Source of the DNA: Nitrospirota bacterium
GTDB taxonomy: Bacteria > Nitrospirota > Thermodesulfovibrionia > Thermodesulfovibrionales > Dissulfurispiraceae
Assembly (NCBI GenBank): GCA_040754455.1
Contig: JBFMCP010000001.1
Span: forward strand, 160,001-224,000
Direction: 5' to 3'
DNA: 64,000 bases
The position numbers and the translations under genes were made by a program. Every line of letters begins with the position of its first letter. The stretch's first letter is position 1. The notes below the pieces were generated by a model, which was given only the letters and a program-made list of their open reading frames with translations, had not been told where the DNA came from and did not search any database. Positions 1-64,000 of the stretch are shown here, in pieces.

Positions 1-1764
1 AGGTGCGGTAAAAGAAGGATCAGGGTAGTTCCGCTCGAAATAGAGGAGCCGGTACGAGAGCATTCGGAAGCGGTGCAGTGTTGCACGGACATTTTCACCG
101 ACGGTGCCGAGGTCTTCGGCAATGATCATCGTCTTGTACCGTACACTTTCGAGGGCGATGATGCGCAGAAGGTCTTCCACCGGATAGGTCACATACGCTC
201 CCTCCGCTGCCGGCATACCTGAGGGTATCCAGAAGAGCCTGAACATGCCAAGGGCGTGATCAATGCGGAGTGCCCCGTTGTGTTTTATATTTTTCCGTAT
301 GATATCGGTAAAAAACTCATAGCCCGTCTCCCTCAGCCGTTCAGGAACGACCGGGGGGAAATTCCAGTTCTGGCCGTTGATGTTGAACTCATCCGGGGGC
401 GCACCGACGTTGATTGCGCCCGCCACGAGATTCTGGTAGCTCCAGCCGTTGCTGCCGCCCCCTATTGAGCCTATAGCGAGGTCATGGTAAATGCCCACCG
501 GCAGCTCAAGTGCAGCGGCGAGTTCCGCGCACTCCCGGTGCTGGACCTCGACAAGCCACTGGATGTACTTGTAGAAAAGGATATCCCGCTCGTTGTCGTC
601 TCTGAACTTCTGCACCGCGCTGCTCTGGGGATTATGGTACTCTGCGGGCCAGTCCTGCCACACATACACCTTCAACCTCGTATTCATATGCTCCCAGAGC
701 GCCTGGAAGAGGGCATACGCATCAAGCGGCGCACCCTCATACCGCACATACTCTTGGAACGCCCTGCCCCGTTCGGTATTCTTCAGGTAGTGGCGCTCAT
801 AAAAATGCTCAAAGGCATAGGCAAGTATGCTTTTCTTTAAGAAGGCGATCTTTTTATAATCGATCATCGCTTCATGCTTCACTTCCTGCAGCTCTTTTTT
901 AAAGACCTCGGAATCGAGGATTTTCTGCGCCTCTTCCGATTCAGCGACATCGGGAATATTGTCCATATCGAGGTAGATAAAATTCTTGTAGAGCCTGCTG
1001 ATGGGTGAATAGGGGCTTATACCATAGGGCTTCTTGTTTGGAATGGCATGGAGGGGATTAATGCCCACAAAGCCGCCTTTTAATCTCCCGGTCAGCCCGA
1101 TCAATCCTTTCAGATCGGTAAAATCTCCGACACCCCAGTTCCGGGCCGACCTGACGGCATAGAGATTGGCATAGATTCCCCAGGTCTTTCCCTCCTCCAG
1201 CGGTGGTGGAATATAGCATTGGTCAGGGGTAATGATGACCCTCGATTTCTTCTGAAGGATATTCTGTTCTCCAGGAAAGATGCGTTCCGGATGTTCGCAT
1301 GAAATAGTGATGAAGTAATACCCGATCTCCCTTTGTCCCTTGTCCTTAAGCGGGATCTTTACATAGCGGGTGCCATCTATCCATTGCTGGTCCGTAATGC
1401 CGATAGCGGCTCCGGAGAGCGTGAAGTCCTGCCTGTTCCTCTCTTCGTCCTCCACCGACCAGGAGATGGTAAGCTTCTGTTCATCTCCCTCCCTGAACGG
1501 CAGGTAAAGGGGAAGCTCGAAGGGTTGCTCGTTCACCGAGATGACGATCACCGGCTCGGTGACGCGGTTCCAGGGCCTGTTCCTCTGCTGCCTGATCTCT
1601 TGCTCTATGCTCTCGACAGAGCCAATATCCATTCCCATTGCCTGAAGAATGGCCTTCTTCGTCTCGATCGAAGCGATATGCTGCGTGCCGAAGGAATCCC
1701 AGTACTCAGGGACGATCCCGCACAGTCCTGCAAGCTCATGGATCAGTTCTTCATAGTGGTGCAT
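1..1764 (-). CDS. malQ: 4-alpha-glucanotransferase (amylomaltase), runs off the window edge
   Basis: Manual translation from ATG 1764: MHHYEELIHELAGLCGIVPEYWDSFG...WGIYANLYAVRSARNWGVGDFTDL...GINPLHA...SPYSPISRLY and later RIDHALGMFRLFWIP (GH77 motifs). Absent from the ORF track because it has no stop in the window. Confidence 0.93.
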   Translation of the reverse strand, partial: MHHYEELIHELAGLCGIVPEYWDSFGTQHIASIETKKAILQAMGMDIGSVESIEQEIRQQRNRPWNRVTEPVIVISVNEQPFELPLYLPFREGDEQKLTISWSVEDEERNRQDFTLSGAAIGITDQQWIDGTRYVKIPLKDKGQREIGYYFITISCEHPERIFPGEQNILQKKSRVIITPDQCYIPPPLEEGKTWGIYANLYAVRSARNWGVGDFTDLKGLIGLTGRLKGGFVGINPLHAIPNKKPYGISPYSPISRLYKNFIYLDMDNIPDVAESEEAQKILDSEVFKKELQEVKHEAMIDYKKIAFLKKSILAYAFEHFYERHYLKNTERGRAFQEYVRYEGAPLDAYALFQALWEHMNTRLKVYVWQDWPAEYHNPQSSAVQKFRDDNERDILFYKYIQWLVEVQHRECAELAAALELPVGIYHDLAIGSIGGGSNGWSYQNLVAGAINVGAPPDEFNINGQNWNFPPVVPERLRETGYEFFTDIIRKNIKHNGALRIDHALGMFRLFWIPSGMPAAEGAYVTYPVEDLLRIIALESVRYKTMIIAEDLGTVGENVRATLHRFRMLSYRLLYFERNYPDPSFTAP

Positions 1765-1948
1765 AGCAGACGATCTCTGGGCATTTCTAGAAATTAATAA
1801 GGATTACGAACAAAGATCGGAAGCCAACCGAAGCCAACCATAGTAAAGTGTATCAGATTATGCTTATCCAGTTAAGCTCTTTTATGTTATCGGCAAAGAG
1901 CCGGCCCTCTTGAGGGCAGCCGTTGTACCCATCGCTTCGAGCAGAAAC

Positions 1949-1973
1949 AAAAAGGGCCTGGTAGGCCCTTTTT
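1949..1973. terminator. Bidirectional intrinsic terminator
   Basis: AAAAAGGGCCT-ggt-AGGCCCTTTTT downstream of the 2006-2527 gene. Confidence 0.75.
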
Positions 1974-2005
1974 GCTTCTGTCTGAGTTCCCTCTGCTCTC
2001 TATAA

Positions 2006-2527
2006 TTAATGCTTGTGCTCTTCGCTCTTTTTCGGGGCCTCTTTCTTCGGCTCCTCTTGTGCCGGTGCTCCGTGCATCATGCCCCCCATCGGGCCTCCCA
2101 TCATGCCGCCCATCGGCATGCTCTGCATGGCGGTCATCATCTTGTCCATTCTCTCCATCATGGTCGACAGCTCCTGGGCCATCTTTTTCTTCTCGCCCTC
2201 AGGAACCCCCTTCAGCATGCGTTCCTGTATTCTCATCATGTCCTTCATCATATGCATCAGTTCCTGCTGCTGCATCATTCTTTGGCCCATCATTCCCTGT
2301 TGCATCATCTGCTGGCACATCTGCATCATGGGCATTTGCTGATCGCCACCGCCCATCATACCGCCTCTCATACCACCCATCATTCCTTGTCCGCCCATCA
2401 TGCCGCCGCCACCCATCATTCCCTGCTGACCCTGCTGCTGACCGGCTTTCTGATCTCCTGCAGTCTGTGCCCATGCCATAATACTTAAAGCAAAGAGAAA
2501 TACGATTGCAAAAAATACCTTCTTCAT
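2006..2527 (-). CDS. Exported Met/Gly/Gln-rich protein, probable Cu(I)/Ag(I)-binding
   Basis: Signal peptide MKKVFF...AWA; about 40 Met in 173 aa with GMMGG repeats; His-containing C-terminus; copper-cluster context. Confidence 0.75.
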   Translation of the reverse strand: MKKVFFAIVFLFALSIMAWAQTAGDQKAGQQQGQQGMMGGGGMMGGQGMMGGMRGGMMGGGDQQMPMMQMCQQMMQQGMMGQRMMQQQELMHMMKDMMRIQERMLKGVPEGEKKKMAQELSTMMERMDKMMTAMQSMPMGGMMGGPMGGMMHGAPAQEEPKKEAPKKSEEHKH

Positions 2528-2604
2528 GGTTCCACTTCCTCCGATATATTTTTTACATTATACAAAAAACAGTCTTCTTTTTTAAGGGGCAGAGTACAGC
2601 ACGT

Positions 2605-2814
2605 TTAACGTTTTTGCGTTACCTCCTCGCGGCTCTTTATTTTTCTCTTCCATCCCTGCAGTTCCTCTTCAGGGATGTCCCGTTCATTATGTGTTTTCGC
2701 ATGAATACGTGCGAGTTTCAGTACCTCTTCGTCGGTCTCACCTTCTGAAATGTAATCACAGAAAGGGCCCATTTCTCCTGCATCCCTGCATCTGAGGAAT
2801 TTTCTTTTTGCCAT
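2605..2814 (-). CDS. Small metal-binding protein, DUF1059-like
   Basis: CRDAG...CDYISEGETDEEVLKLARIHAKTH pattern; AGGAGG RBS. Confidence 0.75.
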   Translation of the reverse strand: MAKRKFLRCRDAGEMGPFCDYISEGETDEEVLKLARIHAKTHNERDIPEEELQGWKRKIKSREEVTQKR

Positions 2815-2948
2815 TGCACACCTCCTGATGGCTATTGTGGATTATGAGCATCGCTCATACGTTCGAAAGTCGACGAACAGGACACGTTGTTACTCAAAGT
2901 ATAGCTTCGATCTCCTCACACGGCAACATGCATCTTACGCTCTGCACG

Positions 2949-5024
2949 CTATACTTTCCTGATCTTCAGGAATTTCGCATTGATCGCCACAATAACGGTA
3001 CTGAGGGACATGAGAACAGCGCCCAGGGCAGGACTGAGGAGGATGCCGTAATTATAGAGGACACCTGCAGCAAGGGGGATGGCAAAAGCGTTATACCCTG
3101 TGGCCCAGGCAAGGTTCTGGATCATTTTCCGGTATGTTGCACGGGCGAGACCTATGATCGCCACCGCATCGAGCGGGTTGCTCCGTACCAGCACAATGTC
3201 TGCGGTCTCAACGGCAACGTCCGTCCCCGCGCCGATAGCAATGCCGACGTCAGCCTGGGCGAGGGCAGGTGCGTCGTTTACCCCGTCGCCGATCATCGCT
3301 ACGATGAGCTTTCTGGATTGCACCTCCTTCACCTTTGCCGATTTGTCCTGAGGCAACACCTCGGCGAAGTAATCATCAAGCTTCAGCTCCTCAGCTACCC
3401 ACTTCGCCACCAGACGGTTGTCGCCGGTGAGCATCATGCATTGTATCCCCATCTCTTTCAAGAGCGACACCGCCCGTTTCGACTCAGGCCGTATGATGTC
3501 GGCAAGGGCGATGGCGCCCTTCATTGTTCCGTCGATGACGACAAAGACAACCGTTTTCCCTTGCAAGGAGAGCCGCTCTATTCTCTCATCGGATATCGGC
3601 ACGCCCTGCGCCTTCAGGTATCCCGGGCTCACCACTTTCACTTCTCTCCCGCCTGCCGTTCCTTCTGCTCCCTTGCCCGGGATCGCCCTGAATCCCTCAA
3701 CAGGATAGGTTTCGGGAAATGAGGCAACGATGCCTTTTGCAATGGGATGTTCCGAATGCGTCTCTATCGATGCAGCGTATTTGACAAGCTCTTTTTCGCT
3801 GATATCGTTTGCAAATACAAGGATGTCAGTGACACCGAAACGTCCCTCGGTAAGGGTACCGGTCTTATCGAAGATGATCGCTTGGATGTTCCGTGCCCGC
3901 TCAAAAGCGGCACGGTCGCGTATCAGCAGCCCGTTCGACGCCGAAAGCGCTGTCGAGACGGCAACCACAAGCGGAACCGCCAGTCCGAGCGCATGAGGAC
4001 AGGCGATGACCATAACCGTGACGGTCCTCTCCAGCGAAAAGGCAAGGTCCCTGCCCATGAGTCCGAACCATGCGAAGAGCGTCACTGCTCCACCACCCAA
4101 GGCGATGATCGTCAACCAGAAGGCTGCGCGATTTGCAATGTCCTGGGTCCTCGACTTACTCTCCTGCGCCTGCCGGACCAGCTCCATTACCTGCGAGAGG
4201 AAAGAATCCTTTCCGGTCCTTTTGATCTCGACCGTGATCGACCCCTCACCGTTGATCGCACCCCCGATAACCTTGCTGCCTGCTGTTTTATGTACGGGTT
4301 TGGATTCGCCGGTCAGCATCGCTTCACTCACGGAGGTCTCACCTTCGACCACTTCTCCGTCGGCGGGGACCTTTTCACCCGGCTTCACCAGAACCTTGTC
4401 GCCGACAGCGAGCGTCGCAAGGGGCACATCACGGGTGCTGCCGTCGGGCATGATCCTATGCGCTTCTGCAGGCATGAGACGAGCAAGCTCTTCGAGGGCG
4501 CGCGAGGCGCCCATTACCGACCGCATCTCGAGCCAGTGTCCGAGGAGCATGATGTCCACCAGCGTGGCGAGCTCCCAGAAAAAGTCCATGCCGGGGAGCC
4601 CGAAAACGACGGCGCTACTGTAGACATATGCCGCAGTGATCGCAACAGCGACCAGGGTCATCATTCCGGGCCGCTTCTCTTTCACCTCATCGAAAAGCCC
4701 CCTCAGGAAAGGATACCCTCCGTAGAAGAACACGAACGATGAGAGGGCAAACAGCACGTAGAGATCGCCGGGGAAGCGGAGACTGTCGCCCAGCCCGAGG
4801 AACTGCTGGATCATGTGCGAGAGGGCGAGGATAGGGATGGTAACGAGTAATGAGATCCGGAACCGCCTTTTGAAATCCTCGACCATGTGCGCGTGATGCG
4901 TAGCATGACCTTTGTGCTCGACGGCACGATGCTCGCCGTGCATCGCATGGCCCTCATGCGCATTGCGCATCATTCCGTCATGCCTGTGTTCTGTATGGTG
5001 CGATTCCTGATTACTGTGCTCCAT
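2949..5024 (-). CDS. copB: Copper-translocating P1B-type ATPase (CopB-like, His-rich N-terminus)
   Basis: CPH transmembrane motif, DKTGTLT, TGES, GDGVNDAP, YN and MSLS motifs; His-rich N-terminus. Confidence 0.93.
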   Translation of the reverse strand: MEHSNQESHHTEHRHDGMMRNAHEGHAMHGEHRAVEHKGHATHHAHMVEDFKRRFRISLLVTIPILALSHMIQQFLGLGDSLRFPGDLYVLFALSSFVFFYGGYPFLRGLFDEVKEKRPGMMTLVAVAITAAYVYSSAVVFGLPGMDFFWELATLVDIMLLGHWLEMRSVMGASRALEELARLMPAEAHRIMPDGSTRDVPLATLAVGDKVLVKPGEKVPADGEVVEGETSVSEAMLTGESKPVHKTAGSKVIGGAINGEGSITVEIKRTGKDSFLSQVMELVRQAQESKSRTQDIANRAAFWLTIIALGGGAVTLFAWFGLMGRDLAFSLERTVTVMVIACPHALGLAVPLVVAVSTALSASNGLLIRDRAAFERARNIQAIIFDKTGTLTEGRFGVTDILVFANDISEKELVKYAASIETHSEHPIAKGIVASFPETYPVEGFRAIPGKGAEGTAGGREVKVVSPGYLKAQGVPISDERIERLSLQGKTVVFVVIDGTMKGAIALADIIRPESKRAVSLLKEMGIQCMMLTGDNRLVAKWVAEELKLDDYFAEVLPQDKSAKVKEVQSRKLIVAMIGDGVNDAPALAQADVGIAIGAGTDVAVETADIVLVRSNPLDAVAIIGLARATYRKMIQNLAWATGYNAFAIPLAAGVLYNYGILLSPALGAVLMSLSTVIVAINAKFLKIRKV

Positions 5025-5036
5025 GGCTGCTCTCTC

Positions 5037-5267
5037 CTACTGAATATCTTTCTTCTTTTCCTCGAACTCCTCTTTGCTTATCTCGCCTTTCGCGTACCGT
5101 TTCTTGAGGATATCGAGAGGCGTCTCGTCCTCACGCCCCCTCCCCCTTCCCGTGCCGGCAATCGTCTTCACGAGATAAACGATGCCGACGATTACCAATA
5201 TCCAGAAGACGACCATAAGCAATCCCCTCCCCCACCACCAGCCGTAGTAATCCCAGCCCCAATGCAT
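5037..5267 (-). CDS. SHOCT-domain small membrane protein
   Basis: One TM helix followed by [21 protein letters not shown]. Confidence 0.85.
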   Translation of the reverse strand: MHWGWDYYGWWWGRGLLMVVFWILVIVGIVYLVKTIAGTGRGRGREDETPLDILKKRYAKGEISKEEFEEKKKDIQ

Positions 5268-5389
5268 AGCCCTTACCTCCTTACCCCAAAGATATCACAA
5301 AATCCATGCCGCTGAAAGCGCGGGAAACATGCAGCTGCAATGCCTGTTCCTAGCCTCTGTACGCATTCCGGTTGTGATAAGATACCTCA

Positions 5390-6460
5390 ATGGATGCACT
5401 CGCCTATCTGCAGACAGGTCAAGTAACATGCCATGATACATTCGGCCGTGAGATCCCCTGTACCGGCAGCGGACAGGATGCGGAATTCAAACGAGGCATA
5501 TCCTGGCCGGTGCCGAGATTCGAACAGAAAGACGAGATGGTTTTAGACCGTCTCACAGGCCTGATATGGACACAGGATGCCAACCCCGCTGTATTCCCTG
5601 TGACCTGGCAGGAGGCCTTGGATTACATTGCTGATATGAACAGGGAGAGGACCTTCGGCTACTCCGACTGGCGGCTCCCCAACCGCCGTGAGCTCCGGAG
5701 CCTCATGAGCCATCAGACCAGGAAGCCCGCCCTGCCGGAGGGACATCCTTTCAGGAATGTCTTTTCTGGATGGTACTGGACTTCGACCACTGCTGCGATA
5801 AACACCGCCTATGCCTGGTACATCCATACGGAGGGGGCGCGGATGTTCTACGGCAACAAGGAGCAGTTTTTTCTGCTTTGGCCGGTGCGTGGTGAAGGAT
5901 ACAACATTCTACCTGCTACCGGCCAGACACAGTGTTACGATTCAGCCGGACGTCTTATCCCCTGTGCAGGCTCAGGCCAGGACGGAGAGTTCCGTATCGG
6001 GCTCGTATGGCCAGAGCCCCGCTTTGATGTTATAGGCGATGCCGTCATCGACCGCCTTACCAACCTCTGCTGGCTCAGAGAGGCAGATATTACAAAAGGA
6101 AGACCGGTAACGTGGAGCGATGCTCTCTCAGCCATAGCGCAGCTCAATCAAAGTTCTAAAGCATGCTGGCGATTGCCGAATATCAATGAGCTCGAATCTC
6201 TGGTTGACTGCAGCACTCATAGTCCTGCGTTACCAGACGGACATCCATTCAGCGGAACTAAAGAAGCATACTGGTCTTCAACCACGAGCATGTTCGAGCC
6301 TGACTGGGCATGGGCATTGTATCTCACTAAGGGCGCTGTAGGCGTCGGCCAGAAGTGGGGTGCTCATTTCCATGTATGGGCAGTGTGCGATGCTGCCGAC
6401 TGCAGACCCGGAGAAATATACGATTTGAATGCCCGTAATTCCAGCCATCCTCTTTGTTGA
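5390..6460 (+). CDS. DUF1566 (Lcl C-terminal) tandem-domain protein
   Basis: Two repeats of TGQ..C.D..G..IPC.GSGQD / DRLTxLxW / WRLPNxxELxSL / YWxSTT. Confidence 0.85.
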   Translation: MDALAYLQTGQVTCHDTFGREIPCTGSGQDAEFKRGISWPVPRFEQKDEMVLDRLTGLIWTQDANPAVFPVTWQEALDYIADMNRERTFGYSDWRLPNRRELRSLMSHQTRKPALPEGHPFRNVFSGWYWTSTTAAINTAYAWYIHTEGARMFYGNKEQFFLLWPVRGEGYNILPATGQTQCYDSAGRLIPCAGSGQDGEFRIGLVWPEPRFDVIGDAVIDRLTNLCWLREADITKGRPVTWSDALSAIAQLNQSSKACWRLPNINELESLVDCSTHSPALPDGHPFSGTKEAYWSSTTSMFEPDWAWALYLTKGAVGVGQKWGAHFHVWAVCDAADCRPGEIYDLNARNSSHPLC

Positions 6461-6618
6461 TGCAACTCTCTTTTGCATTTATACTTTTCTTATAGCAGAG
6501 AGATGGATACTCATCGATAAGCTGCCTGCCCCGATTTTCTCCTATCGGGGACTCTGAACAGTTGTGTAGCAGCGCTGTAGTGGGAAACAGAAATCCTGAG
6601 GCTTAAAGGAGGGTTGCA

Positions 6619-7233
6619 ATGAGAGGCGCAAACATAGTGCTTACGCTGCTGTGTCTGATAACCAGCCTGCTTCTAGCCGCAGTAGTCCTTGCAGGGGGGT
6701 ATATCTATCCGCCGTGGGAAGCCTCACCTGAAGGGGGAGTTGAATTCACGGTCCCGGGCATCGATAACATTCCGGACCTTTACGGAGATATCATCAATCC
6801 CGACCTGGTGGTCTTCTTCGGCGGCAACGAGTTCATGGTGATGCCCGAAATCATCCAAGCTTTTCAAAAAGCCTTTCCACAGTATAGAAAAATCTTCTAT
6901 GAAACCCTGCCGCCGGGTATCATCGAAGAGCAGGTGCGAAAAGGCAGTCTGGTGATCGGCAATCTGCTAATAGCATTGCGGCCAGACGTGTTCACCGGCG
7001 GGAAAGAAAAGATCAAAGAGCTCGAGACCGAAGGATGGTTTGACGAGACAGTGTCGTATGCAGGAAACCGCCTTGCCCTTATGGTGCGCAGGGGAAATCC
7101 CAAGAAGATACGGACCATTGGCGATTTAGGAAGGGATGATGTCAATGTCAGCATGCCAAACCCCGAAATAGAAGACATCGCAAAAAAGATCACTGCGCTC
7201 ACCTTCCTTCCTGCCGCTGTTATGCTTCCATAG
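6619..7233 (+). pseudogene. ModA-like periplasmic substrate-binding protein, C-terminally truncated
   Basis: Signal peptide, DLVVFFGGNEFMV, YETLPPG, NRLALMVRRGNPKKI; family-like sequence stops near 7190 and the frame then reads into an opposite-strand gene fragment. Confidence 0.6.
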
Positions 7234-7578
7234 TGCGTTGAAGTGAAGACGGTGCAGAAGATAGCTCTTTGGGAACGGCATCTTTGACGCGATGAGTTTC
7301 AGGGTCGTATCAAGGCCGTTGGTGCCTTTTCCCGTCAGGAATTCCACGCCGGCTGCAACGGCGAATGCAGGAACATACACCGATTCGGTATTGAAATTAT
7401 AAAGGGCTTCGAGGTTTATATCGCCGCTCCTGCTCCTGTCGGCATCGCCGATGAAGAACGAGGAGGTGAGAGTCGCCTGCCAGTTGCAGGCGAACCCGTA
7501 CTCCAGGCGGGGTTGCAGCACAAAGCGGTCTTCACTGTCGTCGGTCCGTTCGTAGCAGAAGAACTCCGGCATAATCAA
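7126..7578 (-). pseudogene. Internal fragment of a probable outer-membrane beta-barrel protein
   Basis: Amphipathic strands (PRLEYGFA, DINLEALYNFN, HRLHFNALW); no signal peptide; collides with the 6619 gene near 7190. Confidence 0.5.
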
Positions 7579-7599
7579 CCCTCGCCTATTAGGAATGGC

Positions 7600-7944
7600 T
7601 CAACTCCTCGTCAGATCATCCTTAATCTTCTTGAAATCCTCCTTGCTTATCTCTCCCCTGGCGTACCGTTTCTTGAGGATATCGAGCGCCGTCCCTTCTC
7701 CCTTAGCGCGGCCGAGCGGGCCTGCTGACGAGGCGAGCCATCGTATGAGGAGGATAAGTCCCACAATCACCGCGATCCAAAAAACGATCATGATGACCGT
7801 CCAGAACCACCCCATACCCCACCACATCATTCCAGGGCCCATCATGCCGGGACCCATGCCATAGCCATCATCTGGGCCATGTGCGGCCACAACGAGCGGG
7901 GCAAATACGACTGCTGAGACTAACAATCTGACTGCCGTTTCCAT
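7600..7944 (-). CDS. SHOCT-domain membrane protein with Met/Gly-rich segment
   Basis: [14 protein letters not shown] helix, [19 protein letters not shown]; paralog of 5037-5267. Confidence 0.85.
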
Positions 7945-8016
7945 ATCCTTGCACCTCCATCAGGTGTACTGTGCTTTGGGAGATTCCCCATTGGCTTTTC
8001 CCCAACTCTTTAGCGG

Positions 8017-8373
8017 CTACAGCTCTGCCATTTGTCTACATGAGTCAGCACACGTACGACACATATCGGCACAGGCCTTCGTCTGCTCATCATCGCCAAA
8101 CTGGTCGCAGCTCGAGGCGCGCCGGTCATTCACCTGGGCGCAGAGGCTGCATATCTGGCTGATGAATTCCGAGTTGCTCAACATATAATCTGCGCTTATG
8201 CGACAAATATCATAACAATTGAAAAGCAGTGCAATATGTGCCGGATCTGCGTGCTTTCCACCCATGTTAAGGCAATAGGTCGCCGTTTCTACGCAGATAT
8301 TACTACATGCAGTGCAATTGTCAATACATTGCTTCACCTTCGGCTCTTTTGCCGTTAGCACCGCCTGAGGCAT
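8017..8373 (-). CDS. Four-helix-bundle copper storage protein (Csp3/DUF326-like)
   Basis: 14 Cys in CxxxCxxC spacing; no signal peptide; AAGGAGG 8 nt before ATG 8373. Confidence 0.8.
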   Translation of the reverse strand: MPQAVLTAKEPKVKQCIDNCTACSNICVETATYCLNMGGKHADPAHIALLFNCYDICRISADYMLSNSEFISQICSLCAQVNDRRASSCDQFGDDEQTKACADMCRTCADSCRQMAEL

Positions 8374-8523
8374 AGTATTCACCTCCTTGAAAGCTAAGAC
8401 GTGCGGCAGGGAGTTTGATAGTACACTTCGGCCAATGGGGAATGTTTCTCGGGGTAGATGGGTGATCGTCTCTAAATAAAGTTTAGCACAATGTGGAGGT
8501 GCGTCAAATCAGGCTGCCACAAC

Positions 8524-8570
8524 AAAAAAGAGGAAGGATCCTTCGGAGGGGGCTTCCTGAGATCCTTCCT
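8524..8570 (-). terminator. Intrinsic terminator
   Basis: AGGAAGGATC...GATCCTTCCT stem followed by a U-run on the minus strand. Confidence 0.55.
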
Positions 8571-8643
8571 TCGCCCTCTTGCAACATGAGGAGAGGAAAA
8601 CTATAGCGAATTTATTCGCGTGCTGTAGCTGCTTTACCAGACC

Positions 8644-9102
8644 TTATTGGACAGCATTAAAACGCTTCATGGTATCGTTTATTTTCATATGCAGCTCGTG
8701 CATGTCCTGTTCGGTGGCAAAGCTTTTAAACATCATTTCAGACATAGCCGCCATTTCCGACGAGAGGTCATCCATCATCTCTGCCATGGTTTTCATTCGC
8801 TCAGGGCTCATATTCTTGTTCTCAGTCATCATATGGACGAGCTTCTGGGTCATCCCGTTTATGCTCTGCATCATGGGAACCAGATGCTTCGACATGCCGC
8901 TGTCCCATTGCTTAAGATCGTCGCCTCCCCCATGCGCCTCGTGCGTTCCTGCGGCAGCGTGGTCGTGCATGCCGCTCTGATGGCCCTGATGCATCATGGA
9001 ATGCCCTCCATCGTGGGAGCCGTGGTCTGCTGCACGCACGGAGAAAGCCCCTCCGAAAAGAATAGCTGCAGCGATGCCCCCGAATACCAAAAACTTTTTC
9101 AT
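8644..9102 (-). CDS. Exported His/Met-rich metal-binding protein
   Basis: Signal peptide; DHGSHDGGHSMMHQGH segment; Met-rich helical C-terminal part. Confidence 0.75.
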   Translation of the reverse strand: MKKFLVFGGIAAAILFGGAFSVRAADHGSHDGGHSMMHQGHQSGMHDHAAAGTHEAHGGGDDLKQWDSGMSKHLVPMMQSINGMTQKLVHMMTENKNMSPERMKTMAEMMDDLSSEMAAMSEMMFKSFATEQDMHELHMKINDTMKRFNAVQ

Positions 9103-9169
9103 GGTACCTCCTCGTCTAGTGCTATTTGCTCAGCACGATTCCTGCTTTTATGTGTCCGCAACATCGTTT

Positions 9170-10027
9170 TTAACCGTCTGACGGCCTCAGATCACGGACT
9201 CCACTGCTCTCACTGCCTCCACTGCTCTGATGTTGAGGCTCTTCATAAACATTTACGACAAGGTCAACCTTTCGTACGATGCCGTTATGTTTAAATTCAG
9301 CAAAAATCGCATGTTTGCCGGGTCGCATGAAGACAAAGCTCACGGCGACTTCAGGGCCTCCGAGATTTTGCTTCGAAGTGGCATAAATGAATTCCTTGAG
9401 GTCCTCATCCCAGGCGGCAACTTGCATGTCAGTGCCCCCGATCTTTTCAAGTCCTTTGATCGGAGTGCCGTTATAGCTCAACTCATAGAGGACAGTAACC
9501 ACGTGCTCGGCATAAATTTTTCGGGGGATGAGCTTGGCTTTGACGCTGTATCCCTTATCGTCCTCGTGTCCGAACGCCTCATGGCCGGCTCTGCGGCCTT
9601 TAACATTGATATCTTTTCTCAGATTGATCCAGCCATTTCCTGCATTGAATACCGCCTCGATCCTGTATTTGCCTGCCCATGGCGCATTATAGACAAACCT
9701 GTACCGGCCGTTATTGAATTCAGGTTTGATATGCTTGTAGGCATGAAGCTCTTTATCAGTGATGAAAACATGGAGATCTCCTATCGCCTCTCCTGATTTC
9801 GAATTAATTGAGAATCCGAAGTCGGCAGGTTCTCCTGCGAGTGGCTGACCGGGCTCCAGAATAAGTTCATACTCGTGGGGATTTACCTGCACATTCCAAA
9901 TATACGGCTTCTCGTTATGGGTATCAGGAATCACCAGCACTTCCTGTCCGAAATCAAGTTCCGCTTGTGCATCAAAGGAGGCCGCGAGCAACAATAAAAA
10001 TACCATAAGAATCTTCTTTAAATTCAT
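9170..10027 (-). CDS. Exported protein with two Ig-like (YtkA-like) domains
   Basis: Signal peptide; LHVFITDKELHAYKHIKP and F..PGKHAIFAEFKH patterns of the kind seen in metal-associated secreted proteins. Confidence 0.6.
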   Translation of the reverse strand: MNLKKILMVFLLLLAASFDAQAELDFGQEVLVIPDTHNEKPYIWNVQVNPHEYELILEPGQPLAGEPADFGFSINSKSGEAIGDLHVFITDKELHAYKHIKPEFNNGRYRFVYNAPWAGKYRIEAVFNAGNGWINLRKDINVKGRRAGHEAFGHEDDKGYSVKAKLIPRKIYAEHVVTVLYELSYNGTPIKGLEKIGGTDMQVAAWDEDLKEFIYATSKQNLGGPEVAVSFVFMRPGKHAIFAEFKHNGIVRKVDLVVNVYEEPQHQSSGGSESSGVRDLRPSDG

Positions 10028-10034
10028 AATTACC

Positions 10035-12089
10035 TCAATGTGTATGCCTCAGCGTCATGGGCTGACCGAGGATAAATGCGTTTACCATCATGAAAAATAC
10101 GGCGAGCACAGCCATAGGGATAAATGCTCGTAAAGCCTTATCCCCGTAGTGTCTGACCGCTATCCGGTATCCCGCGTAGAGGGAGAATATATTCAGTATC
10201 ATGAGTATCGCCATCTGGAGCCAGAATATGGATTCATTTCCCATTAACGGAACCACATTCCAATCAGGTTCGGCCATCTCCAGGCCGGTATAAGTGATAA
10301 GAACCCGCTGGATAGCAGGGATAATGCCGGGCCCCTCCTTAAACAGGTGTGAAATGTTGTGGGCAAGATGCATCGCAAGCCCTACGGGAATGAACATATA
10401 GGCGAACTGGATAAATGTAGCCTTCAGTCCGAGAGGTGATGCAGAACCGGTCGACTTTCTTACAATACCACTTGCTGCAAGGAGCAGGAGAGCTGGAACA
10501 ACAAGCGAGCCGATCGTCATTACAATCGGGACTATCGCTTTCTCGGCTCCCGCGTGGTCGGTTATGCCCAGAAGGCTCAAGGGGAGTGCTTTTCCTATCG
10601 CATCCATCCAGCGGTGCGAAGGCTCCACCATTTCACCAGTGACGACGATCGATACCCCCAGAATCACCAGTGCCAGATACGCCTCATCCATATACCCCCT
10701 TGCCGAGCCCCAGAGGTCCTTTGCGAAGCTCCTGAACCTGATGACGATATTATCCTGAGAGCAGGATTTGACGCACTCGCTGCAGAAGTTGCAGTAATTA
10801 TTCCGGTCGAGGGTCATCGGTGTCTCAAACATGGGACAGGGGCGGCCGGGGGCATTCCCCTTCATGCATTCTTTCACCCGATGACCCCTGCAGGTCTCGA
10901 TGCAGCGGTTCCTGAGTTCCACCGGACTGAACATGGAGTAGATACCGATAAGTCCCCCGATCGGGCACACGTATCGACAAAATGATCTTCCTTTGAAAAC
11001 AAACGCCATACCAACAGCTGCAGCGAAGAAGCCGAGAAGGAGGAAGGCAGTGAGCGCGGGCTTGTTCACGATGCCGCTGTAACTGTCCCACAAGGTAAGG
11101 CCGAAAAAGAGGAAGCTCGAGAGCCAGATGTTCCTGAGCGGTTTCGGGAAGCTGCGGTTGAGACGTGCGAACCTCCCGATCCAGTCCTGCACCGCACCAA
11201 AGGGACACATCATGCACCATACTCTTCCCACAAAAACAAAGGTGAAGATGATGGCTGCCCACCAGATCGTCCACATGAGCAGTGTGGCAATGTTACGGTC
11301 GCCCTGCTGTACATCAAAAAGTCCGGCGAAGATGATTATGGTAAAGAAGATAAACGCCGGTATCTGAAAGACGGGCTGGAACCATGCCGACTTCATGAAC
11401 CGTTTTATCCAGGGGATATCGAGTATGTTCAGCTTTTGTCCACGGGCAATGCTTGCTGATTTTCGCTGCGAGAGTATCCAGACGCCAAAGATGCCGCTAA
11501 GAAAAATAATCCCGATGACAAAGAGCATCCGGTAAAAGGGGATCTGAGAAGCTCTGACGTAAGTTATCTTGCCGCCGACGAGGAGCGGCTTTTCGAACTG
11601 CCCCTCTCCAAACGAGCGAATGGCAAGAGTATAGATATACTCTCCCTCTTCGTGGAGGTGATAGAGAGCAGAATAATTTCCCGCTTTTTGCTGTGGGACA
11701 AGTCGCTTATACGCAGAGAGATCAACAGATGAAGGCATCTCCATAGGCACAACATCGCCGAAATCAAGGCCCTCACCCTGCGCCGATGTGCTGTTGGATA
11801 TAGAAGAAGGCGTGTGCCCTTCATGCGCGCTGTTCTGTCCCGCCTTTTCGATGAGAATGTAGACTTCTGCATCCAGAATAGGGTTCTTTGTAGCAAGATC
11901 GGTTAAAGAAATCACTACTTCCGGCGCTTTCCCTTCCGTGTAGGATTCTGGATGAAGCGTTAGCTGTACATGCGCTTTATCAACATGAAACTCGCCAAAG
12001 AAAGCTTTTTCATGGCCCTCGCTTCCGAGGACGCTGTTGGCAAGGCCGAACGATACTAGCGCTGTGAGTAAAAGCAAAATCTTTTTCAT
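10035..12089 (-). CDS. Membrane polyferredoxin (NapH/FtrD-like 4Fe-4S protein) with periplasmic N-terminal domain
   Basis: GRVWCMMCPFGA, RSFCRYVCPIGG, CNFCSECVKSC; many TM helices. Confidence 0.85.
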   Translation of the reverse strand: MKKILLLLTALVSFGLANSVLGSEGHEKAFFGEFHVDKAHVQLTLHPESYTEGKAPEVVISLTDLATKNPILDAEVYILIEKAGQNSAHEGHTPSSISNSTSAQGEGLDFGDVVPMEMPSSVDLSAYKRLVPQQKAGNYSALYHLHEEGEYIYTLAIRSFGEGQFEKPLLVGGKITYVRASQIPFYRMLFVIGIIFLSGIFGVWILSQRKSASIARGQKLNILDIPWIKRFMKSAWFQPVFQIPAFIFFTIIIFAGLFDVQQGDRNIATLLMWTIWWAAIIFTFVFVGRVWCMMCPFGAVQDWIGRFARLNRSFPKPLRNIWLSSFLFFGLTLWDSYSGIVNKPALTAFLLLGFFAAAVGMAFVFKGRSFCRYVCPIGGLIGIYSMFSPVELRNRCIETCRGHRVKECMKGNAPGRPCPMFETPMTLDRNNYCNFCSECVKSCSQDNIVIRFRSFAKDLWGSARGYMDEAYLALVILGVSIVVTGEMVEPSHRWMDAIGKALPLSLLGITDHAGAEKAIVPIVMTIGSLVVPALLLLAASGIVRKSTGSASPLGLKATFIQFAYMFIPVGLAMHLAHNISHLFKEGPGIIPAIQRVLITYTGLEMAEPDWNVVPLMGNESIFWLQMAILMILNIFSLYAGYRIAVRHYGDKALRAFIPMAVLAVFFMMVNAFILGQPMTLRHTH

Positions 12090-12685
12090 TTTCTCTTAAA
12101 AAGCTCGTTAATAATGAGCACTCCTCTCCGTGCTCCCGAAGCAATAGCCTGGGCAGGCTTTTCCTTGCCGGACGGAGCGGTAATATCAGCACCGACCTTG
12201 AAGGGATCGGAGGCCTTTTTGCCTTCGAACTGTTTGAGAAATGCCTGATTCGTGACCTTTTCCGATTCCTTGTTCTCAAAAATATATACTTTTTGAATAG
12301 CACCTTTGCCGCCTACAACAACGCCGATCTCTATTTTTCCTTCCTCGCCATAGGCATCGATAAACATTATTGCCGATGCTTTGCGGGGCGGCGCCCCCGG
12401 ATTGCCCCTTATCACGGCAAGGTAGATCGAAGGTTTCACATCCTCCTCAGGCAGCGTGCTGCCGAGCGCCTTCTCGATATGCAGTCGCTGCTCATCAGAG
12501 ATATACAAGTTCTTTTGCTCAAATGATTCAGCCTGCGGGACCATCGTCTTGAGTTTTTCTCCCGGCCAGACAAGGTCATGGGCAAGAATAGTTGTTGCAG
12601 AAACGAGTAGGAGCATAAGAGAAGAGAGAAATAAAAGGCTTTCTCTCCGATATCCTTTTGTATAGCACAGGTATTGCTCGATCAT
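12086..12685 (-). CDS. Exported FMN-binding-domain-like protein
   Basis: GEEGKIEIGVVV..G.I..V...ENKE...FLKQFEGK pattern; 4-nt overlap with the polyferredoxin gene. Confidence 0.7.
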   Translation of the reverse strand: MIEQYLCYTKGYRRESLLFLSSLMLLLVSATTILAHDLVWPGEKLKTMVPQAESFEQKNLYISDEQRLHIEKALGSTLPEEDVKPSIYLAVIRGNPGAPPRKASAIMFIDAYGEEGKIEIGVVVGGKGAIQKVYIFENKESEKVTNQAFLKQFEGKKASDPFKVGADITAPSGKEKPAQAIASGARRGVLIINELFKRK

Positions 12686-12934
12686 ATCCCCTCCATAAGT
12701 AATCTTGTTTATAGCAAAACCGAAAAAGATAAAAAAGTGCGAGAAATGTTTTCTCTACGAGACGCAGGAGGTGCTTTCGGCTTGTTTTGCATGGACCTAC
12801 GTTACCAAACAATTTTGAAGGAAATATGAATGAAAGCTATTGACGGCTGTTTCGGCCGATTACCGGTGGGTGGGATTAGTTTTCTATAACGGTTTGATTA
12901 AGGTTATAGCAGAGGACATCATTGCCCAAAGCAA

Positions 12935-13049
12935 GAGATCGCTTCGGCGCCTCCGACAGATCGCAATGCCGGTATCTGCAACCGAAGACAAATCAAATGC
13001 TGGCATCGACTCGTCATCATTGCGAAGAGAGAGGTTTCGAAGCAATTTC
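12935..13049. repeat. Degenerate palindromic element of the same family as 49912-50015
   Basis: Inverted arms GAGATCGCTTCG...TCGCAATG and TCATTGCGA...CGAAGCAATTTC. Confidence 0.55.
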
Positions 13050-13148
13050 ATCTCTGAGAAGCTATGAGCTATGCGCTGTTTTGAAAAAAAAGCAGGCAAT
13101 ACACATACGCGACTCTACCGTGTTGCCGCACAAAAAAATCGCTCCTGC

Positions 13149-13250
13149 TCACATCAAACTGGCTATCGCTGTAACGGCGAATCCGATACCCATCAGCAGA
13201 AGCGCCCGCAGTACCAGGGCTTTGGTCAGAGTCGTCTGTTTATCGGGCAT
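13149..13250 (-). CDS. 33-aa small membrane protein
   Basis: MPDKQTTLTKALVLRALLLMGIGFAVTAIASLM*; AAGAGG RBS; 38 nt after the methyltransferase stop. Confidence 0.5.
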   Translation of the reverse strand: MPDKQTTLTKALVLRALLLMGIGFAVTAIASLM

Positions 13251-13288
13251 CGCACGGCTTCCTCTTCTGTTGCTTGTAGGTACGGTGT

Positions 13289-14284
13289 TTACCCTGCAGT
13301 GCCTGCAAAGGTATCCTTCAGCAGTGAGGCCTCTCCTGATGCAGCGGCCGGACTATCCAGCGGTACCTTTGTCGACGGATCCCTCTGCGCGCTCCACTTG
13401 AGCTTTGCGGAACCTCCGCTGTTCTGTTTCATACTGCCTTCGATGCGATTGCCTTTTACCTTTCCGACAAACTCCAACGGATCAGTGCTCCCTGCTCTTA
13501 TATGCGCAGCAGTAAACCGGATATGGTCTCCTGTCAGCCGCACGTTGCTGAGCACAGCTTCTGAATTACCGGAGCGGAGTGTACCCGAGACCTTCTGGAA
13601 CTTCTGTCTGAGCCGGAGGGTATACTGCTTTTCACCCTTGCCGTCGGACATGCTCCATTTCCAGGTGCCCGATACGTTCGCAGGAATGACCCAGTAGTAT
13701 ACGGTATGCCCGTTCACCTCCTTTTGCCGGTCAGGTGTCCAGTCGTCCATATCAAAATCATGCGATACGATCCGCGTCCCGGGTTTTAATTCCCTGAAAA
13801 GCTTGGTCCGCAGCTTCATGTTAATGGATGAAAGCAGATACATTGTCACAACACTGGCCTTGCTGATATCCATGCTGAAGAGGTCTTTCTTAAGGAATTG
13901 GACCTTGTCGGTCACCCCGGCTTTGCGGGCGTTTTCGTTGCTCTCCCTTATTCTTTGCGGATCGATATCCACTCCAACGCCCCTGACGCCCAGCATTTTC
14001 GCTGCAGTGATGACAATACGACCGTCCCCGCAGCCGAGGTCATAGAGCATATCGCTGCTCTTCACTCCGGCGATGTGAAGCATTTCCCGTACCACCTCAT
14101 GCGGTGTCGGCACATATGGCACATCGAGCTTCGGAGCTGAGGGGTCCTCATTCCAGGAGAGCCCCGGAAGCGCTACAGAAGGAAGCCGGCTGCTCCCGGG
14201 CAATTCTCCTCTTCCTACAGATATTCCCCAAAAAGTGAGTACTACAACGACCGCCACACCGTACATCAATCGCTTTTTCATCAC
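13289..14284 (-). CDS. Class I SAM-dependent methyltransferase with N-terminal signal/anchor
   Basis: DVPYVPTP, LYDLGCGDGRIV, GVDID, RIVSHDF. Confidence 0.88.
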   Translation of the reverse strand: MMKKRLMYGVAVVVVLTFWGISVGRGELPGSSRLPSVALPGLSWNEDPSAPKLDVPYVPTPHEVVREMLHIAGVKSSDMLYDLGCGDGRIVITAAKMLGVRGVGVDIDPQRIRESNENARKAGVTDKVQFLKKDLFSMDISKASVVTMYLLSSINMKLRTKLFRELKPGTRIVSHDFDMDDWTPDRQKEVNGHTVYYWVIPANVSGTWKWSMSDGKGEKQYTLRLRQKFQKVSGTLRSGNSEAVLSNVRLTGDHIRFTAAHIRAGSTDPLEFVGKVKGNRIEGSMKQNSGGSAKLKWSAQRDPSTKVPLDSPAAASGEASLLKDTFAGTAG

Positions 14285-15663
14285 TACCCTCCTTTTTGTG
14301 CCTGTTGTCGCTCATGCAAGCGCACTGCAAAGAGCAGGGGGATGCCGGCAAGCAGTACGCCGACTCCTCCCAGAGCACCGATACCGGTATACGAAAGGCT
14401 CGACTGCAACATATAACTGCAGAGTCCGCAGAACACCAGCGGCGTCGCAGGATAGAGGGGCACACGAAACGGCCTGAACATATCGGGCTCCTTTCTTCGC
14501 AGAATGAACAGAGAAACTCCCACCAGAAGAAAGAAGAACCAGAACACAGGGGCGGTATACTCGACCATCGTCGCAAAACCATTGCGCGTCACCGTACCGA
14601 GAATGATCAGCCCCAATGCAATGCCGGCCTGTACCGTCAGGGCATTCACCGGCGTGCTCGCCCGCTCGTTCCATTTTCCGAGAAAGCTGAAAAGGGCAAC
14701 ATCCCTTCCCAGGGCATAGCCTGTACGCGCTCCGGTGATGATCGCGGCATTCCCTGTGCTCAATGCCGCAAGAATAATGAGTATACTGATGAACTGAGCC
14801 CCCTGCTCTCCCGATACACGGCGCATGAAATCGGCAGCGACTGCCGGTGATGCGGCAGTCGCTGCCAGCCCGAGCACTTTTAAAAAGACATAGTTGGCAG
14901 CAAGATAAAGGACAGTAATAATGCTTATCCCAGAGAGGAGCACCCGCGCCATGTTCCGCTGCGTATCGCGTACCTCGGACGAGAGGTATGCAGCCTCATT
15001 CCAGCCGCCGTAGGTCAGCAGCACAAAGATCATCGCCTTGCCAAAGGCGGAATCTTGTAGAGGAAGTGCAATTGCGGAAGAGGCCGGCGGTGCAATCATC
15101 GAGAACCCGAGTCCCACCACCGCCAGCAGCCCTATAATCATAATGATGGTGAGCATGTTCTGCACCCATTTACCCTGACGTATGCCGGCGATATTAAGAG
15201 CGGTAAGAAAGATAATAATGAGCGCAGCGTAGAGTGATGCAGAGTAACGGCCGAGGCTGAAGACCTCTGAAGCGTAATCGCCGACCAGAAACGCCCCCAT
15301 AGCGATCGACCCTGTCTGGATAACGGTAATACGGGCCCAGGCAAAGAGAAAGGCGAGCTCGCTGCCGAAAGCCCGGCTGATATAGTGGTAGTCGCCGCCG
15401 GCGTGCGGGTAAGTCGACGTGAGCTCTGCATAGCAGAGGGCGCCGATGAGCGACAGCACCCCTCCCAACAGCCAGAAGAGCAATGCAGATTCCTCATTGA
15501 TAGAGCTGGCAGCGACGAGAGAGGGCGTCTTGAAGATTCCAGCCCCAATGACCGTGCCGACCACAAGGGCGACGGCATCGAACATTGAAAGGGTCTGCTT
15601 CGGCGCTGTTCCGGGAAAAGAACGACTATTGCGGGAGAACGACTTAACGCCCATATGTTGCAT
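14284..15663 (-). CDS. APC-family amino acid permease
   Basis: GTVIGAGIF, YAEL, AGGDY, YGGW, RPFRVPLYP; about 12 TM helices. Confidence 0.92.
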   Translation of the reverse strand: MQHMGVKSFSRNSRSFPGTAPKQTLSMFDAVALVVGTVIGAGIFKTPSLVAASSINEESALLFWLLGGVLSLIGALCYAELTSTYPHAGGDYHYISRAFGSELAFLFAWARITVIQTGSIAMGAFLVGDYASEVFSLGRYSASLYAALIIIFLTALNIAGIRQGKWVQNMLTIIMIIGLLAVVGLGFSMIAPPASSAIALPLQDSAFGKAMIFVLLTYGGWNEAAYLSSEVRDTQRNMARVLLSGISIITVLYLAANYVFLKVLGLAATAASPAVAADFMRRVSGEQGAQFISILIILAALSTGNAAIITGARTGYALGRDVALFSFLGKWNERASTPVNALTVQAGIALGLIILGTVTRNGFATMVEYTAPVFWFFFLLVGVSLFILRRKEPDMFRPFRVPLYPATPLVFCGLCSYMLQSSLSYTGIGALGGVGVLLAGIPLLFAVRLHERQQAQKGG

Positions 15664-15847
15664 CCCTGATAACGGAACGAAAATGTTTGGAAGGTGGTTA
15701 AAGGAACAACGTGGTCCGCAGCGTACATCCTGTACTTAAACCATAGCACACAACCTGAGATGTGTGAAGTCAGTGCCGGAATATGCTAATGAGAGCGGCC
15801 GCTCGGGATGATGGAAATACCCGGAACTGCTTGGATTACCTGCCCTG

Positions 15848-16285
15848 CTATTTCTTCTCGGTTACCTCGACAAGCTCCAGGTCAAAGGTGAGGTCCTGCC
15901 CGGCGAGGGGATGGTTGGCATCGAGGGTAACGCTCTTTTCATCAAGGTCGGTGACGACGACGGTGATATCCCTTCCGTCGGGCTGTTTGACCCGAAGGCT
16001 CATACCTGTTTCAAGGTTGATCTCCGGAGGGATCTGATCCCTGCTGATACAGACCACCAGATCGTCACGGTGGGGGCCGTACGCATCATCCGCAGGAATA
16101 GTGACCGTCTTGTGCTCTCCCACCGACATCTCCGATACCGCCTTCTCAAATCCGGGAATAAGGTCTTTTTCACCGTAAACGAATTCAATCGGATCACTGC
16201 CTCTTGATGAGTCAAAGACGGTGCCATCGCTCAATTTCCCGGTATAATGCACCTTTACTTTACTTCCTTCAGCGATCTGTCCCAT
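15848..16285 (-). CDS. slyD: FKBP-type peptidyl-prolyl isomerase (SlyD-like, no His-rich tail)
   Basis: VHYTGKLSDGTVFDSS, LIPGFE, LDANHPLAGQDLTF. Confidence 0.88.
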   Translation of the reverse strand: MGQIAEGSKVKVHYTGKLSDGTVFDSSRGSDPIEFVYGEKDLIPGFEKAVSEMSVGEHKTVTIPADDAYGPHRDDLVVCISRDQIPPEINLETGMSLRVKQPDGRDITVVVTDLDEKSVTLDANHPLAGQDLTFDLELVEVTEKK

Positions 16286-16539
16286 AGTGTCCTCCTTTTG
16301 AGCTGACCGACGACATCAGCTGGTATGTTTTTAGAATACCCGATCGTGTGGGAAAATACACTCCCCTGCCCATGCCCGGCCCTTCGTGAATTGCACAACA
16401 GTACCCGGACACCCACGTCCTGTATAATACATAATAACAGTATTCGTATATTCGCTACACCCGTGGCCTCTTTCATCTTGAATCGGCCCTTGGGCATGGG
16501 GTATTATGAACATTTGAGAGATTGCAAGCGGAGGTTCTT

Positions 16540-17949
16540 TTGAGTACTACCGTAAGGGTTAGATTCGCACCGAGTCCGACAGGGCACCTGCATATCGGCG
16601 GTGCGCGCACCGCATTGTTCAACTGGCTGTTTGCGCGGCACCACAAGGGAACGTTCATCCTCAGGATCGAGGATACCGATACCACCCGTTCGACAGAGGA
16701 GTATATCGAAGCCATCATCGAAGGGATGCGCTGGCTGAAGCTCGATTGGGACGAAGGGCCCTTCCGACAGACCTCCCGTTTTGACATCTACCGGAGTTAT
16801 GTCGATCGCCTGATCAAAGAGGACAAGGCCTACTATTGCTATTGTACGCCCGAGGAACTGGAGCAGCGGCGGCAGGAGGCCCTTGCACAAGGCAGGCAGC
16901 CGAGATACGACGGCAGGTGCAGGCTCCGCACAGAACCGATTCCCGGCAGGCCGGCAGCAGTGCGGTTCAAGATGCCCCAGGAGGGCACGACGGTGGTCAA
17001 TGATCTGATCAAGGGCGTTATTGAATTCGACAACAGCGTCCTGGAAGATATGGTGATCCTCAGGTCCGACGGTACGCCGACCTATAACTTCGTCGTCGTT
17101 GTCGACGATATCGATATGAAGATAACCCACGTAATACGTGGTGATGATCATGTCAACAATACGCCGAAACAGATACATATCTATAAGGCGTTCGGCTGGG
17201 AGGTGCCCCAGTTCGCCCATCTGCCCATGATACTCGGCGCTGATAAGACAAGACTCAGCAAGCGGCACGGCGCCACATCGGTCATGGCATATAAGGAAAT
17301 GGGCTACCTCCCCGATGCCCTCGTCAACTATCTCGTGCGCCTCGGATGGTCTTACGGCGACCAGGAAGTGTTCACGAGGGAAGAGCTGATCAAGTACTTT
17401 TCCCTCGAAAATGTGGGGTCATCGGCAGCGGTCTTCAACCCCGAGAAACTTCTCTGGCTCAACAGCCAGTATATCAACCGGTCCTCTGCCGAAGAGCTCG
17501 CTGCACTGGTGCCGCCGTTCCTCGTAAAGGAAGGAATCATCGCCGAAGGACAAAAGCTCGATATGCAGTGGCTTGCAAAAGCAGTCCAGTCGCTCAAGGA
17601 GAGGAGCAAAACGCTCGTTGAGCTTGCGCAGTCCCTGAGATACTATATTCTCGACTACGTTGACATCGACCCGAAGGCCCGGGAGAAATTCCTGAAACCT
17701 GAAAATATAGCTCTCCTGTCAGAGCTGCACGCAACGCTTTCCGGTGTTACCGATTTTACCGCAACGGAGATCGAGAAGGCGGTTCACACACTCGCAGAAC
17801 GACTCGGGGTGAAGCTCGGCGCCATTGCCCAGCCCGCACGGGTCGCAATCACCGGCGGCACGGCGAGCCCCGGGATATTCGAGGTGATCGAGATCGTGGG
17901 GAAAGAGAAAGTACTGAAGCGGTTGGAAAAGGTCATCTCAGGAGGATAA
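16540..17949 (+). CDS. gltX: Glutamate--tRNA ligase
   Basis: [27 protein letters not shown] start after GGAGG. Confidence 0.96.
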
Positions 17950-18120
17950 ATGGCACTCAGCAAGGAACTGCTCGATGTACTGGCCTGTCCGAAATGCAAG
18001 GGCGACCTGATCTACAAGGAAGCGGAGAACGGCTTGCTCTGCCCTACCTGCAGGCTCATGTACCCGGTCAAGGACGATATCCCCATCATGATCATCGAGG
18101 AAGCAACAAAACTACCGTGA
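17950..18120 (+). CDS. Trm112-family (YcaR-like) protein
   Basis: MALSKELLDVLACPKCKGDL...CPTCRLMYPVKDDIPIMIIEEA; abuts the gltX stop; below the ORF-track size cutoff. Confidence 0.9.
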   Translation: MALSKELLDVLACPKCKGDLIYKEAENGLLCPTCRLMYPVKDDIPIMIIEEATKLP

Positions 18121-18124
18121 CGCG

Positions 18125-19168
18125 TTACGGCTTTTCGATCTCTTTTACCCGCTTTTGGACATAATCAAGAGAGGGGTCGCTCAATGGCGCATACTTAAGC
18201 ACGTTCCTGTACGCCTCCGCAGCTTCTGCCAGGAGCCCTGCCTGCTCACAGGCAAGTCCTTTATTCAGAAAGGTCCGGTAGTTGAGCGGATCGATCTGCA
18301 GCGCCTTGTTGTAATCAGCAATCGCCTGATCATACTGCCCCCTTTTGTAATACACGAGCCCCCTGTTGTTGTACGGCTCTGCGCGGTTCGGATCGAGCTC
18401 TATGGTTTTGTTGTAGTCTGACAGCGCACGTTCATAAGAGCCTATCTGATTGTAGATGTCACCCCTGAGATAGTAGATTCCCGGCTGGTTCGGATCCAGT
18501 TCCAGCGCCCTACTGTAATCGGCAATCGCCTGCTCGTAGCGTCCCTTTTTGCTGCAGACGCTCCCTCTGCTGAAATAGGTGAGCGCATCCTTCGGGTTGA
18601 TCTCTATCGCCTTTGAGTAGTCCTGCAGGGCCTGGTCATACTGGCCAGTGCGAACATATGTGTTGCCCCGCAATACGTAGGCTCGGTCATTCTTGGGATT
18701 TATTTCTATCGCCTTGCTGTAATCCGCACGAGCACGCTCAAAATCCCCCTTCATAGAGAAGGCGAATCCCCTGTTCTCATAGGCGTTCGCGTAACGCGAG
18801 TCGACACTGATCGCTTTGGTATAGTCATCAACGGCCTGATCATACTGTCCTTTCAGGTAGTAAATCAGTCCACGGCTGTTATATGCCTTGGCAAAGGTGG
18901 GGTGGAGCTCAAGCACCCTGTTGAAGTCGAGGAGGGCACGGTCGTAAAGTTCCTTGTCAAAATAGGCACGTCCCCTGTTATAAAGGGCCGATACATACTG
19001 AGGATCGAGCTCGAGCGCCTTATCGTACTCCGCAATCGCCTCATCGAAGCGTCCGCCTTGCTGATAAGAGACTCCCCGGTCATTGAGATTCACAACGGAC
19101 TTGCCCACGGTTGTTGCGCATCCCGCCAAAAGGATCATAAGGCCTGCTGCTAAACTTCTCTTCATCAT
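18125..19168 (-). CDS. Tetratricopeptide-repeat lipoprotein
   Basis: LAGC lipobox; about nine TPR units of the type AYxNRG...A..DY.KAIE.DP. Confidence 0.9.
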   Translation of the reverse strand: MMKRSLAAGLMILLAGCATTVGKSVVNLNDRGVSYQQGGRFDEAIAEYDKALELDPQYVSALYNRGRAYFDKELYDRALLDFNRVLELHPTFAKAYNSRGLIYYLKGQYDQAVDDYTKAISVDSRYANAYENRGFAFSMKGDFERARADYSKAIEINPKNDRAYVLRGNTYVRTGQYDQALQDYSKAIEINPKDALTYFSRGSVCSKKGRYEQAIADYSRALELDPNQPGIYYLRGDIYNQIGSYERALSDYNKTIELDPNRAEPYNNRGLVYYKRGQYDQAIADYNKALQIDPLNYRTFLNKGLACEQAGLLAEAAEAYRNVLKYAPLSDPSLDYVQKRVKEIEKP

Positions 19169-19564
19169 TGCTCCTGCTCCTGCAAAATATTCTTATGCGC
19201 AGTACGTCCCAGAACCAGCGATACGCAGCTCTGTCCATCGTGAGAATGCCTTACAGCAGAAGCAGAAAGGGATACGAAGAGGAGCAGGAGAACGGCATCA
19301 AGAACAGCAGGGCGAAACAGCAATGGCAATTGTCTGAAAACGATCCTATACTTCACACTGCTTAACGGCACGTTACGTATCACTGCATTCAAAGCAACTA
19401 CTCCACACAAAGTGCATTATTATACCACAAGCTATTGAGAGGAATTGAGGAAGTCTTCGGGAACGCCGTCAGGCAGGGTCGCTATCTATCCAAATCAAAA
19501 GAGCACGCTTGACAATCGCATATTTATAATACATGCTAATGCATATCAATAGAAGGAGGCGCCG

Positions 19565-19763
19565 TTGAGAACGACATTAAATATAGAAGATGATCTGCTT
19601 GAGAAGGCGGCAAAGTTGACGGGGATTAAGGAAAAAAACTTCACTCGTGAGGCTCGGGCTCGAAGCGCTTATAGCACAAGAAAGCGGCAAAAGACTTGCA
19701 AAAATGGGGGGCACTGAAAGGAAACTGGAGGCAATACCCCGCAGGAGAGCTGCAGACAGGTAA
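19565..19763 (+). pseudogene. vapB: VapB-type antitoxin, frameshifted
   Basis: TTG after AAGGAGG; MRTTLNIEDDLLEKAAKLTGIKEK, then one extra A in the A7 run (19632-19638), then TSLVRLGLEALIAQESGKRLAKMGG in another frame. Confidence 0.8.
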
Positions 19764-19764
19764 A

Positions 19765-20119
19765 ATGGTCCTTGTCGATACTTCAGTTTGGGTTGCGCAC
19801 TGACGAGATGGAAACGTTGGCTTGAAACACTGTTGAATAATGGTCAAGTCGTCTGTCACCCCTTTATCGTCGGTGAGCTCGCTTGTGGCAATCTTAGAAA
19901 CAGGGCTGAGATACTCTCTCTCCTGCAGGCGCTCCCGATGGCAAGCTTTACCGAACATGAAGAAGTGATCCAGTTCATAGGGCATTATACGCTTATGGGA
20001 AAGGTCTAGGGCACATAGATATGCATTTGCTTGCTTCAGCCCTGTTGACTGGCATTCCACTATGGACACTCGACAGGAGACCCCATGAGACATCTTCAAA
20101 ACTGGGGATAGGGTATTGA
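19765..20119 (+). pseudogene. vapC: VapC PIN-domain toxin, multiply disrupted
   Basis: MVLVDTSVWVAH then TGA; HPFIVGELACG and GLGHIDMHLLASA...LWTLD lie in shifted frames. Confidence 0.82.
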
Positions 20120-20127
20120 TTCCCCTC

Positions 20128-20955
20128 TTACATATCCGGCGCAATAAACTCAACTTCTTTTTTCTTATAGGGACAAACGAATTTCAGTGAGACAGCGGTA
20201 AGCCTCATTCCTTCAATGTTCTTGTTCCCCCTTCCGTACTTCGGATCTCCCATTACCGGAAACCCGATCATGTCGAAATGGCGGCGTATTTGATGGAGCC
20301 GTCCCGTTTTGATTGTTACATTAACGATCGATATATTGCGCTCCGGATCGTACCGCTCCACTTCGTATTCGGTCAATGCGGATTTGCCGTCGAGCGGCAG
20401 GTCTATGGTGCCCGTTTTCCCCTTCTCAGCCGGATTGCCGAGCACCTCAATTCGATAGCGCTTAACAATCCGGTTGTCCCTGAAGAGTTCGGAAAGCTTT
20501 GCCGCAGCGTCTTTGCTGTGGACGAGGAGCATTATTCCCGATGCCTCGCGGTCAAGACGGTGAATGAGAAAAACCGGCCGTTTGGATTGAAAAAAGAGCT
20601 CGGCCTGCCGCATCAATGAGCAGTGATCGCCGTACATAGTGCCCTGGGTCATGAGGCCTGCTGGCTTGTACCAGACACTGTAGTGGCCCTGGTCGCTCAG
20701 GCACTTCGCCTCTGGCGGCTTCAGGGAGAGCAGGTGCTTGTCGTAATAGAATTCTATATGATCTCCCGCACTGAGCAGCGCCGTGGCCTTGCGCACTCTC
20801 TTGAGGCTGCCCTTCCCTTTTCGTATCCACACCGTGCCTTTGTTCATTGCATCTTTGACTTTGCTCTTGGAAAGCCCTGTCTCTGCAGCAAGAAAATCAC
20901 TGATTGTCGCGGAAGGGGCAGAACGAAGCGTCGTTTTAAAAACAGCCTTTTCCAT
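20128..20955 (-). CDS. RluA-family pseudouridine synthase
   Basis: KPAG, HRLDREASG, TGRLHQIRRH, GDPKYG. Confidence 0.92.
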   Translation of the reverse strand: MEKAVFKTTLRSAPSATISDFLAAETGLSKSKVKDAMNKGTVWIRKGKGSLKRVRKATALLSAGDHIEFYYDKHLLSLKPPEAKCLSDQGHYSVWYKPAGLMTQGTMYGDHCSLMRQAELFFQSKRPVFLIHRLDREASGIMLLVHSKDAAAKLSELFRDNRIVKRYRIEVLGNPAEKGKTGTIDLPLDGKSALTEYEVERYDPERNISIVNVTIKTGRLHQIRRHFDMIGFPVMGDPKYGRGNKNIEGMRLTAVSLKFVCPYKKKEVEFIAPDM

Positions 20956-21168
20956 ACTCTATTGTACCATCTGCCGGCTTCTGATAATGCGCTCTGACCT
21001 GCATAATTCCAAATGTCGGACCACGAGAGGCCAGGGCACAGTGCTTCTACTTGTTCTCTCACCATTTGTGAATTATCGAGGCCAAGTACATATCTTTTCC
21101 ATGGAAGTATAAGATGATACACTTTATAATAAAAGCGCTGTTCATCATTTCTGCAAGGAGCAATTCTA

Positions 21169-21831
21169 ATGTATTCAAACCTTTATCACACCATCAGGAC
21201 GAACGTTTCCCTATGGAGCGTTCTCATTTTCATCATCTCCGCACTCCCTTCGACCGGCTGGGCGGGAGAGCCGACAGAGCAGGTACGGCAGTCGATAGAG
21301 TCGATACGAAGCGTCTTCAGGAATAAAGAGCTCAGCAAGCCGGAGAACAGGAAAGAAAGAAACGCGCAATTGCGCAGGATCGTCGAAGACCGGTTTGATT
21401 TCGAGGAGATGTCGAAGCGCTCTCTCGGCATTCATTGGAAGAAGAGGACGCCGGAGGAGCAGAAGGAGTTCGTTTCCCTATATAAAGACCTGCTCGAAGA
21501 TGTCTATCTGCGCAAGCTGGAGCGGCATGAGAGCGAAATAAAGGAGCATGTTGAGGACAGAGTAGTATACCTGAATGAGCGTATTGAGGATTCTTATGCT
21601 CTCGTGCAGACCCAGGTGATTACCAAAGACAGCAAGGAGGTGCGCCTCGACTACCGCCTCCTCAAGAGAAACGGGAAGTGGGAGGTGTACGATGTGTACA
21701 TCGAGGGGGTAAGCCTGGTAAATAATTACCGGAAGCAGTTCAGCCAGATTATACGGTCCGGTTCCTATGAGGAGCTCGTAAAACGGCTGAAAGAAAAGAA
21801 ATTCAAATCGCCCGAGGAGAAATCAAAATAA
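21169..21831 (+). CDS. mlaC: MlaC/Ttg2D-family ABC auxiliary protein
   Basis: FDFEEMSKRSLG.HW, W.VYDVYIEGVSLVNNYRKQF. Confidence 0.88.
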   Translation: MYSNLYHTIRTNVSLWSVLIFIISALPSTGWAGEPTEQVRQSIESIRSVFRNKELSKPENRKERNAQLRRIVEDRFDFEEMSKRSLGIHWKKRTPEEQKEFVSLYKDLLEDVYLRKLERHESEIKEHVEDRVVYLNERIEDSYALVQTQVITKDSKEVRLDYRLLKRNGKWEVYDVYIEGVSLVNNYRKQFSQIIRSGSYEELVKRLKEKKFKSPEEKSK

Positions 21832-21899
21832 CCTTTCAACTTGTCTCTTTACTACTTAACAACCTAATTACAATCAATGACTACCACTACCTTGCCGGG

Positions 21900-22457
21900 T
21901 TAGTGCTCCCTTTCCAGCCCCTCTATGCATTTCCTGGTAATCGAGGTGATCGGTTCGAAATTCCTGCTCATGCACCAGCCGATAGGCCTCTTCGTCCTTG
22001 CGTAGTAGAGCGAGTAGAGCTGGATTCCCATTTTCGCGTAATCGCCCTTTTTCATCATCCTCCAGTTACGTCGCTCCTCGAAGAGAATGCAGAGGAGACA
22101 GCACAGATCGGCCCCCTGCTGCAGAATCGCGGGGTCTCCCCGCTCGAAGCCCTGGATATAGTAATCGGTGACATAGTAGCTGTCGATCCTCCTTGAGAGG
22201 GTCTCGCTCAGGAGGTGCGATACGTACAGCCCGCAGCGGAACAAATCTGCATTGATGAGCTTATGCTCGATAATGAATGAGCCGATCTTCGCCTTCAACA
22301 TGTTCTCGAAATCGACATTCATCAGAAATACGCCGTTTACCTCCGTTCCCAGTGACTCCCTCCCGATTTCGACCACATCTTTGAGGACCTCGGTGAAGTC
22401 GCTTTCGAGTGAGGTGTTCTTTTTTTCCTTGCGCCTGAATGGAACAATCTCTCCCAT
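21900..22457 (-). CDS. Hypothetical protein
   Basis: 185-aa ORF with AAAGGAG RBS and coding-like composition. Confidence 0.65.
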   Translation of the reverse strand: MGEIVPFRRKEKKNTSLESDFTEVLKDVVEIGRESLGTEVNGVFLMNVDFENMLKAKIGSFIIEHKLINADLFRCGLYVSHLLSETLSRRIDSYYVTDYYIQGFERGDPAILQQGADLCCLLCILFEERRNWRMMKKGDYAKMGIQLYSLYYARTKRPIGWCMSRNFEPITSITRKCIEGLEREH

Positions 22458-22679
22458 AGGTACTCCTTTCAAAAACCGTCCGTTTCCGGACCCCTCATCA
22501 GGGAACGCTCATTATTGATGCACGACATTCGACAGTGTTGCGTAGTATAGTTATCGGGGACCCATCACGAACCTTCATATCAGCAGTATGCACAAAAGCT
22601 ATAAGATGATACTTCCCCTTGCTATAATTGTAATAGAAAGGCGAGCATGGATACCACAGCAGAACGAAAAGAGACTGAT

Positions 22680-23225
22680 ATGCCTCAAAAAAAGCTCGAA
22701 AAGGCAACCTTTGCCGGCGGCTGCTTCTGGTGCATGGAATCCCCCTTTGATAAGCTCAGAGGAGTGATATCCACCACCGTCGGCTACACCGGCGGCCATA
22801 CCGAGAATCCCACTTATGAGGAGGTTTCAACAGGAACAACGGGGCACGCCGAAGCCATAGAAATCGTCTACGATCCTGCTCAGGTGCCCTATACCGAGCT
22901 GCTCGATGCCTTCTGGAAGCTTATCGATCCCACGACCCGGAACCAGCAATTTGCCGACAGGGGGAGCCAGTACCGGACCGCCATTTTTTATCATAACGAG
23001 GAACAGAGAAGACTGGCCGAAGCATCAAAGGAGCGGCTCGAAAAATCAGGCAAATTCAACAGACCTATCGTCACTGAAATCGTTCCGGCATCAAAATTCT
23101 ATCCCGCTGAAGAATATCACCAGGACTACTACAGAAAGAACCCCTTTCAGTATAAAATGTATCTCTCCGGATCGGGAAGAGAGGAATTCATATTCAGGAC
23201 ATGGGGAAAGGATGCAGCGAAATGA
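22680..23225 (+). CDS. msrA: Peptide-methionine (S)-sulfoxide reductase
   Basis: FAGGCFWC, GHAE, AEEYHQDYY. Confidence 0.95.
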   Translation: MPQKKLEKATFAGGCFWCMESPFDKLRGVISTTVGYTGGHTENPTYEEVSTGTTGHAEAIEIVYDPAQVPYTELLDAFWKLIDPTTRNQQFADRGSQYRTAIFYHNEEQRRLAEASKERLEKSGKFNRPIVTEIVPASKFYPAEEYHQDYYRKNPFQYKMYLSGSGREEFIFRTWGKDAAK

Positions 23226-23261
23226 ATATTCTGGTATAGTATTCGGAACATGGATGACTGT

Positions 23262-23582
23262 ATGAAAATATATGCAACATTGCTCGTACAACTCGCCGTT
23301 ATGCTGTCAGTCGCCACTGTGGCCGGTGCCGTCCCTGTCGGGCGGGACCTCGAATGGGCATCCGGCAGCAGCACGATCGTGTTCAGCGGCGCCCTTCATG
23401 CCGACAAAGGATATACCTGCAATGATTGCCACCCGGTGCCCTTCCTCATGAAAAAGACCGCCGGTAAAATGAAAATGGCGGAGATCAATGCCGGACAGTA
23501 TTGCGGCGCCTGCCACGACGGAGAGAAGGCCTTCAGTTCGAAAAAGCTCGAAAACTGCATCAAGTGCCACACCTGGAAGTAG
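23262..23582 (+). CDS. Triheme c7-type periplasmic cytochrome
   Basis: Signal peptide; CNDCH, CGACH, CIKCH. Confidence 0.88.
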   Translation: MKIYATLLVQLAVMLSVATVAGAVPVGRDLEWASGSSTIVFSGALHADKGYTCNDCHPVPFLMKKTAGKMKMAEINAGQYCGACHDGEKAFSSKKLENCIKCHTWK

Positions 23583-23636
23583 GGAACGCCCATCCCTGCC
23601 GTTGACCACCTCTGACTGATCCGGTAACCAGCGCTT

Positions 23637-25370
23637 TTATTTCTTCCCTGTCTTCTGCAGCTTCGCCCACTCATCCTTTAATGTCACGGTCCTGTTGAAG
23701 ACCGGCCTTTCGGGCGAAGAGTCGATGCTATCGACACAAAAATAGCCCAGGCGTTCGAACTGGAATTTGTCTCCCGGCTTTGCCTCTTTGAGGCTCGGCT
23801 CCAGGCGGCATGACTGCAGCACCTCGAGCGATTTGGGGTTCAGATAGTCGGTAAAGTCCTTTCCTTCCTCTACATCGTTGGGGTTTTCTTTCGTGAAAAG
23901 CGTGTCGTAGAGACGCACTTCCGCCTCGATCGCATGCGAAGCCGAGACCCAGTGCAGCGTTGCCTTGACCTTGCGGCCGTCAGGGGCGTCGCCGCCCCGT
24001 GTCGCGGGATCGTACGTACAGTGCAGTTCAACAATATTCCCATTTGCATCTTTCACTACACTCCCGCATTTGACGAAGTAGGCATATCGCAGGCGCACCT
24101 CGCGTCCCGGCGCCAGACGGAAGAACTGCTTCGGCGGGGCCTCCATGAAGTCATCCCGCTCGATATACAGCTCCCGCGAAAAAGGGACTTTCCTCGTCCC
24201 TGCGTTCGGGTCTTCAGGGTTGTTGATGGCGTCCAGATATTCGACCCGGCCTTCGGGATAGTTGTCGATGACCACCTTGAGCGGCCGCAGCACCCCCATC
24301 ACCCGTGGGGCCCGTTTGTTCAGATCCTCGCGGATACAGAATTCGAGCAGTGCCATATCGACAAGGCTCTCCTTCTTGCCTACCCCGATCCGCTCGCAGA
24401 AGTTCCTGATCGCCTCAGGCGTATAGCCGCGCCGCCGGATGCCTGCAAGGGTGGGCATCCGGGGATCGTTCCAGCCCGTGACATACTTCTCATTCACCAG
24501 TTTAAGGAGCTTCCGTTTGCTCAGCACCGTATGGCTCAGATTGAGGCGTGCGAACTCGATCTGCTGCGGGTGATAGATATTCAATGCATCAAGAAACCAG
24601 TCGTAGAGCGGCCGGTGGTCCTCATACTCCATAGTACAGATAGAATGGGTGATCCCCTCAATAGAATCGGAGATGCCGTGGGCATAATCGTACATAGGAT
24701 AGATGCACCACGTAGTGCCGGTCCGGTGATGCTCATCTTTTTTTATCCTGTACATGACGGGATCGCGCATATTAATGTTGCCCGAGGCCATATCGATCTT
24801 GGCCCTGAGGACGCAGGTGCCTTCATCGAACTCGCCGTTCCTCATGCGCTCGAAGAGGTCGAGGTTCTCCTCCACCGAGCGGTTACGGTAAGGGCTCTCT
24901 TTACCCGGTGCGGTCAGGGTGCCGCGATACTCTCTGATCTGGTCAGCAGACAGATCGCAGACATAGGCCTTGCCCATTTTGATGAGCGCAACGGCATATT
25001 CATAAAGCTTGCCGAAATAGTCCGAGGCATAGTAGAGCCGGCCACCCCAGTCGAATCCCAGCCAGCGGACATCCTCCATAATGGATTCCACATACTCCAT
25101 CTCCTCTTTGCTCGGATTGGTGTCGTCGAAGCGGAGGTTGCAGAGTCCCCCGAACTCGGCAGCCAGGCCGAAGTTGAGGCATATTGATTTGGCGTGGCCG
25201 ATGTGCAAATAACCGTTCGGCTCCGGCGGGAACCGCGTCATGAGCCTGCCGCCGAATTTGCCGGTCTCCATGTCCTCGGCGATGATCGCCCGGATGAAAT
25301 TGGGTGCCGGGACAGCAGCCTTTTCGTCCTTCTTTTCGTCTATTTTCTTATCAGGTTTCGGTAGTTCCAT
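23637..25370 (-). CDS. glnS: Glutamine--tRNA ligase
   Basis: [27 protein letters not shown]. Confidence 0.96.
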
Positions 25371-25487
25371 GCGTGCTTCCTTTTATGTTGATGTGCTCGG
25401 AGCAATAGCTTTCCTTTGCCCGCTCTTTATTTTAACACATTGGATATTCTCATAGAATGAGACGTTATGGTACAATAAGTATTGGTT

Positions 25488-25574
25488 GCCGAAGTGGCGG
25501 AACTGGCAGACGCGCTAGGTTCAGGGTCTAGTGGTCGCAAGGCCGTGCGGGTTCGAGTCCCGCCTTCGGCACCA
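25488..25574 (+). tRNA. tRNA-Leu (anticodon CAG)
   Basis: GCCGAAG/CTTCGGC acceptor stem, CTAGG-TTCAGGG-TCTAG anticodon arm, long variable arm, GGTTCGAGTCC T-arm, encoded CCA. Confidence 0.96.
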
Positions 25575-25749
25575 TTTTCTTCATCTCTCCAAATGCTTAC
25601 CTTCCTGACAAAAAGTCAGATGTATACCGGCTTCTGCATGATACCGGCCGTTCCATTACGCCGAATCCTGCGGTCTCGTTGCTGTTAAAATTGATTTTAT
25701 ATCGTAAGCCTAATATAATGTACTACTTCACAGGGCTCAAGGGAGGAAT

Positions 25750-27027
25750 ATGGGAGAGAGGGATAACAAGCACCGGGGTGACGCACCATCGAAGCTCACT
25801 AAAATACCGGTCGCCGTGGACCGTCTCTTTTTGGGCCTCAGAATCCCTTTCGATGTGTTCCTCAAACAGGAAAACAAGTATGTCCATCTTTTCACAAAAT
25901 GGACTCATTTTGACGAAGCCACCAAAGCGATTCTGGATGAGAAAGGGATACGACATGTTTATATAGAGGGTACCGCATCCACGATCGAAGCGTACTTCAA
26001 GCATGCAGCCGATATTAAACCGGCAGGAGTAGATCCAAAAAAGTTCTATGAGTATTCACGCAGGAAAGAAGAGCTCCACCATATAGATAAAACCATACTG
26101 GTCGATAAAAACCTCTTCGTGACCGGTACAACAATCAATTTCAGCATTTTCGCAATCAATAATATGGCCTTCGAAATGTTAGTCGAGGCATCGGAAAACG
26201 CTCCCGTTGCAATACCCAAAAGAGTGCTCACCGTCAAAGGGGACCTGGCGATAAAGGTGACTGATGTCCCGCTCTATCAGGACTATCTCAACAGAATTCT
26301 CAGCGCTCCGGACATTCCCGAAACGTTAAAACAGAAAGGCAAGGCTATTTCCTTAAAAGAAAATTCAAAGATCCTTATTAGGGATGTCCTTGCAAACCCC
26401 CAGGAGAAAGGAAAGATCGAGGAACTGGGCGGTCTCGTCAATACAATGATCGATTCGGTCATAAATATGAATGTCACCGCTGCTGATCTTATGTCGCTGA
26501 AGAACCATGACCTCTATACCTATACGCATTCGGTCAATGTAACGGTCATGTCGATCACTCTCGGCATTGCGGTAGGGTTCGATAGGAATAAAATAGAGAA
26601 GCTGGCCCTTGGCGCGATACTGCATGACATAGGGAAAAGCAGGATATCTCCTGACATCCTGAACAAGCAGGGGGAGCTCACCGATCAGGAGTTCTCTATC
26701 ATGAAGACCCATGTGGCTGAGGGCGTAAGGATACTGGATGACAACACGCAGATTCCGCGGGAGGCTCTTATCCCTGTCCTTCAGCATCACGAGAGGCTCT
26801 CGGGCAGGGGATATCCCTTCGGGCTGAGCGGCAAGGCGATCAAACCCTTCGGGAGAATAGCCGCTATTGCCGATTGCTATGACTACCTGACGACGCCCCG
26901 CCCCTATCGCTATGCCTATACGCCGTACATGACTCTCTCTCTCCTCGCCAAGGAGACAAAGGGGAAAGGAGATTTCGATCAGGAGTACTTGAAAGCGTTC
27001 ATACAAACACTCGCTATTATTTCTTAG
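25750..27027 (+). CDS. HD-GYP domain phosphodiesterase
   Basis: YTYTHSVNV, LHDIGK, HHERLSGRGYP, IADCYD. Confidence 0.9.
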   Translation: MGERDNKHRGDAPSKLTKIPVAVDRLFLGLRIPFDVFLKQENKYVHLFTKWTHFDEATKAILDEKGIRHVYIEGTASTIEAYFKHAADIKPAGVDPKKFYEYSRRKEELHHIDKTILVDKNLFVTGTTINFSIFAINNMAFEMLVEASENAPVAIPKRVLTVKGDLAIKVTDVPLYQDYLNRILSAPDIPETLKQKGKAISLKENSKILIRDVLANPQEKGKIEELGGLVNTMIDSVINMNVTAADLMSLKNHDLYTYTHSVNVTVMSITLGIAVGFDRNKIEKLALGAILHDIGKSRISPDILNKQGELTDQEFSIMKTHVAEGVRILDDNTQIPREALIPVLQHHERLSGRGYPFGLSGKAIKPFGRIAAIADCYDYLTTPRPYRYAYTPYMTLSLLAKETKGKGDFDQEYLKAFIQTLAIIS

Positions 27028-27129
27028 TACAGCCTCCACACCACCTGCACGGCGGTAGAAATAGAGAGGCGGGAGATATCATTTCCGGTAGCCAGGTCGC
27101 TCAGGGGTTCTCTCCAGAAGGCGCCTTGC

Positions 27130-27176
27130 GCGGAGCATTGAGCGGAGCATTGACATGTAGAACATTTTGTGATAAT
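27130..27176 (+). promoter_or_regulatory. Putative promoter with a 12-bp tandem direct repeat overlapping -35
   Basis: GCGGAGCATTGA twice (27130-27153); TTGACA at 27150; GATAAT at 27171 (15-nt spacer, suboptimal). Confidence 0.35.
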
Positions 27177-27272
27177 TCTTAGGTATACTATTGCAACTTT
27201 CAATTCTTGATACGTTCGGTATCCCGGACTAGCGCACCATCAATTTAAGATTCCGAAAAGGAGGCAGGAGAA

Positions 27273-27659
27273 ATGAATTCATTCATGAAGTCAGTAGCGT
27301 GGTATCTCGTTGTGGCGATGTTTATCATCGGCATCGCTCCCCGTGTCGATGCAGCATTCTCTCCCTCTCAGGCGATCGCGCTTGCACAGGCCGACAGGGC
27401 GGCCGATCTCCAGAAAGTCCAGAACGTGCTCGAGATGAAGATGGTGAAGGACAGGCTCGAAAAACTCGGCTACACCCAGGAGGAGATACAGCAGCGCCTC
27501 AGCCAGCTCAGCGACCAGCAACTGCATCAGCTTGCATTGAATCTCGATGAGCTGAAGGTCGGCGGCGATGCGCTGGGGGTTATTATTGCGCTCCTCGTTA
27601 TTGCCATCCTCGTTGTCATCTTCTTGCAGCTTACGGGGCACAAGGTCATTATCAAGTAA
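27273..27659 (+). CDS. PA2779-family protein
   Basis: Signal peptide, L.KLGYT.EEIQQRLSQLSDQQLHQLA, GGD, C-terminal TM helix. Confidence 0.85.
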   Translation: MNSFMKSVAWYLVVAMFIIGIAPRVDAAFSPSQAIALAQADRAADLQKVQNVLEMKMVKDRLEKLGYTQEEIQQRLSQLSDQQLHQLALNLDELKVGGDALGVIIALLVIAILVVIFLQLTGHKVIIK

Positions 27660-27679
27660 GGCACTTTTCCTGTTGAAGC

Positions 27680-27717
27680 AAAAAACGGGGAGGGGCCATG
27701 CCCTCCCCGTTTTTTTT
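27680..27717 (+). terminator. Intrinsic terminator
   Basis: AAAAAACGGGGAGGG-gccatg-CCCTCCCCGTTTTTTTT. Confidence 0.85.
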
Positions 27718-27760
27718 GCTTCCCCTCACCCGGTATGATCAACAGGGTCAGTTCAGAATT

Positions 27761-28885
27761 ATGGCACCTGATATCATCAGCCCCCCATCGTTAGCAGAGC
27801 ACTTTACCGATAAAGAGATCGCATCGCTGCTGGATCGGAAACTGCTGCATGCCCTCTCTTATGACGGGATCGATATGGTGAGGCTCTCCCAGGATTACAA
27901 GAGCTATCCGAGAGGCACGGTGTTTCATGGGCATACCGTTATCCCGGGATATCCAGCGATCATGAGGGTCCTCCACCTTAAAAACGGCATTGAGCATTAC
28001 TTCGAAGATACCTTTTATATCGAAGAAAAAGTGGACGGCTATAACGTAAGGGTGGCAATGATCAACGGCACCCCCCTCGCCTTTACCAGAGGCGGCTTTG
28101 TCTGTCCCTTCACCACTGATCGGCTCCCTGATCTGATCGACCTCACTTTTTTTGATTACTACCCGCAGTATACGCTCTGCGGGGAGATCGTCGGTCCGGG
28201 GAACCCTTATAATACTGAGGTTATCCCTTATATCAAGGACGATGTTGTCTTCTTTGTCTTTGACTTCCTGGATGAGCAGGGAAGACAGATTGCCATAACT
28301 GAACGGTACGCCCTTCTTGAGTGCTTTCATATGCACCAAGTAGCACGCTGGGGTGAGTTCAGCCTATCGGATATTCCTGCGGTAAAGGAGATCATTCTCG
28401 AGCTGGACAGAACCGGCAGAGAGGGAATCGTGGTCAAGCCGACAGGCAGCGGCAGGATGATAAAGTATGTCACCCCGTCGTCCTGCCTAAGGGACCTCCA
28501 ATCGACCACTAACCTTATGGCAGAGATTCCGGCAGGTTACTATATTCAGCGAATACTCAGGGCGGTCTTCTTCTCACATGAATTCGGCATTCCGCTGAGC
28601 GAAGACTATCTTGTTGCATCGGCAAAAGCGCTCTACAGTATCCCCGGTCTGGCAGTGGAGCAGATAGCCAACGGCGGCAGCATAAAAGAAACGTTCGAGA
28701 TAAAGGTGCGACATAAGGAGGCTATAGATAAGCTACTCGCCCATTTGAACAGGGCAGGAGTGCGGACAGAGCTCGTTTCGCTGGAGCAAATGGATGGCTA
28801 TTTCAAGGTAAAATTCTATAAAATCTATACAAAAATGACCAAGGAGCTCCGGCACCGACTTGCAGGAAAGGGCTTTTACGACTAA
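27761..28885 (+). CDS. ATP-dependent RNA ligase, Rnl3 (Pab1020) family
   Basis: Nucleotidyltransferase motifs EEKVDGYNVR, TRGGFVCPFTT, GEIVGP.NPY, FFVFD, EGIVVK, IKYVT; C-terminal dimerisation-type domain. Confidence 0.9.
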   Translation: MAPDIISPPSLAEHFTDKEIASLLDRKLLHALSYDGIDMVRLSQDYKSYPRGTVFHGHTVIPGYPAIMRVLHLKNGIEHYFEDTFYIEEKVDGYNVRVAMINGTPLAFTRGGFVCPFTTDRLPDLIDLTFFDYYPQYTLCGEIVGPGNPYNTEVIPYIKDDVVFFVFDFLDEQGRQIAITERYALLECFHMHQVARWGEFSLSDIPAVKEIILELDRTGREGIVVKPTGSGRMIKYVTPSSCLRDLQSTTNLMAEIPAGYYIQRILRAVFFSHEFGIPLSEDYLVASAKALYSIPGLAVEQIANGGSIKETFEIKVRHKEAIDKLLAHLNRAGVRTELVSLEQMDGYFKVKFYKIYTKMTKELRHRLAGKGFYD

Positions 28886-28951
28886 ACATCCCGATAATCA
28901 AGCGCCACATTCCAAAAATTATTTATTATTCGAAATTCGGGACGTGGAATT

Positions 28952-29662
28952 CTATTCTTTTTGCCTTTTTGCGAGGAGTTCCGTCCTTTTGATGGCGCTC
29001 ATCAGGTACTCTTTGAATTTTTCGGGGAAGAGCCATTGTATCCCGAGCTTTTCCGCCCACTTTACCAATCCCTGGTCAGCGGTGATCAGCAGGGCATTGA
29101 GCTCTAGAGCGAGGAGCAGAAGATCGACATCCTCCTTGCTGTCGATAATCCCCTCGCGCAATGCCTCGCGGTACTTTTTTCTCAGATCCTGGATGATCTC
29201 ATCAGCCCTCTTGTGCTCTGCGCTCCGCACCGCTTTCTCGGCGAGCCGCAGCCCCTTATTGATCCTCTCCCGTATATCTTCGATCAGCTCATAGAGGAGG
29301 AATCCGGGGCACTGGATCTCATGTCTCTTGGGCGGCTTTTGGTGGAGGATCAGGAGCAGGTCTGCCGGAATCTTGTCGCGCTCGACGAAGTGGAGCAGCT
29401 CCTCAAAAATAGAGGGGGGCATATAGAATTCGAGGATATGTATCTGCGCCGCCATAAAGAGAAAATTCTCGAGCGCCTCGGTGGGAGAAGCGCCGAGACT
29501 GGTCCGCACGTCAGGATTAACGAAGAGACTTGTGTCAAGGACCACATTTAAGGGAGATGTGCGGGAACGCGGACGCGCAGAGGTCTTTTTCGCGGCTTTT
29601 TTTTCTTCAGAGCTTCCGTTCTTCTGCTCTTCCGGACTGCTTTTACGCTTTGCAGGACTCAT
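28952..29662 (-). CDS. Protein-only RNase P, HARP (Aq_880 / 'RNA ligase partner' PIN family)
   Basis: VLDTSLFVNP, RINKGLRLAE, LRKKYREALREGIIDSKEDVDLLLLA, ADQG...WAEKLG. Confidence 0.9.
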   Translation of the reverse strand: MSPAKRKSSPEEQKNGSSEEKKAAKKTSARPRSRTSPLNVVLDTSLFVNPDVRTSLGASPTEALENFLFMAAQIHILEFYMPPSIFEELLHFVERDKIPADLLLILHQKPPKRHEIQCPGFLLYELIEDIRERINKGLRLAEKAVRSAEHKRADEIIQDLRKKYREALREGIIDSKEDVDLLLLALELNALLITADQGLVKWAEKLGIQWLFPEKFKEYLMSAIKRTELLAKRQKE

Positions 29663-30956
29663 AAAGATCGAGTTTGTAGGTGTTCCATTCGTTGCAGTTG
29701 AGGCATCTTCCCGACCAGCTGGGGGCTTTGAAGCCGCAGACCGAGCAACAGTAGGTATCGATAACGAATTTCCTTATACCGCAGGCGCGCCTGAACTCAT
29801 TCACCGCAGCAGAAACCTGATTTCTCTTCATGTACAGGTCGCCTTTCAGGCTGAAGAGCTCGGGAGGGGAAAAGATGCTTGTATCGATTGAGTTGAGCGT
29901 TGCAAGGGCATCATCGATCATCTCGAGCCGGTAGTAAAGCTTTCCGAGCAGGAACTTGAGCCCGCTGTCCTGGGGATTTCTGGAGACGGCGTTCTTGTAA
30001 AAGCGTATCAGCCTGCCTGGCTCACCGACACTGATGAGCAGGTCTTCGAGACGGGCGAGGAGGATGACGGAGTTTAACTGTTCATAGCTCTTTTCGAGGA
30101 AGTTGATGACCTCCTCCGTTTCTCCTTTGGTCAGGAGCACCTCGGCCATGCCGAGGTAGGCGGGGATAAAGGTGCTCTCCATTTTGAGCAGCGTCCTGAA
30201 GGCCTTTTCGGCTTTTTCGAGGTTGCCGTTCTCAAGGCTCGCACGGGCATATTCGTATTTATACCCCAGCAGGCGGTGCTCCTCTTTCTGCCGGTCCTTT
30301 TCATTCTGTTCAAGCTTGATAATCGCCTTCTGCAGTGAGAGCAGGTCGTCCCACTCCTCTTTTCTTTCGAGGAGCGCACGTTTGCGATAGAGTGCAGTGA
30401 GATTTTCGGCATCGATATCGAGGATGTCTTCAAGATATCTGAGGGCGTCCTCGTGCCGCTGCGTCCGCTCCATCACAAGCTCCAGCGAAAGGAGGGCCTG
30501 CAGATTTCTTGGATCGATATCGCGGGCCTTCTTATAGTACTCGAGGGCGGTCTTATAATCCTCGTTGTTGAGGGCGATATCCCCCATTCTGAGCAGCGCG
30601 TCGACGTATTCGGGATCTTCCTTCAGGATCCCCCCGAGTGCCTCCCGGGCGTCTTCGTCCTTGTTGCCCATGATCGCGTTGAGGGCCTTTGAATAGTAGG
30701 CATCGATGCGGGCGTCACGTTTCTGTTTTTTCTGGTACTGCATATTGTCGATAAGTCGTTTCGTGTCCCGGATGAAGAAGATGACAAGAATAAGGAGCGC
30801 TCCGACAGTCGTCGCGAGGAGCATGAGCGCGATCTTCGGGAGCTCGTAAAGGTTCCCGAAGGGGACTTTCACGGTCACCATCCCTTTATTTTCCATAGCG
30901 AAGAGGCCGAGAGCTGCAAGAAAGATCAGGAATATAAGGATTGCCAGCTTTCCCAT
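29643..30956 (-). CDS. lapB: LapA-like membrane domain fused to LapB-like TPR/rubredoxin protein
   Basis: Two N-terminal TM helices, TPR array, C-terminal YCCSVCG...W..RC..C..W. Confidence 0.75.
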   Translation of the reverse strand: MGKLAILIFLIFLAALGLFAMENKGMVTVKVPFGNLYELPKIALMLLATTVGALLILVIFFIRDTKRLIDNMQYQKKQKRDARIDAYYSKALNAIMGNKDEDAREALGGILKEDPEYVDALLRMGDIALNNEDYKTALEYYKKARDIDPRNLQALLSLELVMERTQRHEDALRYLEDILDIDAENLTALYRKRALLERKEEWDDLLSLQKAIIKLEQNEKDRQKEEHRLLGYKYEYARASLENGNLEKAEKAFRTLLKMESTFIPAYLGMAEVLLTKGETEEVINFLEKSYEQLNSVILLARLEDLLISVGEPGRLIRFYKNAVSRNPQDSGLKFLLGKLYYRLEMIDDALATLNSIDTSIFSPPELFSLKGDLYMKRNQVSAAVNEFRRACGIRKFVIDTYCCSVCGFKAPSWSGRCLNCNEWNTYKLDLYESCKA

Positions 30957-31393
30957 CAGTGGTGATACCCCCTTCCTTCGCGTATCATCAGCGACCGGTA
31001 GAGCTGCTCAAGAAAAATGAGCCGTGCCATCTCGTGGGTAAAGGTCATTTTTGAGAGTGCGATGATATCTGCTGCGTTGTCCCGTACCTCGTCGGAAACG
31101 CCGTAGGGCCCTCCGATAACAAATTCCATTTTGGTCCTGTCCTTAAAAAGGCCGGCAAATTCCACCGAGGTAAATTCCCTTCCCCTCTGGTCGAGCAGGA
31201 TATACGAGTCTGCCTGTTTCACTATCTTTCTGCCTTCTGCCGAAAGGGAACTCTCCACGCTCTTCCCCTTTTCCTCTTTTATTTCCACAACCGAGATATC
31301 CGCCATGGGACGCAGCCGCTTGAGGTAGTGCTCAATCCCCTCGCTGAGATACCGCTCTCTTGTCTTCCCTACCCAGAGGATCCGTATCCTCAT
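30956..31393 (-). CDS. rlmH: 23S rRNA m3Psi1915 methyltransferase
   Basis: FVIGGPYG, LSKMTFTHEMARLIFLEQLYR, GYHH. Confidence 0.95.
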   Translation of the reverse strand: MRIRILWVGKTRERYLSEGIEHYLKRLRPMADISVVEIKEEKGKSVESSLSAEGRKIVKQADSYILLDQRGREFTSVEFAGLFKDRTKMEFVIGGPYGVSDEVRDNAADIIALSKMTFTHEMARLIFLEQLYRSLMIREGRGYHH

Positions 31394-31458
31394 GGCAAGT
31401 TAGAGGGAGGAACTAAGAAGTGAGAAGTATAAACTCAAATACTTTCTTTTTGTTTTTC

Positions 31459-31833
31459 TCACTTCTCACTTTTCACGTGTAACTTCTTACTTTCCTCTAT
31501 CGGTATGCGCGGTGCATCCAACCAGAATTTTTCGAGCTCGTAGAACGCCCTGGTTTCCTCTTCGAAGACATGGACGATAACATCGCCGTAATCCATAAGA
31601 ATCCAGTGGGCATACTCTGCCCCCTCGATGCCCTGCGGCTTTATCCCCTGCTGGCGCAATACCTCTTCTATATGATCGGCGATTGCTTTAACTTGCGTAG
31701 TGCTCTCACCTGAGCAGATGACGAAATAGTCGGCGATGACCGTGAGCCCTTTTAATTCGAGGATGAGCGTTTCCGTCGCTTTTTTGTCAAGGGCGGCGTT
31801 GGCGACCTTTATCGCTTTTGTCTTGCTTTCTAT
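31459..31833 (-). CDS. rsfS: Ribosome silencing factor, probable AUA start
   Basis: (M)ESKTKAIKVANAALDKKA...IADYFVICSGESTTQVKAIAD...WILMDYGDVIVHVF...FYELEKFW; AGGAG 8 nt before ATA. Confidence 0.9.
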   Translation of the reverse strand: MESKTKAIKVANAALDKKATETLILELKGLTVIADYFVICSGESTTQVKAIADHIEEVLRQQGIKPQGIEGAEYAHWILMDYGDVIVHVFEEETRAFYELEKFWLDAPRIPIEESKKLHVKSEK

Positions 31834-31895
31834 GGGAAATACTCCTTTCTCTGCTGCTTATTATAGCAGAATTCAAAAGCGGAGAGTACAATTAA

Positions 31896-31930
31896 AAATC
31901 CGAAATCCCAAACTCGAAATTCTAAATAAC
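31896..31930 (+). repeat. Tandem heptamer array (AAATYCN)
   Basis: AAATCCG AAATCCC AAACTCG AAATTCT AAATAAC. Confidence 0.7.
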
Positions 31931-31937
31931 ACAAGGG

Positions 31938-32097
31938 AGGCGAGAATGGGTGCGGCAAGTAGCTTTTGAGCGCTTCCTTATACTTCCACTAAGGTTTCAA
32001 ACCCTTAATAACAGCACCTGTTTAATGGAGGAGTGTTGCATTTCTGTTTATAATAAATGCGCATTGAGAAAGTTTCTTGTAGTACCCGTTCCCGCCT
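31938..32097 (+). repeat. ~155-nt structured intergenic element, copy A (most diverged)
   Basis: AGGCGAGAATGGGTGC...GTACCCGTTCCCGCCT; homologous to 43836-43990 and to the reverse complement of 56654-56809. Confidence 0.8.
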
Positions 32098-32134
32098 TTA
32101 GCTCAAATGCGTAACACCAAATTGGATTTTAAAA

Positions 32135-32458
32135 TTATACGGAGATGATATAGATTCCCACTCCCGCCAGCAGCGCTGCAGTGACAAAAAGAAAAAACTG
32201 CAAAGCTCTCAGCAGCAATGGTCCCCGGACATATTCGACAGCTATTCCCCACATGCCGTTGAATCCATGGTATATTGCCGAGATAAGGAATACTGTATCA
32301 AAAGTCTTCCAGAAGGGGTTTGAAAGTCTTCTCATGACAACCTCGTGGCTGATCTGTTCAGGGCCGCTGTAGTGCATGATGATAAAATGGAGGGCAAGCC
32401 CTGCAACGAGAAAGACGCCGGTGATCCTCTGGAAAAGCCATCCCCAGACCCCTTTCAA
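32135..32458 (-). CDS. sdhD: Succinate dehydrogenase hydrophobic anchor subunit
   Basis: TTG start overlapping the sdhC stop; WLFQRITG, HF, YHGFNG...EY. Confidence 0.85.
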   Translation of the reverse strand: MKGVWGWLFQRITGVFLVAGLALHFIIMHYSGPEQISHEVVMRRLSNPFWKTFDTVFLISAIYHGFNGMWGIAVEYVRGPLLLRALQFFLFVTAALLAGVGIYIISV

Positions 32459-32799
32459 TGCGCACCCCCGATGAACGGCACTGCCCCGAACACCGAGAGC
32501 AGGCCGCCGATAATGACCGCCGCCCAGAACAACTTCTTCTGAAACGCGGTCGGGACGCCGAGGTCGAGAAGCACCAAGCGGGTGCCGTTTGCAGCGTGGG
32601 CAACCACCAGGGCGAGGAGACCGACTTCGCTGAGTCTTACGAGAGGGTGCTTCATGAGGCTCGTGATCGCCATGTATGCAGCCGGATCTTTGAGGTGGCT
32701 CAAGACATAGAGATGGACGAAAAGGTACAGCGTCAACAGCACACCGGTGATCCGGTGGATGAGCCATGCCACTGAGCCTGTCTGCAATGCGTACCGCAT
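32455..32799 (-). CDS. sdhC: Succinate dehydrogenase cytochrome b556 subunit
   Basis: WLIHRITG, HAANGTR...D. Confidence 0.88.
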   Translation of the reverse strand: MRYALQTGSVAWLIHRITGVLLTLYLFVHLYVLSHLKDPAAYMAITSLMKHPLVRLSEVGLLALVVAHAANGTRLVLLDLGVPTAFQKKLFWAAVIIGGLLSVFGAVPFIGGAH

Positions 32800-33443
32800 C
32801 AGCCCTTCCTCACCTTTACGCCTTTGTATTTTTTCTCAAGCTCCGACCTGAGCCCGATAAAACTTCCCTTACCTTTCGTCCTGATCACGATATTCCGGCA
32901 TCCATCCTCGACTCCCTCATAGGAAGTGAGAATGCTCTGCATGCTGAAGCCGTATTTTCTGATGATATCCGCCACCTCTTTTATTGAGCCGGGCCTGTCC
33001 TCGATGGAGAGGTATACCCTGTTGCCGCCATGGCGCACGCCGGTGATATCGATGAGGGCATGGAAGATGTCCCGGTCTGATATGATCCCTACAAGCCTCC
33101 CGTTTTCCACAACCGGTAAACACCCTATCATCCTGTCGTAGAGGACCATCGCCGCCTCTTCAACGGGGGTCTCGGGGGTGGTAGTTATCACTTTGGTCTT
33201 CATGATGTCTTTGACCTTTGCTTTAGCGAGGATATAGTGGAGCTCATAGATATCGAGGGTGGTCGCTGACGATGGGGTGAACTCCTTTATGTCCCTGTCC
33301 GATACCATTCCCTTTATCTTGCCCTCTTTAAGCACAGGGAGGTGCTTGATCTTTCTTTCCTTCATCATCCTTACCGCATCTGAAATGCTGTCATCAGGAC
33401 TAACGGTATAGACCTTCTTTGTCATCCAGTCCGAGACGAACAT
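32799..33443 (-). CDS. CBS-pair plus ACT domain protein (AcuB-like)
   Basis: Two CBS domains, then EDRPGSIKEVADII ACT domain. Confidence 0.88.
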   Translation of the reverse strand: MFVSDWMTKKVYTVSPDDSISDAVRMMKERKIKHLPVLKEGKIKGMVSDRDIKEFTPSSATTLDIYELHYILAKAKVKDIMKTKVITTTPETPVEEAAMVLYDRMIGCLPVVENGRLVGIISDRDIFHALIDITGVRHGGNRVYLSIEDRPGSIKEVADIIRKYGFSMQSILTSYEGVEDGCRNIVIRTKGKGSFIGLRSELEKKYKGVKVRKG

Positions 33444-33461
33444 AATCCACCTCCTAAGGTA

Positions 33462-33530
33462 AAATCCTAAATCCGAATTCCTAAATCAGAAACAAAAAGT
33501 CTAGAATTTCGTGCTTAGGATTTCGGATTT
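33462..33530. repeat. Inverted pair of heptamer arrays
   Basis: AAATCCT AAATCCG AATTCCT AAATCAG ... AGAATTT CGTGCTT AGGATTT CGGATTT. Confidence 0.75.
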
Positions 33531-33537
33531 ACAGAAG

Positions 33538-34242
33538 TTATACTCCTAAGTATGCCTTTCTCACATGCTCGTCGCCGAGCAGTGATGCGCCGGTCCCTTG
33601 CAGCACGATCTTGCCGCTTTCGAGGACATAGGCCCTGTCGGCTATGGAGAGGGTCTGCTTCACATTCTGCTCCACAATGAGGACCGTCGTACCCTCTTCT
33701 CTGATCCTGGTGATCACATTGAATATCTCCCTGACCAGAATAGGCGCGAGACCGAGCGAGGGCTCGTCAAACATCAAGAGCTTCGGCTTCGACATCAGCC
33801 CTCTGCCTACGGCAAGCATCTGCTGCTCGCCGCCGCTCAGTGTGCCTGCAAGCTGCTTCTGCCGCTCCTTAAGCCGTGGAAACAATCCGAACACCATCTC
33901 CTTCGTCTTTTCCCGTTCTTTTTTCGCCTCACCCTTAAGCGAACCCATCTCGAGGTTCTCCTCAACCGTCATCTCGACGAAAAGCCTCCGCGCTTCGGGG
34001 ACATGGGCAATGCCGTATTCGATGAGCTTGAAGGGCGGAGCAATGTGGAGCGGCATGCCGTTGAACATAATTTCACCGGGCCGGGGCCTGAGGATTCCCG
34101 ATATCGTTTTGAGGATAGTCGATTTCCCCGCTCCGTTCGCGCCGACAAGGGCGACGATCTCTCCCTGCTTCACCTCAAAAGAGACATTCCAGATGACCTG
34201 GACATCTCCATAGGAAACATTAATACCTTTGATCTCAAGCAT
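33538..34242 (-). CDS. livF: HAAT-family ABC ATP-binding protein
   Basis: GANGAGKS, LSGGEQQM, DEPSLGLAP. Confidence 0.92.
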   Translation of the reverse strand: MLEIKGINVSYGDVQVIWNVSFEVKQGEIVALVGANGAGKSTILKTISGILRPRPGEIMFNGMPLHIAPPFKLIEYGIAHVPEARRLFVEMTVEENLEMGSLKGEAKKEREKTKEMVFGLFPRLKERQKQLAGTLSGGEQQMLAVGRGLMSKPKLLMFDEPSLGLAPILVREIFNVITRIREEGTTVLIVEQNVKQTLSIADRAYVLESGKIVLQGTGASLLGDEHVRKAYLGV

Positions 34243-34957
34243 GCTGCGCCTCTCCCAGATACGCCTCTATAACGAGCGGATTGTTGCCTATTTCATGGGG
34301 TGTCCCCTCGGCGATCTTCTCGCCGTAATTCAGGACAACGATACGGTCAGAAATCGACATGATGACCTTCATATGGTGCTCGATAATCATGATCGTTATC
34401 CCCTTTTCCTTGATCTTTTTGATGATCTCGATCGATTCGTTCAGCTCCGAGGGGTTCAGTCCTGCAAAGGATTCGTCCAGCAGGAGCATTTCAGGGTTCG
34501 TCGCAAGGGCCCGGGCGATTTCGAGGCGCTTTCTCTTTCCAAGAGGGAGTCCTTTTGAAATCACCATCCGGTCATCATAGAGCGCGGTAAATTTCAGCGT
34601 CTCGATGGCGACCGCCTCTGCCTGAGCCTTGCTCTTTGCCCTGAGGAAAGCGGAGGCAATGACATTGTCGAGCACCGTCATCCGCTGCAGCGGCTTGACT
34701 ACCTGGAAGGTCCGGGCAATACCGCGCCGGCAGATCTGGTGGGGTTTCAACCCGGAGATCCTTTCACCCCTAAATATCACTTCACCTTTTGAGGGCTGGT
34801 AAAAGCCGTTGGCGACATTGAAGAGCGTCGTCTTACCCGCACCGTTCGGCCCGATGAGACCGAGTATCTCTCCCTTGTTGACCGAAAAGGAAACCCCATT
34901 GATAGCGGCGAGGCCGCCGAAGAACATCGAGACATTGTTCACTTCGAGCAAGCTCAT
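34235..34957 (-). CDS. livG: HAAT-family ABC ATP-binding protein
   Basis: GPNGAGKT, IARTFQ, EAYLG. Confidence 0.92.
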   Translation of the reverse strand: MSLLEVNNVSMFFGGLAAINGVSFSVNKGEILGLIGPNGAGKTTLFNVANGFYQPSKGEVIFRGERISGLKPHQICRRGIARTFQVVKPLQRMTVLDNVIASAFLRAKSKAQAEAVAIETLKFTALYDDRMVISKGLPLGKRKRLEIARALATNPEMLLLDESFAGLNPSELNESIEIIKKIKEKGITIMIIEHHMKVIMSISDRIVVLNYGEKIAEGTPHEIGNNPLVIEAYLGEAQHA

Positions 34958-35895
34958 GATGAGGCCCTCCCGAGTTTGAACAGCTTTTTCAGTTTGCCAA
35001 AGTCTCCGGTAATGCCGTTGGGAAGGAAAATGATGATGACGATGAGGAGCACGCCGAACAAGGTCTGGTGTGCCGCACCGAGCTGGGGTATGGAGCGGAC
35101 CACCTCGGCAAGGAGTACCATGATCACCGCACCGACCACAGGACCCCAGAAGGTCGCCACACCGCCGACCATGACGACCATGATCGTCACGATCGAGATA
35201 TCATGCAGGGCAAAGGCGATCTTCGGATCGATATAGCCCATGTAGTTGGTATAGAACGCGCCGGCAACGCCGGTGAGCACTGCACTCAGGCAGAGCGCCA
35301 CCGTTTTGTAAAAGGTCGTATTGATGCCCAGGGACTCCGCTGCGTCCTGGTCCTCCCTGATCGCAACAAAGTAATATCCCAGTTTGGACTCGATCACCTT
35401 CTTTACGAGAAAGAAGGTCACCGCCGCAATGGCAAGAATAATGTAGTAGTACGGCATCTTGTCGACCCATGTCCGCTGCTGGATCAGTATGCCGAGATCC
35501 CCCTGGGTAAAACCGACCAGATTCTCCGACGCCACTCTCAGCACCTCTCCCATTGAGAGCGTTGCGAGGGCGAAGTAGGGGCCGCGGAGCCGCAGCACGA
35601 TAAAGCCTATCACAAGCGAAACAAGCGCAACGGCAAGAACGCTCAACGGCAACCCCCACCAGGGGGAGGCGCCGAAATGATGATAGAGCATGCCCGCAGT
35701 ATAGGCGCCCACACCGAAAAACGCTGCATGGCCAAAGGAGACCTGGCCGCAGTAGCCGCCGAGAAGGTTCCATGCCATGCCGATGACGGACCACATGATG
35801 AAGATGATAAGGATGTGCATCAGATAACTGCTCAGTCCGAGAAGCGGCGCGAGGGCAAGGACGGCAAGTATGATGAGCGGCAGAAAATTTTTCAT
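34954..35895 (-). CDS. livM: HAAT-family ABC permease
   Basis: WNLLGGYCGQVSFGHAAFFG, LRGPYFALATL; ATG 35895 overlaps the livH stop. Confidence 0.9.
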   Translation of the reverse strand: MKNFLPLIILAVLALAPLLGLSSYLMHILIIFIMWSVIGMAWNLLGGYCGQVSFGHAAFFGVGAYTAGMLYHHFGASPWWGLPLSVLAVALVSLVIGFIVLRLRGPYFALATLSMGEVLRVASENLVGFTQGDLGILIQQRTWVDKMPYYYIILAIAAVTFFLVKKVIESKLGYYFVAIREDQDAAESLGINTTFYKTVALCLSAVLTGVAGAFYTNYMGYIDPKIAFALHDISIVTIMVVMVGGVATFWGPVVGAVIMVLLAEVVRSIPQLGAAHQTLFGVLLIVIIIFLPNGITGDFGKLKKLFKLGRASS

Positions 35896-36821
35896 CGCCC
35901 CAACCTCTTCTTTCTGAGCAGCGAGGCGACGCCGCCGGGGAGGAAGATCAGAGCCGCCACAAAAATGACGAACCTTCCCACCGGCGCCCATCCCATGCCC
36001 ATATAAGTGGCGGTCATGGATTCGAAGATGCCGAGGATCAGGCCGCCGATGATCGCCCCAACCGTCGAGCCCAGGCCGCCGAGAATGGTGATAACGAAGG
36101 CGATGAGGGTGAACTGCCCGCCCAGCGCAGGATAGAGATAATAGATCGGAATAAAGAGGCATCCGGCAGCGCCCACCAGTCCGGCGCCAAGGCCGAAGCT
36201 GAGCATTCTCATCCTGTTCACATTTACGCCCATGAGCAGCGCTGCGTGGAGGTCCTGCGCCGTTGCCCTAACCGATTTGCCCGTGTCGGTCTTGGTCAGG
36301 AAGAACCACAGCAGCGCGGTAATGATCAGCGCAATGAGAAACGACACGGACCAGGGGAACGAGAGCGACAGCTCTATCGGCGCATCCTTCCAGTAATCGG
36401 TCAGGTAAAATGCCTTCGAGGCATAATCAACCGGGACCGAACGGTAATCGGACTTGAAGAAGAGTGTGGCCATATTGGCCAGCACCATGCCGATACCGAC
36501 GGTGAGGATTACCTGGTTTTCAGGAAGGATCGAGTCCACCTTGAGCACCGGTGTAATGAGAAATTTCTGAAGGCCGACGCCCAGGAGAAACAGCACAGGC
36601 GCGGCAACAAAGACCGAGAGATACGGGTCGATATGGAAGAGCGCAAAGAGCCAGTAGGCGATATACATGGCCACCATCATGAGCTCGCCGTGGGCGAGGT
36701 TGATGATCTTCATCACACCCATGATGATGGTCATGCCGATACCGATGAGGGCATAGAGGCCGCCCAACAAGAGACCGGCGATGAGTGTCTGCAAGAGGAC
36801 TTCGACCTGTGCTGCGGACAT
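35892..36821 (-). CDS. livH: HAAT-family ABC permease
   Basis: GVMKIINLAHGE, GKSVRATAQD, ILGGLGS. Confidence 0.9.
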   Translation of the reverse strand: MSAAQVEVLLQTLIAGLLLGGLYALIGIGMTIIMGVMKIINLAHGELMMVAMYIAYWLFALFHIDPYLSVFVAAPVLFLLGVGLQKFLITPVLKVDSILPENQVILTVGIGMVLANMATLFFKSDYRSVPVDYASKAFYLTDYWKDAPIELSLSFPWSVSFLIALIITALLWFFLTKTDTGKSVRATAQDLHAALLMGVNVNRMRMLSFGLGAGLVGAAGCLFIPIYYLYPALGGQFTLIAFVITILGGLGSTVGAIIGGLILGIFESMTATYMGMGWAPVGRFVIFVAALIFLPGGVASLLRKKRLGR

Positions 36822-36843
36822 CGCTACACTCCCCGATCATTCC

Positions 36844-36875
36844 TGCAGCGCCCTCCTGCAAAAGAGGGCACTGCA
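36844..36875 (-). terminator. Stem-loop between the binding-protein and permease genes
   Basis: TGCAGTGCCCTC-N8-GAGGGCGCTGCA on the minus strand. Confidence 0.55.
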
Positions 36876-36905
36876 TTGTTTAATGTATATGGGAAACGCA
36901 TAAAA

Positions 36906-38096
36906 CTATCTTCTCTCTCTCCATTTCGGTATGGGATACACATATTTCTGGCTCGCGTATTTGAGCGGCCATATGGTCTCGTGGTTGCCCTTGATCACCT
37001 GCAGCACGAGGGTATCCATGAAGTTCTGGTTCTGGTACCCTTCTTTGTCCTCGAATTTGACAGGACCGAAGGCGGTCGTCATGTTGGTGGCCTTCATCGC
37101 AGCGCGAATGTCTTCGGGTTTCATGCTCTTGGCCCGCTCAATGGCATTCTTGATGATATACAGCGCGGAGTACGCTTCAGCACCGTGATAGGATGGGTAG
37201 TCGCCGTAAAGCTTCTTATACTTTTCGGCAAACTCCTTTGCTCCCGGATATTTAACCTGCGGACTCCAGAGGGTTGCGGTCACCACGTATTCAGAGGCGT
37301 CTTTCGCGTTATCGACAAACTCGGGAAGCGCGAATCCCGCGGCGCCGCCCGCAAAAAGCTTGGCATCGATTCTGAGCTCCTTGATCTGCCGCATGAGCAG
37401 CGCCGCATCCATAACGTAGGACACCATATAGATGACATCAGGGTTGGCGGCCTTCACCTTCGAAAGGATAGGTTTAAAGTCCACCGCTCCCTTTTCGTAT
37501 TTCTCTTTTACGAGCACCTTCATGCCCGATCTCCCGGCCTGCTTCACCATATCCTCTGCACCGGAAGTGCCGAAGTCGGAACTCTCGTACACAATAGCAA
37601 TAGATTTCGGCTTGACCACTTCCTTGAGGAACGACATAAGGCCGCTTGCATAGTAGGCGTTCGACGGATTCATGCGGAAGACATATTTATATTTCTGCTG
37701 GGTAATGTCATCAGCCGCACCGGTAACAACGAGATAGGGGACTTTTCTTTCTTCAGCAACTGCCGCGATCGCCTTGGAGCTGGATGAGCTGTAGTCGCCG
37801 AAAATGACGGGCTGCTTTTTGACATCAATGACCTTCTCTGCAATGGCCCGCGAGATTTCGGGTTTGCCCTGGGAGTCCTCGAATTCAAGGATGACTTTTC
37901 TACCCTTGATACCGCCTTTGGCGTTGATCTCATCCTTGGCGATCTCGTACGATCTCTTTTCCATCTCACCGAACTTCGCCTGCGAGCCGGTGAGGGGAAG
38001 AGGGATAATAAGAGTCAGGGGCTCTGCTGCATACGCACCTGCAACAGCAAGACTCAAGAGAAATGCCAGCGCCATCACTAATGAAAACCGTTTCAT
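36906..38096 (-). CDS. LivK-type ABC substrate-binding protein
   Basis: Signal peptide MKRFSL..., PLTG, EINAKGGIKG, YVFR; AAGGAGG RBS. Confidence 0.9.
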   Translation of the reverse strand: MKRFSLVMALAFLLSLAVAGAYAAEPLTLIIPLPLTGSQAKFGEMEKRSYEIAKDEINAKGGIKGRKVILEFEDSQGKPEISRAIAEKVIDVKKQPVIFGDYSSSSSKAIAAVAEERKVPYLVVTGAADDITQQKYKYVFRMNPSNAYYASGLMSFLKEVVKPKSIAIVYESSDFGTSGAEDMVKQAGRSGMKVLVKEKYEKGAVDFKPILSKVKAANPDVIYMVSYVMDAALLMRQIKELRIDAKLFAGGAAGFALPEFVDNAKDASEYVVTATLWSPQVKYPGAKEFAEKYKKLYGDYPSYHGAEAYSALYIIKNAIERAKSMKPEDIRAAMKATNMTTAFGPVKFEDKEGYQNQNFMDTLVLQVIKGNHETIWPLKYASQKYVYPIPKWRERR

Positions 38097-38128
38097 CTCG
38101 TCCTCCTTGTATGATGTTTTACTGAATA

Positions 38129-38902
38129 CTATCGCACCTTCTTCTTCACTGCCAGTTGTTTCAGCTTGATGATATGTTTCGTGATATCGATCTCTTTGGG
38201 GCATACCTCGACGCAATTGTAAATGGAGTGGCACCGCCAGAGTCCGTGCATCTGGGTAACGCTCTTGAGCCGCTCGTCCGTTGCCCTGTCTCTCGTATCG
38301 AAAATAAACCGGTACGCCTTGAGCATGGCAGAAGGGCCGAGATACTCCTTATCCGCCCAGAAGCTCGGGCACGAGGTAGTGCAGGAGCCGCACATAATGC
38401 AGGTGATGGATTGGAGTATCTTCTGCTGGTCCTCGGGGCTCTGCAGCCGCTCACGCTCCGGAGGCGTCTCTTTGTTAATAAGATAGGGCAGTATCTTCTG
38501 GTTCTTTGCAAAAAAAGGCTCCATGTCGACCACAAGGTCCTTTATGACCGGCAGCGCCGGAAGAGGCTCGAGCACGATCATTCCGATGCGCTCTCGAATA
38601 TCCCTGTCAGCAGCCCTCTTATGTCCGCACCGGGACGAAGAGGGATAGAAGAGCGGGACATCCTTAATGAGCGTCTGACAGGCAAGGCCGTTCTTGCCGT
38701 TGATCTTCATAGCGCAGGAACCGCAGACCCCGTGCGCACAGGAACGGCGGAAGGTCAGACTGCCGTCCAGTTCATCCTTGATTTTGATCAGTCCGTCGAG
38801 TACCCGCTGCGTCGGGACCATCTCGACACAGAAGTCCTCCCACCGCGGCGCAGTATCCTTTTCCGGATCGACCCTTTTTATTCTGAAAATATATTTCTCC
38901 AC
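38129..38902 (-). CDS. sdhB: Succinate dehydrogenase/fumarate reductase iron-sulfur subunit
   Basis: SCAHGVCGSC, CIMCGSCTTSCP, CHSIYNCVEVCP. Confidence 0.93.
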   Translation of the reverse strand: MEKYIFRIKRVDPEKDTAPRWEDFCVEMVPTQRVLDGLIKIKDELDGSLTFRRSCAHGVCGSCAMKINGKNGLACQTLIKDVPLFYPSSSRCGHKRAADRDIRERIGMIVLEPLPALPVIKDLVVDMEPFFAKNQKILPYLINKETPPERERLQSPEDQQKILQSITCIMCGSCTTSCPSFWADKEYLGPSAMLKAYRFIFDTRDRATDERLKSVTQMHGLWRCHSIYNCVEVCPKEIDITKHIIKLKQLAVKKKVR

Positions 38903-38911
38903 AAGGCTCCT

Positions 38912-40636
38912 CTAATACTTTCTCTCCACCGGTTGGAACCGGGTAATGGTCACCGGCTTGAATCTGAACTCAATCCCCTTTTCGGCTTTGAAAGCAAAGG
39001 TGTGTTTCAGCCAGTTAGCGTCATCCCGCTTGGGATAATCCTCCCGTGAGTGTGCTCCCCTGCTCTCTTTCCGCTGCAGGGCCGAGCCGGCAATGGCCTC
39101 TCCAAGATTTATGAGATGGCCCAGCTCGATTGCCTCAAGGAGTTCGGTATTGAAGGTTTTGCTCTTGTCCTTGATCACCAGCCTTCCGGCCCGCTCTTTA
39201 TAGGGCTGCAGCTCCTGCACAAGGGTAGTCAGGTCACGCTCATTCCTGTAAACCGAGCATTTATCCATCATCAACGACTGGAACTCTTTCCGCACTGCCC
39301 CTGCCTGTTCGCCATCCTTCCTGTTCATAATAGTGTTGATGCTTTCTTTTACCTTATCGATCTCTGCAGCAGCGACTTTACTCTTTTCTGCATGTTTGAT
39401 AAAGCTGCCTATGGCGATACCTGCCCGCCGTCCGAACACTACCGTATCGAGGAGGGAGTTGCAGCCGAGCCTGTTTGCGCCATGGACCGAAACGCAGGCG
39501 CATTCGCCCGCAGCGTAGAGCCCTTCCACCACTGCGCCTTTCTCATTTTTGAGGACCCTGCCGTCCACATCGGTCGGGACACCGCCCATAGCATAGTGAG
39601 CTGTCGGGAGTATCGGAATCGGCTTTTCGCTGGGGTCGATACCCATATAGATTTTGCAGAAGGTCGAGATCTCGGGGAGCCGCTCTTCGATGATTTTCCT
39701 GTCCAGATGCCTGAGGTCGAGGTAAACGTAATCCTTGCCGCCGATTCCCCTGCCCTCGCGGATCTCGGTCATAATCGCCCGCGAAACCATATCACGGGGT
39801 GCGAGGTCTTTGATGGTCGGCGCATACCGTTCCATGAAACGCTCGCCCCTGTCATTGAGCAGGATGCCGCCTTCGCCCCTTGCTCCTTCGGTAATCAATA
39901 TGCCGAGGCCATATAGTCCAGTGGGATGGAACTGGAAGAACTCCATATCTTCGAGGGGGATTCCTCGATTAAACAAGATGCTCAAACAGTCGCCGGTGCT
40001 TGCAATGGCATTCGATGTTGTTTTGAAGATCCTGCCATAGCCGCCTGACGCAACAAGCGTTGCCTTTGCAGTGAAAACATGGAGTTCGCCGGTCTTGAGA
40101 TGGAGGGCTATTGCGCCCGAGCATTTACCGTCTTCGACCACGATGTCGAGGACCTGGAATTCGGGAAAGAAATTGACGCCATGGAGCTCGCTCTGCTCAT
40201 AGAGCGCAAAGAGGATTGCGTGGCCGGTCCTGTCGGCAGAGTAGCATGCCCTCCGCACCGGCGCGGCGCCGAACTCTTTGGTATGGCCGCCGAACCGCCG
40301 CTGGGCGATCTTGCCTTCAGGCGTTCTCGAAAAGGGGACTCCGAGATGCTCGAGCTCGACAATGGTACGGATCGCGTCCTCGCACATGACCTGAATCACA
40401 TCCTGGTCGCCGAGGAAGTCGCTGCCTTTGGTGGTATCGTAGAAGTGCCATTCCGGGGAATCGGGTTCCTCGTTGCCGAGGGCTGCACTGATGCCGCCCT
40501 GTGCAGCGCCCGAATGTGAACGGGTGGGATAGAGCTTGGTAAGTACTGCCACTGAACCATGCCGGGAGGCCTCAATGGCTGCCCTTGAACCGGCAAGTCC
40601 TGCACCTATGATAAGTGTGTCAAAATCGTGGGTCAT
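38912..40636 (-). CDS. sdhA: Succinate dehydrogenase/fumarate reductase flavoprotein
   Basis: [35 protein letters not shown]. Confidence 0.95.
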
Positions 40637-40717
40637 AACCCCTCTTCCTCATCCCCCCCTGCCATACAAAATCGTATGCTGTTACATGATTACACATTTT
40701 GTCGAAAAAAATCCATA

Positions 40718-40748
40718 TTGACGCGCCTTGATAATGAAATTTATAATG
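40718..40748 (+). promoter_or_regulatory. Sigma70-like promoter with overlapping Fur-box-like sequence
   Basis: TTGACG-N18-TATAAT; GATAATGAAATTTATAATG matches the 19-bp Fur consensus at 14 positions. Confidence 0.4.
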
Positions 40749-40897
40749 CCGATGAAAACATAATAAATAGAAATGCATTGAGAACACAATTGTAACTGAG
40801 TCGAAAATTGACAGCAAAGTGCCAATAAATAGATTAAATTTTAAGCTTTAGATTAAGCACAAAAAGTTATGATACATTATTATTTAAGGAGGTCAAT

Positions 40898-42304
40898 ATG
40901 CCACACGTCCCGAGCCCAAGCTATAGCATAACCATCAGGGCGGAAATAGAAAACCGCATCGGTATGTTTGCACAGATTGCCACCGCCATCAGCCATGCAG
41001 GGGGAGACCTCGGCTCCATCGATATCGTCCGGGTGGAAAAAGGAAAAATAATCAGAGATATCACAGTAAATGCCCGCGATGACGAGCATGAGAAGAAGAT
41101 CGTGCGGGCGATCCGGAATATCGACGGGGTGAAGGTCCTCCGTGTTATGGACCGCACGTTCACTGCCCATGAGGGAGGAAAGATCGAAGTGCGCACCAAG
41201 ATCCCGGTAAGAGACAGGAACGATCTCTCGAAGGTGTATACGCCGGGGGTTGCGCGGGTCTGCAGGGACATCCACGAGAATCCCGAGCACGTCTACCGCT
41301 ATACGATAAAAGGGAACTGTATTGCCGTCATCACCGACGGCACCGCAGTGCTCGGTCTCGGCGACATCGGCCCCAAGGCGGCCATGCCGGTAATGGAGGG
41401 CAAGGCGATGATCTTCAAAGAGTTCGCAGGGATCGACGCCTTTCCCATCGCCCTCACGACAAAGGATACCGAGGAGATCGTCTCGATCGTTAAGAACATC
41501 TCCACACCCTTTGGCGGCATCAACCTCGAAGACATCTCGGCCCCCCGCTGTTTCGAGATCGAAAAGCGGCTCAGAGAGATCTGCGATATCCCCGTTATCC
41601 ACGACGACCAGCATGGCACTGCGGTGGTCGTCCTTGCCGCGTTGATCAATGTGGCAAGGTTGGCGAAAAGAGACATAAAGAAGTTCAAGATCGTTATCTC
41701 CGGCGCCGGTGCAGCGGGTATGGCAAATGCCCTGATGCTTGCCAAATACGGGATCAAGGACATCGTTGTCTGCGACCGGGCGGGCGCCATTTATGAGGGT
41801 CGGAAGAATGACATGAATCCCTATAAAAAGGCCCTCGCAAAACAGACCAACCCGAGAAAGGTCAAAGGCAGCATTGCCGACGCCCTGAAGGGAGCGGATG
41901 TCTTTCTGGGGCTCTCGGTCCCCAACATCATCAATGCCGATGATATACGGAGAATGGCAAAAGAACCCGTCGTCTTCGCCCTTGCCAATCCCGAACCCGA
42001 GATAGCGCCCGAGGAAGCGCTTCCCATCGCCCGGGTGCTCGCGACCGGACGCTCCGACTATCCCAATCAGATCAACAACATGCTCAGCTATCCGGGAATC
42101 TTCAGAGGACTGCTCGATGTGAGGGCAAAAGGCGTTAATGAAGAGATCAAGTTCGCCGCAGCCCGGGCGATCGCGTACATCGTAAAAGATGACGAGCTGC
42201 ACGAGGATTACATCATACCGAGTATCTTCGACCGGAAGGTAATCCCTGCTGTTGCCCATGCGGTTGCCGAAACGGCGAAGAAGACAGGGCTGGCGCGGCA
42301 TTAA
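40898..42304 (+). CDS. Malic enzyme with N-terminal ACT domain
   Basis: YTPGVA, DGTAVLGLG, PVMEGK, NLEDI, HDDQHGTA, TGRSDYPNQ. Confidence 0.93.
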   Translation: MPHVPSPSYSITIRAEIENRIGMFAQIATAISHAGGDLGSIDIVRVEKGKIIRDITVNARDDEHEKKIVRAIRNIDGVKVLRVMDRTFTAHEGGKIEVRTKIPVRDRNDLSKVYTPGVARVCRDIHENPEHVYRYTIKGNCIAVITDGTAVLGLGDIGPKAAMPVMEGKAMIFKEFAGIDAFPIALTTKDTEEIVSIVKNISTPFGGINLEDISAPRCFEIEKRLREICDIPVIHDDQHGTAVVVLAALINVARLAKRDIKKFKIVISGAGAAGMANALMLAKYGIKDIVVCDRAGAIYEGRKNDMNPYKKALAKQTNPRKVKGSIADALKGADVFLGLSVPNIINADDIRRMAKEPVVFALANPEPEIAPEEALPIARVLATGRSDYPNQINNMLSYPGIFRGLLDVRAKGVNEEIKFAAARAIAYIVKDDELHEDYIIPSIFDRKVIPAVAHAVAETAKKTGLARH

Positions 42305-42365
42305 GCTATCAGTCCACTAAAGGAATAAAGAGGCTCGGAATATCCTACGCCGCCGGGCTTCTTTA

Positions 42366-43751
42366 CTACACCATCCTCTTCACATCAAGATAGGCATCAA
42401 TATCTTTTTCGGAGAGGAGCCCTGATTCGAGGACGACATCTCTGATCTTACGCTTTTCTTTTACCGCTTTCTTGATCAGCTCGGCAGCCTTCTCATAGCC
42501 GAGGACAGGGGCGAGCGAAGTTGCGATGACGGGGTTTTTATCGAGGAGGTCCTGGATATGACCAACATTGACGACCATGCCTTTGATCGCTTTGTCGGCA
42601 AGCACTCTCATGGCGATCGAGAGCATTTCGATGGATTCGAGGAGCGTAAAGCCGATCACCGGGAGCATGGTGTTCAATTCAAATTCGCCGAGAGAGCAGG
42701 AGATCGTTATTGTCGTATCGTTGCCGATGACCCGCGCGCAGACCATGCGCGCTGCTTCGGGGATCACGGGGTTGATCTTTCCCGGCATGATGGATGAGCC
42801 CGGCTGAAGGGCGGGCAATTGTATTTCGGCGAGCCCTGAATGAGGCCCGCTGTTCATGAGCCGCAGGTCATTGGCGATTTTCATAAGGCTCGCTGCAACC
42901 GTTTTGAGCTGTCCCGAAAGCTCTGAGGTGACATCCATCGAAGCCTGGGCTTCAAAATTATTGCGGGCCCTCTCAAAAGGAATCCCGGTCATCTCGCTGA
43001 TGGTACCGATAACACCATCGGCGAACTCCGGGTGTGCATTGAGGCCGGTGCCGACCGCCGTGCCGCCGAGGGGAAGCTGCGCCAGCCTCGGCAACACACT
43101 CTCGACTCTTTCGATACCGAACTGGATCTGCGCAGCCCATCCTGACATTTCCTGCCCGAAGGTGATGGGCACCGCATCCATAAGGTGGGTCCTGCCGGTC
43201 TTGACGACATCCTTATACTCCTGCTGCTTTTCGGCAATGGCGCCATGCAGATGTTTGAGCGAGGGGAGAAGTTTATCTCGTACCTCGAGGTATGCCGCTA
43301 TGCGGATTGCCGAAGGGACAACGTCATTCGAAGATTGTCCCTTATTCACATGATCATTGGGGTGGACAGGCGCAGTGGTTACTTTCTTCCCGGTGAGTCT
43401 CTCGTTCGCCCGCGTCGCAACGACCTCATTGACATTCATATTCGTCGAGGTGCCGCTCCCGGTCTGGAAAATGCCGAGAGGGAAATGGTCCTTATGCCTG
43501 CCTTCGATGATTTCCTTGCAGGCCTGGAGCATGGCATCGGACAAATCCTTCGGAAGCAGGCCGAGGCCGGTATTGGTCACTGCGGCTGCGTATTTAATGA
43601 TAGCGATTGAGCGGATGAGTACTTCGGGAAAGGCGGGTGCGCTTACAGAGAAGTTTTCGATTGCCCGCTGCGATTGGGCTCCCCAATAGGCATGCGCAGG
43701 CACTCTGATCTCTCCTATGCTGTCATGTTCGATACGGTGCTCTTCTGACAT
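42366..43751 (-). CDS. fumC: Class II fumarate hydratase
   Basis: QTGSGTSTNMN, GRTHLMDA, PGSSIMPGKINP. Confidence 0.9.
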   Translation of the reverse strand: MSEEHRIEHDSIGEIRVPAHAYWGAQSQRAIENFSVSAPAFPEVLIRSIAIIKYAAAVTNTGLGLLPKDLSDAMLQACKEIIEGRHKDHFPLGIFQTGSGTSTNMNVNEVVATRANERLTGKKVTTAPVHPNDHVNKGQSSNDVVPSAIRIAAYLEVRDKLLPSLKHLHGAIAEKQQEYKDVVKTGRTHLMDAVPITFGQEMSGWAAQIQFGIERVESVLPRLAQLPLGGTAVGTGLNAHPEFADGVIGTISEMTGIPFERARNNFEAQASMDVTSELSGQLKTVAASLMKIANDLRLMNSGPHSGLAEIQLPALQPGSSIMPGKINPVIPEAARMVCARVIGNDTTITISCSLGEFELNTMLPVIGFTLLESIEMLSIAMRVLADKAIKGMVVNVGHIQDLLDKNPVIATSLAPVLGYEKAAELIKKAVKEKRKIRDVVLESGLLSEKDIDAYLDVKRMV

Positions 43752-43818
43752 AGTGCCATTATATCAAATATCCTTCAGGAAAATTCTAAATTCGAACAAA
43801 TTACAAAATCTATTCTGA

Positions 43819-44028
43819 TAGGACATGCGCGATGAAGTCAGGAAGGAGTACGGAAAGGAGCTTGCTCGCGCCTCCTGTTCTTCCACCAAGACCTCAAATT
43901 CTTGATAACAACTATTTTTAATAAAGAGTGAGGCATTTCTATTCCAATAAGTGCGCATGAGAAAGCTCCCTGGAGTGCCCCTTCCTGCCTCTGCATGCTC
44001 CGAGCAGTTCCACAACGCATATGTCTTA
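43819..44028 (+). repeat. ~155-nt structured element, copy B (core 43836-43990), with degenerate terminal inverted repeats
   Basis: Core AGTCAGGAAGGAGTAC...GTGCCCCTTCCTGCCT; ends TAGGACATGCGC and GCATATGTCTTA; flanked by inverted heptamer arrays. Confidence 0.82.
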
Positions 44029-44061
44029 TTTCGTTTAGGATTTCGGGTTTAGAATATGCTG

Positions 44062-45072
44062 TCAGGGCATGCCGATGCCGTCGATGGTTGCACCGCAGTT
44101 GCTGCATTTCGAGCCTTTCATCTTGATCAGGCTCAAAGTATACCCTATCCGCTCGATCTGCAATTCGCCGCAGGAGGGGCAATAGGTATTTTCGCCGCCC
44201 CTGCCGGGCACGTTTCCTTCATAAACATACTTCAGCCCTGCCCTCTTGCCGATCTCGCGTGCCTTCTGGAGCGTCGCAAGCGGGGTGCGCGGCTTGTCCA
44301 GCAACTTATAGGTGGGATAGAACTGGCTCACATGCCAGGGGATAGCGGGATCAACGGACTTTATAAATTCCGCAGCGAATGTCAGGAATTCGTCGGAATC
44401 ATTATAATCGGGGATAATGAGTGTCGTCACCTCAACCCATACTCCCAGTTCCTTCATAAGTTTGATGGTATCGAGCACCGGCTGCAGCTTTGCTCCTACG
44501 ATCTTTTTGTAGAATGCATCATCGCCCTTCAGATCGATGTTGTTGGCATCAAGATAGGGTGCGATAAGCCTCGCTGCATCAGGGCTGGTATACCCGTTGC
44601 TGACGAAGACATTCTTTATTCCCCGCTGGTGGGCGAGACGTGCACAGTCGTAAGCGAATTCAAAAAAAATCGTGGGCTCGGTATAGGTATAGGATATGCT
44701 CATGCAGCCGGATCGCTCAGCCTCATTCACCACCGCCTCGGGCGTCATGTCTTCGCCGGGGATGTCGGGATGCTCTTTCGGGTACTGCGAGAGAGTAAAG
44801 TTCTGGCAGTGCATGCATCTGAAATTGCAGCCGACGGTTGAGATGGAATAGGACCGTGAGCCTGGATGAAAGTGAAAGAGCGGTTTCTTCTCGATGGGAT
44901 CGACATGCTTTGCCGCCACTTTTCCGTAAACAAGGGTGTAGAGCACGCCCTCCCTGTTCTCCCGTACTGCACATATCCCCCGCTTTCCCGGTGAGATGGA
45001 GCAGTACTGGGGGCAGAGGAAGCATTTTACCTTTCCATCGCCGGTCTTTTCGTAGAGCCGCGCCTCGTGCAT
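44062..45072 (-). CDS. AmmeMemoRadiSam-system radical SAM enzyme
   Basis: DPIEKKPLFHFHPG, GCNFRCMHCQN, YTYTEP, YVYEGNV. Confidence 0.9.
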   Translation of the reverse strand: MHEARLYEKTGDGKVKCFLCPQYCSISPGKRGICAVRENREGVLYTLVYGKVAAKHVDPIEKKPLFHFHPGSRSYSISTVGCNFRCMHCQNFTLSQYPKEHPDIPGEDMTPEAVVNEAERSGCMSISYTYTEPTIFFEFAYDCARLAHQRGIKNVFVSNGYTSPDAARLIAPYLDANNIDLKGDDAFYKKIVGAKLQPVLDTIKLMKELGVWVEVTTLIIPDYNDSDEFLTFAAEFIKSVDPAIPWHVSQFYPTYKLLDKPRTPLATLQKAREIGKRAGLKYVYEGNVPGRGGENTYCPSCGELQIERIGYTLSLIKMKGSKCSNCGATIDGIGMP

Positions 45073-45075
45073 GCA

Positions 45076-45345
45076 CTACTCGGTCTCGACTTTTTTCTTC
45101 GTCGTCTTTTTGGCGGCGGCCTTCCTGGATCCGGCTTTTTTCACGCCCGCATGAGCAGGCGCTTTTTTCTTCGCTGCGGCCTTTGCCTCTTCGCCGTTGC
45201 CGCCGCGGGATTCGCCGCCATTGCCGTGGCGTTGCCTCAAGATGCGTTCCGCCTCAAACCAGTTCTCGAGGTCGCGGCCCGGTACCCTGCCGCTTTTTTC
45301 GTACAACTCATGGGCAAGCTTTGCAATCTCCTCATGCGATATCAT
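45076..45345 (-). CDS. DUF2934-domain protein with Lys/Ala-rich tail
   Basis: EIAKLAHELYEKSGR..G...NWFEAE, then KAAAKKK repeats. Confidence 0.8.
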   Translation of the reverse strand: MISHEEIAKLAHELYEKSGRVPGRDLENWFEAERILRQRHGNGGESRGGNGEEAKAAAKKKAPAHAGVKKAGSRKAAAKKTTKKKVETE

Positions 45346-45469
45346 TGTTATACCTCCGCAGACAATAGTCTACTCAAATGATATCGCTATTTTTTCCCGA
45401 ATGCAACAGGCTTCAGACGTGCAGTCGATTCGGGAATACCGAACTTCGACGATCCCCTCCCGTTATCCA

Positions 45470-45513
45470 CCTCTGCATGCATTCCAAAACTATTCCCAAA
45501 CGCGTAAGTCCTA
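45470..45513 (+). repeat. Remnant right end of the repeated element
   Basis: CCTCTGCATGC...AACGCGTAAGTCCTA aligns with 43988-44028. Confidence 0.6.
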
Positions 45514-45515
45514 TA

Positions 45516-46265
45516 TCAGCAGAGGGATGCCTGCTTTCCGAATCCCTTCTTCAGCCGTTCGACAATTGTGCCGGTGAAGCCCTTATCAAGCCATTGGCGG
45601 AGTTTCAGACGGTCAAAGAGGTGGGCTGTCTTCGAGTAGTAATTCATCCGGCTGATGTACACATACTCTGCAGAGGGGCGGATGAGGTCCACGAGCACAT
45701 CAGGGTCCATCGGCAGCAGCGGGCCGATGAAAACATAGGTTCGTATTCCCTTCTCATGCAATTCACGCAATGCCTTCACCCGCTCCGTAATCGGTGGAGC
45801 ATATGGTTCGAAGATCTTCCTCATCCTCTCGTCATCGGTCGTGATGGTCAGGCCTACATCGACGTCTTCGAATTGTGCAAGCAGATCAGCATCCCGCACG
45901 ACAAGCGGAGACTTGGTGAGTATGCTCACCGGGAATTGATGTTCAAGCAGCACCCCGAGACACTGCCTGGTGAGCCGGTACGTTGCCTCAACCGGCTGGT
46001 AGGCATCGGTGACGGAGCTGACCATAACCGTGCCTTTCCTTGCTCTGCCGAGCTGTTTCTTCAGCACCTCCGGCGCGTTCACCTTCACATCAACGAACGT
46101 CCCCCACGGTTCGGGATGGTTGGTATATTTCTTCATGAATGTGGCGTAACAATATCGGCATGCGTGAGAGCATCCTGTATAGGGATTGAGACAGTAATCG
46201 GCACCGGGGATCCCGGACTTCGAGAGGACGGACTTGGCATGTACTTCTTTGATGATAAGGCTCAT
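45516..46265 (-). CDS. SPL-like radical SAM protein
   Basis: NPYTGCSHACRYCYA, SSVTDAYQP.E, TKSPLV.RD. Confidence 0.88.
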   Translation of the reverse strand: MSLIIKEVHAKSVLSKSGIPGADYCLNPYTGCSHACRYCYATFMKKYTNHPEPWGTFVDVKVNAPEVLKKQLGRARKGTVMVSSVTDAYQPVEATYRLTRQCLGVLLEHQFPVSILTKSPLVVRDADLLAQFEDVDVGLTITTDDERMRKIFEPYAPPITERVKALRELHEKGIRTYVFIGPLLPMDPDVLVDLIRPSAEYVYISRMNYYSKTAHLFDRLKLRQWLDKGFTGTIVERLKKGFGKQASLC

Positions 46266-46382
46266 GTATTATTCTAACATTGCGAGGACAATCAGGTTAT
46301 GGAACCAAAGCAGTACTTCCTAAGGTTGTGAAAGGCTCTCAGATATGCAATAATACTTTTCAACCTTTTACGAGGAGGTAGT

Positions 46383-46976
46383 ATGAGATATTTGAGAGTG
46401 GCCCTTGTACTTGCCTTGACCTTGTTGCTCGGCATCTCTGCCTACGCCGAGCCTAAGAACAGAAAATTCACCAGAGAGGAGATCAAAAAAATGGCTGAAA
46501 CCAGAGCAATCATCGAAACTAAGTTCGGAAATATGGAGCTCAAGTTTTTCCCCGATGTTGCCCCCAACCACGTGAACAATTTCATCGAGCTCGCAAAAAA
46601 GGGATTCTACGATGGCACCACCTTCCACCGCGTCATCCCCGGCTTCATGATCCAGGGCGGCGACCCCAACTCAAAGGATCCCGACAAATCGAGGCACGGC
46701 ATGGGCGGCCCCGGATATACCGTCAAAGCTGAATTCAATGCAACGCCGCACAAGCGCGGCACCCTCTCCATGGCGCGGTCCGGACATCCCGACAGCGCAG
46801 GGTCGCAGTTTTTCATTTGTGTTGCCGATGCCCGTTTTCTCGACAGGCAATACACCGCCTTCGGCGAGGTTGTTTCGGGCATGGAAGTAGCTGATAAGAT
46901 CGTGAGCCAGCCGAGGGACCGGAATGACAATCCCAACGAGCGTCTCGAGATGAAAGTCAAGATCGTGGAGAAGTAA
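46383..46976 (+). CDS. Cyclophilin-type peptidyl-prolyl isomerase
   Basis: FHRVIPGFMIQGGD, LSMAR, SAGSQFFI. Confidence 0.93.
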   Translation: MRYLRVALVLALTLLLGISAYAEPKNRKFTREEIKKMAETRAIIETKFGNMELKFFPDVAPNHVNNFIELAKKGFYDGTTFHRVIPGFMIQGGDPNSKDPDKSRHGMGGPGYTVKAEFNATPHKRGTLSMARSGHPDSAGSQFFICVADARFLDRQYTAFGEVVSGMEVADKIVSQPRDRNDNPNERLEMKVKIVEK

Positions 46977-46980
46977 TATC

Positions 46981-47949
46981 ATGGGAATACAGGAAGAGGC
47001 AAAAGAGCTGAGAAAATTCTGGGGCGGCTTCTGGGCCCCGCGGGTGATCCTCACCGCCAACAATTACAGAGTGTTCGATCACCTCGGGACACCGAAAACC
47101 GCCGATCAGGTCGCAAAGGCGATCAAAGCGGATAAAAGGGCCACCGGGATCATGCTCGATGCATTGGTCGGGCTCGGCTTGCTGAAAAAAACTGCTAAAA
47201 CCTATAAGAACACGCCGCTCGCAACGCGCTTTCTGGTAAAGGACAGCCCTTATTATCAGGGCGACATCATAAGGCACGCCGATGCGCTCTGGCAGAAGTG
47301 GTCTGACCTGGATGCCATCGTAAAGACCGGGAAGCCCAGCGCCAGAGGCCGCGACCACGCCTCCTTTATTAAAGGAATGCACAACATCGCGGTCTTCAAG
47401 GCACCCCCGGTCATTGATGCCATAGGTCTGAAGGGTGTAAAGAAGGCGATGGACCTCGGCGGCGGCCCCGGCACCTATGCAATAGAACTGGCGAAGAGAG
47501 GAATCGATGTCACCATCTTCGACCTGCCCGAAACCATAAACGTCGCAAAAGAGATGGTGAAGAAGTCGGGACTGAAGAATATCAGTTTCATAAAGGGCAA
47601 CATCTTCTCCGACAGCATCAATGGCACCTATGATCTCATCCTCATGAGTCAGCTGCTCCATGCTTTTTCCGTTGAGGAGAGCCTCATCGCTCTGAGAAGA
47701 TGCAAAGAGGCGCTGAACCCCGGCGGCAGGGTGGTAATCCATGAGTTCTTTATTGATACGACCATGACCGCCCCCCTTCCGGCCGCACTGTTTTCAGTCA
47801 ACATGCTCGTGAACACACCGGCCGGACGCTGCTATCCCCCTGCGGAAATGAAACAGTGGTTGAAGCAGCTCGGGTTCAAAGAGATCAAAGAAACGATGCT
47901 GGAAGATACCGTGCTGGTATCAGGAAAAAAGCCGAGGTACCTAAGCTAA
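46981..47949 (+). CDS. O-methyltransferase (dimerisation plus Methyltransf_2 domains)
   Basis: N-terminal winged helix; DLGGGPG, FDLP, LLH. Confidence 0.85.
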   Translation: MGIQEEAKELRKFWGGFWAPRVILTANNYRVFDHLGTPKTADQVAKAIKADKRATGIMLDALVGLGLLKKTAKTYKNTPLATRFLVKDSPYYQGDIIRHADALWQKWSDLDAIVKTGKPSARGRDHASFIKGMHNIAVFKAPPVIDAIGLKGVKKAMDLGGGPGTYAIELAKRGIDVTIFDLPETINVAKEMVKKSGLKNISFIKGNIFSDSINGTYDLILMSQLLHAFSVEESLIALRRCKEALNPGGRVVIHEFFIDTTMTAPLPAALFSVNMLVNTPAGRCYPPAEMKQWLKQLGFKEIKETMLEDTVLVSGKKPRYLS

Positions 47950-47954
47950 ACCTC

Positions 47955-47987
47955 AAAGGCTTGTCCGCTAAGGGCAGGCCTTTCTTA
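47955..47987. terminator. Terminator between convergent genes
   Basis: AAAGGCTTGTCC-gctaa-GGGCAGGCCTTT. Confidence 0.65.
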
Positions 47988-47988
47988 T

Positions 47989-48639
47989 TTACAGCTCCAT
48001 TTTGAGTTTCTTGGAGAGCATATCTGCCCTCCGCACCGGCTCGGGGATTCTGTATTTTCCGGTGCAGCTCAAAACGATTTTTATTGAGCTTTCGAGATCA
48101 ATTTTGTGTCCCACTGAAACAAACACCGGATTCGTGTTGTCCCTCGTCCTCAAAACCGCGCCGATAACATTTCCTTTATATTTAAGAGGAGACCACGAGC
48201 CTTTTTTATTCCCCGGTGCCTCATATCTGCCGACAAGCAACGACTTCGCGCAGCCTATCGTCGGCATATCGAGCAACACGCCGATGTGCGACGCGATGCC
48301 TAATCCGCGAGGATGAGCGATCCCCTGCCCGTCAATAAGGAGGACATCAGGCTTTGCGCTTAGTTTGTTAACAGCACTAATGAATGCAGGCCCCTCTCTG
48401 AACGACAGGAATCCGGGAATATAAGGGAAGGTGACCTTCTCGACTGCATGAGCATCTTCGATCAGAGTTATTTCAGGATACTTATAAAGACATACAGCCG
48501 CGATAATCGTATCACCCATAAACGCCGCATCGACACCGGCAATCAGCGACAGCTCACGATCAAGGGGAACGGCCTTCACCTCTTCTCTGAGCCGGTTCTG
48601 AATATCCCTGGCTTCTTCTATGTCCTTCGGCCAGTGCAT
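47989..48639 (-). CDS. nfi: Endonuclease V
   Basis: AGVDAA, FPYIPGFLSFRE, DGQGIAHPR.LGIASH, PEPVRRAD. Confidence 0.94.
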   Translation of the reverse strand: MHWPKDIEEARDIQNRLREEVKAVPLDRELSLIAGVDAAFMGDTIIAAVCLYKYPEITLIEDAHAVEKVTFPYIPGFLSFREGPAFISAVNKLSAKPDVLLIDGQGIAHPRGLGIASHIGVLLDMPTIGCAKSLLVGRYEAPGNKKGSWSPLKYKGNVIGAVLRTRDNTNPVFVSVGHKIDLESSIKIVLSCTGKYRIPEPVRRADMLSKKLKMEL

Positions 48640-48795
48640 AAGATAAATTATAATCTTAAATGGAAAAGTTAACTTCTTTCTGAAAGTTTTCATCTATGGA
48701 ATCGTCCGCGGCAGCTCATGTGATCTCCGATTATCCCCGACTCTCCACCGTCAAGGATAGTGCGTATCTGAAGGCTTGCCGAAGAAAGCGTCAGA

Positions 48796-48826
48796 GTGAA
48801 CCTCCCCGCGGCAAGCCGACGGGGAA
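48796..48826. repeat. REP-like / IS200-IS605-end-like hairpin
   Basis: GTGAACC-TCCCCG-CGGC-AA-GCCG-a-CGGGGA; no transposase nearby. Confidence 0.4.
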
Positions 48827-49164
48827 CTCTGCAAAGCTTTCGTTAGATTTTGAGGATACGCTTATGTCGGCGGCTACGAGAATTCTATTCGCTACGCGGG
48901 GTGAGCATAGAGACTAAGTTCTGATCCATCAGCAGGAGGCGTGGCCGGCATATATGCCTATTTTACTTTAATAAAACATTCCCCTGCCGGATTCACTCCC
49001 CTTCTATTTCCCCCTGTTAACGGCCCTCTTTATTTTGAAGCATAGCGGAATCCGTGACTAATCGGTGACCAGCCGTCTGGTACAATCCTTTTCTGAAGGA
49101 AACGGTTTTATTACGTCCCTGGCAGTAATTTCATTTTATTTCATTATTCAGAGGAGGACCGGGC

Positions 49165-49818
49165 ATGAACGGGAGATGTTTCAGAAGGGCAGTCTTACTT
49201 GCAGCACTGGTTTTATCAGTCATTGCATTAGCTGTGCAGCCGGCAATGGCGGCAAAATGGGACGACACGCCGTCGGGCCTTGACCTTGTCATTGAGAAGG
49301 TGACAGTAGACCTCGATGGCGGCACGCTCACGATCAAGGGGCAAAACTTCGACAACGGGAGCCAGCCGGAAGTGTATCTTGGGGGCAGCAAACTCGATCT
49401 CATTCTGCCGTACTCCGAAACTGAGATTGTGGCGTGGCTGCCAGCAGACATTGCAGACGGCAGCTATAAGCTGACCGTTATGACCGGCACTGCGGTGAAG
49501 CATTACGATGCGTACAGCCTGACGATCGGAGCAGTGGGACCGCAGGGACCGAAAGGTGACACCGGAGCTACTGGTGCACAAGGTCCTCAGGGACCACAGG
49601 GTATACAGGGCGTGGCAGGCCCTGCCGGACCAACCGGGCCAGAAGGGCCGCAGGGAGTAGCCGGAGCGAATGGCCTTGCCTGCTGGGACCTCAACAGCAA
49701 CAGCACGTGCGATCTCCCCGATGAAGACAGCAATGGCGATCACGCCTTGCCGAGCAGACTTGTGCATGCACATTGCAATTGGTTCTCGAAGAGTTCTTAT
49801 GTAAATCTTCTATTCTGA
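49165..49818 (+). pseudogene. Exported collagen-like protein, probably C-terminally truncated
   Basis: Signal peptide, Ig-like domain, 17 Gly-X-Y triplets, [19 protein letters not shown], then an abrupt change to non-coding-like sequence. Confidence 0.6.
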
Positions 49819-49911
49819 ACATCCTTTATATTGGAATACTAGAAGCTGAAAGACACAGTTATCGTGATCTGGAACTATCGCGTAGTACAGGCAGAAAGGC
49901 GCATACTTTTC

Positions 49912-50015
49912 GTTATTGCGAGCCCGGCCTTATCGGGCGCGGCAATCTCGTCTTTTTACTGCTGCATAGAAGATCAACGGAGAGATTACCACGTCGCTTC
50001 ACTCCTCGCAATGAC
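49912..50015. repeat. Palindromic intergenic element
   Basis: Inverted arms GTTATTGCGAG...GGCAATCTC and GAGATTACC...CTCGCAATGAC. Confidence 0.75.
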
Positions 50016-50101
50016 AAGACAACACCCCGCCGATGCGGACTTCATTCGTTAATCCTCCGTTTCCCTTCTTGCCATTTCCGCTCGATAGCAGGTGTACTAA
50101 A

Positions 50102-52858
50102 CTACGACTTCTTCAGATACTTTCCGGTATACGATTTCGGCGCGTTTTTCAATTCTTCCGGTGTGCCTTCGAAGATGATCATGCCGCCTTTGTCGCCGCC
50201 TTCGGGGCCGAGGTCCACGATCCAGTCGGCTTGCTCGATAACGTCGAGGTTGTGTTCGATGACGACAACGGTGTTGCCGCCGTCGATGAGTTTGCGGATG
50301 ATGCGCATAAAGAGCATGACATCGTTGTAGTGAAGACCTACGGTCGGCTCATCGAGGATATAGAGGACGCCCCGTTCAAGCGCTCTGGAGTTTGTTGATA
50401 ACTCTGCGCAGATCTTCAACCGCTGCGCCTCTCCGCCTGAAAGCGTCGTCGCGGACTGCCCGAGCCGTATGTAGCCGAGGCCGATGTCGCGCATCAGGGC
50501 GAGCTTCTGCTTCACTTCCGGCACATCGGTGAAGAGCTCGAGGGCATCATCGACGGTCATGCTCAGCACATCGCTGATGCTCTTGCCGCGGTACTTCACC
50601 CGGAGCGCCTCAGGCTTGTAGCGCTTGCCCTTGCACTCTTCGCAGGTCACGAAGATGTCCTCGAAGAAGTACATCTCCATTCTCTGATATCCCTCGCCCT
50701 CGCATGCCTCGCACCTCCCGCCGGGAACATTGAAGGAGAAGAAGCCCGGCGAAAAGCCGTAGGCCTTTGCCTCCTGCTGCTGGGAGAAGAGCTTTCGGAT
50801 AGCATCAAAGACCTTGAGGTAGGTCATGGGGTTCGAACGCGGCGTTTTCCCGATGGGGCTCTGATCGATAAGCCGCACGCCTTTTATTCTTTCGAGTCCT
50901 TCTATCTTCTTATGCGGGAGCGGCTGCTCCGGCTCTATTCTGAAGTGGCGGGCGAGTGCATGATAGAGCGTTTCCACCACAAGGCTGCTCTTTCCCGATC
51001 CCGATACGCCGGTGACAACGGTCAATGCCTCAAGCGGAATCCTGAGCGTGACATTCTTGAGATTGTTGCCGGTGGCATTGTAGAGCATCAGCGAACGCTC
51101 TTCAGAGCGCAGCAGCTGTTCCTTGATCCGCTGATGAGCGGCATAATGATGACTGCCGTCGCCCCGCAGATAACGCGAGGTCAGCGTGTCCGTCTTCAGA
51201 AATTTATTCATGGGTCCGGAGAAGATGATCTCACCGCCCAGGTGTCCGCCGTAGGGACCGAGTTCCACCACCCAATCCGCGGATGAGATGATGTCCTTGT
51301 CATGCTCTACCACCACAATGGTATTGCCGAGCGATGCCAGCTCGCGCATGATCTCGGCGACCCTCTTCGTGTCCCTCGGGTGCAGACCTATGGTCGGCTC
51401 ATCGAGCACATAGAGCGTGCCGGTGAGCGCCGAGGCGAGCTGGTTCGAGAGATTCACCCTCTGGTACTCACCGCCCGAGAGCGTTTTCGCCTGCCTGCTC
51501 AGGGTCAGGTATTCCAGGCCGACGCGCTCGAGGAAGCGGAGCTTCATGATGATTTGCCGTAATGCCTCCTTGGCGATGTCCCGCTGCATGGGGGAGAGCT
51601 GAAGGTTCTTGAACCACTCGAGGGTCTGCGCTACCGGCAGTTCGGACAGCTGGGCGATATCGATGCCGTCTATCTTATAGGCGAGCGCCTGGTCGCAGAG
51701 CCGCTTCCCTTTGCATTTAGGACAGGTCACCGGGCTCCGGTACCTGCTCAGCAGTACCCGCACATGGAGTTTATAGCGCTTGCTCTCCATATCTTCGAAG
51801 AAACTATTAATGCCATAGAATTTTTCGTTGCCTTTGAAGAGTAGGCTCTTTTCCTGTTTGGTCAGTTCACTGAACGGCTTAGTGACATCGACGCCCGCGG
51901 CTTTGAGGCCCTTGATCATCTGGGTCTTCCACCATTTGTAGCCGGGCTTTTCCCAGAGATCGATCGCCCCCTTTGCGAGCGAGAGCGATGGATCAGGCAC
52001 AATGAGGTCCTCGTCGTAGATCAGGATATTGCCGAACCCCTTGCATTCGGGGCAGGCGCAGACAGGATGGTTGAAAGAGAAAAAGATCGGTGTCGGCTCG
52101 GGAAGCGAAATGTTGCACTCGTCGCAGGTGTTCTTCGAAGAGAATCTCAGCTCGATCATCTCCTGCGTCTCGTGCGCTTTGAGCACAATAACCTTCAGCC
52201 GCTCGTGACCCTCTTTCCATGCCATCTCGATAGAGTCCGACAGGCGCGGCTCGTTCCGCAGCACGAGCCGGTCGAGCACCACTTCGGTGGGGCCGGCATG
52301 GTCCCCGGGAAGATCGGCGATGTCCACCGCCTCTCCATTAAACCATACCCGGTGAAAGCCGCGCTGCCGCAGCATCTCGAGCGGTTCGGAGCTTTCGAAG
52401 ATGATCAGCGCCCTGCCGTTCTGGTGTTTTTCGAGGAGCTCGGCAACGATCTGCGTGGTGTCCCACCGCCTGATTTCTCTGCCGCACCGCGGGCAATAGG
52501 GAGTGGCAATCCGCGAGTAGAGTATTCTGAAGAGGTCATACAGCTCGGTAAGCGTCCCTACGGTAGAGCGTGAGCCTTTGACCGGGTTTTTCTGCTCCAA
52601 CGCTATAGCGGGACGTATATTATAGATCGCGTCGACATCGGGCCGGTCGAGCTTTTCAAGGAAGAGGCGCGCATAGGTGGACAGCGATTCGATGAAGCGC
52701 CACTGACCTTCGGCGAAGATGGTATCGAAGGCCAGCGAGGATTTCCCCGATCCTGAAACGCCTGTTACGACAATGACTTTATTATGGGGGAGCCGGAGCG
52801 TAATGTCCTTGAGGTTATTCTGTTTTGCCCCTTCAATGATTAACTCACGATTCGACAT
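50102..52858 (-). CDS. uvrA: Excinuclease ABC subunit A
   Basis: Two GVSGSGKSS Walker A motifs, two LSGGE signatures, zinc fingers. Confidence 0.95.
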   Translation of the reverse strand: MSNRELIIEGAKQNNLKDITLRLPHNKVIVVTGVSGSGKSSLAFDTIFAEGQWRFIESLSTYARLFLEKLDRPDVDAIYNIRPAIALEQKNPVKGSRSTVGTLTELYDLFRILYSRIATPYCPRCGREIRRWDTTQIVAELLEKHQNGRALIIFESSEPLEMLRQRGFHRVWFNGEAVDIADLPGDHAGPTEVVLDRLVLRNEPRLSDSIEMAWKEGHERLKVIVLKAHETQEMIELRFSSKNTCDECNISLPEPTPIFFSFNHPVCACPECKGFGNILIYDEDLIVPDPSLSLAKGAIDLWEKPGYKWWKTQMIKGLKAAGVDVTKPFSELTKQEKSLLFKGNEKFYGINSFFEDMESKRYKLHVRVLLSRYRSPVTCPKCKGKRLCDQALAYKIDGIDIAQLSELPVAQTLEWFKNLQLSPMQRDIAKEALRQIIMKLRFLERVGLEYLTLSRQAKTLSGGEYQRVNLSNQLASALTGTLYVLDEPTIGLHPRDTKRVAEIMRELASLGNTIVVVEHDKDIISSADWVVELGPYGGHLGGEIIFSGPMNKFLKTDTLTSRYLRGDGSHHYAAHQRIKEQLLRSEERSLMLYNATGNNLKNVTLRIPLEALTVVTGVSGSGKSSLVVETLYHALARHFRIEPEQPLPHKKIEGLERIKGVRLIDQSPIGKTPRSNPMTYLKVFDAIRKLFSQQQEAKAYGFSPGFFSFNVPGGRCEACEGEGYQRMEMYFFEDIFVTCEECKGKRYKPEALRVKYRGKSISDVLSMTVDDALELFTDVPEVKQKLALMRDIGLGYIRLGQSATTLSGGEAQRLKICAELSTNSRALERGVLYILDEPTVGLHYNDVMLFMRIIRKLIDGGNTVVVIEHNLDVIEQADWIVDLGPEGGDKGGMIIFEGTPEELKNAPKSYTGKYLKKS

Positions 52859-52949
52859 CCAGGTATTTTAACATTTTAACTCTAGTCGGAAAAACAAGAC
52901 GAGGCTCCATTGGAGGAAATGGCGCTCCGCTTTGTTTTATAATGAAAGG

Positions 52950-54026
52950 ATGCTGCAGTTGCTCAGAGATAAAATCCTTGCCGGGGAGAGGCTCACCAGG
53001 CAGGATGCCATAGAACTGTTCCGGAGTGATGATCTCTTCACCATGGGCAGGCTTGCCGCAAACATTGCAGAAAAATACAACGGCAGGAACGCCTATTTCA
53101 TCGTCAATCGGCACATCAACCCTACCAATATATGCATCAACCGTTGCAAGTTCTGCGCCTTCAGCCGTTCAAAGGGAGAAGAAGGGGCCTTCGAGCTTAC
53201 CATCGAAGATATCCTTGCAAAGCTCGACGCAGCCTTCAAAAGCGCGCATCATATTACCGAAGTCCACATTGTGGGAGGGCTGCACCCCGACTGGCCCTTC
53301 GAACACTATCTTGATATGCTCAGAGCAATAAGAGCAAAGTATCCCACTCTCGCGATCAAGGCCTTTACTGCGGTCGAAATCGATTACATGGCAAAGAGCA
53401 GCGGTCTTACCGTAACAGACACCCTAAAGGCCCTCAAAAACAGCGGCCTCGAACTCATGCCCGGCGGCGGAGCGGAAATCTTTGCTGAAGAGATACGGAA
53501 CAAGCTCTGCCCTGAAAAGATATCGGGCAGGCGGTGGCGTGAGATCATGGAGGCGGCGCACAGCGTCGGCATAAAGACCAATGCCACCATGCTCTATGGT
53601 CATCTCGAGAGCATCGAGGACCGGGTCGACCACCTCATGCTGCTGAGGGAGGTGCAGGACAGGACCGGCGGATTCCAGGCTTTTATTCCACTCGCTTATC
53701 ATCCGAAGAACACCGAAATCGGCGGATGGTATTCATCCGGCATCGATGACCTGAAGACCATCGCCGTCAGCAGGCTGGTGCTCGACAACTTTGCCCACAT
53801 CAAGGCCTACTGGATCATGCTCGGCGAAAAGATCTCACAGGTCGCTCTGCTCTTCGGCGCCGACGATATCGACGGCACGATCATCGAAGAGAAGATCACC
53901 CATATGGCGGGGGCCATGACCGGCGAGGGAATGGCAAAAGACGAGCTGATCGGCCTCATCAAAAAAGCCGGCAAAATCCCGGTCGAGCGCGATGCCTTTT
54001 ACCAGCGCATAAAAGTTTATGAATAA
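52950..54026 (+). CDS. mqnE: Aminofutalosine synthase
   Basis: NPTNICINRCKFCAF, PGGGAEIF, HIKAYWIMLG. Confidence 0.9.
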   Translation: MLQLLRDKILAGERLTRQDAIELFRSDDLFTMGRLAANIAEKYNGRNAYFIVNRHINPTNICINRCKFCAFSRSKGEEGAFELTIEDILAKLDAAFKSAHHITEVHIVGGLHPDWPFEHYLDMLRAIRAKYPTLAIKAFTAVEIDYMAKSSGLTVTDTLKALKNSGLELMPGGGAEIFAEEIRNKLCPEKISGRRWREIMEAAHSVGIKTNATMLYGHLESIEDRVDHLMLLREVQDRTGGFQAFIPLAYHPKNTEIGGWYSSGIDDLKTIAVSRLVLDNFAHIKAYWIMLGEKISQVALLFGADDIDGTIIEEKITHMAGAMTGEGMAKDELIGLIKKAGKIPVERDAFYQRIKVYE

Positions 54027-55107
54027 CATTACACAAAGAATAGATAAACAGACCGCATTAGACCTTTTGAAAAATGCCGATTTGCTTGACCTCGGTGCAC
54101 AAGCTGATACCATCAGAAAAGACCTGCACCCGGAGGGAGTGGTCACCTTTGTTGTCGACCGGAATATCAACTATACCAACGTCTGCATCAACCAGTGTAC
54201 GTTCTGCGCCTTCTACCGGTCGGCAGACAGCCCCGATGCCTATATCCTCTCCAGAGAGGAGATATTCAAGAAGATCGACGAGACGATCGCTCTCGGCGGC
54301 ACGCAGATCCTCCTGCAGGGAGGCCTTCATCCCGATCTGGATTTGGAATACTATGTCGACCTTTTGAGGTCAATCAAGGAACGCTATACGATCAATGTCC
54401 ACGGCTTTTCCCCACCGGAAATCACCTATCTCGCCCAAAAGCATCACCTCACGATCAGGGAGGCGCTGACCGTGCTCAGACAAGCCGGGCTCGACTCCAT
54501 CCCCGGAGGCGGCGCTGAAATGCTCTCCGACAGGGTACGGGAAGTACTGAGCCCCAAGAAGATAAAGTCTTCCCAATGGTTGAAAGTCATGGAGGAGGCA
54601 CACAAGATCGGGATGCGGACCACGGCCACCATGATGTTCGGGAGCATTGAGGGTCCCGAAGATATCATCGACCACCTCGATGCTCTTAGAAGCCTCCAGG
54701 ACAGGACCGGCGGGTTCACCGCGTTCATTCCCTGGTCATTCCAGCCTGGCAACACGGAACTCTTAAAACAGAATTCGGGGGCCGGGAGCCAGAAGTCAGG
54801 AGCTCAATCAAAAATCAACACTGCTACTGCTGTTGATTATTTGAGAGTGCTCGCCCTCTCACGGATGTACCTCGACAATATTAAGAATATCCAGGCATCA
54901 TGGGTCACCCAGGGGCTGAAGCTCGCCCAGGTTGCCCTTCGCTTCGGCGCCAATGACTTCGGCTCGACCATGATCGAAGAGAATGTAGTAAGGGCCGCAG
55001 GGGTAAGTTACACGGTATCGAAGGAAGATATCATTCAGGCGATCAAGGGCGCCGGGTTCAAAGCAGCGCAGCGGGATACCTACTACACGATCCTGCAGAA
55101 TTTCTAA
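54019..55107 (+). CDS. mqnC: Cyclic dehypoxanthinylfutalosine synthase
   Basis: VDRNINYTNVCINQCTFCAF, NIQASWVTQG, GSTMIEENVV. Confidence 0.92.
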   Translation: MNNITQRIDKQTALDLLKNADLLDLGAQADTIRKDLHPEGVVTFVVDRNINYTNVCINQCTFCAFYRSADSPDAYILSREEIFKKIDETIALGGTQILLQGGLHPDLDLEYYVDLLRSIKERYTINVHGFSPPEITYLAQKHHLTIREALTVLRQAGLDSIPGGGAEMLSDRVREVLSPKKIKSSQWLKVMEEAHKIGMRTTATMMFGSIEGPEDIIDHLDALRSLQDRTGGFTAFIPWSFQPGNTELLKQNSGAGSQKSGAQSKINTATAVDYLRVLALSRMYLDNIKNIQASWVTQGLKLAQVALRFGANDFGSTMIEENVVRAAGVSYTVSKEDIIQAIKGAGFKAAQRDTYYTILQNF

Positions 55108-55252
55108 GCTTCTTTCCGCCCCCTCCCTGCCTTCATTGTGCATGTCCTGTTTTGATGCGTCTGCCCTGAGAATGCTCTGCGCTGGACTGAACAAAGGAGA
55201 TACAATACGCTATAATATATCCACCTTTATTTCCCCGTTTCCAGGAGGTCGT

Positions 55253-56197
55253 ATGTCTGATACTCTCTATGATGTGATCATCATCGGCGGCGGGCCCGCC
55301 GGCCTCAGTGCAGCACAGTACGCAGCACGGGCCAAGATGAAGACCGTTGTCCTCGATAAATCAGCTACTGCAGGCGCCCTCGCCTTCGCAAGCCTGATAG
55401 AAAACTACCCGGGCATCGAAACCCCTTTGTCCGGCAAGGAACTGCTCGATATTTTCCGCAGACAGGCCATCGGCTTTGGCGCGGAGTATGTCGAGGCCCA
55501 GGTAATCGGTGCTGCTCTCCAAGGGGAGACTAAGGAGGTCTTTACCATGGAGAAGACCTACCAGGGCAAGACGGTGATTATCGCCACCGGCTCCATGGGA
55601 AGAAAGGCGACCATCAAGGGCGAGGCGGAATTCCTCGGCAGGGGTGTCAGCTATTGCGCCATCTGCGATGCCGCGTTCTACCGCGGCAAGACCGTCTGCG
55701 TCCTCGGGGATTCCGAAGAGGCGGTAAAAGAAGCGGGGCTGCTCACCCGTTTCGCCGAAACAGTGTACCTCATCGCCCCCTCACAGAAGTTGAAAGTGGC
55801 GGAAGACAATCCCACGCTCGCCATTCAAAACCTGAAAGTGATCCTCGGCCACACCACCACCGCTATCGAAGGTGCCGAGGTCGTAGAGAAGGTGCGCCTC
55901 AAAGATGCACAGGGGAGGGAGACGACGCTCGCTCTCGACGGCGTCTTCGTCTATCTGCACGGAAGCAAACCCATCATCGATTTTCTGCAAGGGGCGGTCG
56001 AGGTCAGCGAGGATGGGTGCATTGCGACCAATAAAATGACCGAGACCTCTCTTCCCGGCGTCTTCAGCGCGGGTGATGTGACCTGCACCGAGGTCAGACA
56101 GGTCATCATTGCCGCAGCGCAGGGATGCATCGCAGCCCTCTCTGCGGAAAAGCATGTCTTCCACCGGAAGAGAAGAAAATTCGACTGGCACGGATAG
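55253..56197 (+). CDS. trxB: Thioredoxin reductase
   Basis: GGGPAG, ENYPG, GVSYCAICD, SAGD; AGGAGG RBS. Confidence 0.88.
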   Translation: MSDTLYDVIIIGGGPAGLSAAQYAARAKMKTVVLDKSATAGALAFASLIENYPGIETPLSGKELLDIFRRQAIGFGAEYVEAQVIGAALQGETKEVFTMEKTYQGKTVIIATGSMGRKATIKGEAEFLGRGVSYCAICDAAFYRGKTVCVLGDSEEAVKEAGLLTRFAETVYLIAPSQKLKVAEDNPTLAIQNLKVILGHTTTAIEGAEVVEKVRLKDAQGRETTLALDGVFVYLHGSKPIIDFLQGAVEVSEDGCIATNKMTETSLPGVFSAGDVTCTEVRQVIIAAAQGCIAALSAEKHVFHRKRRKFDWHG

Positions 56198-56209
56198 CAT
56201 AACCGGTGA

Positions 56210-56617
56210 ATGGGTGAAAAGGGAATGGAATATACCGAACTGAAAAAAATGGTGCTCGACTATATGGAGAAGGGATTCCTCGAAAATATCATCGATATGT
56301 TCAAGCACGATGCGTCCCTCTATCCGCTGATCATCGATATGATACGGGACGAACGGATTAGGGTCCGGCTGGGGGTAACAGCGCTCGTCGAAGAACTGGC
56401 AAAGGTAAAGCCCGAACCGCTCATCAGGCTCATCCCCGATATTGCCTCTCTCTTACAGGACGTGAACCCCACGGTCCGCGGCGACGGTGCAAACCTTCTG
56501 GATATCATCAAGCATAAAGATGCGCTCCCTTATCTGCTGAATGCCGAGAGCGACGAGGACGATGATGTCAGAATGATCGTGCGCGAAGCAATCAAAGAGA
56601 TCAGCGGGCTCAATTAG
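56210..56617 (+). CDS. HEAT-repeat protein
   Basis: D....VR helical repeats (DERIRVR, DVNPTVR, DDDVR). Confidence 0.8.
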   Translation: MGEKGMEYTELKKMVLDYMEKGFLENIIDMFKHDASLYPLIIDMIRDERIRVRLGVTALVEELAKVKPEPLIRLIPDIASLLQDVNPTVRGDGANLLDIIKHKDALPYLLNAESDEDDDVRMIVREAIKEISGLN

Positions 56618-56637
56618 ATAGCTACGACAGCGACTAC

Positions 56638-56809
56638 GGGACTTACGCGACGCGGGCAGGAACGGGCACTCCAAGAAGCTTTCTCATGCGCCTTTATTCT
56701 ATATCGATATGCCTCACCTCTCAATTAAAGAGCAGTTATCAAGAATGTGAGGTCTTGGTGGAAGTAGAAGGAAGCGCTAAAAAGCTTCTTTCCGCACCCA
56801 TTCCTGCCT
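56638..56809 (-). repeat. ~155-nt structured element, copy C (core 56654-56809), with GGGACTTACGCG end
   Basis: Inverted homolog of copies A and B; 15-bp closing stem on the minus strand. Confidence 0.82.
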
Positions 56810-56817
56810 TTCTTCCC

Positions 56818-57501
56818 CTAGTCGAGTTTCAGCGCCTTCAGGAAATTCTCTGTATCAGACAGCGTCTCGAACACCACATCCGCCCCTGCCTGCAGAAGAG
56901 CATCGATGGAATAAGGGCCGGTGGCTACCGCAATACAGAATGCGCCGTAGGGCTTTGCGCAATAGACATCCCGCGGCGTATCGCCCACGATGACGCAGTC
57001 TTTGAAATCTATGGGGTGACCGGCCCTCTGCTCAAACCGTTCCCGAGCGACAGGGAGCAGCTTGTTCCTATCCTCATCATCATCGCCGAACGCACCGAAA
57101 GAAAAATAATCGTTTAAGCTGAAGGCCCCTAGCTTTATCCGCGCACCACGCTCGATGTTGCCGGTCAAAAGCCCCAGCTGGCAGGCTTCGTTCATTCCGT
57201 TCAGATGTTCAATGGCCTCCCGGATGCCGGGCTTGAGATGCCTGTTGCTATTAGAAATTTCAGCCCCGAGGTATCTTACATATGCGTTCACAAATTGAGG
57301 GACTAGTCCGTTATCGGTCGGAAATCCGTGTTTCCCAAGGCATTCTTTAATAATCTGCAGGTCCGTCTTGCCTGCCATGCTGATGCCTCTGAACGCATCA
57401 TCAATCGAGAAGACTTCTCTGAAGGCCAGGTCCATAGAACGTGTCCCAGCCCCGCCGGAGTCCATAATCGTACCGTCGATATCAAACAGTATCAGTTTCA
57501 T
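56818..57501 (-). CDS. HAD-family hydrolase
   Basis: FDIDGT, LLTGN, VGDTPRD. Confidence 0.9.
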   Translation of the reverse strand: MKLILFDIDGTIMDSGGAGTRSMDLAFREVFSIDDAFRGISMAGKTDLQIIKECLGKHGFPTDNGLVPQFVNAYVRYLGAEISNSNRHLKPGIREAIEHLNGMNEACQLGLLTGNIERGARIKLGAFSLNDYFSFGAFGDDDEDRNKLLPVARERFEQRAGHPIDFKDCVIVGDTPRDVYCAKPYGAFCIAVATGPYSIDALLQAGADVVFETLSDTENFLKALKLD

Positions 57502-57605
57502 TTATCTAAAATACCGGTTGTCTAAAGAGCAAGTCAAATAACGCTGCTCCACGTACCGTCCCGATTTGCTATAATATCGGACCTCCCTAAAACGAAAGGA
57601 ATGCG

Positions 57606-58193
57606 ATGAAGGAGCGACTGACTCGACTCATTTACGACAAGGCATTTAAATACAGCAAAGAGCCGGTATTCAAGTTGGTTTCGGGACGCATGAGCAATTA
57701 CTATTTCAACTGCAAGGCCGTCACGCTTCACCCCGAGGGCATGTACCTCATCGGGAATATCATCTTCGAGATGATCAAGGATCTGCCGGTGAACGGTATC
57801 GGCGGTCTTACCCTCGGCGCTGATCCCATAGCTGACGCCGTCGCTTATACGTCGTATCTCAAGAAAAAACCTATTGAAGCATTCGTCGTCAGAAAAACCG
57901 CCAAGAGCCATGGTACCATGCAGTGGATTGAAGGAAATGTGAAATCGGGCGATAAGGTAATCATTGTCGATGACGTAATCACCACGGGGAAATCGACCAT
58001 TGAAGCGATTACAAAGGCGAAGGAGGCAGGCCTGGAAATCATCAAAGTCATTGCCCTTGTCGATAGACAGGAGGGCGGCTATGAGGCGGTGCAGGAAAGC
58101 ATTAAAGAAATAAATGTTCCTTACAACCTCGTCGAGGCCGTCGTTACGAGAGAAGATGTCATGGCATTATACCGGAACGACAATCCCGCCTGA
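57606..58193 (+). CDS. pyrE: Orotate phosphoribosyltransferase
   Basis: FKLVSG, VRKTAK.HG, VDDVITTG. Confidence 0.93.
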   Translation: MKERLTRLIYDKAFKYSKEPVFKLVSGRMSNYYFNCKAVTLHPEGMYLIGNIIFEMIKDLPVNGIGGLTLGADPIADAVAYTSYLKKKPIEAFVVRKTAKSHGTMQWIEGNVKSGDKVIIVDDVITTGKSTIEAITKAKEAGLEIIKVIALVDRQEGGYEAVQESIKEINVPYNLVEAVVTREDVMALYRNDNPA

Positions 58194-58402
58194 TTTTACA
58201 AAATTGACCGGATAGTCGATAATTCATCGCTGTTATTAAACGGTGTGTGCCAAATCGGGGGGGGGCGGGTGACTGTTGTTTCGTTTTTCTTCTTTAGGTC
58301 TTCGAAGTCGTATCATGTCATGCTGCTTGTTGCCGTCGCCGTGCTGCCCGCCCTTGTGCTCCTCGATGTCATAATGCCGATTCCCAAACTCCAAAGTTCA
58401 AA

Positions 58403-59098
58403 TCACCGCTCGATAACTCTCTCTAAAAAAAACCTCTGTACATTCTCGGAGGCCTTTAGGATATCGTTCTTATTGAGCGGTGTCGCCGTTCTGTCCTCAA
58501 TGATATTGCTGATCCCCCTCACTTCTGCTACGGGAATTCCGTTCAAAGCGCATATGTGGGCGACGGCAGCGCCTTCCATGCTCTCGCAGACCGCATGGAA
58601 GCGCTGTTCAAGTGCATATCCCCGTTCCAGCGTGCCGCTGCAGGAAGAGACCGTCACAAAATTTCCGCGAGGGGTGAAATTCCCGAGGGCGTCAGGAACC
58701 ACGAGGGGGAATTCGTTGTAAAAGGCATGCTCAGGGGCAGAGAGGAGCGGTAGCCGGAGGGTTTCCATTGTGCAAAAACTACCCCTGAGTGCCAATCCTT
58801 CATCACCATAGATATCCCTTTCAGCCACTGCAATATCTCCGACACCCAATCCAGATGAGGGATAAGCACCTGCGACGCCGATGGAATATACGAATCCGGG
58901 CTTGCATTTCTCGACCAGGAGTGTCGTTCCGTGGGCGGCATTGGCCTTCCCGATGCCGCAGATGCAGATCACCGTCTCCTTACCTTTCAGTGCACCTCGA
59001 TAGAATATCTTATGTTGAAACAACAGTCGTTCTTTTCCGGCTAGCCGGCCGAGCAGGAGGTCCGCTTCAATCTCTGTCGAGACGACAATGCCTATCAT
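58403..59098 (-). CDS. mqnB: Futalosine hydrolase
   Basis: GIGKANAA, GVAGAY, TVSSCSGT, ESMEGAA, RGISN...R. Confidence 0.88.
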   Translation of the reverse strand: MIGIVVSTEIEADLLLGRLAGKERLLFQHKIFYRGALKGKETVICICGIGKANAAHGTTLLVEKCKPGFVYSIGVAGAYPSSGLGVGDIAVAERDIYGDEGLALRGSFCTMETLRLPLLSAPEHAFYNEFPLVVPDALGNFTPRGNFVTVSSCSGTLERGYALEQRFHAVCESMEGAAVAHICALNGIPVAEVRGISNIIEDRTATPLNKNDILKASENVQRFFLERVIER

Positions 59099-59176
59099 GA
59101 AAGATTCAAAAGGCAAAGAGAAAAGGTAAACAACGGAGCTCCGGAATTTTTAATTTTTCTTTTTAAATTTTTCATG

Positions 59177-59677
59177 TTAATCGCTGACGCCGTCCTTCGG
59201 CGGCTCTTTTTCTTCGAGGATATACCGCACCTTTACATCCATATCCTTTCTCAAAGAGTTGTACACGGAGCAGTACTTTTCGTGCGAGAGGGAGACAGCG
59301 CGGTCGACCTTCTTGGGATCGAGGTTCTTACCGCTGATATGCAGAATCATCTCGATAGCCTTAAAATACTGCGGAGGGGTAGGGTTCCGCTCTCCGATGA
59401 TCTCCAGCTTGAAGTTCGCAAGCTCCACCCGCATCTTCTGGAGGAACATGACGACATCAATGCCCATGCATCCTGCGAGGCTCAGCAAAAGTGCATCCGT
59501 AGGCTTGCAGCCCCACTGAACATGGGCGTCGAATTCAATCTCGTATCCTTCATTGGTCCGGCCCACAAAAATCAGGTCTCTGTCCCACGAAAGCGTCCCC
59601 TTGACCACCGGATTGATCTTTCCCTTGTAGTCCTTCAGCGACTCCTCTAACGAAGCATCCTTTTCCTTTCCGCTCAT
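59177..59677 (-). CDS. OsmC-family protein
   Basis: P.D.LL.SLAGC, SHEKYCSV. Confidence 0.88.
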   Translation of the reverse strand: MSGKEKDASLEESLKDYKGKINPVVKGTLSWDRDLIFVGRTNEGYEIEFDAHVQWGCKPTDALLLSLAGCMGIDVVMFLQKMRVELANFKLEIIGERNPTPPQYFKAIEMILHISGKNLDPKKVDRAVSLSHEKYCSVYNSLRKDMDVKVRYILEEKEPPKDGVSD

Positions 59678-59863
59678 CCTCTCGACCTCCTCCTTCTATA
59701 CTTTTCTATAATATCTAAGAATTGTATTGAATTATCCGCCCCGCAGTCAATTGAACGGGGGTCGGTGCATTTACAAGCCCCGAAGAATATTGTTTCCTCT
59801 TCTCACATTTGTGAATTATAATAAGTACAATAGGTTTCACAGACTTGTCCAAGGGGGAGCACC

Positions 59864-60181
59864 ATGAGAAGGTTTATTGTAGGGGCAGGGACGATTGTCA
59901 TGGCAATCATACTCGGCAGCAGTGCCCTGGCAGTTCCCACGGGCCGTATCCTGGAGTGGAAGACGGGGAGCAGTACCGTTGTCTTTGACGGCGGGGTCCA
60001 TTCATCGCAGGGACTGAAATGCACTGATTGTCACCCCAACCCGTTCATGATGAAGAAGGACTACGCAAAGATGAAGATGGTCGAGCTCATTGAGGGTAAA
60101 TACTGCGGCGTGTGCCACAACGGCAAAAAGGCATTTCCCTCGAATACGGCAAAAGATTGCGGGAAATGCCACAAGATGTAA
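59864..60181 (+). CDS. Triheme c7-type periplasmic cytochrome, paralog of 23262-23582
   Basis: Signal peptide; CTDCH, CGVCH, CGKCH. Confidence 0.88.
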   Translation: MRRFIVGAGTIVMAIILGSSALAVPTGRILEWKTGSSTVVFDGGVHSSQGLKCTDCHPNPFMMKKDYAKMKMVELIEGKYCGVCHNGKKAFPSNTAKDCGKCHKM

Positions 60182-60286
60182 GCCGGCCCTGAAACATAAC
60201 TATCCATCACTCAATTCCCCTATTTCAGTGCTCCATTACTCAGGCCCCCCTCCTCTTTCCCGAATATGTGGTAAAATCGGAACAGT

Positions 60287-61915
60287 ATGAATGGTGCGGA
60301 ACTCCTGGTACGATGCCTTGAACATGAGGGTCTTCGCTTTATCTTTGGCCTCCCGGGCGAAGAAAACCTTGAGCTGCTCAACGCCCTCACGGCATCGAAA
60401 ATACAGACGGTCATCAGCCGTGACGAACGGGGTGCAGCTTTCATGGCGAACGCCTACGGCAGGCTTACGGGCTCACCGGGCGTCTGCTTCTCCACCCTCG
60501 GCCCCGGCGCAACGAACCTCGTCACCGGCATCGCCGATGCACTCCTCGATTTTGCTCCCATGCTCGCCATCACCGCCCAGGCATCGCTCCTCAGGGCGCA
60601 TAAGGAATCGCACCAATACATCGATGTCCTCTCGATGCTCAAACCCATTACCAAGTGGAACTCACGAATCGGCGCCTCCCAGGTCATCCCCGAGGTGGTT
60701 CGGAAGGCCTTCAAAATCGCCATGCTCGAAAAGAAAGGGCCTACACACCTGGAATTGCCTGAAGACATCGCCGATGCACCGGCTGAAGGTACGCCTCTCC
60801 CGCTCTCGGTGATCGAATACCCGGCACCCGATGCGAAACGGGTGAAGCGTGCTGTTCAGATGATGAGAGATGCGCGGATGCCGGTGATCCTGGCTGGCGA
60901 CGGCGTTATCCGCAACAGCGCATCGGAAGAGCTACTCCGCTTCGCACGACAGACAGGCATTCCCGTTATCTGCACCTTCATGGGAATGGGCGTCGTTCCT
61001 GCGGACGACGAGCTCTTTATCTCGACCATCGGGCTCCAGTCCATGGATTACGTCCAGTGCGGCCTCGACAGGGCAGACCTGATCATTGCTGTCGGCTATG
61101 ATCCTGTGGAGTTCAGTCCCAAGTACTGGGATGCGAGCAAACGGATCATCCATATCGATACCAATCCGGCAGAAGTCGATGCCTCATATAATGCCTTCGA
61201 ACTTGTCGGCGATATTAAAACAACCCTGTGCACCATCACCGCATCAGCCGACTTCCAGAAAGATCCCGATTATTTCATCCGCCTGAAGCGGGAGATCGAG
61301 GAGGACAGGAACGATCCGCTCCTCTATAACGGCGGGCAGGGAATCAGCCCGCTCCGCATCGTCCTCGATATACGGAAAGCGCTGCAGCGGGAGGACATCC
61401 TCATCAGCGATGTCGGCGCCCATAAAATCTGGATCGGCAGGTTCTATCCTGCCTACACTCCCACCAGCGTGGTAATCTCCAATGGGTTCGCTTCCATGGG
61501 GTTCGCTATTCCCGCCGCAATCGCCGGGAAACTCGCCTATCCCGGGAGGGCCGTGGTCGCCGCAGTAGGCGACGGCGGCTTCCTCATGTCCATGGCAGAG
61601 CTCGAGACAGCGGTGCGGCTGAATATCCCCTTCGTCACCGTGATCTTCAACGACAGCTGCTATGGCCTTATCCAATGGAAACAGATGGTAAAATATAAAA
61701 GAGATTTCTGCGTGAATGTGAAAAATCCCGATTTCGTCAAGCTTGGCGAATCGTTCGGATGCAGGGCGTACCGGGTCGAGAGAGCGGATGACCTCCTCCC
61801 CACGCTCAAAGCCGCCCTTGAGCAAAACGTTCCCGCGCTCATCGATTGTCGTGTCGATTATAGCGTGAACATGAAACTGACCGATAAGTTAGGACATATC
61901 GTATGCAAAGCATAA
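60287..61915 (+). CDS. Acetolactate synthase large subunit (TPP-dependent)
   Basis: FGLPGEEN, TLGPGATN, SHQY, GDGGF...N. Confidence 0.88.
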   Translation: MNGAELLVRCLEHEGLRFIFGLPGEENLELLNALTASKIQTVISRDERGAAFMANAYGRLTGSPGVCFSTLGPGATNLVTGIADALLDFAPMLAITAQASLLRAHKESHQYIDVLSMLKPITKWNSRIGASQVIPEVVRKAFKIAMLEKKGPTHLELPEDIADAPAEGTPLPLSVIEYPAPDAKRVKRAVQMMRDARMPVILAGDGVIRNSASEELLRFARQTGIPVICTFMGMGVVPADDELFISTIGLQSMDYVQCGLDRADLIIAVGYDPVEFSPKYWDASKRIIHIDTNPAEVDASYNAFELVGDIKTTLCTITASADFQKDPDYFIRLKREIEEDRNDPLLYNGGQGISPLRIVLDIRKALQREDILISDVGAHKIWIGRFYPAYTPTSVVISNGFASMGFAIPAAIAGKLAYPGRAVVAAVGDGGFLMSMAELETAVRLNIPFVTVIFNDSCYGLIQWKQMVKYKRDFCVNVKNPDFVKLGESFGCRAYRVERADDLLPTLKAALEQNVPALIDCRVDYSVNMKLTDKLGHIVCKA

Positions 61916-63495
61916 CCACCGACTTTCTCGTCATCGGTAGCGGCGTAGCAGGGCTCAGGGCCGCCATCGAGCTCGCACGCCACGGCAGCGTGGTCGTCGT
62001 CACCAAAGATATTCCGACGGAGAGCAGCACTGAATACGCCCAGGGCGGCGTCGCCGTTGCCCTCAGTGACGAGGACGAGGTGGGCATCCACTTTGAGGAC
62101 ACTATAAAGGCGGGGGACGGCCTCTGCAAGGAGAGCGCAGTGAGAGTCCTTGTCGAAGAGGGGCCCAAAAGAATCTATGAGCTTATCGAGTGGGGCGCCG
62201 AGTTCGACCGTGAGGGGACAAAGCTCTCCTTCACCATGGAGGCGGCCCATTCGAGGAGGAGAATTCTGCACGCCCACGGCGATTCGACCGGCAAAGAGCT
62301 GGTGCGGGTATTGATCACCAAGATTAAGACACTCCCGAACATGCAGCGGCTGCCCTTCTCAGCCACCTTTGACCTCATCATCAATGAGGGAATCTGCAGA
62401 GGGGCATACGTACTGGCAGGAAGCGAAAAGATCGCTGTTTTTTCGAAGGCGACGGTACTCGCCACCGGAGGAGCGGGACAGGTCTTTTCGAGAACAACGA
62501 ACCCCGCGGTGGCAACAGGAGACGGCATCGCCCTCGCCTACCGGGCAGGCGCGGTGCTCGAGGATATGGAGTTCGTCCAGTTCCACCCCACGGCGCTCTT
62601 TGCACCTGCGGCACCCCAGTTCCTGCTCAGCGAGGCAATGCGCGGCGAGGGGGCGCTCTTGAGAAACATCCATAAAGAGACCTTCATGAAGCTCTATCAC
62701 CCCGACGCCGAGCTCGCACCACGCGATGTGGTATCGAGAGCGATCGTATCGGAGATGGCGCGAACCGCGAGCAGTCATGTGTATCTCGATCTTACCCACC
62801 GCGGCGCGGAGTTCATCAAGAACCGGTTTCCGAGGATCTATGCTACCTGCCTCAAATACGACGTGGATATTACGAAAGATCTCATACCGGTTTCGCCGGC
62901 GGCACACTACATGATCGGCGGTGTAAGAACGGATCTCGACGGCGCAACCTCCATTAGCGGCCTGTTCGCAGCAGGCGAAGTCGCCTGCACCGGCGTGCAT
63001 GGCGCCAATAGACTTGCGAGCAACAGCCTTCTCGAAGGCCTCGTTTACGGCTTCAGGGCAGGAGCAGCTGCTGCACAATACGCCAATGAGGAAGCGCCTT
63101 CTTCCTCCGCCGCGCTCCCGGGTTTCCGGGCCTCCGAACTAAAGGGGCTGGAAGAGATACGGGCCACTTTGAGAAGGACCATGTGGGAAAAGGTCGGCAT
63201 TATCCGGCACGGGACATCCCTTGCCGAAGCTTATGAGAAGCTCCTTGAGTGGCGCTTTATCTTGGAGATGGATTTTTCGACGCGCATCGAATACGAGTTG
63301 AAGAATATGCTCACCGTCGCCCTGCTGATTACCGAGGCGGCGCTGCGGCGCAAAGGAAGCGTCGGCGCCCACTACCGGTCAGATTTTCCTGAGCTTGGCG
63401 AGGAGTGGCAACACCATATTTCCCTTGTGAGGCCGGCCTCTTTCGAATCATCGGCAGAAGGTGTGCTGCACAAAAGAGGGCCCGGCGCGGCCTGA
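61903..63495 (+). CDS. nadB: L-aspartate oxidase
   Basis: YAQGGVA, AHSRRRILH, QFHPT, HGANRLASNSLLE. Confidence 0.93.
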   Translation: MQSITTDFLVIGSGVAGLRAAIELARHGSVVVVTKDIPTESSTEYAQGGVAVALSDEDEVGIHFEDTIKAGDGLCKESAVRVLVEEGPKRIYELIEWGAEFDREGTKLSFTMEAAHSRRRILHAHGDSTGKELVRVLITKIKTLPNMQRLPFSATFDLIINEGICRGAYVLAGSEKIAVFSKATVLATGGAGQVFSRTTNPAVATGDGIALAYRAGAVLEDMEFVQFHPTALFAPAAPQFLLSEAMRGEGALLRNIHKETFMKLYHPDAELAPRDVVSRAIVSEMARTASSHVYLDLTHRGAEFIKNRFPRIYATCLKYDVDITKDLIPVSPAAHYMIGGVRTDLDGATSISGLFAAGEVACTGVHGANRLASNSLLEGLVYGFRAGAAAAQYANEEAPSSSAALPGFRASELKGLEEIRATLRRTMWEKVGIIRHGTSLAEAYEKLLEWRFILEMDFSTRIEYELKNMLTVALLITEAALRRKGSVGAHYRSDFPELGEEWQHHISLVRPASFESSAEGVLHKRGPGAA

Positions 63496-63537
63496 TCCTC
63501 TTACAAACACCTTATTATTATTATTATGAGGAGTACA

Positions 63538-64000
63538 ATGAGACGAGCCAAGATAGTCTGCACCATAGGCCCTGCCTCGAGCAATAAAAAAATAATGAGC
63601 GCTCTCATCAAGAGCGGCATGGATGTCGCGCGTCTGAATTTCTCTCACGCTGACCACAAAACGCATGAGGCATCCGCAGCTCTGGTCAGGGCCGAGGCTG
63701 CGCGGCAGAACAAGACCGTTGCCATTCTGCAGGACCTGCAGGGGATAAAGATACGGATCGGCAATGTCGAGGGCGATGCCCTGCCGCTGAGAGCAGGAGA
63801 AGAGCTCTCCCTTTATCCTGGAAAAGATACGAGCACCGCCCAAAAACTCTTCATCTCCTATCCGGCACTCCTGCAGGACGTCAAAACGAACGAGATGATT
63901 CTTATTGATGACGGGCTTATAAAACTGCAGGTCATCGACAGGACGAGGGAGTCCCTGCGGGCCAGGGTCATCGAGGGCGGCACGCTCAAATCAAAGAAGG
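63538..64000 (+). CDS. pyk: Pyruvate kinase, partial
   Basis: MRRAKIVCTIGPAS...GMDVARLNFSH...DLQGIKIR...LIDDG; runs off the window. Confidence 0.93.
   Translation, partial: MRRAKIVCTIGPASSNKKIMSALIKSGMDVARLNFSHADHKTHEASAALVRAEAARQNKTVAILQDLQGIKIRIGNVEGDALPLRAGEELSLYPGKDTSTAQKLFISYPALLQDVKTNEMILIDDGLIKLQVIDRTRESLRARVIEGGTLKSKK

Follow-up and report, generated by a model that had tools for sequence, protein, structure and literature searches.

Described bacterial MITEs include Correia/NEMIS in Neisseria, RUP in pneumococci, and MITEAba12 in Acinetobacter. ERIC/IRU sequences of enterobacteria are imperfect palindromes of ~130 to 150 nt that occur in tens of copies in intergenic regions within operons, with sharp ends and moderate divergence among the copies, and they are not known to have an associated duplication or transposase. 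REP/REPIN sequences are dispersed hairpin repeats that lack a target duplication and for whose movement the folding of one strand matters. Together with RAYT, they serve as models for the movement of folded single-stranded DNA, as do IS200/IS605 and integron attC sites, the last of which form an array of sites in the same orientation between cassettes next to an integrase.

The window analyzed here, a stretch of 64,000 nt from the 3.27-Mb genome of a Nitrospirota bacterium (G000), contains three related sequences that probably represent a miniature mobile element of palindromic structure, MITE-like, non-coding, and non-autonomous. Like Correia/NEMIS, RUP, and MITEAba12, the element measures 100 to 200 nt, has no ORF, possesses inverted-repeat arms that fold into a hairpin, and occurs in tens of intergenic copies with strain-variable presence. 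In a distant genome (G188), its form further shares with bacterial MITEs the terminal repeats, a duplication of fixed length, and a co-resident IS with similar ends. The likeness is meant as one of description, and it has limits: the duplication is undetectable in G000 and most other genomes, one core is kept phylum-wide under different or absent outer ends, and the wobble pairs are strand asymmetric. ERIC/IRU sequences are also similar by description, in palindrome size, intergenic operon setting, copy number, sharp ends, and divergence, but they belong to a different phylum, and the present family has a relative with a clear transposon footprint, that of G188. With REP/REPIN, the element has in common the dispersed hairpin-forming repeats and the absence of a target duplication; however, its arms are not short palindromes with a GTAG head, and there is no repeat-flanked RAYT-like gene. 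The sole PF01797 match in G000 (contig C46) is an IS200-like frame of 113 to 133 aa that is unlinked to the element, and neither copies nor notable repeats were found beside this Y1 gene; a REPIN/RAYT system was thus rejected.

Three copies of a hairpin core in the window

Copy A (31938..32097, + strand; CM R1, 142.9 bits), copy B (43836..43990, + strand; CM R1, 148.3 bits), and copy C (56654..56809, - strand) are ~155-nt hairpin cores that were recovered by both BLAST and nhmmer. When used as a BLAST query against its own genome, copy C matched C1:216654-216809(-), C1:203836-203989(+), and C1:191938-192096(+), corresponding to 56654-56809, 43836-43989, and 31938-32096 of the window, and nhmmer concurred, which places three ~155-nt copies where the original prediction had put them. 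The pairwise identities among A, B, and C range from 0.69 to 0.80, and copy C is 92% identical to a copy on another contig (G000:C26:20979-21134). The minimum free energies are -54.1 kcal/mol for copy A (z = -5.0) and -71.2 kcal/mol for copy C (z = -8.9). The fold that had been proposed for copy C is its minimum-free-energy structure, with a 15-bp closing stem followed by a 3x3 GGA/GGA loop and then by AAGAAGCUUU/AAAGCUUCUU, GCGC/GCGC, and CCUCAC/GUGAGG. The three covarying pairs named together with that fold are also seen in the alignments: at pair 5/169, A has G-C where B and C have A-U, pair 10/164 is G-C in B and U.G in A and C, and pair 23/151 is G-C in B and A-U in C. Copies A and B each lie between two ORFs, all of them on the - strand, and the strand singled out in the prediction is indeed antisense to these genes.

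At site B, a 268-nt stretch (43774..44041, + strand), consisting of core B with 62 nt upstream and 51 nt downstream, forms one long hairpin (RNA fold, -72.5 kcal/mol). At copy C, the contigs of other copies cease to match at 56655 and 56810, leaving loose ends, and this divergence marks the limits of the repeated unit.

Copies across the genome and the case for a structured RNA

In G000 as a whole, BLAST and nhmmer searches recovered 27 copies at full length together with 8 fragments, in line with the guess that the sequence would be abundant. The elements are 128 to 160 nt long, share a mean identity of 73%, and in all copies fold into a single rod-like hairpin with covarying arms (mean z = -5.5 for the + strand), with a small difference in folding energy between the strands (-58.2 versus -55.4 kcal/mol, p = 0.03). 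The closing stem, of 16 bp in G000, extends to the outermost positions of the repeated unit, where the core ends read AGGCAGG... / ...CCTGCCT, and homology stops sharply at the core ends, with an identity of 0.78 inside and 0.29 outside (background, 0.26). The best-conserved part is the unpaired block GCGCAU..GAGAAAGCU, with identities of 0.88 to 0.91. In two copies (C2:178904 and C4:24817), the GGA/GGA loop now forms perfect pairs through several coordinated changes in one arm.

No reading frame is common to 26 copies, in agreement with the claim that no ORF is conserved. A frame is open through the element in 5 of these copies on the + strand and in 14 on the - strand, and the latter split 5/5/4 over the three phases, a spread on which a conserved ORF was dismissed. 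According to approximate ORF calls, no long ORF (>200 aa) runs across 25 of the 27 copies, the exceptions being C26:13203, where two called ORFs each overlap one end, and C9:50671; by the same calls, co-directional ORFs flank 22 of the 27 copies. Relative to the flanking ORFs, 14 copies are antisense and 8 are sense. The copies are scattered over 20 contigs, with neighboring ORFs of at least 130 aa at 24 of the 27 loci, and no recurrent neighbor protein was found beside the 27 copies. An integron attC array was rejected on this dispersal, the occurrence of both orientations, and the lack of a recurrent neighbor.

Several of these features would also suit copies that encode a structured RNA or have been exapted as parts of one. 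Such copies might form a small RNA family that stands on its own, or they might act in cis within operon transcripts, on mRNA decay, on termination, or as an internal promoter; ERIC and Correia elements have been reported as cis elements of this type. The strong rod fold, the conserved unpaired block, a core that is far better kept than its flanks, and the position of most copies inside co-directional ORF runs are consistent with such a role, and 13 of 26 copies have a -35/-10-like pair at one shared alignment column (TTGAGA-17-TAGAAT in copy C). However, this promoter-like site reaches a score of only 7 to 10 of 12, and in only 12 of 27 cases does the gene downstream run in its direction. No conserved sequence that might act as a promoter of the whole rod precedes the 5' end; identity drops there in one step from 0.78 to 0.29. 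In addition, the copies occur in both orientations to the neighboring genes, resident copies gather A.C mismatches as often as G.U pairs, and the copies are lacking in the sister species and in a close strain. An Rfam covariance-model search of the whole window at the gathering score detected only a tRNA, and permissive Rfam scans of copies B and C returned only noise with E > 1 that differed between the two copies. The statement that the element is not a named family thus stands for Rfam and for a single text search, and the proposal of a multicopy structured ncRNA, given no upstream conservation, no Rfam match, and both orientations, gained no positive support. We consider a structured-RNA reading quite improbable; the family is probably a genomic parasite of a common type rather than a novel RNA gene.

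Presence and absence in strains and relatives

The empty-site comparison covers copy B; at copy C, the contigs are interrupted within the element, and other copies give rise to the joints seen there. In an X6 contig (record 17, 21.5 kb) from a strain diverged by ~4 to 5%, copy B is absent and 268 nt are missing at site B, with 43773 joined to 44042 through a single C, while contigs of runs X4 and X5 contain the copy. Since the loss amounts to 268 nt and not 155 nt, it may have arisen by deletion instead of marking an empty site. Searches of G001, a member of the same genus, by BLAST and CM found zero copies; the matched flanks of site B are separated there by an 84-nt gap, versus 259 nt in G000, and a different rod element of ~195 nt occupies site C. 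BLAST over 40 relatives gave 0 matches, and the CM had matches in 10 of the 60 genomes searched from the family and in 4 of the 150 from the phylum, showing diverged homologs to be patchy across the phylum and to include those of other genera. A degenerate 19-mer pattern gave at least 110 single matches in unrelated taxa, and nhmmer found nothing beyond the pattern in those 110.

The same ispA-dxs site is occupied in G053 and G022, where the cores of the copies are 93% identical and the flanks 71 to 82%. In 4 of 4 other genomes of the G053 genus, the element is absent from ispA-dxs and CM searches found no copy anywhere, and ancient conservation was therefore set aside in favor of independent insertions at a hot spot. 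The element is multicopy and confined to intergenic DNA, its presence varies from strain to strain and from species to species, and it has homologs in other genera of the phylum.

An IS66-type footprint in a distant genome

G188 contains at least 68 matches to the element, and 30 aligned copies have a mean identity of 89%. A sequence-only HMM finds 28 of these 30 cores, and the G000 and G188 consensus sequences share 85 of 143 positions, supporting the homology of the cores. The G188 core is flanked by terminal inverted repeats of 15 to 16 nt beginning GTAAC (GTAACTATTCAGC), the terminal repeat being GTAACTATTCAGCTA / TAGCTGAATAGTTAC, and the unit as a whole is bordered by 8-bp target-site duplications. 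Among the 26 of the 30 aligned copies with both ends located, the two 8-mers agree at 8/8 positions in 14, at 7/8 in 6, at 6/8 in 4, and at 3/8 or fewer in 2, that is, at 6/8 or more in 24. G188 orientation relative to the flanking ORFs is antisense in 14 cases and sense in 4.

G188 also has four matches to PF03050 (IS66 DDE), and one IS contig (L239), which carries a 543-aa ORF for an ISBst12-type transposase, has the ends GTAATAGTTCAGCC / GGGCTGAACTATTAC; these agree with the MITE terminal repeat in 10 of 14 positions. For ISDge4 of Deinococcus geothermalis (IS66 family, ISBst12 group), PMC12898284 gives repeats of GTGACTACTCAGCA / GTAACTGCTCAGCA and an 8-bp direct repeat, and PMC12888890 gives the classic IS66 repeats as GTAAGCG... 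/ GTAACCG.... The terminal GTAACTATTCAGCT of the G188 form agrees with the ISDge4 repeat GTAACTGCTCAGCA at 11 of 14 positions, and the 8-bp duplications and the PF03050 transposases encoded in G188 are further points in common with the IS66 family and its ISBst12 group. The G188 ends and duplications match the footprint of insertion by an IS66-family (ISBst12 group) DDE transposase. Unlike IS66 family members, the element itself has no transposase, and its core is not found inside the G188 IS66 contigs. Derivation of the core from the interior of the G188 IS66 was rejected, as there is no similarity and only the terminal repeat is common to both; since these contigs share the terminal repeat and not the core, the core may be a passenger in G188.

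G000 differs from the IS66 family and ISBst12 group in having no GTAAC ends, no detectable 8-bp repeat, and no PF03050 gene, and the PF03050 search was likewise without a match in G053, G016, and G015. In G016, G053, G022, G019, and G013, the copies examined lack GTAAC ends, and G015 has other outer repeats. Homology halts exactly at the core, so GTAAC ends do not count as a general feature of the element in G000. No target-site duplication rises above the control level among the 27 G000 copies, a 7/8 direct repeat being present in the flanks of 24 of 27 copies versus 82% of mismatched control pairs and perfect 8-mers in three, the number expected by chance; GT..AC accompanies the flank direct repeats in none of the G000 copies. 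Outer inverted repeats were also rejected for the G000 flanks, where a weak CAGGAC..GCG / CGC..GTCCTG motif is not a general feature. Flank-pair complementarity there is -16.3 kcal/mol for true and -15.5 kcal/mol for mismatched pairs (p = 0.40), 3 of 27 pairs lie beyond the 5% tail of the null, and flank column identity is only 0.3 to 0.4.

Wobble pairs and a possible single-stranded stage

Across the family, 93% of stem cells are paired, versus 71% after shuffling, and the mismatches comprise 35 G.U and 8 A.C (21 sequences from 12 genomes). In G188, they comprise 30 G.U and 0 A.C over 6 columns, counts that share ancestry and so reflect few independent events (at least 6 columns). The resident copies of G000 show 33 G.U and 36 A.C cells outside three columns. 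The claim that G-U pairs form on one strand only therefore comes down, within G000, to three inherited columns, with G.U and A.C about equal elsewhere. Selection for structure, which had also been proposed, is supported for the lineages that propagated (93% versus 71%; 35:8) and not for the G000 residents (33:36).

The one-strand G.U excess in the propagated lineages hints at a single-stranded stage. The core might accordingly move via such a stage of its + strand, with the GTAAC form of G188 as a secondary capture by an IS66-type MITE; the folded DNA could be the substrate of an HUH/tyrosine-type enzyme or of another enzyme specific for structure, or an RNA could be copied back by a reverse transcriptase. 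This proposal agrees with the sharp core boundaries, the absence of a target duplication in G000, the lack of GTAAC ends among the examined copies of five other genomes, the antisense bias of orientation in G188 (14:4) and G000 (14:8), and the repeated insertions at the same intergenic sites. However, the only family with a clear insertion footprint, that of G188, shows a DDE-type 8-bp duplication, the sole Y1/HUH gene in G000 is the one IS200-like copy, without flanking elements, a conserved target motif of 4 to 5 nt was not found 5' of the G000 copies, and the wobble counts on which the proposal draws represent few independent events. Matches to reverse transcriptase (PF00078) occur in G000, G053, and G188 and not in G016 or G001, with no linkage to the element in these five genomes, and this connection was dropped as uninformative. 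Movement of the core in this manner, with capture in G188, seems unlikely. A speculative version, to which we assign a small chance, is that the rod is a self-contained mobile module, kept throughout the phylum, that propagates via a folded single strand, always the same one, with its own insertion enzyme, no target duplication, and a preference for particular intergenic hot spots; its pickup by an IS66-type MITE would have occurred in one genome, and the G.U-only pattern would be its signature.

A probable MITE-like element and its history

The preferred reading, a MITE-like element, is consistent with a sequence that is short (<~300 nt) and non-coding (128 to 160 nt, no conserved frame), bears terminal inverted repeats (the closing stem in G000 and the 15- to 16-nt outer repeats in G188), and is dispersed with insertion polymorphism (27 plus 8 copies in G000, the B stretch lacking in X6, and none in G001). 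A fixed-length duplication (8 bp; 24 of 26 at 6/8 or more) and a co-resident IS with similar ends (10/14) are found in G188, with duplications at the control level and no PF03050 in G000. The idea of a single-strand-folding mobile element was largely borne out by the presence and absence in strains, the patchy distribution, and the inverted repeats and 8-bp duplications of G188. Since the core arms are inverted repeats, the rod can be formed by each of the two DNA strands as well as by an RNA copy. The absence of a detectable target-site duplication in G000 speaks against a MITE, and the strand-asymmetric wobble (35:8 family-wide; 30:0 in G188) speaks against a plain double-strand cut-and-paste element.

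The G000 family is probably old and no longer has a transposase acting on it, so that its copies would drift as orphans; such drift would account for their 73% identity and their equal numbers of G.U and A.C. The "compensatory" changes probably stem mainly from source-copy lineages, or from the correction of one arm against the other, and would not reflect selection on each resident copy.

Implications

These results add an undescribed miniature mobile-element family to a poorly studied, mostly uncultured group and account for intergenic "structured" repeats that are otherwise liable to be annotated as small RNAs. The family is usable as a source of strain-typing markers, and it points to intergenic hot spots where different hairpin elements replace each other. 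The main mechanistic lead is that the same core shows a textbook DDE footprint in one genome and none in others, together with stems that accept G.U but not A.C on one strand. Should this asymmetry stem from a single-stranded intermediate, the element of G188 and its ISBst12-type transposase would be a tractable system for testing whether the internal hairpin of a MITE contributes to its movement.

Copies of the ~155-nt rod in the Nitrospirota genome

The ~155-nt rods probably represent a new family of mobile elements that are miniature and palindromic. The three homologous copies of the original prediction, A (31938 to 32097, + strand), B (43836 to 43990, + strand), and C (56654 to 56809, - strand), were all recovered by a BLAST search of the organism's own genome (G000, in which the window is C1:160001-224000) with copy C, together with 27 further places. 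Iterated nhmmer searches stabilized at 35 nonoverlapping matches, comprising 27 full-length copies (more than 120 of the 156 model positions covered) and 8 fragments. The 26 aligned copies share a mean pairwise identity of 0.73 (range, 0.61 to 0.92), with copy C and C26:20979 being the nearest pair (0.92) and copies A, B, and C being 0.69 to 0.80 identical to each other. The predicted absence of a conserved ORF also holds, as the minus-strand open frames through the element, present in 14 of 26 copies, are scattered 5/5/4 across the three phases.

Every G000 copy is computed to adopt a single rod fold, closed by a stem of 16 bp, followed by a 3x3 GGA/GGA loop, a second stem of 10 to 12 bp, GCGC/GCGC, and a variable apical part. 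Folding energies average -58.2 kcal/mol (z = -5.5) for the element's + strand versus -55.4 kcal/mol (z = -4.3) for the other (Wilcoxon P = 0.03). In the 27-copy alignment, 89.5% of the 943 stem cells are paired, and two-sided changes number 34 versus 12.3 ± 2.7 after shuffling, with none of 500 shuffles reaching this value. Covariation is present in the pairs initially named. The accompanying argument that G-U pairs form on only one strand proved weaker than claimed, since 69 G.U versus 38 A.C cells overall become 33 versus 36 when three columns of inherited wobbles are excluded. Therefore, the resident copies gather mismatches symmetrically, as expected under drift. In C2:178904 and C4:24817, the GGA/GGA loop has become perfect pairs via several coordinated changes confined to one arm, which looks as if, in the DNA itself, one arm had been corrected to fit the other. 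The less likely alternative, that the rods are a noncoding RNA, finds no positive support. At gathering scores, Rfam matched just one sequence in the whole window, a tRNA bearing a long variable arm (25488 to 25571, + strand, 49.5 bits), and none of the copies, and scanning copies B and C at permissive thresholds returned unrelated matches, all with E values above 1.

Genomic setting and limits of the element

Approximate ORF calls place no long ORF (more than 200 amino acids [aa]) across 25 of the 27 copies. The ends of C26:13203 are overlapped by called ORFs of 486 and 208 aa, one per end, a 237-aa ORF overlaps one end of C9:50671, and short ORFs of 80 to 99 aa are the sole overlap in five more copies. 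Between codirectional ORFs, 14 copies are antisense and 8 are sense, while 4 lie between divergent ORFs and 1 lies between convergent ORFs; no recurring neighbor protein was found around them. Homology among the copies ends abruptly at the core, with mean pairwise identity dropping from 0.78 over its first 20 positions to 0.29 across the 30 nt upstream and 0.26 beyond, and the match of contigs of other copies aligned to copy C breaks off at 56655 and 56810. No target site duplication was found in the 90-nt flanks of the 27 copies, where a 7/8 direct repeat occurs in 24 versus 82% of mismatched control pairs. Some G000 copies show a weak inverted motif outside the core (CAGGAC..GCG/CGC..GTCCTG), which was rejected as a general feature.

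Several other sequences adjoin or lie within the copies. Tandem 7- to 8-nt repeats (AAATCCGA AATCCCAA ACTCGAAA TTCTAAAT, inverse on the far side) adjoin copies A and B at 31890 to 31930, 43778 to 43800, and 44030 to 44058; short repeats are also noted at L206 and L190 near dxs, and related genomes carry similar heptamer arrays (CTTCTGA, five times, and TTTGAGA/TTTGAAA), with dozens of 90 to 100% matches there. An extra ~35-nt 3' flank (..CCACC..CTGAATTTCAAAAC) is common to four to five copies (C3:119442-119475, C4:24785-24816, C4:48676-48710, C33:4887-4920, and C26:20945-20978), and the 9-mer AATTTCAAA occurs 38 times in G000, 4 of them at the 3'-flank position of copies. Inside the element, a promoter-like -35/-10 pair directed to the 3' end (TTGAGA-17-TAGAAT in copy C, ~56690 to 56725, - strand; TAGAGA-17-TATAAT in C34:18396; alignment A5, column 93 onward) ranks first among such sites in 13 of the 26 copies, and a perfect TATAAT occupies the corresponding position in the element of G188, a distant genome of the phylum.

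Presence and absence among strains

Differences between related genomes speak for mobility. Neither BLAST nor the covariance model found a copy in the same-genus genome G001, in which the gap between the matched flanks of site B is 84 nt versus 259 nt in G000. The exact intergenic site of copy C is filled in G001 by a different, ~195-nt rod (C19:17424-17649; L058:45-270). This unrelated family, with ends AGAGCCTCTAAC... and ...GTTAGACGCTCT, is multicopy in both genomes, BLAST giving 49 matches for G001 versus 12 for G000 (including L062, L064, L066, and L068); one fragment (G000:C22:12270-12384) lies 6 nt from a ~155-nt copy. When public contigs were aligned to 43000 to 57500, copy B was present in strains X4 and X5, and a 21.5-kb contig of strain X6 (~4 to 5% diverged) joined 43773 to 44042 with a single C between. 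The missing 268 nt, which include copy B and fold as a single hairpin, exceed the core, so the gap may be a deletion instead of a clean empty site. The sole Y1_Tnp (IS200-like) gene of G000 (C46:14982-15281; L035), a 113- to 133-aa frame matching the profile from position 22 on, has no notable flanking repeats.

Homologs across the phylum

A covariance model built from 26 G000 copies detected full-length (~155-nt) homologs in 10 of the 60 further genomes surveyed from the same taxonomic family (1 to 6 copies each) and in 4 of the 150 that sampled the phylum. When 21 sequences from 12 genomes were aligned and checked by hand, the two outer stems proved 93.0% paired, versus 71.1 ± 1.3% when shuffled and at most 54% with partners slid, and 21 of 26 pairs show two-sided changes. 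G053 and G022, belonging to different genera, each have the element between ispA and dxs, at the same intergenic site, with cores 93% and flanks 71 to 82% identical. Ancient conservation of this copy was rejected, because the element is missing from the site in four of four further genomes from the genus of G053 (spacers of 10, 48, 95, and 95 nt, some with other hairpins), and the covariance model found it nowhere else in them; the two copies are therefore read, from sequence comparison, as independent insertions at a hot spot. Small palindromic DNA has a hot spot in this spacer, which among six related genomes measures 10, 48, 95, 95, or 189 nt, with differing hairpin-forming inserts (L244 to L247; alignment A7).

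In G188, the decisive relative, which belongs to another taxonomic family, at least 68 matches occur in 2.5 Mb, with a mean identity of 89% (30 aligned). A sequence-only HMM of G000 copies matches 28 of the 30 cores from G188. The consensuses of G000 and G188 have 85 of 143 positions in common. The G188 core is flanked by GTAACTATTCAGCTA and TAGCTGAATAGTTAC, giving a unit of 185 to 187 nt, and in the 26 of 30 aligned copies with both ends located, the 8 nt outside the unit are identical in 14, alike at 7/8 in 6 and at 6/8 in 4, and at 3/8 or fewer in 2. This resembles the 8-bp direct repeat of ISDge4 (ISBst12 group), whose terminal repeats are GTGACTACTCAGCA/GTAACTGCTCAGCA (PMC12898284). The IS66-family DDE transposase (PF03050) has four matches in G188, on short contigs, and none in G000, G053, G016, or G015. 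One of these contigs ends in GTAATAGTTCAGCC/GGGCTGAACTATTAC, sharing 10 of 14 positions with the repeat of the MITE (a miniature transposable element with inverted repeats). The core may be a passenger in G188, since the IS66 contigs show no similarity to it and copies from five other genomes lack the GTAAC ends. At G188:C201 (L241:1766-1778), a terminal repeat begins within a truncated IS66 transposase remnant, suggesting insertion of the MITE within a copy of the IS.

In the propagated lineages, + strand stem mismatches comprise 35 G.U versus 8 A.C in the 21-sequence alignment, with G.U equaling or exceeding A.C in 10 of 11 genome labels. The G188 closing stem has 30 G.U versus 0 A.C (six columns, 480 cells). 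Relative to flanking codirectional ORFs, the + strand in G188 is antisense in 14 cases and sense in 4. The opposite bias would, as we reason, follow from deamination of whichever strand is more exposed. Read most simply, the pattern means that propagation includes a step at which the + strand has to fold. Shared ancestry leaves few independent events behind these counts. Among the 10 best-ranked of 218 papers matched in a literature search, none joins "miniature inverted-repeat" with Nitrospirae or Thermodesulfovibrio. The family is ordinary in kind, and in G000 it is probably inactive and orphaned.
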